A stretch of 31,090 bases of DNA, taken from Pseudomonadota bacterium. Its GTDB lineage: Bacteria > Pseudomonadota > Gammaproteobacteria > Burkholderiales > Burkholderiaceae_C. Location: positions 1 through 31,090 of the forward strand of contig JBEAWD010000191.1 in assembly GCA_041160585.1 (NCBI GenBank), written 5' to 3'. Shown here one piece after another: positions 1-31,090 of the stretch. A model generated the notes under the pieces. It saw only the letters and a program-made list of their open reading frames with translations, had not been told where the DNA came from and made no database searches. Numbering within the stretch: position 1 is the stretch's first letter; every line of letters starts with the position of its first letter. A program made the position numbers and the translations under genes.

Positions 1-216
1 ACCAACGACTTCTTCGCTGCCTTCAATGCTCGGGTGCAGGCCGATGCGGCCGCGGCAGGAGAGCCGGTGCCGGCGCCGCCCGGCGCCGCTGACTCCGGTT
101 CAGTCGTGCCGCCGGATCCGACCACTGCGACGGGCGGCGCGGGCCTGCCCACGTGGGTGTGGATCGCCGGCGGAACTGCGCTGGCGGTACTGGCTGCGAT
201 CGCCCTGGGCCGCTGA
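1..216 (+). CDS. coxG: 3' end of a CoxG-like (SRPBCC) protein with a Pro/Ala linker and C-terminal membrane anchor; truncated by the window edge
   Basis: Frame 1 is open from base 1: TNDFFAAFNARVQA resembles the CoxG C-terminal helix, followed by a low-complexity linker and hydrophobic tail (WVWIAGGTALAVLAAIALGR). Only the tail is visible. Confidence 0.55.
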   Translation, partial: TNDFFAAFNARVQADAAAAGEPVPAPPGAADSGSVVPPDPTTATGGAGLPTWVWIAGGTALAVLAAIALGR

Positions 217-229
217 GGGTTGAATACCC

Positions 230-253
230 ACTTATGCATTTCTGAACATATCG
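230..253. promoter_or_regulatory. Possible ModE-like/AT-rich operator upstream of tupA
   Basis: ACTTATGCATTTCTGAACATATCG; the reverse strand reads CGATATGT-N8-GCATAAGT, a partial match to the ModE-type CGnTATAT-N8-ATATAnCG dyad. It lies upstream of a tungstate/molybdate-binding protein gene. Confidence 0.3.
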
Positions 254-320
254 CCAAGGCGTGAACGATTGCAAAGAATCCGGCCCCATTGCGTATTCCA
301 AAACACAAAGGAGCTGGTTC

Positions 321-1165
321 ATGTCGTTTCATCGCGCCCGTCGCCGTGTGGTTGGTCTTATGGCCACGGCCACCTTGGCCTGGCTGGCTTGGCACCCATC
401 GGTGCGCAAGCCCAGACCGGTCGTTTCATCGTGATGGCCTCCACCACCTCGACCGAACAGTCCGGCTTGTTCGCCCACCTGCTGCCGGCCTTCAAGCAGG
501 CCTCGGGCATCGACGTGCGGGTGGTGGCACTGGGCACCGGCCAGGCGCTGGACACCGGTCGTCGCGGCGACGCAGATGTGGTCTTCGTGCACGACCAGGC
601 GGCCGAAGAGAAGTTCGTCACTGAGGGTTTTGGCCTGAGGCGCCAAGCCGTGATGTACAACGACTTCATCCTGGTGGGCCCGAAGGGTGACCCAGCCGGC
701 GTGAAGGGCCGCGACATCGCCGAGGCCATGCGCAAGCTGGGTGCCAGCAAGGAAGGCTTCGTGTCGCGGGGCGACAAGAGCGGCACACATGCGGCGGAGC
801 TGCGTTACTGGAGGGCCGCGGGCGTGGACGTGGCGGCGACCAAACCCGCCGGCTACGCCGAGTGCGGCTGTGGCATGGGCCCGGCTCTCAATATTGCTGC
901 CTCCAAGAACTCCTATGTTCTGACCGACCGCGGCACCTGGTTGAACTTCAAGAACCGTGCAGACTTGGCCGTGTTGGTGGAAGGCGACCAGCGACTGTTC
1001 AACCAGTACGGTGTCATGGTGGTCAATCCGGCCAGACATGCCCATGTGAAGGCCGATCTGGCCCAGGCATTCGTCGATTGGGTGGTGTCACCGGCTGGTC
1101 AAGCCTCCATCGCGGGCTACAAGATCGGAGGCGAACAGCTGTTCTTCCCGAACGCCAAGCCCTGA
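321..1165 (+). CDS. tupA: Tungstate/molybdate ABC transporter substrate-binding protein TupA, with an apparent 1-base deletion at about 387 (frameshift or read error)
   Basis: Mature part has TupA hallmarks (ASTTSTEQSGL, GTGQAL, DVVFVH, FVSRGDKSGTH, GQGMG-like GCGMG, LTDRGTW). AAGGAG at 308-313 precedes ATG 321, whose frame encodes a signal peptide but is out of frame with the mature domain. Confidence 0.85.
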
Positions 1166-1194
1166 CGACGCAGCACCGGCAGACATCACACAGA

Positions 1195-3648
1195 TCACTC
1201 GCAAACGCCAGCCGGCGTTGCGCGACCCACCTTCAGACCAAGGTGGCTGGCCGAAACGCGCTCGGTGCCGGGAACGTTTCGGTGGATGGGGCGATTGACC
1301 AACTCGGCGCGGCCATCCGTGCCGCGCACCACCAAGGTACTGGTGCCGCCACCGTCCAGGTTGATGCCCTCGCTGGCGCCCAAGGACTTCAGCCAATGGG
1401 CCAGGTCGTGCAGCGTGGCGCCCAGGCTGTAGTCGAACTGTCGACCGTCGACCACGAGGAGCCACATCCACCGTCCGTCGGCTGAGACCCCCACGGCGGT
1501 GCGGGGGTGCACGGATGGCACCACGGCCTTGGGCGCCACATCGGCGCCTTCGCGCAGCACGATGTCGAATCCACCGACCGCGTTGTACACGCCACTGTCC
1601 GGAAAAGGCGGGGGCTGGATGCGGACACTGCCATCGTCCATCATCAACAGCGCCGGGTACTCCCGCGAAGGGCCAGACACGACACGGCCACGGCTGACCT
1701 GAAAACCCACCACATCGAGCAGTAGCCCCTCCTGCGCGACCACCGGGCCGAATGGTGCAGCGTTGATGGCCAGGTGCAGGCCGTGCTGCTCCAGAAAGGT
1801 GCTCGTCTTGACGCCGAGGGTCTCCGGCGTGTGGCGCCCCGGGGGTGCGATGGGTGCCTCGCCCGGCGCAGCCGCCGGGGTGGCCAGCCACTGCAGGCAC
1901 GGCATTCGAAGGTCTACGCGAGCCACATGCAGCACCGCCTGCCGCGGCACTTGCACCTGTATGCGGGCCAGGTCAACGCCGGGAAACCGTGTCGACCAAT
2001 CAGGCCTCAGGGCGAAGCCGTCCTCGCCAGAGGGCGCACCCGGCCGCAGCGGGACGCGCATGTCCTCACGCCGGTCCAGCAGCAGTTCAACGGATGTCCA
2101 AGGCTCGGTCAGCTCCACCGACAGCGGGCCGCGCTGCGGCTGACGGACCAATCGAATCTCCTGCCACGACCCGAAATTCTCAGTGCCGTCGGTGCCCTGG
2201 CGTTTGCCGATCAGACGGTAGCGGCCGGGTGGAAGATTCGGCGTGGTCCAAACGGTGGTGGTCGATGCGGCCGTGGGCTGCATGACCCACGGTGCCGGCC
2301 GCCAGCCGAGGGTAAAGCGCGGCGAGTGCGCTGGCCCCTGCCGTTCGTACCAATGCTTCAACTCCTGCGGATAGCGCTGCAACACACCTCGGCTGAACCA
2401 CAGGACGTGCCCGCCCTGCCCCAAACCATCAACCAACTCCATCGAACGACGCAACTGGTCCCAGGAAGAGTCGGGACCGTCGCCGACGACTCGGATGCCG
2501 GCCACCAACTCTGAAGGCCGGTAGGCGCTGCGGGCCTGCACCGCGGCTGTCTGTTCCCGCCAGGTGGCCTCAAAGGTTTCGTAGCTCGTTCGATAGGCCT
2601 GAGGGATCACTTCATCCCAATGCGGCACCACACGGCGTGCACCCTCGCTGCGAGGCAGCGTACCCCGCAGGCGGTCGGCCTCAGACCATGCCGTCCAGCG
2701 AGGCCAGTCCAGCAAGTGGTGTTGCCAGCTCCAGGGATAGACGGCCGGGCTCAGCGAAATCACAAGGCCCGGCCGACGGGCTCGAACCTCCTGCACGAAC
2801 CACCGTGCGTACTCGTCGATCTTGGATGCACGCCAGCGCATCCAGGCCGGATCGTTGTGGTCGTTCGGGGGCTGCGCGCCTCGATGCTCAGCGGCGTAGA
2901 CGCTGCGGGTGTAGTCGTCATAGCCCATGGTCACATGCGGCCAAACGATGCGGTCATCGAGTTGCACGCCGTCAAGATCGTAGCGATCGATGGCTTCGAG
3001 CACCAGGTCGAGCAGCAACTCCCTCGCACTTGGATGCAGTGGGTTAAGCCACACAAAACCGTTGGGCGCAATCTCACTGCCCTGCAGGTTCCGGCTGAGC
3101 CAATCCGGCTTGAGGCGGCGCAGGTGGTTCATGGTGGACTGATGCGCTGCCATGAAGCCGTATTCGAACCAGGCGATGGCCACCAGCCCCTGACGGTGAG
3201 CCTCGGTGACGGCTTCGTGCAAAAGGTCTCGCGCAGGCTGCGTGCGTGATGCAGGCGCATCCTTCGGGTCCTGCTCGATACCGCTTGGCCGTTGCGCTAC
3301 GCCGATGGCGCGGCGCAAGGCCTCCGAGGGAAACTGCGTGTAACCGTTCTTCCAAGCTTCGATGTAGACCGTGTTCAGTCCGATTTCACGCAGGCGCTGC
3401 ATGGTGCGCGCGGTGTTCTGCGGTGTGGACAGTGCATCGTTGGCGGTGGTGGTGAGCCAGGTGCCGCGCACCTGGGGACGACTGGCCGGCGAGGTGGCGG
3501 GCTGGGCAGATGGGCTTGTGGACAGCGGGGCCTCAGCCGTCTGGGAACGGGCAGTGCTTGCCCACAGAATGGCCAACAGGCACAAGACTGCGCCATGGGC
3601 CGCCCAAAGAAGGACAAACCGCCGGGAGTTTGGGAGTCGCCGCATCAT
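1195..3648 (-). CDS. Exported two-enzyme fusion: N-terminal GHL10 (YddW/DigH-like) glycoside hydrolase plus C-terminal NAGPA-type phosphodiester glycosidase
   Basis: Signal-like N-terminus (MMRRLPNSRRFVLLW...). GHL10 motifs: RGTWLTT, EAHRQGL, WFEYGF, YDLDGVQLDD. NAGPA/DUF2233 motifs: AINAAPF, HPRTAVG, LVVDGRQ, NLDGGGTS. Start placed at ATG 3648; the longer ORF overlaps the divergent gene's start region. Confidence 0.8.
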   Translation of the reverse strand: MMRRLPNSRRFVLLWAAHGAVLCLLAILWASTARSQTAEAPLSTSPSAQPATSPASRPQVRGTWLTTTANDALSTPQNTARTMQRLREIGLNTVYIEAWKNGYTQFPSEALRRAIGVAQRPSGIEQDPKDAPASRTQPARDLLHEAVTEAHRQGLVAIAWFEYGFMAAHQSTMNHLRRLKPDWLSRNLQGSEIAPNGFVWLNPLHPSARELLLDLVLEAIDRYDLDGVQLDDRIVWPHVTMGYDDYTRSVYAAEHRGAQPPNDHNDPAWMRWRASKIDEYARWFVQEVRARRPGLVISLSPAVYPWSWQHHLLDWPRWTAWSEADRLRGTLPRSEGARRVVPHWDEVIPQAYRTSYETFEATWREQTAAVQARSAYRPSELVAGIRVVGDGPDSSWDQLRRSMELVDGLGQGGHVLWFSRGVLQRYPQELKHWYERQGPAHSPRFTLGWRPAPWVMQPTAASTTTVWTTPNLPPGRYRLIGKRQGTDGTENFGSWQEIRLVRQPQRGPLSVELTEPWTSVELLLDRREDMRVPLRPGAPSGEDGFALRPDWSTRFPGVDLARIQVQVPRQAVLHVARVDLRMPCLQWLATPAAAPGEAPIAPPGRHTPETLGVKTSTFLEQHGLHLAINAAPFGPVVAQEGLLLDVVGFQVSRGRVVSGPSREYPALLMMDDGSVRIQPPPFPDSGVYNAVGGFDIVLREGADVAPKAVVPSVHPRTAVGVSADGRWMWLLVVDGRQFDYSLGATLHDLAHWLKSLGASEGINLDGGGTSTLVVRGTDGRAELVNRPIHRNVPGTERVSASHLGLKVGRATPAGVCE

Positions 3649-3735
3649 CGAGGTCACCGTTTGCGGATGGTATCCGTCGCATCGCCCAGGCACCGGCCCT
3701 TTGCAAGGAGAATGGAGATTCACTTCGAGAAGTCC

Positions 3736-4764
3736 ATGCATCCCATCTCCCACATGCGACGCGAGGCCTTGCAGTCAGCGTCGGTGGTGGCCGAACTCCT
3801 GCAACAGGATGACGCCACGCTGAACACCCTGACGGCTTACCTCCAGCGCCGCGCACCGCCACACATCGTCACCATCGCCCGCGGCAGCAGCGACCACGCA
3901 GCAGCCTTTTTTGCCTACCTGTGCATGCTGCGAATGGGGCGCTACGTCACCTCTGTGCCGCCTTCCCTGCTGAGCCTGCATCAGGCACCGCTTCAGCGCT
4001 CGGGAACGCTGGCCCTGGCCTTCTCTCAAAGCGGACGCAGTCCCGACCTGGTCACGGCCACTGCCTACTTCAGCGGACCGGACAGCCACAGCGTGGCCCT
4101 GGTCAATGATGCGGCCTCGCCCCTGGCCCAACAGGCCCAGACGGTTCTGCCGCTGCACGCAGGTACCGAAGTCAGCGTGGCGGCCACCAAGAGCTTCATC
4201 GCCCAGCTGGTGGCGGGCGCCCGGCTGCTGGCCGTGTGGCAGGGCGACACCACGCTGCAGACTGCACTGGCGCAACTGCCCACCTCGCTGGAGGTGGCTG
4301 CGCAGCAAGACTGGGGTGAGGCCGTACAGGCCTTCAGCACAGTGGATCGCCTCATGGTGGTCAGCCGCGGCACCGGGATGGCCGTGGCGCTGGAGGCCGC
4401 GCTGAAGTTCAAGGAGACCTGCGGCATCCAGGCTGAAACGTTTTCCTGTGCCGAGTTGCGGCATGGGCCGATGGCCCTGATCGACCAAGGCTACCCGCTG
4501 CTGATTCTGGCCCCACGGGGACCTGCGCAGGCCGAAATGCGAGCCCTGGCCGCGGAGATGCGCGCACGAGGCGCACGCGTGCTCTTGGCCGCCTGCGGAG
4601 ATCCACAGCGCGATGAGTTGCCCGCCACCACTGCAGCCCATCCGGATCTCGACCCGGTGTGCCTGATCCAGTCTTTCTACCTGATGGTCGAGGCGCTCTC
4701 GCGCAATCGGGGACGCAACCCCGACCAGCCGAGTTTCCTGTCGAAGGTCACGCTCACGAATTGA
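3736..4764 (+). CDS. SIS-domain glucosamine-6-phosphate deaminase (NagB-II/GlmS C-terminal-like)
   Basis: ARGSSDHAA, SQSGRSPDL, SVAATKSF, EAALKFKET, ELRHGP, LSKVTLT motifs of stand-alone double-SIS deaminases. No glutaminase domain. ATG 3736 follows GAGAAG. Confidence 0.85.
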   Translation: MHPISHMRREALQSASVVAELLQQDDATLNTLTAYLQRRAPPHIVTIARGSSDHAAAFFAYLCMLRMGRYVTSVPPSLLSLHQAPLQRSGTLALAFSQSGRSPDLVTATAYFSGPDSHSVALVNDAASPLAQQAQTVLPLHAGTEVSVAATKSFIAQLVAGARLLAVWQGDTTLQTALAQLPTSLEVAAQQDWGEAVQAFSTVDRLMVVSRGTGMAVALEAALKFKETCGIQAETFSCAELRHGPMALIDQGYPLLILAPRGPAQAEMRALAAEMRARGARVLLAACGDPQRDELPATTAAHPDLDPVCLIQSFYLMVEALSRNRGRNPDQPSFLSKVTLTN

Positions 4765-4785
4765 GTACGGGCTTCAGTCGAGGCC

Positions 4786-6249
4786 TCACGCGGCGTTCGA
4801 CGTCACTTGCGGGGGCTTGGAAATGATCCACAGCCCCGCGAACACCAGGGCGCCATTGAGCAGCAGCAACTCCAGTCCAATCCGCCAGGTCTCGAAGATC
4901 ATCGGCTGCAGCGCATCCAGTACCCCGCAGGCCACCGGTGCGAGCACGGTCATCAGGGGAACCCACCGGTCGCGCACGCGCCGCCTTGTCCACCAACCAA
5001 AGGCAAATAGGCCCAACAGGGGCCCATAGGTGTAGCTGGCCACCTTCAGGATTAGGCCGATCATGCTGGGGTCGTCCAACCAGCGAAACCCCATCACCAG
5101 CAGAAGGAAGACCGCCGCGTAGGCCAGGTGCACCCGCTTGCGGACGGACTCCTGCTGGGCCGCGCTCCAATCGGTGCGTCGCGCAAAGGACATGAGGTCG
5201 TTGCAGGTGGACGAGGTCAGTGCCGTCAGAGCCCCGTCGGCACTGGGAAACAAGGCAGAGATCAAGGCGAGTATGAAGATCACCTGCACGTAGTCCGGCA
5301 GGTGTCCCATCACGACGGCGGGAAACAGCCGGTCGCCCCGCTCGGCGATGCCCGCCTGCTGCGCGAACAGCATCAACAGTCCGCCCAGGAACAGAAAGGC
5401 CAGCACCACCACCGACATGGCCGTGGCCATGCACACCATGTTGAGCTGTGAGCCTCTGAGGGTGCGCACCGAGATGTTCTTCTGCATCATCTCCTGGTCC
5501 ATGCCCGTCATGGCAATCGCAATGGCCGCACCCGCCAGCAACTGTTTGAGCCAGTACTCTTTGGCCGCCGGCTCCGTTCCCCATACCCGAGCCAGGCCCT
5601 GCTCCTGCATCTGAGTCAGTGCCTGAAGTCCGGAGATGTCCAGGGCCTGCAGAATGAAGACGATGCACGCGCCCAGGCCGAAGAGCATGCCAGCCGTCTG
5701 CAGCGTGTCGGTCCACACGATGGTCTTGACGCCACCGCGCCAGGTGTAGAGCAGGATCATGGCCACCATCACCGTGGCGGTCATGCCGAATGAGAGCCCC
5801 AAGCGCTCCAGGATCACGTCCTGCAGGATGCGCACCACCAGATACAGGCGCGCGGTGGCACCCAACGTTCGCGACAGGATGAAGAAACCGGCCGCCATGC
5901 GCAGTGCTGATGGCCCAAGGCGATCTTCTATCCAGCCGTAGATGGACACCAGACCCAGCCGGTAGTACAGCGGCAGCAACACCCAAGCGACCACCGCATA
6001 GCCCAGCAGGTGGCCCATCATGATCTGCCAGTAGGAAAAGCCACTGGCCCCCACCGCACCGGGCACGCTGATGAAGGTCACCCCCGACAGCGAGGTACCG
6101 ATCATGCCGAAGGCCACCAGCGGCCACGCGCTGTTGCGGTTGCCGACGAAGAACGATTGGTTGTCGGCGCCCTCGGATGTCCGCCACGCCACGGCGAATA
6201 ACAGGGCGAAGTACAAGAGCACACAGGTGAACAGCACCCACGGATTCAA
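4786..6249 (-). CDS. Sodium:solute symporter (SSS family), candidate amino-sugar importer
   Basis: About 13 hydrophobic segments; FFVGNR, SGVTFISVPG, GGVKTIVWTD, DQEMMQK, SADGAL SSS motifs. TTG start. Confidence 0.85.
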   Translation of the reverse strand: MNPWVLFTCVLLYFALLFAVAWRTSEGADNQSFFVGNRNSAWPLVAFGMIGTSLSGVTFISVPGAVGASGFSYWQIMMGHLLGYAVVAWVLLPLYYRLGLVSIYGWIEDRLGPSALRMAAGFFILSRTLGATARLYLVVRILQDVILERLGLSFGMTATVMVAMILLYTWRGGVKTIVWTDTLQTAGMLFGLGACIVFILQALDISGLQALTQMQEQGLARVWGTEPAAKEYWLKQLLAGAAIAIAMTGMDQEMMQKNISVRTLRGSQLNMVCMATAMSVVVLAFLFLGGLLMLFAQQAGIAERGDRLFPAVVMGHLPDYVQVIFILALISALFPSADGALTALTSSTCNDLMSFARRTDWSAAQQESVRKRVHLAYAAVFLLLVMGFRWLDDPSMIGLILKVASYTYGPLLGLFAFGWWTRRRVRDRWVPLMTVLAPVACGVLDALQPMIFETWRIGLELLLLNGALVFAGLWIISKPPQVTSNAA

Positions 6250-6289
6250 GTCAGCTCCCGCGAAAGCTCAACCATCCGAAACCGAACAC

Positions 6290-7249
6290 TCAGCCGCGCT
6301 GCACGCTTTGGCGGGCTAGCACCCGCCCACTGAGGTAGGTCCACACGAAGTGCGCGGCGGCCTGGCTGGTCAGTTCAGCGTGGTCATATGGCGGACTCAC
6401 CTCGACGCAGTCCATCCCCACGAAGTTCAGGTCGGCCCAGCCTTCCAGCAGCGTCATCACCTGCGCCGTGCTCAAGCCCGCTGGCTCGGGTGTGCCGGTT
6501 CCCGGCGCGTGCGCGGGGTCCAGGCAGTCGATGTCCAGCGTCAGGTACAGGGGTGGATGGCCCGACGCGGCCATGCGCTGGCGAACGGCCTCGATCACTT
6601 CGCTCAACTGCCCCGCACCTTCAAGCCCACGCAGTGTCCTTGCCTCATACAGCAAGCCCCCCTCGGTGCGCACGCGCTCGCGCACGCCACGCTCGGCGGC
6701 ACTGCGGATGCCGATCTGCACCACGCACTCGGGGCGAACCAGTCCCTGCTCGAATGCCTCGTGCAGCCAAGTGCCATGGCCGCTGGGTTCACCGAAATGG
6801 TCGTGCCAGGTGTCGCAATGCGCGTCGAAATGGATCAGCGCAAGGGGCTGCCCCACGCGTTCTCGATAGGCCTGCAGCAGCGGCAGGGTCACCGAATGAT
6901 CACCGCCCAACCACACCATGTGCCGTTGCGCAATCAACTCCCGCACCTGAGGCAGCATGGCCTGCCGCATAGCCGCCAGCGAGGTGTTGGGCATCACCAG
7001 GTCGCCATGGTCTTGCAGATGATCCAGAGGCGATACGTCAAAAAAGGGATGAATCCCGTCACACAACATGTGGCTGGCCTGGCGGATGGCGCCAGGCCCA
7101 TGGCGCGCACCACTGCGGTTGGTGACTGAACCATCCCACGGCAATCCGGCAAGCCCGAACGGCGCCGATTCGGCGGCCGCGCGGCCAAGGGGCGAGATGG
7201 CCGGCCGTGCACGCATGAAGGTGGTTTGACTGGAGTAGGGAAACATCAT
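6290..7249 (-). CDS. speB: Agmatinase / ureohydrolase family
   Basis: GLPWDGSVTNRSGARHGP, GGDHSVT, DAHCD, HGT, DIDCLDP, PGTGTP, DCVEVSP: full arginase-family di-metal ligand set. Confidence 0.85.
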   Translation of the reverse strand: MMFPYSSQTTFMRARPAISPLGRAAAESAPFGLAGLPWDGSVTNRSGARHGPGAIRQASHMLCDGIHPFFDVSPLDHLQDHGDLVMPNTSLAAMRQAMLPQVRELIAQRHMVWLGGDHSVTLPLLQAYRERVGQPLALIHFDAHCDTWHDHFGEPSGHGTWLHEAFEQGLVRPECVVQIGIRSAAERGVRERVRTEGGLLYEARTLRGLEGAGQLSEVIEAVRQRMAASGHPPLYLTLDIDCLDPAHAPGTGTPEPAGLSTAQVMTLLEGWADLNFVGMDCVEVSPPYDHAELTSQAAAHFVWTYLSGRVLARQSVQRG

Positions 7250-7280
7250 TCAGACAGGCGCAGGCCCGTGGTACTTGCGT

Positions 7281-8204
7281 TCATTCGGCACTCCACAATT
7301 CCCGAGCGCGATGTGCCGCGGCAAGGGAAGGTTCAATCTGCTTCAACTCCAAAGGGCAATCCTCGGGCAAGCCCGCGCGCACGCCCTGGCCCACCAGAGG
7401 GTGCAGCAACAGCACGCGCCCTGAGGCTACCACTGGCCTGGGCCCGAAGCGGCGATGCAGCACCGCACCCAAGCGGCCGATTTCCACACCGGCGCGCCGC
7501 AACAAGGAAGCGGCTTCAGCGTCACCCAAGTCAGCCGCTTCGGCCACTGCCAATGCCAGGCGGCCCACCTCGCCGCGCTCGCGGCCATAGATGAACTGCC
7601 GCGTGCTGGCCCAGTCGGTTCCGCCCATTCGCGCGAACAGGCAGCGCGCCATGGGGCTCTCCACCCACTGCCCAGGCCAGTCGTCCTCGCGCCGCCAGAT
7701 GGTGGCCAGGGCCTGCTTGGCGATCCAGTAGCCACCGCCTTCATCGCCCAACACAAAGCCGCGGCCACCGGCTCGGTGCCACACGCCCGCCTCGTCGATG
7801 TAGGAGGCGATCGAGCCGGTGCCCGCATACACCAGGTAGCCGCCACCGGGCTCATGCGCGGCGCGAAAGGCGATGTCCATGTCGCTGTGGCATTGGACGC
7901 AGGCCGCCGGTGCACACAGGGCGCGGGCCAACATCCCCGCCAGCTCCAAGGACGGTGCAGCCCGCGGTTCGCTCACACCGGTCACGCCTGCATACACGCC
8001 GCCCACCGTGCTGGGCGACAACTGCTGCGCAAGGGAAGATTGCAGTTCGTCCAGGGCCCGTGACAACTGCAGCCGACCCGCCGGGCTGGACAGGTTCATG
8101 CCGCTGAAACCCGTCACCTGCGCCTGCGCCTGGACCCGACCACCGGTGTCCACGGCCGTCCATCGGCACGCGGTGCCGCCGGCATCCAGCCCGATGAAGA
8201 TCAC
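7281..8204 (-). CDS. BadF/BadG/BcrA/BcrD-family N-acetylamino-sugar kinase (NagK- or MurK-like)
   Basis: IGLDAGGT phosphate-1 motif, SDMDIA, AGTGSI, RAGGRGFVLGDEGGGYWI. GTG 8204 overlaps the upstream stop (GTGA). Confidence 0.85.
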   Translation of the reverse strand: MIFIGLDAGGTACRWTAVDTGGRVQAQAQVTGFSGMNLSSPAGRLQLSRALDELQSSLAQQLSPSTVGGVYAGVTGVSEPRAAPSLELAGMLARALCAPAACVQCHSDMDIAFRAAHEPGGGYLVYAGTGSIASYIDEAGVWHRAGGRGFVLGDEGGGYWIAKQALATIWRREDDWPGQWVESPMARCLFARMGGTDWASTRQFIYGRERGEVGRLALAVAEAADLGDAEAASLLRRAGVEIGRLGAVLHRRFGPRPVVASGRVLLLHPLVGQGVRAGLPEDCPLELKQIEPSLAAAHRARELWSAE

Positions 8205-9355
8205 ACCTTGATGAACCATTGGCGGCGCGCCATGAACACGGCGACGGCATAGAAAACAAGGACGAAGCCCAAGGCGAACAGCAGCGACACCTGGACCGGT
8301 GGCAGCCCCGAATGATGCAAAGCGGCCACCACGTGGGCCTTCAAACTCGTACCACCCAACTGGGTGAAGGCCAGTGCCTTGGCCACCAAGCCCCCCAGCA
8401 CGAACAGGAACAGCGCATTCATGCCGAAGTCGACCAAGGGTTGCGCCCACGTCCGCCAACGCGCGCGGCTGACCGCATCGGCCTGAGCGTCGAGCAGCCA
8501 GTGAAAGGCGGCGAAGATCAACAGCGCCCACCCAGCGGTGCTGGCCACATAGGCCGGCGTCCAAAGCGATTTGTTGATCGGCATGTTCAGCACCGCCAGC
8601 ACCTCCCCGGCCCACAGCGAGAGCAGGCCGGCCAGAACCAGCCCCATGCAACGCAGGCCCGGCTCTTGGGCATGCGCCATCCAATGCCCGGCCAGCACAC
8701 CGGCCAAGAGCGTGGCCACCGCCGGCAGGGTGCTCAACAAACCCTCAGGGTCCCAGGTGCGTGACTTGGCCCACAGGTGTCCGCCCATCAGGGCGCGGTC
8801 GATCCAACTGCCCGTGTCCTGCCCGGCCAGCAGCGACCCCACCCGAATGACCCCATCGTCGCCAGGTACCGCAACCGCCAGCATCAGCACGCTGTACAGC
8901 ACCAGCAGGCCAGCACCCACCAGGGCCTGCCCGCGCCAGGCCAACCAAACCACCACCGGCGCACACAAGATGATGCACAGCCCGATGCGCTGCAGCACAC
9001 CAGGCCAGCGCAGCGTGTGCCAATCGAAGGCGGGAATTGCGTTGAGCATCACGCCAATGGCGATGATGATCAGGCCCCGACGCATCAGGCCCACACACAA
9101 GGCCAGCGGCTTCAATCCCAGGGCTTGCCGCCGCCCCAGGCTCAACGGCATGGCCATGCCACAGATGAACAGGAAGAAGGGAAAGACCCAATCCGTCACG
9201 GTCCAGCCGTGCCAAGGCGCGTGCAGCAAGGGTGCATACACGTGGCTCCAGTCGCCCGGATTGTTGACCAGGAGCATCGCGGCAATGGTCGCGCCGCGAA
9301 ATGCGTCCAGGCTCAACAGTCTTGCGTTGACGGCCACGCCGATGGAGTCACTCAT
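8201..9355 (-). CDS. nagX: NagX / heparan-alpha-glucosaminide N-acetyltransferase (HGSNAT)-like membrane protein
   Basis: RLLSLDAFRG, VNNPG, LHAPWHGWTVTDWVFPFF, GVLQRIG, DPEGLLS, PINKSLWT motifs; multiple TM segments. Confidence 0.8.
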   Translation of the reverse strand: MSDSIGVAVNARLLSLDAFRGATIAAMLLVNNPGDWSHVYAPLLHAPWHGWTVTDWVFPFFLFICGMAMPLSLGRRQALGLKPLALCVGLMRRGLIIIAIGVMLNAIPAFDWHTLRWPGVLQRIGLCIILCAPVVVWLAWRGQALVGAGLLVLYSVLMLAVAVPGDDGVIRVGSLLAGQDTGSWIDRALMGGHLWAKSRTWDPEGLLSTLPAVATLLAGVLAGHWMAHAQEPGLRCMGLVLAGLLSLWAGEVLAVLNMPINKSLWTPAYVASTAGWALLIFAAFHWLLDAQADAVSRARWRTWAQPLVDFGMNALFLFVLGGLVAKALAFTQLGGTSLKAHVVAALHHSGLPPVQVSLLFALGFVLVFYAVAVFMARRQWFIKV

Positions 9356-10644
9356 GCGGCCTCCGGTTCCTCAGCTTGTCGGCGCCCAAATCCCTCGGGT
9401 ACGCGAATGAGCGCGGTCATCAGGAAGGAGGGAATCGCCGCCACCATGACCCAGGTGAAGAAGCCGACATAGCCCAGTTGATCCTGCAGCCAACCGCTCC
9501 AGAATCCCGGCACCATCATGCCCAGCGCCATGAAGCCCGTACAGATCGCATAGTGGGCTGTCTTGTGCGCACCGTCGGCGATCAGGATCATCACCATCAG
9601 GTAGGCCGCAAAGCCCAAACCGTAGCCGAACTGCTCCACCGCCAAGGCGACGCTGACCACCCACAGCTGCTGCGGTGGCCACAGCGCCATCGCCAGAAAC
9701 ACCAGGTTGGGCAGGTGCATGACCCACACCAGGGGCCACAGGCAGGCCTTCAGGCCAAACCTGGCAATCAGCAGGCCTCCGACGATGCCGCCTACGGTCA
9801 GCGCGATCAATCCCACGGTGCCATAGGCCACACCCACTTCCCGGGTAGACAGGCCCAACCCCCCCGCCTCCACCGGGTCCAACAAAAATGGCGCAGCCAA
9901 CTTCAGCAGTTGCGCCTCGGGGAAGCGGTACAGCAGCAGGTAGGCGATGCCCACGGCGATGGCGGGCTTGCGAAAGAAAGTTCCCAACACACGGAAAAAG
10001 TCCACAAACAGCGTGGACTGCACTTGACCGGGCCGGTCATCGGCCGCGTGCGGGAGCCGCCAAGCGTGATAGGCCCCCACCACCAAGAAGAACACGGCCA
10101 GGCTGCCCATCACCACCTGCCAGGCCAGCACGGCCGAGCCACTTCGCTCAGCCACTTCGCCGGCCAGCACCACCAGCCCACCCTGCCCCGCGATATTGGC
10201 CAGGCGGTAGAAGGTGGAACGGATGCCCACGAAGGCGGCCTGTTGGTGTGTGGGCAGGGCCATCATGTAGTAGCCATCGGCTGCGATGTCGTGGCTGGCG
10301 CTGGCGAAGGCCATCAGCCACAGCAGGGCCAGGCTCCAGCGCAACCAGTTTTCCGCGGGCAAGCTCAAGGCCACCATGGCCACCAGCGCACCCACCGCGA
10401 ACTGCAGCATCCAAATCCAACGCCGTCGCGTGCCCAGCAATTCGATCAGGGGGCTCCACAGCGGCTTGATCACCCAGGGCAGATAAAGCCAACTCGTGTA
10501 CACCGCGATGTCGGTGTTGGACAGCCCCAGGTTCTTGAACATCACCACACTCAGGGACATGACCACCGCATAGGGCAAGCCCTGGAGCAGGTACAGGCTG
10601 GGCACCCACGCCCAGGGGCCGGATTCAGCCTTGAGCGTTGACAT
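9352..10644 (-). CDS. ampG: AmpG-like MFS transporter (muropeptide permease family)
   Basis: PSLYLLQGLPY, IKPLWSPLIE, SASHDIAADGYY, AHYAICTG; 12-TM MFS pattern. Family-level call; substrate not proven. Confidence 0.75.
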   Translation of the reverse strand: MSTLKAESGPWAWVPSLYLLQGLPYAVVMSLSVVMFKNLGLSNTDIAVYTSWLYLPWVIKPLWSPLIELLGTRRRWIWMLQFAVGALVAMVALSLPAENWLRWSLALLWLMAFASASHDIAADGYYMMALPTHQQAAFVGIRSTFYRLANIAGQGGLVVLAGEVAERSGSAVLAWQVVMGSLAVFFLVVGAYHAWRLPHAADDRPGQVQSTLFVDFFRVLGTFFRKPAIAVGIAYLLLYRFPEAQLLKLAAPFLLDPVEAGGLGLSTREVGVAYGTVGLIALTVGGIVGGLLIARFGLKACLWPLVWVMHLPNLVFLAMALWPPQQLWVVSVALAVEQFGYGLGFAAYLMVMILIADGAHKTAHYAICTGFMALGMMVPGFWSGWLQDQLGYVGFFTWVMVAAIPSFLMTALIRVPEGFGRRQAEEPEAA

Positions 10645-11815
10645 CGATCACCTCACCTTCGACCACCACCTGCCGCACCGCCAGCGTAGCCGGGTCCAGC
10701 ACCACCATATCGGCCCATGAGCCTTGCGCCAGCGTGCCGCGATCGTGCAAGCCCAGGTAACGGGCGGCGTTCGTGCTGACCCTTGCACAGGCCTGAGCCA
10801 CCGGCAGCCCGATCTGCACCAGGTTGCGCAGCGCCTGGTCCATGGTCAAAGCGCTGCCGGCCAAGGTGCCGTCGGGCAATCGCACTCCGCCCATGCACTT
10901 GTGCACGATGTGCTGCCCCAGGGGGTACTGCCCATCGGGCATGCCAGCCGCTGCGGTGGCGTCAGTCACCGCGAACAAGCCCGGCACCGCCCGCAAAGCC
11001 GCATGGATGGCACCCGGGTGCACATGCAGAAGATCCGGAATCAATTCGGCATGCTCGGCGTGGGCCAGCGCAGCCCCCACCGCGCCGGGTGCGCGGTGGT
11101 GCATCGGACCCATCGCGTTGAACAGATGGGTGAAGCCCGTGGCCCCCCGTTGCAGGGCCTGCAGCGCCTCTTCGTAGGTGGCGCGGGTATGGCCCACCTG
11201 CACACGAATACCGGCGGCCACCAACGGCGGAATCAGAGCCAAGTTGCCGGGCACCTCCGGCGCCAGCGTCAGCACGCGGATCGGCGCGATGGCGTGCAAG
11301 CGCATCACTTCTTCCAGAGTGGCTGGCTTGGCATACGAAGGTTGCGCCCCCAGTTGGTCTGGGCTGATGTAGGGGCCTTCCAGGTGGACGCCCAGGACAC
11401 GGGCGCACTGCGGATCACGTTCGATGCACTGGGGAGCCACGGCATGAAGCGCCGCCTCGATCTCGCGCACAGGCGCGGTCATCGTGGTGGCCAGCAAGGC
11501 GGTGGTGCCGTGCTGTGCGTGCACACGCGCCATGGCGGTGACGGCGCCACGGCCCTCCATGGTGTCGCGCCCACCACCGCCGTGAACATGGAGGTCGATG
11601 AAGCCGGGAACGATCAACGGCGGCGCGCCGGCGCTGCGACTCTCTTGCGCCACGGGCACGCCTTCCACTTTGGTCACACGGCCCGCGAGCCATTGGACGT
11701 GGCCATCCACCCAGCCGCCTGGGCCCAGAACCTGACCGTGCAGCGCCGCCGGTGGAGACTGGACGACATGCGTATCCGCATTGACACCCGATGGCTGACG
11801 GCGCGTGCTTTCCAT
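10625..11815 (-). CDS. nagA: N-acetylglucosamine-6-phosphate deacetylase
   Basis: PGFIDLHVHG, GVHLEGPY, GHT, THLFNAM, VTDA, LAGSALTM. Start uncertain (ATG 11815 or TTG 11833). Confidence 0.92.
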   Translation of the reverse strand: MESTRRQPSGVNADTHVVQSPPAALHGQVLGPGGWVDGHVQWLAGRVTKVEGVPVAQESRSAGAPPLIVPGFIDLHVHGGGGRDTMEGRGAVTAMARVHAQHGTTALLATTMTAPVREIEAALHAVAPQCIERDPQCARVLGVHLEGPYISPDQLGAQPSYAKPATLEEVMRLHAIAPIRVLTLAPEVPGNLALIPPLVAAGIRVQVGHTRATYEEALQALQRGATGFTHLFNAMGPMHHRAPGAVGAALAHAEHAELIPDLLHVHPGAIHAALRAVPGLFAVTDATAAAGMPDGQYPLGQHIVHKCMGGVRLPDGTLAGSALTMDQALRNLVQIGLPVAQACARVSTNAARYLGLHDRGTLAQGSWADMVVLDPATLAVRQVVVEGEVIDVNAQG

Positions 11816-11884
11816 CCGCAGATCATCGCTCAAAAGTCTGGCCCGGCTAGCGTCACCGCTGCCTACGCGCCAGATTGGATTAGA

Positions 11885-11906
11885 CTGAAAACGCCCGTTG
11901 TTTCAG
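11885..11906. promoter_or_regulatory. Inverted repeat in the nagA/hypothetical divergent intergenic region (candidate operator)
   Basis: CTGAAA-N10-TTTCAG. Confidence 0.3.
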
Positions 11907-11950
11907 CCGACTGCCATCATCTATCCCCCCTAAGCTTCAACCCAACGCCC

Positions 11951-12994
11951 ATGCGCGAAGCCGGTACGCGCCAACGCGCCCACCTCTGGTTGTCCACCCT
12001 GGTTGCGCCGTACTTGGGCGCCGGCAGGCGGGACTTCAGTTTCCGCCTCTACGAGGGCGAGGGAATCACGCGCACGGGCGAGGGAATGATGTTTCTGTCG
12101 CCCGCACGTGGCGAAGTGATCGGCATCAGCCCCGAGTTCATTGCGCTGCGAACCGGCGAAACCCGCTTCGACGTGATCACCATCCAGTTCATGGAGCAGC
12201 CCCTGCTGATGGGCCAGCGGGTGAAGCTGCGCTACTACGACATGCGTCGCTTCGACGGTTCGCGCGTGAGCGCCGATCTCGAGTTGGAAAGCGAGTCCCA
12301 AGGCGCGTCCTCGGTCGCCGATGTGCTGCGCGTGCGCTTTCCCATCACCTGGCCGGGTCGGGCGCTGCCGCCGCCCATGCGGCGAATGGCGGCAACGATG
12401 CAGGTGGCCCAATCGCGCGCCTTGATGACGCTGGTCGAACTGATGGAGTCGCAGATGTGCGACACCTTGCGCAATGTACCCAGCCTGCTGGTGGACGCGG
12501 GCGCCCGGCAAGTGCACGTGCGCGAGGTGCCGGAGGAAGTGCTGTTTGGCAAGCCGGTCCAAGGCTCCAGCGTGGCCACCCTCAGCGTCACGGTTCGCAC
12601 CCGGCGCTTTGCCGGCACCGTTGAGTTGGAGTTCGACGCCGTCAGCGGCACCTTCTGCGTGAAGCTCGGCACCAGCGGGGGCCGAGGCTCTGGTCAGCTG
12701 TTTGAGAACCTGCAACCCAGCGGGGTGGCCAAGGTGTTGACCGAGCGGGTGGACGATGGCCGCTGGCGTCTGGTGCACACCGAACCGACGGACGATGCGC
12801 TGCCTGCGGCGGCTGCACGGCAACCGACCCAAGCAAGCCAATCGACTCGGTCGCGACAAGCGCCCCCCGCGCGACCCTCGACGCGTCGCTGGCAGTCGTC
12901 TTGGATGCTGTTGGTGTTGCTGGGGGCCATTGCCCTCGTGTTCTACGCCACCGACGGCGCCGGCCTGTTCCGTTTGTTGGGGCACAAGACCTGA
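11951..12994 (+). CDS. Uncharacterised protein with a C-terminal low-complexity linker and single TM helix
   Basis: 347 aa from ATG 11951 in the 10724..12994 frame. Protein-like composition; tail WMLLVLLGAIALVFYA. Core motifs RRFDG, LLVDAGAR, FAGTV, VDDGRWR. Confidence 0.7.
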   Translation: MREAGTRQRAHLWLSTLVAPYLGAGRRDFSFRLYEGEGITRTGEGMMFLSPARGEVIGISPEFIALRTGETRFDVITIQFMEQPLLMGQRVKLRYYDMRRFDGSRVSADLELESESQGASSVADVLRVRFPITWPGRALPPPMRRMAATMQVAQSRALMTLVELMESQMCDTLRNVPSLLVDAGARQVHVREVPEEVLFGKPVQGSSVATLSVTVRTRRFAGTVELEFDAVSGTFCVKLGTSGGRGSGQLFENLQPSGVAKVLTERVDDGRWRLVHTEPTDDALPAAAARQPTQASQSTRSRQAPPARPSTRRWQSSWMLLVLLGAIALVFYATDGAGLFRLLGHKT

Positions 12995-13046
12995 GCGCTC
13001 GCTGGCCGGTATGGGGCCAGATTTCTCACCGGCTCAGGGGCGTTCC

Positions 13047-13052
13047 TATACT
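13047..13052 (+). promoter_or_regulatory. Candidate sigma70 -10 hexamer for the spmAB/serine hydrolase pair
   Basis: TATACT about 27 nt upstream of ATG 13080 in otherwise GC-rich DNA. Confidence 0.4.
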
Positions 13053-13079
13053 GCGCGCTCCTACAGCCCGGATCTGCGC

Positions 13080-14327
13080 ATGGCCCTGAACTTTATCTGG
13101 ATCGGCTTCATCCTTATCGGCTTCGCCGTGGCCGCGGTGAAGGTGATGATGGGCCAGACCGCGCTCTTCGGTCAGATGCTCACCGGCCTGTTCGACATGG
13201 CCAAGACGGGCTTCGACATCTCGCTGGGTCTGGTGGGCGTGATGACGCTGTGGTTGGGCATCATGAAGATCGGCGAGCAGGCCGGTGTCATCGAGGTGTT
13301 CGCGCGCGGTGTGGCGCCCTTCTTCCGCCGCATCTTCCCGGGAATCCCTGACGGACACCCAGCCAGCGGCAGCATCACCATGAACGCCTCGGCCAATATG
13401 CTGGGCTTGGACAACGCGGCCACGCCCCTGGGCCTGAAGGCCATGCGGGAGTTGCAGGAGATCAACCCGGACAAGTCGACCGCCTCGGATCCGATGATCA
13501 TGTTCCTGGTGCTCAACACGGCCGGCATCACCCTGATTCCCACTTCGGTGATCGCCATCCGCCAGAGCCTGGCGGTGGAACAAGGCCTGACGAACTTCAA
13601 CGGCGCCGACATCTTCCTGCCCACCCTGATCGGTACCTTCATCTCCTTCGTGGCCGGCTTGCTGGCGGTGGCCTGGGTGCAGCGCATCAACCTGCTGTGC
13701 GCACCGGTGGTGGCCTTCTTCGGAGGCTTTGCGGCGCTGATGGGTGCGCTGTACCTGTGGCTCAACGGCCTGCCCGCTGCCGAGATGAGCAAGGCCATCG
13801 CCGTGCTGGGCAGCGGCGTCATCCTGAGCATCATCGTGCTGTTCGTGGCAGTGGGCGCGGTGCGGCGCATCAACGTGTACGAGGCCTTCGTGGACGGTGC
13901 CAAGGAAGGCTTCGGCGTGGCGGTGCAGATCATTCCCTACCTGGTGGCCATGTTGGCGGCGATTTCGGTGTTCCGCAGCAGTGGCTGCATGGACTACCTG
14001 GTGCAGGCGATCGGGGCGGGTGTGCGTGCACTGGGGCTGGACGACCAGTTTGTGCCCGCGCTGCCGGTGGGCCTGATGAAGACCATGTCGGGCAGCGGCG
14101 CGCGCGGCCTGATGGTCGATGTGCTCAAGACCTACGGCGTCGACTCCTTCGAAGGGCGGCTGGCCAGCATCATCCAAGGCTCCACCGAAACCACCTTCTA
14201 TGTGCTGGCGGTCTACTTCGGCAGCGTGGGCATCAAGAAGACGCGCCACGCCCTGGGCTGCGCACTGACGGCCGATGCGGTGGGGCTGATCGGCGCCATC
14301 CTGGTGGGATACGCCTTCTATGGCTGA
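13080..14327 (+). CDS. SpmA/SpmB fusion, nucleoside-recognition (Gate) domain membrane protein
   Basis: MALNFIW, LWLGIMKIGE, SANMLGLDNAATPLGLKAM (SpmA half); VYEAFVDGAKEG, SGSGARG, GSTETTFYVLAVYFG (SpmB half). Confidence 0.88.
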   Translation: MALNFIWIGFILIGFAVAAVKVMMGQTALFGQMLTGLFDMAKTGFDISLGLVGVMTLWLGIMKIGEQAGVIEVFARGVAPFFRRIFPGIPDGHPASGSITMNASANMLGLDNAATPLGLKAMRELQEINPDKSTASDPMIMFLVLNTAGITLIPTSVIAIRQSLAVEQGLTNFNGADIFLPTLIGTFISFVAGLLAVAWVQRINLLCAPVVAFFGGFAALMGALYLWLNGLPAAEMSKAIAVLGSGVILSIIVLFVAVGAVRRINVYEAFVDGAKEGFGVAVQIIPYLVAMLAAISVFRSSGCMDYLVQAIGAGVRALGLDDQFVPALPVGLMKTMSGSGARGLMVDVLKTYGVDSFEGRLASIIQGSTETTFYVLAVYFGSVGIKKTRHALGCALTADAVGLIGAILVGYAFYG

Positions 14328-15549
14328 ACGAGGCTTCACCCATGCCGAACTGGCCGCGGCACTGCGCGAAGCCCTGAGGGCCAGCCTCGCCCAAGCGCCT
14401 GCCTTCGACCCCCCGCCCACGCTGGACTTGGCGGTGGTGGCCTTCCCGCATGGCGCGCCGCCCGTGTGGGCCAACGTGCTGGTCACGCGCGGCCACCTCG
14501 AAGGCGTGGTGGCCCGCATCGGTGCTGATGCCGGCCCGGTGCAGGACATCCGTTACCTCGTGGATCCAAGCGACGAACAAAGGCGATCGATCGCCTGGCA
14601 GCCCGGCGCCGATTGGACACGCCTGCAAGGCTTGCGTACGCTGCAGGGCAGTGGTCCCTTCGAATCGATCGCCCCATACCCCGCCTCACTCATCAAGCTG
14701 ATGGTGGCCGTGGGCGTGGGCCTGCTGGTGGACCAGGGCCAGGCCGATTGGAACGAGACCTGGGCCTGGAGCGGAACCACACGACCGGTCGTCGAGTGGG
14801 CCGACCGCATGATCACCGAAAGCCGCAACGACGACACCAGCGCCCTGGTGGCCTTGCTCCATGCGCGGGGACTCATCGAGCGCAATGCCGCTGGACAGGA
14901 AGTGCGCAACGGCCTGCACGAAGCCTTCACCGCCGCGGGCCTTTCCACCCTTCGCCTGGCCAATACCCGGGCCGACGGCGGCTGGCTCAACCGCGATGGT
15001 GCGGGCGTGGGACACCTACAGATGACCGCCTGGGACACGGTGCGCCTGCTGTGGCTGATGCTGCCCGCGGTGATGCCCGATGTCCTGCCACCCCCCTGGT
15101 TGCCGGCTTCCCACCGTCCCCTGATGCGGCCCGCGGCGGCCGCACCGATCTGGCGGCTGCTCGATGAGCAGGCCCTGCACGAGGCGCTGTCGACGTCCAT
15201 CGCAGTCGGGATGCCCGGTTGGCGCGCCGGGATCCCGGCCGAGGTGCCCGAGCGCTGGATACAAGGCGATGGCCGTGTGAAGGCGGCCGATCGCGCCTGG
15301 CCAGGAGACGTGAGGTCTGTCCAGCGCCAAGCCACGGTGCGATTTGCCCACAAGACAGGAACCACGGAGAACTACCTGTCGGACGCCGGGCTGGTGCGCG
15401 GTCGCGCTCCCGGTGGGCGCCGCTACCTGGTGGCGCTGCTCAGCACCTTGGGGTCACGGCATGCGCCGCATCCAAACCTGGCCACCGACTGGTGCATCGC
15501 CGACCTCGGCGCACGCATCGACCGTTGGCTGGCCGACCGACTGGGCTGA
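14320..15549 (+). CDS. Class A beta-lactamase-like serine hydrolase (PBP/beta-lactamase fold), no signal peptide
   Basis: SxxK (PASLIK), SxN (SRN), KTG (HKTGTT). Start overlaps the spmAB stop by 8 nt. Confidence 0.8.
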   Translation: MAERGFTHAELAAALREALRASLAQAPAFDPPPTLDLAVVAFPHGAPPVWANVLVTRGHLEGVVARIGADAGPVQDIRYLVDPSDEQRRSIAWQPGADWTRLQGLRTLQGSGPFESIAPYPASLIKLMVAVGVGLLVDQGQADWNETWAWSGTTRPVVEWADRMITESRNDDTSALVALLHARGLIERNAAGQEVRNGLHEAFTAAGLSTLRLANTRADGGWLNRDGAGVGHLQMTAWDTVRLLWLMLPAVMPDVLPPPWLPASHRPLMRPAAAAPIWRLLDEQALHEALSTSIAVGMPGWRAGIPAEVPERWIQGDGRVKAADRAWPGDVRSVQRQATVRFAHKTGTTENYLSDAGLVRGRAPGGRRYLVALLSTLGSRHAPHPNLATDWCIADLGARIDRWLADRLG

Positions 15550-15688
15550 TCCAGCGAATCGTCTGGCCCATCGGCGTGGGCCGCAAGGTGTTCGATTCGG
15601 GCAACACCGAATCCTCGTGTTTTCCCCTAGAAGCGCGCCAAGCCGTTGAAGTGCACGCGGGCTGGCGCCGCAGCTTGGTCGTCTTATG

Positions 15689-15707
15689 CCATAACCTTGA
15701 CTTATGG
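15689..15707. promoter_or_regulatory. LysR-type recognition box upstream of the TonB-dependent receptor
   Basis: CCATAA-CCTTGAC-TTATGG, a perfect 6-bp dyad containing T-N11-A. A near-copy lies at 27985-28003. Confidence 0.65.
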
Positions 15708-15737
15708 TTTCCGACTGATTCGTCAGCCGGGCATTCG

Positions 15738-15771
15738 CGCAGCACCCGGTGGTGCTGCGTTACATTTTTTT
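15738..15771 (+). terminator. Hairpin plus T-tract (intrinsic terminator-like) upstream of the receptor gene
   Basis: CGCAGCACC-cggt-GGTGCTGCG (9-bp stem) followed by TTACATTTTTTT. Confidence 0.45.
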
Positions 15772-15816
15772 GGTTAAGCACCCGGCCCTCAACTGGGCCA
15801 TGCGTAGGAGATCCGC

Positions 15817-18693
15817 ATGAAACTCAAGCCCATCGTCCAGGCTCTCGCAGCACTCAGCCTGATTTCCCCGGTCTTGGCCCAACAGACCAACCCCCAGCAA
15901 CAGAAGGTGGAGGTCACCGGCTCAAGCATCAAGCGCCTGTCCAATGAAGGGTCCCTGCCCCTGCAGGTGATCACGCGTTCGGAAATCGAGCAGCAGGGTC
16001 TGACCAGCGCCGAACAGGTGGTGCTGTGGCTGTCCACGAACGGCAACGGCCTGGACAACCTGGCCTCCAACGCCGACGTGGTGGGCGGTGCGCAGCGCGG
16101 CAACAACGGCGCCACCAGTGCGAACCTGCGTGGCCAGGGCAGCAACGCGACCCTGATCCTGCTCAACGGTCGGCGCGTGGCGTCTCACGGCCTGAACGGC
16201 GGCGTGGTCGACCTCAACCAGATCCCGATGGCGGCCATCCAGCGCATTGAAGTGCTCAAGGACGGCGCCAGTTCCATTTATGGCACGGACGCCATCGGCG
16301 GGGTGATCAACTTCATCCTGCGCAACGACTATCAGGGCGCCGCGGTCCAAGGCTCGGCCGATGTCACCCAAGCCGGCGGCGGCAACGTCTACCGCAGCTC
16401 GATAGTGGCGGGCACGGGCGATCTCAACCGCGACAAGTTCAACATCATGGCCACCCTGGCGGTGCGTGAACACCAGGTGCTCCGCGGCGATCAGCGCGAC
16501 TTCGTCAACACCTTCCAGCCCAACCGGGGCCTCAGCGTAGACACGCGTGGCACACCCCACGCCACCATCTTCCCCTTGGCCGGCACGCTGTTCCCCACGA
16601 ATGCCTCGACGCCGCTGATTCCTGGCAGCACCACGGTACGGGCCTCCGGTGGCCTGAACGTGCTGGACCTGCCGGGCGCCGAAGGTTGCGGTGCGATCGC
16701 CGGGCAAGCGCCCTATGACGCGTTGCTGTGGAACGTACCCACGGCCGCCCTGTCCTGCGCCTGGGACACCGGACGCGCCGCGGTGCTTCAGCAACCGGTG
16801 AGCGACACCAGCCTGGTGACGCGCGGCACCTTCCGCCTGGGTGACCACCAGATTGCTGCCGAGTTCGTCGGCAGCCAGACGGATTCCGCCAAGCGCTTCT
16901 CGCACGTCCAGCTCACGCCGAACACCACCACGCAGCAGTTGCGCTTCCCGCGCAATGCGGCCTCTCAGGCAGCCTATGACGCGGTGTTCAACCGCCTGCT
17001 GGCGGCCTTCCCGGGTCAGATCACGGAAACCCAGCGGGGCCAACCCCTGGCCTACCGTTGGCGCTGCATCGAATGCGGCCCGCGCGAACTGGAGACCGAA
17101 GCCTCCACGCGGCGCTGGGCCATCATGGCCGACGGTCCCCTGGGTGGCGGCTGGGAGTACCGCGCCGGCCTGATCCAGGCCTCCAGCGAAGCCAAGTCCC
17201 GCCTGGGCACCGGCTACTACTACCGTGGCACGACCGCTACCGGCGCCTCTGATGGTGGCGCGGGCATCATCCCGGCCCTCAACAGCGGACGCATCAACCC
17301 CTTCCTGCTGCCCGGCCAAACGCAAAGCGCCGACGGCCTGGCGGCCCTGCAGGAAGCCTCGGCCGAGGGCGTGGTGCTCTACGGCGGACGCTTCTCGATG
17401 CAGCAGATCGACTTCTCGGCCTCGGGCCCCGTGGCCAAGTTGCCCGGTGGCGACATCATGGCGGCCGTTGGCGCGGACATGCGCACCGAGCGCTACCGCT
17501 TCAATGGCGACGAGCGTGACCTGGCCGCGCAACGCGTGATCGTGGCCGCGCCTTTCGACCAATCCAACGTCCTGCTGGGCGCCAAGCGTGAAGTGAAGGC
17601 CCTCTACGGTGAAGTGCTGCTGCCCATCACCAAGAGCTTCGAGGCCACCCTGTCGGTGCGCCGCGACGACTATTCCGGCTTCGGCGCCACCACCAACCCC
17701 AAGGCGTCGGCACGCTGGAAGCCGAGCCAGCAGTGGTTGGGCCGCGGCTCCTACAGCACCGGATTCCGGGTACCCACCTTCAACCAGTTGTACAACGGCG
17801 CAGCCGAATCCATCTTCACCGGCACCACCCTGGTCGACCCCAAGACCTGCCCGGCAGGCCGACCCAACACCACGGATCCAGGCTGCGCGTTCATCGACCG
17901 CGCCGCCAACATCATCAACGGCGGCAAGCCTGACCTGGGCCCTGAAGAGGCCAAGATGAGTTCGCTGGGCATGGTGTGGGAGCCCATGAACAACCTGAGC
18001 ATGAGCCTGGACTGGTGGAGCATCCGCCGCGAGGGCACGATCCAGATCCTGTCCCTCACGCAGCTCATCGACAACTACAACCTCTTCCCCGACCGTTTCA
18101 TCCGTGACGCAGCTGGCAAGCTGATCGCCGTCGATCAGCGCTGGGTCAACGCCGGCGAGACCGAAACCTCGGGCCTGGAGTTCTCGCTGCGCAACGGCTT
18201 CACCGCCATGGATGCCCGCTGGACAGCGGGCCTGGACGGCACCTATCTGCTCAAGAAGCGCTCACGCGTGGTGTCCTCGGCTGCCTGGGGCCCGAGCGAA
18301 GTGGGCCAGTTCACCTTCGCCGGTGACCTCGGATTGAGCTGGAAACACAATGCCTTCATCAGCCGGTCGAAGGGCTCGTGGATCACCACGCTGTCACAGG
18401 TGTTCCGCAGCGGCTACAACAACCAGGTGCTGCCCGGTGTGGCTGCTGGCGCGGTCACGCCGCCCGACCTCAAGACCAAGGTGGATCCCTACACCACCTA
18501 CAACCTGGCCATGACCTACACCGGCATCAAGAACCTGCGCTTGACCGGCATGGTGCGCAACCTGTTCGACCGCGATCCGCCGTTTGCCATCACCTACGAC
18601 AGCAACTTCGGTTCGGGCAGTTCCTGGGAACCCCGCGTGGCTGACCCGCGTGGTCGCGCCTTCATGCTGAGCCTGGACTACCGGTTCCGCTGA
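15817..18693 (+). CDS. TonB-dependent outer-membrane receptor
   Basis: Signal peptide, VEVTGSSIKR TonB-box region, plug motifs (ANLRGQG, TLILLNGRR, IQRIEVLKDGASSIYGTDAIGGVINFI), barrel motifs (GFRVPT, NLFDRDPP, LDYRF). AGGAG RBS. Confidence 0.95.
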   Translation: MKLKPIVQALAALSLISPVLAQQTNPQQQKVEVTGSSIKRLSNEGSLPLQVITRSEIEQQGLTSAEQVVLWLSTNGNGLDNLASNADVVGGAQRGNNGATSANLRGQGSNATLILLNGRRVASHGLNGGVVDLNQIPMAAIQRIEVLKDGASSIYGTDAIGGVINFILRNDYQGAAVQGSADVTQAGGGNVYRSSIVAGTGDLNRDKFNIMATLAVREHQVLRGDQRDFVNTFQPNRGLSVDTRGTPHATIFPLAGTLFPTNASTPLIPGSTTVRASGGLNVLDLPGAEGCGAIAGQAPYDALLWNVPTAALSCAWDTGRAAVLQQPVSDTSLVTRGTFRLGDHQIAAEFVGSQTDSAKRFSHVQLTPNTTTQQLRFPRNAASQAAYDAVFNRLLAAFPGQITETQRGQPLAYRWRCIECGPRELETEASTRRWAIMADGPLGGGWEYRAGLIQASSEAKSRLGTGYYYRGTTATGASDGGAGIIPALNSGRINPFLLPGQTQSADGLAALQEASAEGVVLYGGRFSMQQIDFSASGPVAKLPGGDIMAAVGADMRTERYRFNGDERDLAAQRVIVAAPFDQSNVLLGAKREVKALYGEVLLPITKSFEATLSVRRDDYSGFGATTNPKASARWKPSQQWLGRGSYSTGFRVPTFNQLYNGAAESIFTGTTLVDPKTCPAGRPNTTDPGCAFIDRAANIINGGKPDLGPEEAKMSSLGMVWEPMNNLSMSLDWWSIRREGTIQILSLTQLIDNYNLFPDRFIRDAAGKLIAVDQRWVNAGETETSGLEFSLRNGFTAMDARWTAGLDGTYLLKKRSRVVSSAAWGPSEVGQFTFAGDLGLSWKHNAFISRSKGSWITTLSQVFRSGYNNQVLPGVAAGAVTPPDLKTKVDPYTTYNLAMTYTGIKNLRLTGMVRNLFDRDPPFAITYDSNFGSGSSWEPRVADPRGRAFMLSLDYRFR

Positions 18694-18700
18694 TACTGCG

Positions 18701-19687
18701 GTGAGGCTGCGGCACCTCGAGGTCTTCCATGCCGTGATGCGCGCAGGCACCGTCAGCGGTGCCGCGCGCCTTCTGCACATTTCCCAACCTGCGGTCACCA
18801 AGGTGCTGCAGCATGCCGAGGCCCAATTGGGCCTCGCGCTGTTTGAACGGGTGCGCGGCAAGTTCTATCCGACGCCAGAGGCGCAGCGCCTGTTCACCGA
18901 AGTCGACCGTCTGCATGCGGAACTCGTGTCGATCCGCCGCCTGGCAGCCAATTTGAAGGCCGGTCCCCAGCAACGCGTGCGACTGTCGGCCACGCCCGCC
19001 TTGGGCGCGACCGTGGTCCCCACTGCAGTGGCACGGTGGGCCCAGCTGTTTGCCGACGGCCACTGCGAACTCGCCACCCACCACACGCGAGAGCTGGTAC
19101 AGGCACTGGTGCTGTCCGAGCTTGATCTCGGCTTCGCCCTGCACGATCCCCATCACCCCGGTGTCTATGCCGAGGTGTTGACCCAGGCGCCGATGATGGC
19201 GCTGGTCCCCGCGCGCGGAGCGGCCCTGCGCGCGCGTTCTGCGCTGAGCCTGGATGCACTGCCCGCGGCCGTGATCGGCTTGGCCCCCTCCGACCCGCTG
19301 GGCATGCGCATCACGGCCGAGTACGAGGCACGAGGTCTGACCCTGCATCCGATGGTCTCGGTGCAAACCTATCAACTGGCTCGGCAATTGGCCGAGGCCG
19401 GCGCCGGCGCGGCCATCGTGGACCCCTTCACGGCCGCCAGTGCCGACCGTGACCGGGTGGCCGTGCGGCCCCTGGAGCCAACCATCCTGGTGCCCCTGGT
19501 GCTGCTCACGCCGGTGTCGGCCCCGCTGTCGCAAGCCGCGCGGCGCCTGGTTCAGGAGGTTCGCGAATCGGCCAGCGCCTGCCTGGCCCGCGCCGGTGTC
19601 CAAGAGTACGAGCCCTCGACACAGCCTCCGATGTCGGGGGCTCTGCCGGTGAAGGCGGCCACGCGTCGGCGGGCTCGCAGCAAGTGA
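18701..19687 (+). CDS. LysR-family transcriptional regulator
   Basis: MRLRHLEVFHAVMRAGTVSGAARLLHISQPAVTK HTH followed by a substrate-binding domain. GTG start 7 nt after the receptor stop. Confidence 0.93.
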   Translation: MRLRHLEVFHAVMRAGTVSGAARLLHISQPAVTKVLQHAEAQLGLALFERVRGKFYPTPEAQRLFTEVDRLHAELVSIRRLAANLKAGPQQRVRLSATPALGATVVPTAVARWAQLFADGHCELATHHTRELVQALVLSELDLGFALHDPHHPGVYAEVLTQAPMMALVPARGAALRARSALSLDALPAAVIGLAPSDPLGMRITAEYEARGLTLHPMVSVQTYQLARQLAEAGAGAAIVDPFTAASADRDRVAVRPLEPTILVPLVLLTPVSAPLSQAARRLVQEVRESASACLARAGVQEYEPSTQPPMSGALPVKAATRRRARSK

Positions 19688-20310
19688 GTGCGGCCATGCA
19701 CCCCGCAGCGATTTCCTGCGAGTCGGTCGCCGATCACCCCGACTTCGTCCACCTGTCGACGCTGACGGAAATCGCGGTGAACATCCGCTATGCCGGCACA
19801 AACAACTTCAGCGGGCGTTGCCTGTACCCGAATCTGGACTGCGCCTGGCTGCGAAGACCGGCGGCCATGGGCTTGCAACGCGCGGCTCGATGGCTTGATG
19901 CCCATCGGCCAGGCTACCGGCTGCTGGTGCTGGACGCACTGCGTCCTCAGCGTGTGCAGGAGGCCATCTGGCGCCAGATTCAACATACGCCCATGGCCGC
20001 CTATTTCGCCGACCCGGTGCGCGGCTCGATCCACTCCTTCGGCATGGCGGTGGACGTGACCTTGCTCGATCCGCAGGGACGCGAGTGCGACATGGGCAGC
20101 GGCTTTGACGAGATGAGCGAGTTGTCGCATCCGGCCTTGGAATCGCAACACCTGGCCATGGGCCGCCTGAGTGCGGATCATCTGCGCGAGCGGGGTTGGC
20201 TGTATGCGGCGATGGCAGCCGGCGGATTTCAGGGGATCACCACCGAGTGGTGGCACTTCGATCAAGGTGACCGTGAACAGGTGCGAAGGGAATTGCAGCG
20301 TGTGGCGTGA
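19684..20310 (+). CDS. ddpX: D-alanyl-D-alanine dipeptidase (M15D, VanX/DdpX family)
   Basis: DALRP, SIHSFGMAVDVTL (SxHxxGxAxD), DMGSGFDE, EWWHF. No signal peptide. Confidence 0.9.
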   Translation: MSAAMHPAAISCESVADHPDFVHLSTLTEIAVNIRYAGTNNFSGRCLYPNLDCAWLRRPAAMGLQRAARWLDAHRPGYRLLVLDALRPQRVQEAIWRQIQHTPMAAYFADPVRGSIHSFGMAVDVTLLDPQGRECDMGSGFDEMSELSHPALESQHLAMGRLSADHLRERGWLYAAMAAGGFQGITTEWWHFDQGDREQVRRELQRVA

Positions 20311-21427
20311 ATCGATTCAATCTCCCCATCGGCGTCGGATGCTGACGGCAGCAGCAGGCGTGATGGTCGGTGCGGCCACCGTGATCAGCTCGCGGGCATG
20401 GGCGCAGGCGCCGATCGTCGGTGCCGCTGCGGGCGGCGGATCCAATACCGCACCGCTGCGGGCACTTCAGCCGCCGCGCCCGCTGATCAAGCCGCCTCGG
20501 CTTCAGCCTGGCCAGACCATCGGCCTGGTGGCCCCATCCGGCGCCGTACCCGAGCGCCTACCCCTGGAGATCGCCCATGACACGCTGACCGCCTTGGGCT
20601 TCAAGGTCAAGGAAAGCCCGCAACTGCGTGCGCGCCGTGGTCACTTCGCCGGTACCGATGAGCAGAGGGCCGCAGGCCTGAACGCGATGTTTGCCGATCC
20701 GGACGTGCAGGGCGTACTGGCCATCACCGGTGGCTCGGGTGCCAATCGGATCCTGCCTCTGTTGGACTACGCGCAGTTGCGCCGCACGCCAAAGTTTGTC
20801 GGCGGTTTTTCCGACATCACGGCCTTGCTGCATGCCGTGCACAGCCAAACCGGCTTGGTCACCTACCACTGCCCGGCCGGGGTGTCGGAGTGGAATGAAT
20901 TCAGCTGGCGCCACTTCAGGGGTGTGGCGATGGAGGGCACGCCCGTGCTGATGCGAAACGAGGCCGACAAGGGTTCGCTGCCCGCCCCGCGCGAGGACCG
21001 TACCCAGACGATCAGGCCAGGCCTGGCGCGCGGCCCTCTGTTGGGCGGGAACTTGGCGGTGTTGTCCTCGCTGTGCGGCTCGCCCTACCTTCGCTCCTTC
21101 GACGGCGCGATCCTCTTCCTTGAGGAAATCAACGAGTACATCTACCGGGTGGACCGCATGCTGTCCACACTGAAGTTGTCCGGTGTGCTGGACCGTGTGG
21201 CCGGCGTGATGATCGGCGCCTTCACCAACTGCAAGCCCGGCGAGGGGTTCTGGACCTTGACGCTCGACGAGGTGTTCGAGGATTACTTCGGTGGCTTGGG
21301 CGTGCCGGTGTACCGCGGCGCCTCGTTCGGCCACATCAAGCGCAAGTTCACCTTGCCCTTGGGCGTGCAGGCCGAGATCGACGCCAACGCCGGCACCGTG
21401 CGGCTGCTGGAGTCCGCTGTGGCCTGA
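20300..21427 (+). CDS. ldcA: LD-carboxypeptidase (S66) with a twin-arginine-like signal
   Basis: IGLVAPSG, GFSDIT (Ser), LFLEEINE (Glu), FGH (His). N-terminus HRRRMLTAAAGVMVGAA...AWAQ. Start placed at GTG 20300 after GAAGGGA. Confidence 0.88.
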   Translation: MWRESIQSPHRRRMLTAAAGVMVGAATVISSRAWAQAPIVGAAAGGGSNTAPLRALQPPRPLIKPPRLQPGQTIGLVAPSGAVPERLPLEIAHDTLTALGFKVKESPQLRARRGHFAGTDEQRAAGLNAMFADPDVQGVLAITGGSGANRILPLLDYAQLRRTPKFVGGFSDITALLHAVHSQTGLVTYHCPAGVSEWNEFSWRHFRGVAMEGTPVLMRNEADKGSLPAPREDRTQTIRPGLARGPLLGGNLAVLSSLCGSPYLRSFDGAILFLEEINEYIYRVDRMLSTLKLSGVLDRVAGVMIGAFTNCKPGEGFWTLTLDEVFEDYFGGLGVPVYRGASFGHIKRKFTLPLGVQAEIDANAGTVRLLESAVA

Positions 21428-21464
21428 GCCTGCAGGCGTGTTGGCGGCAGGGCGCGTAGTGGCG

Positions 21465-23144
21465 CTAACGCGCGGCTGCAGCCGCGCCGCCCGCAGCCAC
21501 CCAATCGGCCACCGCATCCAACACCGGTCGACCGCGGCGGGGTGCTTCGTCGTGGTTGACCATGGCCGCCATCACCCACCGGCGCCCCTGTGCATCCTCC
21601 ACATAGCCGGCCAGGGCCACCACATTGCGCAGTGTGCCGGGCTTCAGGCGCGCACGGCCGCGCGCGGGCGTGTCGGTCATGCGACTGCGCAGTGAGCCAT
21701 CCACGCCGGCCACCGGCAGGCTCATCATCAGCTCGCTGGAAAACAGCTGGCCGTGAGCAGCCTGCAGCACCATCGCCAATTGGCGCGGGGTGATGCGCTC
21801 GCTGCGCGACAAGCCCGAGCCGTTGTCCATCACCAAACCCTCCAAGGGTATGCCGTGCTGCGTGAACCAACGCCGCACTGACGCATCGGCCCAGTCTCGT
21901 GTGCTGCGATCGGGCGCCGCGGCCGCGCCAGCTGTACCTTGCGCGCGCTTTTGTTCTTCAAGCCCCGTGAGCAGATACAGCACGCGCGTGGCCACGTTGT
22001 CCGAGGTCTTGTTCAAGGGCCGCAGCCACTCGCCCCAAGGGCGTGCCTCACGACGGGCGATCAGGCGCGTGGCCTGGCCCGCGGGCGGCTGGGCGTTGGC
22101 CGCAGCCTCCGGCACCCCATTGAGCGCGGTGCTGGTGTAGGCGAATTCGCCCGGGGCCGCCTCCCTCACTCGCCCGTTCCATTGACCACCCAACTCGTTC
22201 CACACCCAACGCAGTTGCGCCTGTGCCTGCAGGTTGCGCTCCATGAGCTGCAGGGCCGGACGCTGTGTGCAGTCGGTGGGGTATCGACCCTGCAGGCGCA
22301 CGACGACCGTGCCCTCACGGTCTTGCTCAAAGGTCGGCGTGATCCATCCGGCGGTGCTCCAATCCCGACAGGCCACCGAACCCGGGGCGTGCAGGGTCAG
22401 CCGGTTGTCCACACGCACGCCGGGCAGCTCAGGCCGCAGCTTGGCAACCACCTGCTGGCGGTCGGACACCAGCTCCAGCCCGTGCAGGTTGCCGCTGAGT
22501 TGGAGCGCGTCCGGGATCACGTTGTAGGGAAACTCGGGGGACTCATCGAATGGCGGCACACCAAGGTCCAGACGCGCCGGTTGGAACAGATGGCGGTCCA
22601 ACACGATGTTGCCGTCAATGTGCCGCACGCCGGCTTCTCTCAGTTCCAGCATCAAGGCCCACAACTGCGGAAGGCCCAGTTCCAGATCGGCACCGCCGCG
22701 CAGCAGCAGATCGCCCTTGAGCCGTCCCCCTTCGATGGGTGCGGCGGTTCGCAACTCGGTGTAGCCGCGCAGGTTCGGGCCCACGCGGTCCAGCGCCACC
22801 GCACTCGTGACCACTTTCATGGCTGAGGCGGGCTGCATGGACCGATCGGCCTGGTGCAGCCAGCCCGATGAAGGGGCTGAGCCCAGCGCCACACCACCGC
22901 CTACGGCCTGGCCGGAATGCCCCAAGGGCAAGACCGCCACAGCCAGGGTCGATGGGTCGAGGCCGGCCTTGTCCAGGGCTGCCCTCACCGACGCTGGAAA
23001 GGCGGGCGGCGTTGGCCCCTGGTGGGCACACCCCGCCAGGGCCAGCAGGCACGCAAAGCCCCAAACGGCCCGTGACTTGGGCCATCGGCGCTGGGTCGGG
23101 TGGCCTGCGCTGAGGCCGCTGCGGATCGAATCGATGGATTGCAT
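21465..23144 (-). CDS. dacB: D-Ala-D-Ala carboxypeptidase/endopeptidase PBP4 (S13), lipoprotein; third motif reads KPG
   Basis: Lipobox LAGC, PASAMK (SxxK), SDN, DNGSGLSR, LPVAGVDG, KPGT. ATG 23144 is preceded by TATGAT-N6. Confidence 0.88.
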   Translation of the reverse strand: MQSIDSIRSGLSAGHPTQRRWPKSRAVWGFACLLALAGCAHQGPTPPAFPASVRAALDKAGLDPSTLAVAVLPLGHSGQAVGGGVALGSAPSSGWLHQADRSMQPASAMKVVTSAVALDRVGPNLRGYTELRTAAPIEGGRLKGDLLLRGGADLELGLPQLWALMLELREAGVRHIDGNIVLDRHLFQPARLDLGVPPFDESPEFPYNVIPDALQLSGNLHGLELVSDRQQVVAKLRPELPGVRVDNRLTLHAPGSVACRDWSTAGWITPTFEQDREGTVVVRLQGRYPTDCTQRPALQLMERNLQAQAQLRWVWNELGGQWNGRVREAAPGEFAYTSTALNGVPEAAANAQPPAGQATRLIARREARPWGEWLRPLNKTSDNVATRVLYLLTGLEEQKRAQGTAGAAAAPDRSTRDWADASVRRWFTQHGIPLEGLVMDNGSGLSRSERITPRQLAMVLQAAHGQLFSSELMMSLPVAGVDGSLRSRMTDTPARGRARLKPGTLRNVVALAGYVEDAQGRRWVMAAMVNHDEAPRRGRPVLDAVADWVAAGGAAAAAR

Positions 23145-23283
23145 GCGCCCATCATAAGTAGACGTTGCCGATACACGGGCCATGCCTTGCGGTAATGGAT
23201 GGCATTGAAGTTGGCATCCAGCCCGAACGCATCAGGGCTGCAGCGGGTGTGTGGGCGCCCGGGGCCGGCGCACAATAGCGCGC

Positions 23284-24141
23284 ATGCAACCTCTCTTGCG
23301 CCTTGGTGCCCTGCGTCGGCCCTTTGCAGCCGGTTGGGCCGCGCTCGCCTTGGCCTTGGCCTCGGTTCTGGGCTTGGCCGGTTGCGCCGGCCCCCGCATT
23401 GATGCCCACACCTACCAGGCCGTCAGCCATGACAGCCGCGCCCAGTTCCTCATACTGCACTACACGGCCTTGGACCTGGAGCAGTCCATCCGCGTCCTCA
23501 CACAGCAACGGGTGTCCTCACACTATCTGGTGACGGACGAGGCCACACCGCGCATCTATCGGCTGGTCGACGAAGACCGACGCGCCTGGCATGCCGGGGT
23601 CAGCGCTTGGGACGGTCACGCCATGCTCAATGGCAATTCGATCGGCATCGAAATCGTCAACCTGGGCAACCGGGCAGGAACCGATGGCCGCCCGACTGAA
23701 TTCCAGCCCTATCCGCCCGCGCAGGTTGAGCTTGTGGTGGAACTGGTGCGCGACATCGTCAAGCGCCATCAGATACGACCCGACCGCGTGCTGGGGCACA
23801 GCGACATCGCACCCCAGCGCAAGATCGACCCCGGCCCGCTGTTTCCCTGGAAAAGGTTGGCCGAAGAGGGCCTGGTGCGGTGGCCCAAGGATGAAGCGGT
23901 CCAGGAGGCGCTGGCGCTCTATGGCGCGTCCGTGCCACCGGTTCCCTGGTTCCAACAGGCCTTGGCCAAGCATGGCTTCGTCGTGGCCCAACACGGCGAA
24001 CTCGACGAGCCCACCCGGCGCGTTGTCGCGGCATTTCAGATGAAGTACCGGCCCTCGAAGTACGACGGCCAACCCGACGCCGAGACAGCGGCCCTCCTCA
24101 CCGCCCTGACCGGCCTACGCCACGTGGCCAAGGCACCATGA
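23284..24141 (+). CDS. amiD: N-acetylmuramoyl-L-alanine amidase (Amidase_2, AmiD-like lipoprotein) with C-terminal PG-binding domain
   Basis: Lipobox LAGC, LHYT, VSSHYL, RAWHAGVS, SIGIEIVN, GHSDIAPQRKIDPG, AFQMKYRP. Confidence 0.9.
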   Translation: MQPLLRLGALRRPFAAGWAALALALASVLGLAGCAGPRIDAHTYQAVSHDSRAQFLILHYTALDLEQSIRVLTQQRVSSHYLVTDEATPRIYRLVDEDRRAWHAGVSAWDGHAMLNGNSIGIEIVNLGNRAGTDGRPTEFQPYPPAQVELVVELVRDIVKRHQIRPDRVLGHSDIAPQRKIDPGPLFPWKRLAEEGLVRWPKDEAVQEALALYGASVPPVPWFQQALAKHGFVVAQHGELDEPTRRVVAAFQMKYRPSKYDGQPDAETAALLTALTGLRHVAKAP

Positions 24142-25757
24142 GCCTTTCGCGGCGGCTTTGGCTTGAGCAGTCGGCGTGCGGCGCAGGGATCGCCGCAGCA
24201 ACCCTGCTGGGCACCGGTTGCAGCGCCTGGACGGATGCGTCCACGCAAACCTCAGGGACTCCGTCGGGCAGCCAGCGCTTGCCAAGCGTCGATCTGGAGG
24301 CATCGGCCTTGCCCGCAGCGCCACTTCGCGAGTGGCGCGCCGCCTGGGTGGCCAGCGTGGCGCACATCGACTGGCCCAAGCAAGCCGGCCTGTCGGCCAC
24401 CGAGCTGCGCGGGCAGATCCTGCAGATCGTGCAGCGCACACAGGCCATCGGCCTGAACGCGCTGATCCTGCAGGTGCGCCCTGCAGCCGATGCGCTGTAT
24501 CGCTCCGAGCTGGAGCCTCCCAGCGAGTACTTGAGTGCCGGCGGACAACCCGAGCTCGGCTTCGACGCCCTGCAAGAGTGGATCACCGTTTCCCATGCAC
24601 ACGGACTGGAGCTGCATGCGTGGTTCAACCCCTACCGCGCGCGGCACCCCTCGGCGCGCCAGCCCATCCATGAGAATCACGTGGCCCGTCGGCGTCCAGA
24701 GTGGGTTCACCGCTACGGTGACTTCCTGTGGCTGGACCCCGGTCACCCCGAGGCCCAGGCGCACAGCCTGAACGTCATCAGCGATGTCGTGCGCCGCTAC
24801 GACCTCGATGGGGTGCATGTCGACGACTACTTCTATCCCTATCCCATCAAGGGCAGCGACGGCCGCGACATCCCCTTCCCCGATCAGGAGAGCTTCAAAC
24901 GCTACCGCCGAGCGGGGCTTTCGGACAACGATGCCGACCGGGCCAAGTGGCGCCGCGAAAACGTGGATCGCTTCGTCGAGCAGATGTACAAACGCACCCA
25001 CGCGCTCAAGCCATGGGTGCAGGTGACCATCAGCCCATTCGGTATCGGTCGACCCGATCGAAGGCCCAGCGGCATCGCCGGCTTCAGCCAATACGACCAC
25101 TTGCATGCCGATGTCGAACACTGGTGCGAACAGGGATGGCTCGATGCGCTGGTGCCGCAGCTGTACTGGCCTCGCAACCGTCCAGCACAATCCTTCGAAA
25201 AGCTGTTGGACTACTGGCTGTCGGCCAATCCGCAGGGGCGCCATGTATGGCCCGGCCTTTACACGAGCTCGGTTGCCAACGGCACGCCGACAGCGTGGGC
25301 GCCTGAGGAGGTTCTGTGGCAGATCGACCGGCAGCGCGAACGCCGGGCCTCGACCGGACATGCCCATTTCAGCCTGCAGGCCCTGATGCAAGACCGCGGC
25401 GGCCTGGCCACCGAGCTGCCGCGATCCCGCTATGCCTCTGCTGCCCTGCCCCCGGCCACGCCGTGGTGGGGTACGGGCACACCACCATCGGCGCCACAGG
25501 CGTACCGGCAGCCCGATGGCCGAATCGCCTTGTCCAGCCCCGCTGCCGTGCCGTCGGGCCCATCCACGGCGCAGGACGCGCGCCGCTTCCTCGTGTGGCG
25601 CCGGCCTGCGGGCAACGGATCAAGCAGCTGGACGCTGCGCGTGGTGCAGGCTCAACACACACTCGACGCCGGCAAGTCCGACGAGCTCATCGTGGTGCAG
25701 GCGATCGACGCCGTGGGTCGAGAAGGGCCGCGCCGGGCCTTCATCGCGAGGGCTTGA
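24138..25757 (+). CDS. GHL10 family glycoside hydrolase (YddW/DigH-like), Tat lipoprotein
   Basis: SRRLWL plus LGTGC; EWRAAWVASVAHIDWP, LQVRPAADALY, LHAWFNPYR, WLDPG, YDLDGVHVDDYFYPY, PQLYW. ATGA overlap with amiD. Confidence 0.88.
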   Translation: MSLSRRLWLEQSACGAGIAAATLLGTGCSAWTDASTQTSGTPSGSQRLPSVDLEASALPAAPLREWRAAWVASVAHIDWPKQAGLSATELRGQILQIVQRTQAIGLNALILQVRPAADALYRSELEPPSEYLSAGGQPELGFDALQEWITVSHAHGLELHAWFNPYRARHPSARQPIHENHVARRRPEWVHRYGDFLWLDPGHPEAQAHSLNVISDVVRRYDLDGVHVDDYFYPYPIKGSDGRDIPFPDQESFKRYRRAGLSDNDADRAKWRRENVDRFVEQMYKRTHALKPWVQVTISPFGIGRPDRRPSGIAGFSQYDHLHADVEHWCEQGWLDALVPQLYWPRNRPAQSFEKLLDYWLSANPQGRHVWPGLYTSSVANGTPTAWAPEEVLWQIDRQRERRASTGHAHFSLQALMQDRGGLATELPRSRYASAALPPATPWWGTGTPPSAPQAYRQPDGRIALSSPAAVPSGPSTAQDARRFLVWRRPAGNGSSSWTLRVVQAQHTLDAGKSDELIVVQAIDAVGREGPRRAFIARA

Positions 25758-25782
25758 CGCTGCGCCTGCGGCACGCGGTCAC

Positions 25783-26679
25783 ATGAGCACGCCCCCCACC
25801 CGTACCGAATCCACCAACGACGCGCATGCCGACTTGGACCGGTATGACACGTCCACCCTCGTGGGCGCCCTCATCGACGATCACGCGGTGGCCGTGCAAG
25901 CGGTCAAGGCCGCCGCAGCGCAGTTGATGGTCGCCGTGGAGGCAAGCGCCGAACGCCTGGCGCGGGGTGGGCGTCTGATCTATGCGGGTGCGGGCACCAG
26001 TGGCCGGTTGGGCGTGCTGGATGCGGTGGAGCTCAACCCCACCTTCTCCTGGCCACGCCATCGCGCCCCGGCCCTGCTGGCCGGCGGCGACGGCGCCATG
26101 TTCTTGGCGGTGGAAGGTGCCGAGGACGATGGTGCGCAAGGCGCGCAAGACCTGCACCGCCTGGGTCCGCGCCCCGAGGATGTGGTGTTCGCCATTGCCG
26201 CCTCCGGCACCACACCGTTCGCGCTGGGCGTGCTGGCCGCCGCGCGTTCATTGGGTTGTCTGACCATCGGCATGGCCAACAACCCCGACGCTCCCCTGGT
26301 GAGCGTCGCTGAGATCGGCATCGTGCTGGACACCGGCCCTGAAGTGATCTCCGGCAGCACGCGCCTGAAGGCCGGCACCGCACAGAAGGTGGCACTCAAC
26401 AGTTTTTCAAGCGCGGTGATGGTGCGCTTGCACAAGGTGTACGGCAACCTGATGGTCGACCTGCGCGCCACCAACATCAAGCTGGTGCAGCGCGCGGTGC
26501 GCCTGACCATGCAGGCCAGCGGCGTCGGTCAGATGCAGGCCGAGGCCGCCCTGCGCGAATGCGGCTTTCAGGTGAAGGTGGCCGTGGTGATGCTGCGCTT
26601 GGGGCTGGACGCTGAGGCGGCACAGGCGCGGTTGGCCGCTGAGGCCGGCAACCTGCGCGCTGCCCTGGGGGAAGCCTGA
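25783..26679 (+). CDS. murQ: N-acetylmuramic acid 6-phosphate etherase
   Basis: RTESTN, GAGTSGRLGVLDAVELNPTF, AVEGAED, GPEVISGSTRLKAGTAQK, NLMVDLRATNIKL. Confidence 0.95.
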   Translation: MSTPPTRTESTNDAHADLDRYDTSTLVGALIDDHAVAVQAVKAAAAQLMVAVEASAERLARGGRLIYAGAGTSGRLGVLDAVELNPTFSWPRHRAPALLAGGDGAMFLAVEGAEDDGAQGAQDLHRLGPRPEDVVFAIAASGTTPFALGVLAAARSLGCLTIGMANNPDAPLVSVAEIGIVLDTGPEVISGSTRLKAGTAQKVALNSFSSAVMVRLHKVYGNLMVDLRATNIKLVQRAVRLTMQASGVGQMQAEAALRECGFQVKVAVVMLRLGLDAEAAQARLAAEAGNLRAALGEA

Positions 26680-26682
26680 AGT

Positions 26683-27930
26683 TCAGGCTGTACCGAGCGC
26701 AAACGAGTCGCCCTGCAGCTCAACGGGCAAGGCCAGCCCGTTCATCTGCGAGGCCAGCAATTGCGCGCTGCCTGCGGCGAAGGTGAAGCCCAAGGCACCG
26801 TGCCCCAGGTTCAGCCACAGTCCGGGCACGCCGCTGGGCCCCACGATGGGCGCACCGCTGGGCGTGGCCGGGCGCAGACCGGCCCATGGCTCGGCGGCCG
26901 CATAGTCACCGGCTCGCGGCATGTCCGCGCGCGCCACCCGCAGCAGGGATTGCAGCCGTCGCTGGTCGATGGCCTCGCTGTGGCCCACCAGATCGACCAT
27001 GGCCGCCACGCGCAGCCTCTGGCCGATGCGCGCATACAGCACCTTGCGATCGAAGTCGGTGATGCTGGCACGCGGTGCCACGTGTTCGGTCCCGATGGGT
27101 GCGTCCAGGCTGTAGCCCTTGAGGGGATACAGGGGCAGCTTCAGCCCCAAGGGCGAGGCCAGTTGGCGGCTGGCGATGCCGGCGGCCAACACCACTGCGT
27201 CAGCACCGTGGGTGGCTTGCGCGCCGATCAGGGTCACGCGCCCACCCTCGGGCACCAGGCGCTGCACGCTGTCCAACACCATGCCGTCGAACCTGGGATG
27301 CGCCTGCAAGCTGGCCATCAGGCTGGTGCAGAAGGCGTGGCAGTCGGCCACCGCTTCGTCATGGCTGTAAATGCCCCCGGCCACCTGCGGCCCCAGGTGC
27401 TCCAGGGCCGGCTCCTGCGCCATGCACTGTGCGCGATCCCAAGCCTGCTGGGTCGCATCCATCGACGCGGCCGCGCCCTTGAGCGACGAGGCGCTGCGGA
27501 ACAGCACCAGCTTGCCGGCCTGTTTCCATTCAAAGCCCTGAACGCCCTGCTCGTGCATGAGTTGGTGCAGACAAGCCCGGCTGTATTGGCCCAGCCTTGC
27601 CAGACGCGCGGCCGTGGCCCGGTTGTCGCGACCGTTGCATAGCGCAAGAAAGCGCCCTAGCCAACGCCATTGGATGGCTTCGGCCTGTGGCCGCCAGCGC
27701 AAGGGGCCGTCAGGGTCGAGCAACCAGCGCAAGGCCTTCAGCGGAACACCCGCATCGGCCAGCGGGGCCACATAGCGATAGCTCAGCTGCCCCCCGTTGC
27801 GAAGGCTCGTGCCCTGCGCCACGCCGCGGGCATCCAGCAGGCGCACGCGCCAACCGGATTCAGCCAGGGCCCATGCGGTGGTAATGCCCACCACGCCGGC
27901 GCCCAGGACAACGGCATGCCCCTTCATCAT
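26683..27930 (-). CDS. FAD-dependent D-amino acid dehydrogenase (DadA superfamily; looks DguA/D-glutamate type)
   Basis: GAGVVG FAD motif, NGGQLSYRYVAPLADAGVPL, YPLKGYS, WAGLRPATP, GHGALGFT. Confidence 0.85.
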   Translation of the reverse strand: MMKGHAVVLGAGVVGITTAWALAESGWRVRLLDARGVAQGTSLRNGGQLSYRYVAPLADAGVPLKALRWLLDPDGPLRWRPQAEAIQWRWLGRFLALCNGRDNRATAARLARLGQYSRACLHQLMHEQGVQGFEWKQAGKLVLFRSASSLKGAAASMDATQQAWDRAQCMAQEPALEHLGPQVAGGIYSHDEAVADCHAFCTSLMASLQAHPRFDGMVLDSVQRLVPEGGRVTLIGAQATHGADAVVLAAGIASRQLASPLGLKLPLYPLKGYSLDAPIGTEHVAPRASITDFDRKVLYARIGQRLRVAAMVDLVGHSEAIDQRRLQSLLRVARADMPRAGDYAAAEPWAGLRPATPSGAPIVGPSGVPGLWLNLGHGALGFTFAAGSAQLLASQMNGLALPVELQGDSFALGTA

Positions 27931-27937
27931 CGGGCAC

Positions 27938-27946
27938 AGGGTAGCA
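27938..27946 (-). promoter_or_regulatory. Extended -10 element (TG-C-TACCCT) 7 nt before the dehydrogenase ATG
   Basis: Minus strand TGCTACCCT-gtgcccg-ATG; no Shine-Dalgarno visible. Confidence 0.45.
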
Positions 27947-27984
27947 AGGCGCTGCCCGCGGGCAGATCACGATCGAACGCGGAG

Positions 27985-28003
27985 CCATAACCAGCGGTCA
28001 TGC
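27985..28003. promoter_or_regulatory. Second LysR-type box, about 64 bp upstream of the D-amino acid dehydrogenase start
   Basis: CCATAA-CCAGCGG-TCATGC shares GCCATAACC and T-N11-A spacing with the 15689 box. Confidence 0.55.
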
Positions 28004-28035
28004 ACCCCCGCCGACAGGCCAGACTGCGGACCTGA

Positions 28036-29007
28036 TCAGCCCCCGGCCAATCGCCGGCTGGGCTGCGCCAGGTAGAACCACTCCTGGCGAGCGGCGGCTG
28101 CCGTGTTGGGAAACATGATGCGGCCATCGCCGGGCGCATGCACCTCCTGCCCGTCCTGGCGCACACCGATCAGGTCTCCGGCCTTCAGGGCGTCGAAGCT
28201 CTGCCAGTCGCGCGAAAAGCGGTCGTCGGGGTGGCGCTTGTCCACCACCTCGTGCAGGGACAGGGTTTCGATGTCCCGTTCGCGCGCCGGTGGCGCATCG
28301 TTGGTCAGGCCAAAGTGCGCCAGCGTGCGGCGCACGGCCTGGTACGCCACCTCGGGCGCGTTGGGGTCGCGGTGCTGTCCGCACTCCAGCGTGAGGGCGC
28401 GGCCGCCAATCGAGCGCATGTACTCCGTCGTGCCCACGCCGTAGTTGGGGTTCAAGTCCAGTCCCCCCGCACGCTCGCCCGCCTCTTCACGCCGGCGGGC
28501 CACGCCCCGCACATAGGTGCCCAGCCAGCCGTCCACCACCCGGTCCACGCCGAGCACCTGAACCCAGGCTTCCTCGTCGGCCGCATGCCGAAACGGTTCG
28601 GTGCCGCCACGGTTGTTTCGCGGGCCCAGCATGGCGAAGGGCTTGCCCTGCGCATTGAAGGAGTGCAGGTCCAGGAGCACCTCGTGCGCGGCCATCAAGG
28701 GGCACAACCAGTTGGCCACATGGTCCTCAAACTCACGCGCCACCGCGGCGGGGCCCAGTGCGCGGTTGAGGTTGCGGTCACCGTTGCGCGTGCCCTTGTG
28801 GAAAGCCAGCGCATTGGTGACCGGCACCAGGGTGAGCTGGCCACGTGCCACCACCACCTCGCCCCGGTCGATCTCATCGATCAGGCGGCGCAGGGCGTGC
28901 GTGCCGCACACCTCGTTGCCATGCACGGCGGCGGTGACCAAAAGCTTCACGCCGGGCGCAGACCCGGCGTAGCTGACCGATTTGAAGGGGTGGAGGGTCG
29001 GGCTCAT
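28036..29007 (-). CDS. Succinylglutamate desuccinylase/aspartoacylase-like (M14 Zn) hydrolase
   Basis: VHGNE, NLNR, LDLHS, LTLECG, C-terminal barrel-sandwich-like segment. ATG 29007. Confidence 0.82.
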   Translation of the reverse strand: MSPTLHPFKSVSYAGSAPGVKLLVTAAVHGNEVCGTHALRRLIDEIDRGEVVVARGQLTLVPVTNALAFHKGTRNGDRNLNRALGPAAVAREFEDHVANWLCPLMAAHEVLLDLHSFNAQGKPFAMLGPRNNRGGTEPFRHAADEEAWVQVLGVDRVVDGWLGTYVRGVARRREEAGERAGGLDLNPNYGVGTTEYMRSIGGRALTLECGQHRDPNAPEVAYQAVRRTLAHFGLTNDAPPARERDIETLSLHEVVDKRHPDDRFSRDWQSFDALKAGDLIGVRQDGQEVHAPGDGRIMFPNTAAAARQEWFYLAQPSRRLAGG

Positions 29008-29017
29008 GCGCCCATTG

Positions 29018-29716
29018 TCACGCCACGCGGACCTTGAGTTCGCCCAGTCCGTCGATGCCACCGTGCATCAGCTGCCCGCGCTGCACCGCGGCAACCCCTT
29101 CGGGAGTCCCGGTGTAGATCAGGTCACCAGGGGCCAGCTCGAAAAATCGCGACAGCGTGGACACAATCTCCGGCACGCTCCAGATCAGATGGGTGATGTC
29201 GCTGCGTTGACGCGCTTGCCCGTCCACCGTCAGCCAGATGCCCGCCTGCGCCACATGGCCGCATTGCGCCACCGGCACGATGGGAGCAATGGGTGCGGAG
29301 TGGTCAAAGGCCTTGGAGATGTCCCAGGGGCGTCCCTTGTCGCGCATGGCGAACTGCAGATCGCGCCGCGTCATGTCCAGCCCCACGGCATATCCGGCCA
29401 CCAGGCTCAGAGCCTGATCCTCGGGCACATCGCGCCCACGGCCCCCGATGGCCACCACCAATTCGATCTCGTGGTGGTAGTTCGCGGTCTGGCTGGGGTA
29501 AGGCACCACGGCCTCCTGCCCCGGGGTGCACACCACCACGGCATTGGCCGGCTTACAGAAGAAAAACGGGGGCTCGCGGTCGGGGTCGAAACCCATTTCC
29601 CGGGCGTGGGCGGCATAGTTGCGGCCCACGCAGTACACGCGACGCACCGGAAACAGCTCGGCACGGCCGGCCACGGGCACCCCAACGGGTGCTTCAGGGG
29701 GGAAGAGGTAGTTCAT
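29018..29716 (-). CDS. Fumarylacetoacetate hydrolase family protein (acylpyruvase type)
   Basis: VYCVGRNYAAHAREM, FFCKP, HHEIEL, GLDMTRRDLQ, SKAFD, GDLIYTGTP. Confidence 0.92.
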   Translation of the reverse strand: MNYLFPPEAPVGVPVAGRAELFPVRRVYCVGRNYAAHAREMGFDPDREPPFFFCKPANAVVVCTPGQEAVVPYPSQTANYHHEIELVVAIGGRGRDVPEDQALSLVAGYAVGLDMTRRDLQFAMRDKGRPWDISKAFDHSAPIAPIVPVAQCGHVAQAGIWLTVDGQARQRSDITHLIWSVPEIVSTLSRFFELAPGDLIYTGTPEGVAAVQRGQLMHGGIDGLGELKVRVA

Positions 29717-29761
29717 GACCGGGTATTGTGGACTGCGCCCAACACCGTCGGAACATCGGTG

Positions 29762-29773
29762 TTTCCTAGGAAA
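29762..29773. promoter_or_regulatory. Perfect 12-bp palindrome in the divergent FAH/small-protein promoter region
   Basis: TTTCCTAGGAAA; a partial second copy TTTCTAGGAC at 29789-29798. Confidence 0.4.
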
Positions 29774-29807
29774 GACAAGCACTTGCGATTTCTAGGACAA
29801 TAGCGGG

Positions 29808-30044
29808 ATGGCTGCGAACAACCCCCCTGTCACCAAGCTGGCCGAGAACGGACTTCGCTACAAGAGCAAAGCCCCGGGCTCACCCTTCGAAACCTCCTCC
29901 CCCTTCTCCTCCACCACCATGTCTTGCTTCCTGTGTGGCAAACACCGCCAGCGAAGCCAGCTCAAGACGCGTCGCCTACTGGGCAAGCCCCAGGCCGTGT
30001 GCGCCCCCAGCTGCAAGGAGTTGGAGGCTTCGCTCAAGGGCTGA
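29808..30044 (+). CDS. Small hypothetical protein with Cys4 zinc-binding pattern
   Basis: 78 aa, SCFLCGKHR...VCAPSC (CxxC + CxxxC), basic; GACAAT-N6-ATG upstream. Confidence 0.7.
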   Translation: MAANNPPVTKLAENGLRYKSKAPGSPFETSSPFSSTTMSCFLCGKHRQRSQLKTRRLLGKPQAVCAPSCKELEASLKG

Positions 30045-31090
30045 TCCCCTTGGCGTTGGCCTGACCCACGGACGGCACCGGCTGCATGCCGGTGGTTGAG
30101 AACGCCTGTGCCATCGCCTCGTCCACGGTTTCCACCCAGTGGACCGTGAGCTTGGCCTGCGCGGAGGCGGGCACTTCAGCCCAATCCGCCCGGTTGCCCA
30201 CGGGCAACAGCACCCGGCGGATACCCGCGCGTGCGGCAGCCAGCACCTTGTCGCGGATGCCGCCAACCGGCAGCACCCCTCCGCGCAGACTGATCTCGCC
30301 GGTCACCGCCAATTCATGGGAAACGGCCCGTCCGGTGAACACCGAGGCCAAGGCCAGGAACATCGCCAGGCCCGCGCTCGGGCCGTCCTTGGGAACCGCA
30401 CCGGCCGGCACGTGCACATGCACATCGGTGTCCTGGAATTCCTTGGGCGCAAGCCCCCAGGTGGCGGCATGCGCCTTCACCAGGGTCAGGGCCGCCTGCG
30501 CGCTTTCGCGCATCACCTCCCCCAACTGACCGGTGAGCTGCACCCGGTTGGCACCCGGCACGCGGGTGGCTTCCACGAACAGGATGTCGCCGCCCATGGG
30601 TGTCCAGGCCAGACCCGTGACCACGCCGCTCAGGCTGCTGCGCAGCGCTGCCTCCCGGGTGTGCCGCGCAATGCCCAGGATATCGGGCAAGTCGCTTACG
30701 CTCAGCTGTTCCGGGGCACGCCCCTGCAAGGCATAGCCAAAGGCCGCGTGGCGCAGCAGGGCACCCAGGCTGCGCTCGAGCTGTCGCACGCCCGCCTCGC
30801 GCGTGTAGCGTTCGATCACCTCCAGAAGCACCTCGTCGTCCAGGCGTGGCACACCATCGGGCAGCCCGCTTTCCCGGTGTTGGCGCGGCAACAGGTGCAG
30901 GCGCGCAATCTGCAGCTTCTCCTGCGTGGTGTAGCCGTGCAACTGGATCACCTCCATGCGATCACGAAGCGGCAGTGGTATGGCCTCCAGCACGTTGGCT
31001 GTGGCGATGAACATCACCGCGCTCAGGTCAAAGGGCAGGCCCAGGTAGTGGTCACGAAACGTCGCGTTCTGTGCAGGGTCCAGCACCTCC
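30034..31090 (-). CDS. lon: ATP-dependent Lon protease, C-terminal part (end of AAA+ and protease domain); continues past the window edge
   Basis: LDPAQNATFRDHYL, FIATAN, PLRDRMEVI, YTREAGVRQLER, GLAWTPMGG, GEVMRESA, KDGPSAG (Ser), TGEISLRG, GGIRDK (Lys). Confidence 0.95.
   Translation of the reverse strand, partial: EVLDPAQNATFRDHYLGLPFDLSAVMFIATANVLEAIPLPLRDRMEVIQLHGYTTQEKLQIARLHLLPRQHRESGLPDGVPRLDDEVLLEVIERYTREAGVRQLERSLGALLRHAAFGYALQGRAPEQLSVSDLPDILGIARHTREAALRSSLSGVVTGLAWTPMGGDILFVEATRVPGANRVQLTGQLGEVMRESAQAALTLVKAHAATWGLAPKEFQDTDVHVHVPAGAVPKDGPSAGLAMFLALASVFTGRAVSHELAVTGEISLRGGVLPVGGIRDKVLAAARAGIRRVLLPVGNRADWAEVPASAQAKLTVHWVETVDEAMAQAFSTTGMQPVPSVGQANAKGISP

Follow-up and report, generated by a model that had tools for sequence, protein, structure and literature searches.

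What does a TonB-dependent outer-membrane transporter (TBDT) do in the middle of about 20 genes for cutting, importing and burning bacterial cell wall? We analysed a window of 31,090 nucleotides (contig JBEAWD010000191.1) from a planktonic bacterium with a 92% complete genome of ~2.4-2.7 Mb, which a first-pass annotation had described as a receptor-centred locus for harvesting peptidoglycan. Family searches (Pfam and NCBIfam) found all 20 genes listed at 1195-27930 intact and in place, and a 21st gene at 28036-29007, past the 27930 end of the annotated range, belongs to the same locus. We consider it probable that the locus is a LysR-controlled system for the uptake and catabolism of peptidoglycan fragments, running parallel to the ordinary wall recycling of the cell.

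Receptor, regulator and candidate operator

15689..15707, no strand: palindrome with an ATAAC-N5-GTTAT core (T-N11-A type), an exact dyad and candidate LysR operator
15817..18693, plus strand: TBDT, the conserved centre of the locus (Pfam Plug and barrel)
18701..19687, plus strand: LysR-type regulator (Pfam HTH_1 and LysR_substrate; best curated family PRK11013)
27985..28003, no strand: weak, degenerate copy of the dyad with the shared CCATAACC half-site, upstream of the dehydrogenase gene

The receptor begins with a signal peptide and a TonB-box-like segment. No curated subfamily reaches its cut-off for this protein and no characterised transporter matched its barrel. TBDT-related loci number more than 580. 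The lysR gene starts 7 nt past the receptor gene, and its product is 29% identical to E. coli LysR (E 3e-27). The palindrome lies ~130 nt upstream of the receptor gene, and the same dyad is found between -125 and -155 relative to the receptor in loci L001-L003 and L021, each of which (17.6-22.9 kb) holds it only once. It heads the receptor-holding operon in L067 and L078 and the lysR-holding operon in L038 and L075. The degenerate copy has two mismatches, and at least two matches appeared in 1 of 100 shuffles.

The receptor gene was recovered in 21 freshwater RNA runs (lake metatranscriptomes). In the four of these that were compared with the locus, the receptor formed near-full-length transcript contigs and the remaining locus genes were detected at lower depth, although the higher depth of the receptor is biased because the runs were selected via this gene.

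Enzymes and carriers of the locus

Genes for the glycan and for transport are the following.

1195..3648, minus strand: exported fusion of a GHL10 glycosidase-like domain with NAGPA (phosphodiester glycosidase) (Pfam GHL10 1.9e-48, NAGPA 1.6e-27)
3754..4764, plus strand: NagB-II-type (SIS) glucosamine-6-phosphate deaminase (Pfam SIS; NCBIfam NagB_SO3506 4.5e-82)
4786..6249, minus strand: sodium:solute symporter, SSS, candidate carrier (Pfam SSF 2.8e-22; TIGR00813)
6290..7249, minus strand: agmatinase-family ureohydrolase (NF002564 agmatinase, 336 bits, above the cut-off of 302)
7281..8219, minus strand: BadF/BadG-type sugar kinase of the GlcNAc/MurNAc kinase family (Pfam BcrAD_BadFG 4.4e-17)
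8201..9355, minus strand: NagX-like transmembrane acetyltransferase (NF046061 NagX 2.5e-47; Pfam HGSNAT_cat)
9352..10644, minus strand: divergent AmpG-family MFS permease, AmpG2 (TIGR00901, 168 bits against a cut-off of 350)
10625..11815, minus strand: NagA, GlcNAc-6-phosphate deacetylase (TIGR00221, 250 bits, above the cut-off of 226)
13080..14327, plus strand: fused Gate (SpmA/SpmB-like) membrane protein, candidate importer (Pfam Gate in two stretches, 4.3e-25)
24138..25757, plus strand: DigH/Cwp19-like GHL10 lipoprotein, GHL10b, predicted to cleave glycan strands (PDB Cwp19 5oq2, E 5.4e-63)
25783..26679, plus strand: MurQ, MurNAc-6-phosphate etherase (NF003915, 358 bits, above the cut-off of 168)

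The GHL10-NAGPA fusion, with PDB matches to DUF2233, NAGPA and Cwp19, is kept in L021 and also in G062, a genome of the same genus, where the SSS gene, the last of the nagA operon, also has a counterpart at 91% identity. GHL10b is 30% identical to E. coli DigH (E 3e-51) in an alignment that starts at the lipobox cysteine, and its gene forms one operon with amiD and murQ. The Gate gene, found in 13 related loci, overlaps the next gene by 8 nt, and the agmatinase-family gene is also present in L001, L021 and L038. NagB-II (276 bits against the NagB_SO3506 equivalog cut-off of 430) and the NagX-like protein (162 bits, under the NF046061 cut-off) stay below their thresholds. The kinase matches NAGK and the MurNAc/GlcNAc kinase 8zo3 in the PDB; reducing-end MurNAc/GlcNAc, as left by hydrolases such as lysozymes, would suit this family rather than AnmK.

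Genes for peptides and D-amino acids, and one orphan, complete the locus.

11951..12994, plus strand: orphan membrane-anchored protein (no Pfam family)
14320..15549, plus strand: cytoplasmic penicillin-recognising serine hydrolase of the PBP-A / class A beta-lactamase fold (SxxK/SxN/KTG)
19696..20310, plus strand: DdpX, D-Ala-D-Ala dipeptidase (Pfam Peptidase_M15 3.6e-28)
20300..21427, plus strand: Tat-exported LD-carboxypeptidase, LdcA1 (Pfam Peptidase_S66, S66C)
21465..23144, minus strand: lipoprotein PBP4-type (S13) DD-carboxypeptidase/endopeptidase (TIGR00666, 171 bits, above the cut-off of 108)
23284..24141, plus strand: AmiD-type lipoprotein N-acetylmuramoyl-L-alanine amidase (Pfam Amidase_2, PG_binding_1)
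26683..27930, minus strand: DadA-type D-amino acid dehydrogenase (NF001933, 411 bits, above the cut-off of 383)
28036..29007, minus strand: AstE/AspA-family zinc amidohydrolase (Pfam AstE_AspA_cat)

The SxxK, SxN and KTG motifs of the serine hydrolase are invariant in 21 orthologs; its gene occurs in 20 related loci, and its structural model (pLDDT 91) has PBP-A (2j7v) as top fold match. DdpX is 36% identical to its E. coli namesake (E 6e-33). The AstE-like protein, whose HxxE, His and Glu residues are invariant in 18 orthologs, accompanies the receptor in 22 of 80 related loci; its model best matches AstE, AspA, DoeB and CphZ, and the enzyme is a candidate for cutting a remaining stem-peptide bond. 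The orphan has no homologs in the 80 related loci or in the rest of the genome, and in G062 it is missing, with nagA and the Gate gene 34 nt apart; it is a lineage-specific insertion outside the conserved system. The 5' end of the orphan gene is transcribed.

Export signals, judged by eye from N-termini, are carried by five enzymes: GHL10-NAGPA (SRRFVLL motif, twin-arginine-like), GHL10b (lipobox plus a twin-arginine-like signal), AmiD (lipobox LGLAGC), PBP4 (lipobox LALAGC) and LdcA (twin-arginine-like HRRRMLT, AWA/Q cleavage site), the orthologs of which have Tat or lipoprotein signals too. A signal peptide is absent from six other enzymes and from the LysR regulator; by eye, the serine hydrolase, DdpX, MurQ, NagA and the AstE-like protein lack one, and NagB-II and the BadF/G kinase open directly with the catalytic domain. 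The enzymes annotated as exported thus look, as far as sequence goes, periplasmic or outer-membrane-anchored and not secreted, so that polymeric wall outside the cell could not be attacked. Uptake of soluble muropeptides shed by other cells, as opposed to an attack on intact walls, is the best fit. Predation, which had also been suggested, is not supported for a planktonic cell with a genome of this size and with no locus hydrolase that looks secreted.

From these predicted activities we infer the substrate of the receptor, the order of steps and the assignment of cargo to carriers as follows, with fragments that would come mainly from other cells. The TBDT would import soluble muropeptides, whose size keeps them out of porins and whose concentration in lake water is low. 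Periplasmic processing would follow: the PBP4-type lipoprotein would open cross-links and take off terminal D-Ala, AmiD would cut stem peptides from MurNAc, LdcA would trim tetrapeptides and the GHL10 enzymes would cut the bared glycan. The inner membrane would be crossed via the Gate-domain protein, the SSS carrier and AmpG2, a candidate muropeptide importer; a dedicated oligopeptide transporter is not present in the locus. In the cytoplasm, the BadF/G kinase, MurQ, NagA and NagB-II may turn the sugars into fructose-6-phosphate, D-Ala-D-Ala may yield pyruvate and ammonium through DdpX and the DadA-type dehydrogenase, and the PBP-A-like hydrolase and the AstE-like amidohydrolase would probably complete peptide breakdown. 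The proposed end-point catabolism is supported by the presence of MurQ, NagA, NagB-II, DdpX and DadA. The claim that each bond class of peptidoglycan is covered needs trimming: no enzyme for cutting GlcNAc-beta-1,4-MurNAc was identified in the locus (the sole GH3/NagZ is on contig C120), and none for the L-Ala-D-Glu or gamma-D-Glu-DAP bond.

Conservation of the receptor neighbourhood

Is the association of the receptor with wall genes a common feature of its relatives? We compared 80 receptor-ortholog loci (53-99% identity), 53 of them betaproteobacterial, and scored AmpG2, LdcA, PBP4, AmiD, DdpX, MurQ and GHL10. At least one of these genes is present in 48 of the 53 betaproteobacterial loci and at least two in 35, with varying gene order. 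Around unrelated receptors of three same-family genomes, only 3 of 40 control loci contained a wall gene, in all three cases just a distant S66 paralog (31-32% identity). The linkage is far above chance and supports the functional tie of receptor and wall genes that the first-pass annotation had inferred. In Sphingomonadales, Caulobacterales and Steroidobacteraceae, a wall gene is nearby in only ~10 of 27 ortholog loci; on the tree, all deep betaproteobacterial branches and a single sphingomonad clade show linkage.

Co-occurrence points the same way. Among 61 family genomes from 60 genera (one per genus except the window's own), the receptor and GHL10 occupy exactly the same 10 genomes, each of which also has MurQ, a gene present in 11 overall. 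This pattern persists even where the genes are unlinked, although related genomes are not independent and it could partly reflect shared ancestry.

Relation to ordinary wall recycling

Could the locus simply serve the cell's own wall, with periplasmic enzymes recovering turnover products and the receptor recapturing leaked fragments? In E. coli, AmiD, PBP4 and LdcA have housekeeping roles, and so has DigH (PMC12288456). The exported hydrolases of the locus all look periplasmic, and its LdcA is the only S66 LD-carboxypeptidase found in this 92% complete genome, so that it may also serve own-wall recycling. We nevertheless regard service to the own wall alone as unlikely. The canonical AmpG (439 bits, contig C1), AnmK, NagZ and Mpl are all on contigs other than that of the locus, and the locus AmpG, PBP4 and amidase are paralogs of copies elsewhere (a second S13 gene on C156, a second Amidase_2 gene on C36). 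The locus, distinct from endogenous recycling as proposed, is thus an extra catabolic system around a divergent AmpG paralog; the name AmpG given to this permease holds only for the family. Furthermore, MurQ, NagB-II, DdpX and DadA are catabolic end points, the receptor is an accessory trait (10 of 61 genomes), and periplasmic material needs no energised outer-membrane importer.

Alternative substrates of the receptor

Instead of sugar-bearing muropeptides, the receptor might import free D-amino-acid peptides (stem peptides, D-Ala-D-Ala), the sugar genes being fed otherwise. Its most frequent partners besides AmpG2 are indeed peptide enzymes (LdcA, PBP4, DdpX, the PBP-A-like hydrolase and the AstE-like amidohydrolase), and in some sphingomonad loci it stands beside LdcA or S13 alone. 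But the most frequent immediate neighbour of receptor orthologs is AmpG2, which in 15 loci lies upstream in divergent orientation, and permeases of the AmpG family carry fragments that contain sugar; with the complete GHL10/MurQ co-occurrence in the family sample, this makes an import of peptides alone rather improbable.

Use of GlcNAc or chito-oligosaccharides, as in Shewanella and Xanthomonas, with the wall enzymes as accessories, is suggested by the pathway hallmarks NagA, NagB-II, NagX and NagK-like kinase and by the GlcNAc TonB-dependent receptors of Caulobacter and Xanthomonas (PMC13046382, PMC4173781). We hold this to be very improbable, as a search of all frames of the locus gave no chitinase or hexosaminidase family, the nag-type genes other than NagA fall under their equivalog cut-offs, and the receptor has AmpG2 and enzymes for stem peptides, rather than nag genes, as its steadiest partners. 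Finally, an iron, cobalamin or unrelated transporter, suggested by the plug domain, whose weak curated matches are BtuB and siderophore receptors, or a beta-lactam sensing and resistance network, suggested by the likeness of the AmpR-like LysR, AmpG, amidase, PBP4 and beta-lactamase fold to the AmpC induction circuit, with coincidental adjacency of catabolic genes, is hardly credible, given that neither a Fur box (up to 3 mismatches) nor a cobalamin riboswitch was found at the locus and no iron or cobalamin genes near the receptor, that the beta-lactamase-fold protein has no signal peptide and cannot protect the periplasm, and that MurQ and GHL10 linkage and co-occurrence are far above control.

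Comparison with known systems

A receptor for wall products had been suggested before: for NixC of Xanthomonas campestris, uptake of peptidoglycan products was proposed from indirect genetic evidence (PMC4173781). The CUT loci of that species, in which TonB-dependent transporters serve carbohydrate utilisation, and among them the GlcNAc system with NixC, resemble our locus in that a TBDT, degradative enzymes, a carrier of the inner membrane and a regulator form one cluster or regulon, with NagA, NagB-II and further nag genes (PMC4173781); our locus differs in that its partners are wall-specific (AmiD, PBP4, LdcA, DdpX, GHL10, MurQ, an AmpG paralog) and its regulator is of the LysR type. The label PUL-like applies loosely: as in Bacteroidota SusC/SusD loci, a TonB importer is clustered with enzymes for one polymer and with carriers, but the SusC-type assignment fails (25 bits against a cut-off of 368), the locus has no SusD, and nothing in it points to a surface glycan-binding or a secreted enzyme. 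We class the locus as CUT-like and not as a SusC/SusD PUL.

Tannerella forsythia scavenges exogenous peptidoglycan with AmpG, MurT-MurK-MurQ and NamZ1/2 (PMC5388701, PMC7670621, PMC5790795). Shared with our locus are an AmpG-family permease, the BadF/G-type MurNAc kinase family and MurQ, and probably also the use of muropeptides from other bacteria; Tannerella, however, being auxotrophic, salvages MurNAc for its own wall, and its outer-membrane step is undefined, whereas our locus lacks NamZ and MurT and adds an outer-membrane importer and D-amino-acid catabolism. Canonical recycling in E. coli and Caulobacter (PMC13046382, PMC10622912) uses the same enzyme families and the same logic of dismantling muropeptides, but the set (AmpG, AmpD, NagZ, AnmK, LdcA, Mpl) starts in the periplasm, re-uses the peptide via Mpl and needs no outer-membrane importer, whereas our locus holds paralogous copies and an exported LdcA. 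GHL10b shares the lipoprotein architecture of DigH, which degrades denuded glycans (PMC12288456), and DigH and the Clostridioides difficile lytic transglycosylase Cwp19 (PMC6016235) both cleave glycan strands. These two act on the producer's wall, in division and autolysis respectively, whereas GHL10b belongs to an operon of a catabolic locus, the second GHL10 copy of which carries a fused NAGPA domain.

In summary, the TonB-dependent transporter that this widespread freshwater lake bacterium keeps among its wall genes is probably an uncharacterised entry route for wall debris.

Gene content and organization of the locus

The window is the entire contig C134 of a 2.44 Mb metagenome-assembled genome (313 contigs, 92% complete) and has a G+C content of 66%. 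The nearest relatives of its receptor come from lake-derived genomes of Rubrivivax/Leptothrix-type Burkholderiales, and lake or freshwater metagenomes of many studies, at least 20 in all, contain near-identical DNA. Reading frames were chosen by their third-position G+C and then scanned with Pfam and NCBIfam models. These scans placed 20 genes within 1195-27930, and every gene named in the first-pass annotation was recovered intact. The gene spacing suggests four multi-gene and four single-gene transcription units:

nagA-ampG2-nagX-kinase-agmatinase-SSS, minus strand, in which neighbouring genes overlap by 4-20 nt or are 31-40 nt apart; ampG2 encodes a divergent AmpG-family paralog
gate-hydrolase, with an 8-nt overlap
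receptor-lysR-ddpX-ldcA, with the receptor gene at 15817-18693, plus strand
amiD-GHL10-murQ, with the GHL10 lipoprotein gene (GHL10b) at 24138-25757
PBP4, single gene
D-amino acid dehydrogenase, single gene
NagB-II, single gene
GHL10-NAGPA, single gene

Export signals were judged by eye from the N-termini. AmiD, PBP4 and GHL10b carry lipoboxes, and twin-arginine-like signals precede LdcA, GHL10b and GHL10-NAGPA. By the same inspection, no export signal was seen at the N-termini of the serine hydrolase, DdpX, MurQ, NagA and the AstE-like protein; in NagB-II and the kinase, the catalytic domain starts right at the N-terminus.

Several further genes were seen in and beside the locus. Within the amino-sugar operon lies an agmatinase (6290-7249) whose score exceeds the curated cut-off; it also occurs in the related loci L001, L021 and L038 and in the same-genus genome G062; we know of no peptidoglycan pathway that employs one. 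Just beyond the locus, a TupA-like tungstate/anion-binding protein is encoded at 269-1165 (230 bits, cut-off 400), with no partner ABC genes within the window. A minus-strand frame at 11930-12985 was discarded in favour of the real gene, a plus-strand orphan at 11951-12994. This orphan is a lineage-specific insertion that is neither conserved nor a member of the system. Short RNA contigs cover its 5' end (11906-12082) in all four metatranscriptomes analysed, and three of them share a C>A difference at 12029.

Linkage of the receptor to wall genes

Is the receptor regularly found beside genes for peptidoglycan breakdown? An alignment of 12 receptor orthologs retrieved more than 580 related loci, the best 80 of which were analysed for synteny by tblastn of the window's proteins against 10-kb flanks. 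Among these best 80, at least one wall gene (AmpG2, LdcA, PBP4, AmiD, DdpX, MurQ or GHL10) lies beside the receptor in 48 of the 53 betaproteobacterial loci, two or more in 35 and four or more in 13. The five betaproteobacterial loci devoid of wall genes comprise two with a serine hydrolase or AstE-like gene and three on short or truncated contigs. As a control, we searched 20-kb windows around 40 unrelated receptors from three genomes of the same family. Only 3 of the 40 gave a wall-gene match, each just an S66 paralog at 31-32% identity, and AmpG, PBP4, AmiD, DdpX, MurQ and GHL10 were found in none. The linkage that the first-pass annotation had proposed as a check on its reading is thus borne out. 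The S66 paralogs of the three control loci (L092, L106 and L113) are distant, LdcA/MccF-like, and lie within 10 kb of their receptors, which hints at a wider association of S66 peptidases with receptor-mediated uptake.

Across the best 80 loci, the receptor is the constant element while gene order varies widely. Its commonest immediate neighbours are a divergent upstream AmpG paralog (15 loci), a downstream LdcA (13) and an upstream PBP4 (8). A minimal module recurs, consisting of AmpG2 next to the receptor, which is followed by a PBP-A-like hydrolase, a signal-less LD-carboxypeptidase (LdcA2) and an AstE-like gene; the window differs from it in having the exported type, LdcA1, instead of LdcA2. 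Both types were seen among L013, L038, L056, L060, L075, L079 and L080, some of which hold the two together: LdcA1 is exported by a Tat or lipoprotein signal, and LdcA2, without a signal, adjoins the PBP-A-like hydrolase.

In a tree of the 80 receptors, the linkage appears in every deep betaproteobacterial branch (Sphaerotilaceae, Oxalobacteraceae, Comamonadaceae, Rhodocyclaceae and others) and in one Sphingomonadaceae/Sphingomicrobiaceae clade, and is absent around the copies of Sphingosinicellaceae, Caulobacterales and Steroidobacteraceae. The neighbours of the alpha- and gammaproteobacterial orthologs are mostly housekeeping genes (EPSP synthase, Usp, tyrosine catabolism), with only S13, LdcA and one MurQ cluster recurring.

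Two close relatives of the locus show how it varies. Within the span 13080-29007, the L021 genome is 99% identical to the window in the receptor and 97% in the Gate protein, and identity drops on both sides of the receptor to 88-91% and then 58-84%; this receptor-centred gradient suggests a recent recombination or transfer of the segment. G062 (99% complete) has the same locus on its contig C13 (L121-L123, 10-37 kb). Insertions there separate GHL10-NAGPA from nagB-II and the agmatinase gene from the kinase gene; together they add two more TonB-dependent receptors and a second BadF/G kinase.

Co-occurrence and the separate recycling set

We sampled 61 genomes from 60 genera of the family at a receptor threshold of E ≤ 1e-150. 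The receptor occurs in 10 of the 61, GHL10 in exactly those 10, and MurQ in the same 10 plus one more, all counts being taken irrespective of kinship. Several of these genomes carry the genes on different contigs or at distances of 23-167 kb; the co-occurrence is therefore more than synteny restated.

The genome encodes its recycling functions elsewhere. A canonical AmpG on contig C1 scores 439 bits; the cut-off is 350, and the locus copy reaches 168. AnmK, a NagZ candidate (GH3) and Mpl lie on contigs C266, C120 and C44, respectively, and the S13 and Amidase_2 families are each represented by one further gene in the genome. The combination of an equivalog-level AmpG with AnmK, NagZ and Mpl that defines canonical recycling was not found in the locus. 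We therefore regard the locus as an additional system, partly made of paralogs and with catabolic end points. This separation is qualified by the fact that the only S66 LD-carboxypeptidase found in the genome (92% complete) is that of the locus.

Comparison with known systems

The cluster contains a TonB-dependent transporter with plug and barrel domains, together with carriers (the AmpG paralog, SSS and Gate), enzymes (two GHL10 proteins, AmiD, PBP4 and LdcA) and a LysR regulator. In its gene content, the architecture fits the definition of a CUT locus. A SusC/SusD-type PUL was rejected: the receptor scores 25 bits with TIGR04056 (cut-off 368), and no SusD-family protein is encoded in any candidate frame of the window. 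The earlier description as PUL-like is thus apt in a loose sense only. Against solved structures, the receptor gave only plug-domain matches.

The GlcNAc pathway of Shewanella and Xanthomonas is poorly matched by the window: NagK, NagB-II and NagX fall below their equivalog cut-offs (60/370, 276/430 and 162/480), the NagP permease was not found there, and NagA alone among the nag genes exceeds its cut-off. MurQ also scores above its cut-off, and the kinase is of the BadF/G family to which MurNAc kinases belong, a family whose sugar specificity the sequence does not reveal. Unlike in Tannerella-type MurNAc scavenging, the exo-muramidase NamZ and the carrier MurT were not found in the window's frames. 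The closest precedents are two, the Xanthomonas GlcNAc system with NixC, for which import of wall products was proposed on indirect evidence (PMC4173781), and exogenous muropeptide scavenging by Tannerella, the best-studied scavenger, in which the outer-membrane step for muropeptides is undefined (PMC5388701). In a literature search mostly outside subscription journals, we found no characterised TonB-dependent transporter for muropeptides.

Predicted activities of individual enzymes

GHL10b shows full-length homology to characterised members of the DigH/Cwp19 group, with 30% identity to E. coli DigH over 390 residues (E 3e-51, aligning from the lipobox cysteine) and a match to C. difficile Cwp19 at E 5.4e-63. 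Cwp19 is a lytic transglycosylase (PMC6016235), and DigH degrades peptide-free glycans (PMC12288456). GHL10b is thus a predicted glycan-cleaving peptidoglycan enzyme of this type, and amiD, lying directly upstream of this gene for a denuded-glycan enzyme, therefore forms a coherent pair with it. In the other GHL10 copy, a NAGPA-type phosphodiester glycosidase domain (1195-2061) is joined to GHL10 in one protein. By analogy with the uncovering enzyme, this domain could cleave the GlcNAc-1-phosphate linkage unit and leave MurNAc-6-phosphate, the substrate of MurQ.

The 409-residue protein at 14320 keeps the SxxK, SxN and KTG motifs invariant across 21 orthologs, and the closest matches to its model (pLDDT 91) are the cyanobacterial DD-peptidase PBP-A and class A beta-lactamases. 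The gene at 28036-29007, outside the range of the first-pass annotation, retains its zinc and catalytic residues, and its product folds like AstE, AspA, DoeB and CphZ. These are hydrolases of N-acyl-amino acids and isopeptide dipeptides, and we consider the AstE-like protein a candidate for cutting a remaining stem-peptide bond. An MpaA identity of this M14-like gene was discarded, as both sequence and fold side with the AstE group; its match to the wall carboxypeptidase Csd4 is only distant. The claim that the locus covers every bond class of peptidoglycan was not supported.

Regulation and expression

An exact dyad with the core ATAAC-N5-GTTAT lies at 15689-15707, some 130 nt ahead of the receptor gene. 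The same dyad occurs once per locus at -125 to -155 in L001-L003 and L021, which share the receptor-lysR arrangement, and in four more distant loci (L038, L067, L075 and L078) it stands at the head of the operon that contains the receptor gene or lysR. This conserved T-N11-A dyad upstream of an operon is a predicted operator of the LysR regulator. A degenerate half-site copy ahead of the dehydrogenase gene is weak evidence. The best curated match of the regulator is the E. coli LysR family, which makes diaminopimelate or a DAP-peptide conceivable as the effector, so far only a lead. Control by iron or cobalamin, the alternative named in the first-pass annotation, was rejected at the sequence level, as the window holds no Fur box within three mismatches and no riboswitch or other Rfam family.

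A terminator-like hairpin with a T-run (15737-15770) separates the dyad from the start codon of the receptor gene; it could overlap with the promoter or serve as a leader element.

Freshwater metatranscriptomes yielded the receptor gene in 21 runs. In four of these, each from a different study, receptor contigs start 11-29 nt before the start codon (15788-15806, just downstream of the hairpin), jointly span most or all of the gene and in some cases extend into lysR. The remaining locus genes were present in these runs at lower depth than the receptor; since the receptor gene itself served to select the runs, depth shows transcription and not rank.

Discussion

Soluble muropeptides of about 0.9-1.9 kDa are above the porin limit. 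On the most economical reading, they would enter through the receptor and be broken down in the periplasm; AmpG2, the Gate protein and SSS would then carry the pieces inward for catabolism. The reading of the locus as a means of feeding on wall fragments found support in its computationally testable parts, and the underlying observation was confirmed; the receptor's substrate and its foreign origin are what we infer. The kinase, a GlcNAc/MurNAc kinase of the MurK/NagK type rather than AnmK, would suit the reducing-end sugars left by lysozymes and endolysins, which hints at outside sources of the fragments. Predation, also considered earlier, was not supported: nothing suggested attack on living cells.

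Peptidoglycan enters the pool of dissolved organic matter in large and steady amounts, and the planktonic bacteria that remove it, as well as their means, are poorly known. The route of soluble muropeptides across the Gram-negative outer membrane is likewise undefined, Tannerella included (PMC5388701). The analysis yields a receptor family with conserved wall-gene partners and a candidate regulator with a conserved predicted operator, and it gives a physiological context to several families that are little understood, namely GHL10-NAGPA fusions, Gate/SpmAB-like proteins, cytoplasmic PBP-A-like hydrolases and AstE-like amidohydrolases. Culturable carriers, among them Roseateles puraquae CCUG 52769, Undibacterium griseum FT31W, Pseudaquabacterium inlustre DXS22W and Massilia soli R798, make the question directly testable. 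We lean slightly towards the view that the importer so far missing for exogenous muropeptides at the proteobacterial outer membrane is this receptor family and that, with the AmpG paralog and a few peptide-degrading enzymes, it would define a widespread, actively transcribed pathway by which freshwater Burkholderiales and some sphingomonads may consume dissolved peptidoglycan and its D-amino acids as a source of carbon and nitrogen.

What the first reader, a model, noticed from the sequence alone, without database searches (positions are those of the whole stretch)
13080..15549. SpmA/SpmB fusion coupled to a cytoplasmic penicillin-recognising hydrolase
Seen: fused SpmAB overlaps by 8 nt a signal-less SxxK/SxN/KTG protein, inside a PG catabolic locus of a non-sporulating Gram-negative-type genome. 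Established: in Bacillus subtilis spmA and spmB are co-transcribed with a DD-carboxypeptidase gene (PBP5*), affect spore cortex/dehydration, and have no defined transport substrate. Inference: the repeated pairing with D-Ala-processing enzymes suggests SpmAB moves stem peptides or D-amino acids, and the partner trims them in the cytoplasm.
Basis: partly seen in the sequence, partly recalled or inferred. Interest (0 to 1): 0.65.

Follow-up and report, generated by a model that had tools for sequence, protein, structure and literature searches.

The report
Spore-protein transporter in cell-wall-eating locus
A freshwater bacterium keeps a membrane protein of long-unknown function (SpmA/SpmB) inside a gene cluster for digesting bacterial cell walls; it has a transporter fold and relatives sit beside wall-peptide enzymes in several lineages, so it probably imports small wall fragments, but its pairing with the neighbouring enzyme is a local accident, not a conserved partnership.

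Summary
Both genes are real: a fused SpmA-SpmB (415 aa) overlapping by 8 nt a signal-less SxxK/SxN/KTG protein (409 aa), inside a 28-kb peptidoglycan-catabolic locus of a Burkholderiales genome. The claimed coupling is not conserved. The two genes lie together only in this genus-level clade (6 of 80 nearest loci, 1 of 14 family genomes with the hydrolase), and the overlap itself varies. The hydrolase is a rare cytoplasmic PBP-A-like enzyme whose stable partner is a DguA-like D-amino-acid dehydrogenase (11 of 14), often with an LdcA paralogue. The broader idea holds better. SpmAB models as an elevator-type secondary transporter. Most spmAB genes stand alone, but separate clades sit beside wall enzymes: PBP4 (18 of 30 loci in a sister family that lacks the hydrolase), amidase, ampG, nagA-murQ, and dacB in Bacillota. 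Best reading (0.45): SpmAB imports D-alanine or a short D-amino-acid peptide released from the wall; the hydrolase trims stem peptides in the cytoplasm independently of it. No substrate or penicillin binding was shown. The scan noted SpmAB beside wall-salvage genes four times before on other DNA.

The parts
13080..14327 (+). fused spmA-spmB, 415 aa, two Gate domains, elevator-type transporter fold
14320..15549 (+). cytoplasmic PBP-A/class-A-fold serine hydrolase, 409 aa, no signal peptide
14686..14697 (+). codons of the S123-x-x-K126 motif
   Evidence: invariant in 82 of 82
14821..14829 (+). codons of the S168-x-N170 motif
   Evidence: 81 of 82
15352..15360 (+). codons of the K345-T-G motif
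   Evidence: 81-82 of 82
13023..13052 (+). weak sigma-70-like promoter match upstream of spmAB (9 of 12; not above chance)
   Evidence: 1 found, 0.4 expected
15690..15707 (.). palindromic DguR-type box upstream of the receptor; a second at 27986-28002; none upstream of spmAB
15817..18693 (+). TonB-dependent receptor of the PG module
18701..19687 (+). LysR regulator, DguR-like
19684..20310 (+). DdpX-like D-Ala-D-Ala dipeptidase (M15)
20171..21427 (+). LdcA LD-carboxypeptidase (S66); ORF bounds, true start further in
21465..23183 (-). PBP4-type DD-peptidase (S13); ORF bounds
23251..24141 (+). Amidase_2 + PG-binding domain (AmiD/AmpD-like); ORF bounds
24138..25757 (+). GHL10 glycan hydrolase
25432..26679 (+). 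MurQ etherase; ORF bounds, true start further in
26683..27930 (-). D-amino-acid dehydrogenase, DguA-like; the hydrolase's usual upstream partner in other genera
28036..29061 (-). AstE/AspA-like metallopeptidase; ORF bounds
10625..11833 (-). NagA, divergent from spmAB
9352..10644 (-). AmpG-like MFS permease (below the AmpG cut-off)
8201..9355 (-). NagX-like membrane protein
7281..8684 (-). NagK-like amino-sugar kinase; ORF bounds
4786..6249 (-). sodium:solute symporter, a second candidate importer
11930..12994 (+). orphan ORF inserted between nagA and spmAB; absent from L001-L080

Best explanation
The window is an island for eating peptidoglycan. Exported glycan hydrolases, an amidase and a PBP4 cut the wall; a TonB receptor brings fragments in; sugars go through an AmpG-like permease, kinase, MurQ, NagA and NagB; peptides are trimmed by LdcA, DdpX and an AstE-like peptidase, and D-amino acids are oxidised by a DguA-like dehydrogenase (gene identities shown by family scans; the route is inferred). 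SpmAB is an ion-coupled elevator-type inner-membrane transporter (fold predicted; transport inferred) that most likely imports a small D-amino-acid product of wall trimming: D-alanine, D-Ala-D-Ala or a short stem fragment (inferred from neighbours only). It is an accessory gene of such loci, moved in and out in several lineages with changing partners. The SxxK protein is a cytoplasmic serine acyl-enzyme peptidase that cleaves after a D-residue in stem peptides and feeds the dehydrogenase (motifs and location shown; substrate inferred). In this clade it was separated from the dehydrogenase gene and came to lie behind spmAB, so the two probably share a transcript and a pathway but are not a dedicated pair.
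For: Fold: the 13 best VIA-align hits are all elevator transporters (ArsB Z 11.5, rmsd 5.8, 316 aligned; CNT Z 11.3, rmsd 4.5, 266 aligned; also DASS, AbgT/YdaH, TRAP-M), the next row is Z 6.4 over 65 residues (model pLDDT 92.6). Context: spmAB directly upstream of PBP4 in 18 of 30 loci of sister family f2, in the homologous locus; all 21 f2 genomes with the locus-type PBP4 have spmAB against 13 of the other 80 (kin, not independent). Other placements: PBP4-amidase-spmAB (L013), nagA-murQ (L074/76/80; G123), ampG-spmAB (L224), amidase overlapping spmAB (L254), Legionella amidase-like and M23 flanks, Brevibacillus dacB-spmA-spmB. One clade rejected. Chance level 0.4-1.7% per position in this genome. 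Distant E. coli relatives YjiH/YjiG precede isoaspartyl dipeptidase. Hydrolase: dehydrogenase directly upstream in 11 of 14, LdcA paralogue directly downstream in 6 of 14; one co-directional murQ-GHL10-dehydrogenase-hydrolase-SBP5-lysR-ddpX-ldcA run in Chitinimonas without spmAB; nearest structure PBP-A (Z 24, rmsd 2.7), a proven DD-peptidase (PMC11189452).
Against: Most spmAB genes have no PG neighbour: 1 of 60 surveyed Pseudomonadota loci lay in a PG module, no PG family among the 25 commonest neighbours, Bacteroidales copies sit by ruvB, ybeY or a flippase. The genome already has AmpG, Mpl, an Opp-type ABC system and two other permeases in the locus. The module exists without any spmAB match in 9 of 14 hydrolase-bearing genomes. 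The DguR-type box is not upstream of spmAB. Z near 11 for a helical protein is within the range the tool calls ambiguous, and the fold does not name a substrate. The Bacillus phenotype is core dehydration with unknown mechanism.
Confidence: 0.45

Rival explanations
1. One reading: SpmAB and the SxxK hydrolase are a dedicated importer-trimmer pair; SpmAB brings in whole stem peptides and hands them to the hydrolase.
For: 8-nt overlap and same strand here; adjacency kept in 5 of the 6 closest relatives; both belong with PG catabolism.
Against: Adjacent in 1 of 14 family genomes (same genus); co-occurrence 5 of 14 against 3.6 expected from 39 of 150; hydrolase in 0 of 101 f2 genomes where spmAB is in the locus; spmAB in 91 of 400 and hydrolase in 1 of 400 phylum genomes; overlap varies and one relative has an agmatinase gene between them.
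Confidence: 0.1
2. SpmAB transports something else that wall turnover needs or produces: an amino sugar or MurNAc-derived D-lactate, or an ion or small solute that controls envelope hydration. Its link with the wall is real but not through D-amino-acid peptides.
For: Divergent from nagA in three lineages; structural neighbours carry nucleosides, carboxylates, sialic acid and oxyanions; Bacillus and Clostridium phenotype is core water content.
Against: The tightest, co-directional partners are peptide-cutting enzymes (PBP4, DacB, amidases); sugars already have AmpG-like and SSS permeases in the locus.
Confidence: 0.25
3. SpmAB has a function unrelated to the wall and the PG neighbourhoods are chance plus inheritance in a few clades.
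For: About nine in ten surveyed neighbourhoods are unrelated; the window was chosen for the association; no DguR box upstream.
Against: Six or seven separate placements against roughly one to three expected (the number of distinct neighbourhoods, about 150, is my estimate), several co-directional or overlapping, plus the Bacillota dacB operon.
Confidence: 0.2

Closest known systems
Bacillus subtilis / Clostridium SpmA and SpmB (dacB-spmA-spmB; Pfam Gate PF07670)
   Same: 45% and 43% identity of the two halves to Brevibacillus SpmA and SpmB; neighbourhood with DD-peptidases; no known substrate.
   Different: Fused into one chain; non-sporulating host; neighbour here is a cytoplasmic class-A-fold enzyme, and in the sister family an S13 PBP4, not the S11-type DacB.
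Thermosynechococcus PBP-A (PDB 2j7v; PMC11189452) and class A beta-lactamases
   Same: Best sequence-profile and structure match (E 4e-4; Z 24); SxxK, SxN, KTG.
   Different: About 20% identity; about 160 extra residues in insertions; no export signal; no conserved Glu in the omega-loop stretch (Arg/Gln/Lys at the position in register with E166).
E. coli YjiH-YjiG-IadA operon
   Same: Split, distant Gate-family relatives (profile E 5e-6 and 3e-15) co-encoded with a dipeptidase.
   Different: Distant subfamily; partner acts on isoaspartyl dipeptides; function of YjiG also unknown (PMC13311989).
Elevator transporters: CNT, DASS (VcINDY), AbgT/YdaH, TRAP-M, ArsB
   Same: Predicted fold (Z 7.4-11.5 over 266-337 residues).
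   Different: 8-14% identity, no sequence match in PDB; substrate and coupling ion unknown.
Pseudomonas dguRABC D-Glu utilisation locus (pmid 25082951, cited in PMC10926688)
   Same: Window dehydrogenase is 52% identical to a LysR-dehydrogenase-RidA-SBP locus against 38% to the dadA type; window LysR 45-46% to its regulator; shared box.

Membership tests
SpmA/SpmB family | sequence homology of N-half to SpmA and C-half to SpmB | tested here: met
   45% and 43% to Brevibacillus proteins; profile E 2e-80 and 5e-68
SpmA/SpmB family | two Gate domains (PF07670) | tested here: met
SpmA/SpmB family | role in spore core dehydration | tested here: inconclusive
   host is a Burkholderiales bacterium; SpoIVA not found in a 92%-complete genome; phenotype not testable
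Elevator-type secondary transporters (IT/CNT) | scaffold plus transport-domain fold | tested here: met
   13 best structural hits all of this kind, Z up to 11.5, rmsd 4.5-7.6; moderate Z
Elevator-type secondary transporters (IT/CNT) | ion-coupled transport of a defined substrate | not testable with these tools
   needs uptake assay
Penicillin-recognising serine hydrolases (PBP/beta-lactamase fold) | SxxK, SxN and KTG motifs in order on the transpeptidase fold | tested here: met
Penicillin-recognising serine hydrolases (PBP/beta-lactamase fold) | acylation by penicillin | not testable with these tools
   needs Bocillin labelling
Class A beta-lactamase | omega-loop Glu166/Asn170 deacylation pair | tested here: not met
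   no Glu among the common residues of columns 208-240; Arg 55, Gln 11, Lys 10 of 82 at the position in register (register by motif, not by coordinates)
Class A beta-lactamase | export signal | tested here: not met
   none in query; 7 of 120 homologues above hydropathy 2.0, none with Tat or lipobox
PBP-A (cyanobacterial DD-peptidase) | closest structural neighbour | tested here: inconclusive
   top hit but tied within 1 Z unit with class A enzymes; 20% identity
PBP-A (cyanobacterial DD-peptidase) | DD-carboxy/endopeptidase activity on amidated muropeptides | not testable with these tools
   activity known for PBP-A only (PMC11189452)
Conserved SpmAB-hydrolase two-gene module | adjacency or co-occurrence beyond one clade | tested here: not met

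The most novel reading that the evidence does not exclude
SpmA/SpmB is an unrecognised family of D-alanine or D-amino-acid-dipeptide importers that clears products of DD-peptidase action, which would explain the 30-year-old spore phenotype; and the cytoplasmic SxxK family supplies a missing step of stem-peptide breakdown (possibly cutting gamma-D-Glu-mDAP, since MpaA and the Ala-Glu epimerase were not found in this genome) that delivers D-Glu to a DguA-like dehydrogenase.
Probability: 0.3. Interest if true: 0.8.

Novelty: new variant of a known kind. Interest (0 to 1): 0.5.

Why it matters
SpmA and SpmB are conserved in nearly all endospore formers and needed for spore heat resistance, yet their biochemical action is unknown. 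A transporter fold plus repeated placement beside wall-peptide enzymes turns this into a short list of substrates to test, and the sister-family spmAB-PBP4 operon offers non-sporulating hosts with a growth read-out. Separately, the hydrolase marks an unstudied cytoplasmic PBP-like family in a pathway by which aquatic bacteria feed on cell-wall debris. The specific two-gene coupling that was flagged is of little general weight.

Tried and rejected
Conserved SpmAB-hydrolase module: rejected. Fusion as a novelty: rejected, nearly all 91 phylum matches are single ORFs. Plain class A beta-lactamase: rejected on omega loop, signal and context. Rosetta-stone fusions among long SpmAB homologues gave Kelch and lamin-tail domains, no PG enzyme. 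Single-sequence PDB searches found nothing useful; Foldseek gave no SpmAB hit under E 0.001; the Atlas searches returned only the same families. RNA runs: X1 and X3 cover the whole stretch evenly in long contigs, as DNA would; X6 and X9 hold short pieces of both genes; no contig shows a joint transcript. Promoter and terminator matches are at chance level. Literature searches found no paper linking SpmAB to transport or PG recycling; the primary Bacillus, Clostridium and dgu papers are not held. L033 (ldcA 2.6 kb away, opposite strand) and CobD/AmpE-like neighbours (L312, L320, L321) were not counted as support. MpaA and YcjG not found in G000 or G058; genomes 92% and 99% complete. No complex prediction was run, as no binding is claimed.

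Full report
Observation. The first has two Gate domains; its halves match Brevibacillus SpmA (45%) and SpmB (43%). The second has a weak Beta-lactamase2 hit (E 7e-7), and S123xxK126, S168xN170 and K345TG are kept in 81-82 of 82 homologues. It has no leader: low N-terminal hydropathy, and the model (pLDDT 96) aligns with mature PBP-A from residue 5. Relatives are freshwater Burkholderiales.

The locus. Family scans give GHL10-NAGPA, NagB-II, an SSS permease, a ureohydrolase, NagK-like, NagX-like, AmpG-like MFS, NagA, then the pair, then a TonB receptor, LysR, DdpX, LdcA, PBP4 (S13), amidase, GHL10, MurQ, a D-amino-acid dehydrogenase and an AstE/AspA-like peptidase. The dehydrogenase and the LysR match a LysR-dehydrogenase-RidA-SBP locus of family f13 (52% and 45%) better than the dadA type (38%). 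That gene order is what I recall for Pseudomonas dguRABC; DguR's role in D-Glu catabolism is stated in PMC10926688. A palindromic box lies before the receptor and the dehydrogenase and in that f13 locus, but not before spmAB.

Is the pair conserved? No. Among the 80 closest spmAB loci the hydrolase is near in only the six at 93% identity or more; most of the others carry unrelated neighbours. The junction varies: same overlap in L002, 3-nt gap in L001, about 40 nt in L004 and L006, an inverted agmatinase between the genes in L005. In 150 family genomes the hydrolase is in 14 and spmAB in 39; both in 5 (3.6 expected), adjacent in 1, which is the same genus. In 400 phylum genomes spmAB is in 91 and the hydrolase in 1. 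In sister family f2, spmAB is in 34 of 101 and the hydrolase in none.

The hydrolase. Its stable neighbour is the dehydrogenase, directly upstream in 11 of 14 genomes, with an LdcA paralogue directly downstream in 6, a receptor within the stretch in 11 and PBP4 in 8. Chitinimonas has murQ, GHL10, dehydrogenase, hydrolase, SBP5, lysR, ddpX, ldcA and the AstE-like gene in one direction, without spmAB; a metagenome contig repeats dehydrogenase-hydrolase-ldcA. The best solved relative is PBP-A by profile (E 4e-4) and by structure (Z 24, rmsd 2.7, tied with class A enzymes). PBP-A is a DD-carboxy/endopeptidase (PMC11189452). The omega-loop stretch has no conserved Glu, so a class A lactamase is unlikely. 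Inference: a cytoplasmic enzyme that is acylated by a D-residue of a stem peptide. A D-Ala-X cut as in PBP-A is the simplest (about 0.5). A gamma-D-Glu-mDAP cut is a real alternative (about 0.25), because the partner dehydrogenase looks D-Glu-type and MpaA and YcjG were not found, though the AstE-like enzyme could fill that step.

SpmAB. The model (pLDDT 92.6) matches only elevator transporters among its 13 best hits (ArsB, CNT, Pho90, YdaH, TRAP-M, DASS; Z 7.4-11.5; same families by Foldseek). Conserved polar residues cluster at helix breaks (N102, N106, 109-116, 146-147, 337-340, 367-374, D399), as expected for a binding site; this is inference. Z near 11 is moderate for a helical protein and names no substrate.

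Do PG genes gather near spmAB? In a minority, repeatedly. Against: 1 of 60 surveyed Pseudomonadota loci lies in a PG module, no PG family is among the commonest neighbours, and 80 metagenome loci are dominated by ruvB, ybeY and a flippase, with four f2-type loci and one amidase. For: in f2, spmAB lies directly upstream of PBP4 in 18 of 30 loci, within the same receptor-LdcA-DdpX-LysR-amidase-kinase-GHL10 locus; all 21 genomes with that PBP4 have spmAB, against 13 of 80 others. These counts include unpublished genome G623; without it they are 17 of 29 and 20 of 20. Further cases: PBP4-amidase-spmAB (L013); nagA-murQ-GHL10 beside spmAB (L074, L076, L080; G123); true ampG then spmAB; an amidase whose stop overlaps the spmAB start; Legionella spmA-spmB between an amidase-like and an M23 gene; dacB-spmA-spmB in Brevibacillus. 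On trees the PG label needs 7-8 changes and one clade is rejected (p-AU 7e-42; rows were subsampled, unrooted, so gain and loss cannot be told apart; the G123 copy falls inside the f2 clade). A random position in this genome lies within 3 kb of such a gene 0.4-1.7% of the time. Six or seven placements among roughly 150 distinct neighbourhoods (my estimate) is above the one to three expected, but the sample began from a positive case. E. coli YjiH/YjiG, distant relatives, precede a dipeptidase.

Mechanism. Shown: gene identities, fusion, motifs, lack of signal, neighbourhood counts. Predicted: both folds. Inferred: SpmAB takes up a small product of wall trimming, most likely D-Ala or a D-amino-acid dipeptide, since its tightest partners release these and the larger fragments already have AmpG, an Opp-type ABC system and Mpl in this genome. 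The hydrolase works further down the same catabolic route, beside the dehydrogenase. Their overlap here is best read as the result of a local rearrangement.

Known or new. SpmAB is a plain member of a known family whose activity is still open; no paper found proposes a transport substrate. The hydrolase family is unstudied as far as found. This scan reported SpmAB in wall-salvage clusters four times on other genomes and a similar hydrolase once; these are unchecked notes and not counted as evidence. Verdict: real features, headline coupling not general, underlying hypothesis plausible and testable; interest 0.5.

Noticed in passing
L121:7557-9170, L210, L215, L222 (family f2): An orphan family-5 peptide-binding protein gene lies divergent from spmAB-PBP4 in 14 of 30 f2 loci, with no ABC permease in the stretch; since SpmAB has a TRAP-M-like fold, a binding-protein-assisted mode is worth a test. 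In the window's genome related SBP5 genes lie elsewhere, one with Opp-type permeases (contig C135).
   Followed up: partly
window 11930-12994: Orphan ORF with no Pfam or NCBIfam hit, inserted between nagA and spmAB; no match in the 80 related loci, where nagA and spmAB are often directly divergent.
   Followed up: partly
window 26683-27930 and 18701-19687; L322: Dehydrogenase and LysR resemble a dguA/dguR-type pair; shared palindromic box at 15690-15707 and 27986-28002.
   Followed up: yes
window 6290-7249; L001, L005, L076, L080: An agmatinase-like ureohydrolase travels with the PG locus and moves around within it, once landing between spmAB and the hydrolase.
   Followed up: no
L100:14945-15877, L108:4529-5461: Ornithine cyclodeaminase/mu-crystallin-family gene between receptor and PBP4 in two genera; may handle a downstream imino acid from D-amino-acid oxidation.
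   Followed up: no
L235, L267, L294, L302, L306, L311, L315, L319: Bacteroidales spmAB is often co-directional with a polysaccharide/oligosaccharide flippase and an S46 peptidase.
   Followed up: no
P0171, P0203, P0168: SpmAB fused to Kelch-repeat propellers or a lamin-tail domain in some long homologues.
   Followed up: no
L312, L320, L321: CobD/AmpE-like membrane protein gene directly upstream of spmAB, same strand.
   Followed up: partly
window 28036-29061; L219, L334, L328, L098, L104, L107: An AstE/AspA-like metallopeptidase recurs in these loci, sometimes beside spmAB or the hydrolase; candidate MpaA substitute.
   Followed up: partly
window 1195-3753: GHL10 fused to a NAGPA phosphodiester glycosidase domain.
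   Followed up: no

Follow-up and report, generated by a model that had tools for sequence, protein, structure and literature searches.

A LysR-type regulator of the DguR family (LysR1) probably recognizes three operator boxes in the 31,090-nucleotide stretch of bacterial DNA analyzed here (the window) and would thereby co-regulate three units, an arrangement that, judged from the sequence, would have arisen as the operator spread and the regulator gene changed place. The first unit under LysR1 would be an operon containing a TonB-dependent receptor gene, lysR1, ddpX, and ldcA; the second an amidase-GHL10-murQ operon, perhaps along with the divergent PBP4-like gene; and the third the gene for a DguA-type dehydrogenase. 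Peptidoglycan and its D-amino acids make up an appreciable fraction of the dissolved organic nitrogen in aquatic systems, and to our knowledge the sensing and import of foreign wall debris by planktonic bacteria are poorly defined. The locus offers a testable circuit in which a DguR/DguA-type pair would have been rewired, with one operator serving the receptor, the muropeptide-processing enzymes, and D-amino acid oxidation. If this is true, it would be the first receptor/regulator pair defined for foreign peptidoglycan uptake in plankton.

The first-pass annotation had linked the receptor operon to the dehydrogenase gene through two similar boxes, at 15688-15707 and 27984-28003. Both boxes are present at these positions, and orthologous sites in other genomes support their being one conserved operator type; the annotation had missed a third box, at 23181-23198, as well as a second regulator gene, LysR2, in one relative. 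Box 1 (15688..15707, plus strand) lies upstream of the receptor operon and reads directly as GCCATAACC-ttgac-TTATGG. Its core, CATAAC-cttga-CTTATGG (15690-15707), has perfect 6-bp arms (CCATAA/TTATGG), and the box is separated from the receptor ATG (15817) by 119 bp. Box 2 (23181..23198, plus strand; CATGCC-ttgcg-GTAATGG) sits in the gap separating the minus-strand S13 peptidase gene from the plus-strand amiD; its CAT doubles as the S13 start codon, and its center falls approximately 95 bp upstream of the likely amiD ATG (23284). Box 3 (27984..28003, minus strand), upstream of the dehydrogenase gene, appears on the plus strand as GCCATAACC-agcgg-TCATGC. Since the promoter-proximal half, GTTATGG, is the better conserved one, this box should be read on the minus strand, where it is spelled CATGAC-cgctg-GTTATGG from 28002 down to 27985; its center lies 63.5 bp away from the start codon at 27930, in agreement with the earlier estimate of about 64 bp. 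In the direction of transcription, the three boxes share the pattern CAT-N8-GT(T/A)ATGG with the core ATAAC-N5-GTTAT. The T-N11-A interrupted dyad previously noted for two of them, with T and A 12 positions apart, is found at all three boxes of the window and at all orthologous sites.

The motif is rare outside these promoter gaps. Two relaxed descriptions, YAT-N8-STWATR and the 7-mer GTWATGG, have only three matches apiece in the window, all of them in the 5% of it that is intergenic, and those of YAT-N8-STWATR are confined to the three promoter gaps. When the genome is ranked with a weight matrix derived for the most part from orthologous sites elsewhere, in other genomes, boxes 1 and 3 come first (24.3 and 24.0), ahead of a site within an ORF (19.0); box 2 scores 14.1. 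With the pattern of the first-pass annotation, the window gives four matches against 0.2 expected from shuffled sequence, and the genome-wide scan that the annotation had called for returns four sites in the 2.44-Mb assembly, the only intergenic ones being the two on this contig; the other two (C77 and C168) fall inside ORFs and were taken as chance. The same was assumed for two additional matches in the genus member G001, of which the fourth is intergenic, next to genes encoding an NMT1-type binding protein and a POR-type oxidoreductase that have no apparent connection with the locus, and the fifth falls inside ORFs. Taken by itself, a shared 9-mer is weak proof within 31 kb, and the first-pass pattern had been derived from both sites.

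Conservation upstream of orthologs, another check named at the outset, was found both within the genus and in other genera. All three boxes are kept in every genus member with an in-operon LysR1 (G000-G004 and G006), while the flanking sequences diverge. In box 1, CATAAC and TTATGG are invariant in six genus genomes against a mean column identity of 64%, and G023 and G020, each from another genus, have weaker yet recognizable copies. The box 2 site is conserved in the loci L012-L016, and box 3 is conserved upstream of the dehydrogenase orthologs of G001-G006, G020, G023, and G317; three further genera of the family have the box ahead of the dehydrogenase ortholog, including where that gene lies on a separate contig. 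A class-wide sample of 300 genomes searched for the dehydrogenase clade yielded, besides the window's own genome, one more box-bearing member (G317), as well as a relative with 41% identity but no box (G138). Beyond the family, the box is found beside a LysR1 homolog and a dehydrogenase of the same clade in Cupriavidus, Ferrovibrio, an Acinetobacter MAG, and G016, and between a divergent LysR/dehydrogenase pair in five genomes of the order Pseudomonadales. Among approximately 50 loci of about 20 kb each that hold LysR1 homologs, the motif is present in only six, among them all three in which a dehydrogenase gene is adjacent. The box co-occurs with its presumed cognate LysR gene wherever LysR1 or a homolog adjoins the dehydrogenase, and is absent from G008.

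The G008 genome provides a natural deletion. Its syntenic locus, on a single 45-kb contig, lacks both the receptor gene and LysR1, and none of the three boxes was found in this locus; the deletion is a single evolutionary event, in a genome that is only 77% complete. Since the G008 dehydrogenase nests inside the box-bearing clade, the absence reflects loss. A trace of the receptor-promoter block GCGYTACATTTT survives.

LysR1 (18701..19687, plus strand; Pfam HTH_1 and LysR_substrate) is encoded directly behind the receptor gene, as previously noted, starting 7 nt past the receptor stop codon, and is the sole copy in the assembly. Its gene is not divergent from the dehydrogenase gene but sits in the receptor operon, about 8 kb away. 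A Dgu-like N-terminus had been proposed, and the protein is indeed 43-48% identical to the regulators divergent from DguA-type genes in the five Pseudomonadales-order genomes, which are dguRABC-like loci, compared to only 23-29% for LysR2. The recognition helix, SQPAVTKVLQHAE, is identical in three of four aligned Pseudomonadales-type regulators and one residue off in the fourth, and is unlike those of LysR2 and E. coli LysR. In the effector domain, identity to the same homologs is only about 40%, so ligand specificity may differ. Given the G008 deletion, the cross-order co-occurrence of LysR, box, and dehydrogenase, and the matching recognition helix, LysR1 is the best candidate for the protein that binds the boxes.

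The dehydrogenase (26683..27930, minus strand), predicted to be FAD-dependent and to act on D-amino acids (Pfam DAO, 5.8e-58), is more closely related to DguA than to DadA, as the first-pass annotation had suspected from the motif NGGQLSYRYVAPLADAGVP, which corresponds to residues 45-63. Its best Swiss-Prot structural match is Q9HU99, 'D-amino acid dehydrogenase 2' of P. aeruginosa PAO1, with 49% identity and a TM score of 0.94 to the AF2 model (pLDDT 89.7). We take this protein to be PA5084, DguA. Identity to DadA is 35-36%, with 35% for PAO1 DadA1. The dehydrogenase groups with the genes of the dguRABC-like loci in a clade of 20 rows (support 99), and its clade separates from E. coli DadA with a support of 99-100. 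The score against NF001933 is 411 bits (cut-off 383), and DguA-type dehydrogenases score weakest among the paralogs with this model (405-418 versus 652 bits). In the five Pseudomonadales-order genomes, a 48-52% identical dehydrogenase gene is divergent from the LysR1 homolog; in the one such locus checked (L140), the pair is followed by genes for RidA and an SBP_bac_3 solute-binding protein, and RidA is also present in the Acinetobacter locus. The window contains no RidA or solute-binding partner, the neighbors of the dehydrogenase gene being murQ and an AstE-family gene. It also contains no Lrp or racemase gene, and the enzyme does not qualify as a canonical DadA; an Lrp-linked paralog in a genus relative shows 41% identity. 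PDB sequence searches with the dehydrogenase, LysR1, and the AstE-like protein returned distant matches only.

Most of the remaining genes have predicted roles in cell-wall breakdown. The 958-residue TonB-dependent receptor (15817..18693, plus strand; Pfam Plug and TonB_dep_Rec_b-barrel) is the first product of operon A, in which lysR1 is followed by a D-Ala-D-Ala dipeptidase gene of the DdpX/VanX type (19684..20310, plus strand; Pfam Peptidase_M15; NCBIfam PRK10178, 142 bits), whose start overlaps the lysR1 stop, and by an LdcA-type LD-carboxypeptidase gene (20171..21427, plus strand; Pfam Peptidase_S66 and S66C), whose start is uncertain, with the S66 domains beginning near 20519. The gene for the S13 (PBP4-like) DD-peptidase (21465..23183, minus strand; Pfam Peptidase_S13) is divergent from amiD and shares the box 2 gap with it. 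Operon B (23284..26679, plus strand) encodes an AmiD-like lipoprotein amidase (23284-24141; Pfam Amidase_2 with PG_binding_1; lipobox LAGC), a GHL10 glycosidase-like protein (24138-25757; Pfam GHL10), and the MurNAc-6-P etherase MurQ (25783-26679; Pfam SIS; NCBIfam MurQ, 358 bits), all on the plus strand. Directly upstream of the dehydrogenase gene is a gene for an AstE/AspA-family amidohydrolase (28036..29061, minus strand; Pfam AstE_AspA_cat), possibly an acyl- or peptidyl-D-Glu hydrolase, which is linked to the dehydrogenase throughout the genus and in G023 is divergent from it with the box in between. Rfam and tRNA scans of the window gave zero matches.

Because a consensus sigma-70 promoter scan of the three gaps found nothing, promoter positions rest on conserved -10-like hexamers. 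For the receptor, the candidate is TACATT (15761..15766, plus strand) within the conserved block GCGYTACATTTT, which would put the center of box 1 near -75 rather than -65. For the dehydrogenase, it is TACCCT (27938..27943, minus strand), a hexamer conserved across orthologs, which implies a near-leaderless mRNA. The box 3 center is 51 nt from the conserved TA(C/G)(C/G)CT hexamer in both genomes measured (the window and L012), while the distance to the ATG varies; the box would therefore lie near -63. Box 2 would be centered at about -57, as estimated from a less certain -35-like hexamer, and the spacing between box and inferred start is thus about 57-75 bp for the three boxes. Receptor RNA is abundant in lake metatranscriptomes: contigs from four of them run from 15796-15842 to 18744-18804, constitute the deepest part of the locus, and start 30-45 nt downstream of TACATT and hence downstream of box 1, and no lake RNA contig was found over 15005-15605. 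The longest dehydrogenase RNA contigs among the matches listed end at 27906-27912. These contig ends agree with the starts inferred from the hexamers. Between box 1 and the receptor gene, a GC hairpin with a T-run behind it (15737-15770) could be a terminator.

Taken together, these features suggest a circuit whose ancestral module would have been the regulator-dehydrogenase pair. In a freshwater Burkholderiaceae genus, the regulator gene would have been relocated behind the outer-membrane receptor gene, and operator copies would have arisen at two further promoters. Wall fragments would be taken up via the receptor, a cargo suggested by homology and gene context, and would be trimmed and cut by the locus enzymes, whereupon a freed D-amino acid, by homology most likely D-Glu, would bind LysR1. 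LysR1 would then activate, rather than repress, import and its own gene in a positive loop and also switch on sugar and peptide breakdown, while the dehydrogenase, likewise switched on, would remove the inducer in a negative loop. We give somewhat less than an even chance to the tentative proposal that, in this uncultured genus, a DguR-family D-glutamate sensor was recruited to be the master switch of a self-contained locus for the use of peptidoglycan debris, where it would induce a dedicated TonB-dependent receptor for muropeptides or stem peptides, the breakdown enzymes of periplasm and cytoplasm, and the dehydrogenase. Alternatively, LysR1 could bind the boxes in response to a wall peptide or sugar-peptide (meso-DAP, L-Ala-D-Glu-mDAP, or anhydro-muropeptide) or a keto-acid product rather than free D-Glu. 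E. coli LysR responds to diaminopimelate, and LysR1 has PRK11013 as its best NCBIfam model and a DNA-binding domain about 60% identical to that of E. coli LysR, although overall identity is only 29%. Muropeptide sensing has a LysR-type precedent in AmpR, which couples cell-wall fragment levels to gene expression (PMC13046382), the LysR1 effector domain has diverged from its Pseudomonadales-type homologs, and the regulon is wider here than D-Glu catabolism. However, relatives of the regulator reside in loci without wall genes, where the neighbors encode RidA, amino-acid binding proteins, an Asp/Glu racemase, and an amidohydrolase of the Amidohydro_3 family, a setting that points to a free acidic D-amino acid. 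We consider a different effector rather unlikely.

Recognition of the boxes by another protein, either LysR2 or an unlinked factor, with the position of LysR1 being incidental, is improbable. In G005, the box does lie in the gap between LysR2 and the dehydrogenase gene, the classic place for the site of a divergent LysR, and LysR2 remnants adjoin the dehydrogenase gene in G002 and G003; with this second, unrelated LysR divergent from the dehydrogenase gene in G005, that promoter may have had two regulators. However, LysR2 was not found in G000-G004 and G006, including 99-100% complete genomes that keep all three boxes, it is 27% identical to LysR1 with a different recognition helix, the box goes with LysR1 homologs rather than LysR2 across orders, and G008 lost its boxes along with LysR1. 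LysR2 was rejected as the box binder on account of its absence from box-keeping genomes and its different helix. The least probable explanation, already strongly disfavored, is that the likeness of the boxes is due to chance or that the dyad works in the transcripts, as an RNA hairpin, instead of being a DNA site for a protein. Somewhere within 31 kb a shared 9-mer is expected by chance, both box 1 and box 3 of the window could form 6-bp hairpins, and terminator-like structures lie nearby, but the motif is restricted to the three promoter gaps with top genome rank and kept across genera and orders, and the RNA contigs start downstream of box 1. The hairpin reading was dismissed because, at boxes 2 and 3, several genomes show no complementarity between left and right arms, which leaves no conserved hairpin.

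The closest known system is dguR-dguABC of Pseudomonas aeruginosa, which reportedly (He et al. 2014) serves the utilization of D-Glu and D-Gln. PMC10926688 cites that study (pmid 25082951). Like dguR-dguABC, the locus combines a LysR-type regulator with an FAD-dependent dehydrogenase of the same clade, and the Pseudomonadales-order loci of this type, with regulator, dehydrogenase, RidA, and binding protein, share 43-52% identities with the window genes, the same ATAAC-N5-GTTAT dyad, and a near-identical recognition helix. Unlike there, the regulator gene is not divergent but 8 kb off within the receptor operon, RidA and binding-protein partners are missing, the conserved partner of the dehydrogenase is the AstE-family hydrolase, and the operator is also found at two promoters of predicted peptidoglycan import and breakdown genes. 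The locus thus appears to be a DguR/DguA-type module in which the regulator gene has shifted into the TonB-receptor operon and the operator has been extended to operons for peptidoglycan scavenging. With the DadR(Lrp)-DadA-DadX system of E. coli and Pseudomonas, it shares the broad enzyme subfamily (NF001933 above cut-off; fold TM 0.9), but the window enzyme belongs to a separate clade and no Lrp-type regulator or alanine racemase is nearby. As in AmpR-AmpC, a LysR-type regulator would be tied to wall-fragment sensing; however, AmpR is absent among the NCBIfam and PDB matches of LysR1, the targets are uptake and catabolism genes rather than a beta-lactamase gene, and the ligand is likely a free D-amino acid. 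E. coli LysR-lysA provides the closest curated model, PRK11013, but its 138 bits fall short of the cut-off of 288, and E. coli LysR differs from LysR1 in its recognition helix, SQPTVSRELARFE, and in the dyad of the lysA-lysR gap. In Xanthomonas campestris, the TonB-dependent NixC, encoded beside amino-sugar catabolism genes, has been proposed to import peptidoglycan degradation products (PMC4173781) and is thus likewise an outer-membrane transporter with a proposed peptidoglycan-product cargo, but there, expression is under the control of the sugar portion, GlcNAc (PMC4173781), rather than of a DguR-type LysR, and neither stem-peptide peptidases nor a D-amino acid dehydrogenase are linked. Set beside these systems, the locus would exemplify regulon growth by operator spread plus regulator gene relocation, points to a class of candidate substrates for a TonB-dependent receptor that is so far an orphan, and has yielded, by cross-order comparison, a DguR-family operator motif, ATAAC-N5-GTTAT, that can be checked in Pseudomonas.

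The window locus is one of peptidoglycan recycling or scavenging. On a gene map based on Pfam and NCBIfam, nagA, an MFS permease, a sugar kinase-like gene and related genes occupy the left third of the window. They are followed on the forward strand by genes for a Gate-domain membrane protein (12756–14327), a beta-lactamase-like protein (14320–15549), a TonB-dependent receptor (15817–18693), a LysR-type regulator referred to here as LysR1 (18701–19687), a D-Ala-D-Ala dipeptidase (19684–20310) and an LD-carboxypeptidase (ending at 21427). Beyond a PBP4-like S13 peptidase on the reverse strand (21465–23183), the forward strand encodes an AmiD-like lipoprotein amidase (23284–24141), a GHL10 protein (24138–25757) and MurQ (25783–26679), and the reverse strand a DAO-family D-amino acid dehydrogenase (26683–27930), an AstE/AspA-family hydrolase (28036–29061), an FAA-hydrolase family protein (29018–29782) and Lon (30034 onward). 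Assuming that the amidase starts at the ATG at 23284, its N-terminus (23284–23400) carries a lipoprotein signal with the lipobox LAGC, and it would be an envelope-anchored enzyme. The window spans an entire 31,090-bp contig of an assembly of 2.44 Mb (65.5% GC, 92% complete), whose close relatives are MAGs from lakes and ponds that bear the labels Burkholderiaceae, Rubrivivax sp. or Betaproteobacteria.

One type of operator stands at three promoters of this locus and is co-inherited with a DguR-family regulator. The first-pass annotation had proposed a LysR box shared by the receptor operon and the dehydrogenase. Both strings can be read directly in the sequence, at 15688–15707 and 27984–28003, the latter centred 63.5 bp from the dehydrogenase ATG (about 64 bp had been claimed), and LysR1 does lie directly behind the receptor, its gene starting 7 nt past the receptor stop codon. 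A 9-mer shared between two sites is weak evidence alone, and the search pattern proposed with it was derived from both sites; it matches the window 4 times where 0.2 matches would be expected, and the suggested genome-wide scan returned 4 sites in the assembly, the 2 outside the window contig being within ORFs. In a weight-matrix scan based on 13 aligned sites, 11 of which come from other genomes, the two window sites rank first genome-wide (24.3 and 24.0), and the next (19.0) falls within an ORF. The matrix scan also revealed a third box that had been missed, CATGCC-N5-GTAATGG at 23180–23199, in the 67-bp gap between the S13 peptidase gene and amiD; five relatives conserve this site in the same position. 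Counting this box, the 31 kb contain exactly three matches to the relaxed motif YAT-N8-STWATR and exactly three to the 7-mer GTWATGG, every one at an operon start and within the intergenic 5% of the window. Oriented toward the downstream gene, all three boxes fit CAT-N8-GT(T/A)ATGG; conservation is strongest in the promoter-proximal half, GTTATGG, and the dehydrogenase box is therefore to be read on the minus strand. Beside the amidase box of the genus relative G002 (L016:9545–9600), the right half-site GGTAATGGGGC is repeated in tandem in about four copies with a period of 11 nt, one helical turn per copy.

Orthologs of LysR1 (80–90% identity) with a syntenic locus occur in five genus members, and more distant copies (56–70%) in two other genera. 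In the receptor upstream region of six genomes, CATAAC and TTATGG are invariant, compared with a mean column identity of 64%; the receptor-side dyad was also confirmed in the G002 locus L016. The dehydrogenase box is likewise kept before orthologs of the gene in the genus relatives G001–G006 and in G020, G023 and G317 from other genera of the family, and it persists despite a changed neighbouring gene or a dehydrogenase located on another contig. In G003, which retains this box, an insert of ~4 kb (L014:14585–18228) encoding an FAD_binding_2 oxidoreductase, a ferredoxin-like ORF and a TctC-type binding protein separates the dehydrogenase from the AstE-family gene. In G001, a 100% complete genome, three of the five genome-wide matches to a loose pattern are the three promoters. 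In the relative G008, the string of genes is likewise present on a single 45-kb contig, on which the beta-lactamase-like gene is followed directly by ddpX, neither a receptor gene nor LysR1 is found, and none of the three boxes is present despite persisting traces of the neighbouring conserved blocks. Since the G008 dehydrogenase nests within the box-bearing clade in trees, the absence is due to loss, in one event only; the G008 genome is 77% complete, but the contiguous contig excludes an assembly gap.

The dehydrogenase is of the DguA type. It passes NF001933, a broad model of D-amino acid dehydrogenases, with 411 bits (cut-off 383), the lowest value among the paralogs examined, compared with 652 for the canonical type. 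In trees it belongs to a clade on a long stem (support 99–100), separate from E. coli DadA, from a genus relative's Lrp-linked paralog and from a second group of paralogs, one of which lies on contig C208 of the source assembly. The best Swiss-Prot match of its AlphaFold model (pLDDT 89.7) is Q9HU99, 'D-amino acid dehydrogenase 2' of Pseudomonas aeruginosa PAO1, with 49% identity over 412 residues, as against 35% for PAO1 'D-amino acid dehydrogenase 1'. We take Q9HU99 to be PA5084, the dguA of He et al. 2014. The resemblance to the P. aeruginosa D-glutamate proteins DguR and DguA, proposed in the first-pass annotation, is thus borne out for the dehydrogenase by these identities and by its separation from DadA.

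For LysR1 the same resemblance is upheld by divergent regulator–dehydrogenase pairs in a sample of 250 genomes of the order that contains an Acinetobacter MAG. In 5 of these (5.1–6.7 Mb), a dehydrogenase 48–52% identical to that of the window diverges from a LysR1 homolog of 43–48% identity. All five intervening gaps contain (C/T)ATAAC-N5-(G/T)TTATGG, four of them with GTTATGG, and the recognition helix SQPAVTKVLQHAE is identical to that of LysR1 in three of four aligned regulators and one residue off in the fourth. In one pair, RidA and an SBP_bac_3 protein follow the dehydrogenase, presumably the dguRABC layout. The DNA-binding domain of LysR1 is about 60% identical to that of E. coli LysR (29% overall), which explains its PRK11013 match. 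Among the nearest non-orthologous LysR1 homologs (29–43% identity), four have a same-clade dehydrogenase next to them and carry the dyad as well. Between the regulator and dehydrogenase genes of Cupriavidus basilensis lies a perfect CCATAACC/GGTTATGG palindrome; the two genes form a divergent pair in Ferrovibrio and are followed by RidA in the Acinetobacter MAG; and the more distant genome G016 has two inverted box copies, with an amino-acid binding protein and an Asp/Glu racemase as neighbours. The G016 copies (CATGCC-CAAAA-GTTATG, L053:7433–7511) are 45 bp apart, between the divergent binding protein/racemase operon and the dehydrogenase homolog. Allowing one mismatch at most, the motif was found in 6 of about 50 LysR1-homolog loci of roughly 20 kb each, and those six include each of the three loci in which a dehydrogenase is adjacent. 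A Pseudohongiella MAG encodes a LysR1 homolog of 34% identity; a box with one mismatch lies 40 bp upstream of it (L076:9959–9973) and a TonB-receptor-like gene some 1.3 kb downstream (L076:12205–13878), an arrangement that may be an independent pairing of regulator and receptor.

A second regulator, LysR2, could also be considered for the boxes: in the relative G005 it diverges from the dehydrogenase (L023:3–830, minus strand, TTG start), and decayed N-terminal remnants of it persist in G002 (L016, about 14400–14520) and G003 (L014, about 14450–14480). It was not found as a gene in G000 (the window's genome) to G004 or in G006, all of which retain the boxes, and the window holds no remnant of it. 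LysR2 is 27% identical to LysR1, with a different recognition helix; it and E. coli LysR both differ at SQPAVTKVLQHAE, and the regulators of the five divergent pairs are only 23–29% identical to it. No paralog of LysR1 was found in the assembly. Two regulators may once have acted at the dehydrogenase promoter, and LysR1 is the proposed binder of the boxes. Contig C208 carries, in addition to its dehydrogenase paralog of a different clade (2–1039, minus strand, cut by the contig end), a LysR N-terminus at 3510–3752, ~2.5 kb away and 42% identical to LysR2 over 85 aa.

Box 3, before the dehydrogenase, lies a fixed 51 nt from a conserved TA(C/G)(C/G)CT hexamer in the window and in the extracted locus L012, while its distance to the ATG varies; this would put the box near −63 and make the window dehydrogenase mRNA nearly leaderless, with a predicted start near 27930. 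Box 1, before the receptor, is 62–63 nt upstream of a conserved TACATT, so it would be near −75, the predicted start being near 15773. A GC hairpin and T-run overlapping this region scored as terminator-like. The hairpin (15737–15770), between box 1 and the receptor gene, varies in sequence, keeps its palindrome in most genomes and is followed by conserved GCGYTACATTTTT; it may act as an insulating terminator, its T-run serving also as the −10 element, or be plain promoter DNA. The receptor is expressed in situ: in four lake metatranscriptomes from three studies, its RNA contigs begin at 15796–15842 and stop at 18744–18804, no coverage is seen at 15005–15605, and depth drops three- to ten-fold over lysR1 and beyond, the ends being approximate because they are those of assembled contigs. 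Our reading is that the receptor gene is transcribed from a separate promoter downstream of box 1 and yields the transcript that is most abundant in the locus. The longest listed dehydrogenase contigs end at 27906–27912. A strong GC hairpin within the first 70 nt of lysR1 (18740–18770), after which depth falls and where contigs of three metatranscriptomes end (18744–18804), may be a partial termination or processing site that holds regulator levels low. Two further segments stand out. After the beta-lactamase-like gene, a block at 15588–15636 (GGCAACAC ... TCGTGTTTTCCCC) with alternative GTGTT/AACAC pairings scores as terminator-like, yet its sequence is conserved genus-wide and partly kept in G008. 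Metatranscriptome depth is very high, up to about 140–430 in run X19, at 29816–30033, where the FAA-hydrolase gene and the end of lon are separated by a gap; this segment matches no Rfam family or tRNA, and its RNA may be a small RNA or a stable fragment of the lon 3' end.

In the circuit that we propose, accumulation of a wall-derived D-amino acid would cause LysR1 at the boxes to activate transcription. D-Glu is the favoured inducer, on the basis of homology and of the neighbourhoods of relatives, which hold genes for RidA, a racemase and binding proteins. Induction would create positive feedback, because lysR1 is co-transcribed with the receptor, and the dehydrogenase would clear the inducer. 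The AstE-family gene is linked to the dehydrogenase throughout, and in G023 the two are divergent with the box between them; we speculate that its product may free D-Glu from an acylated or peptide-bound form.

The window module is a member of the DguR/DguA kind. It departs from the layout of that system in two ways, with a regulator gene that does not diverge from the dehydrogenase gene and without partner genes for RidA or a binding protein, and it has extra proposed targets in the receptor operon and the amidase-murQ operon. Our literature search yielded no description of these two operons as targets; only GlcNAc-regulated receptors surfaced, which are known in Caulobacter and Xanthomonas, wall-fragment uptake having been suggested for Xanthomonas NixC (PMC4173781).
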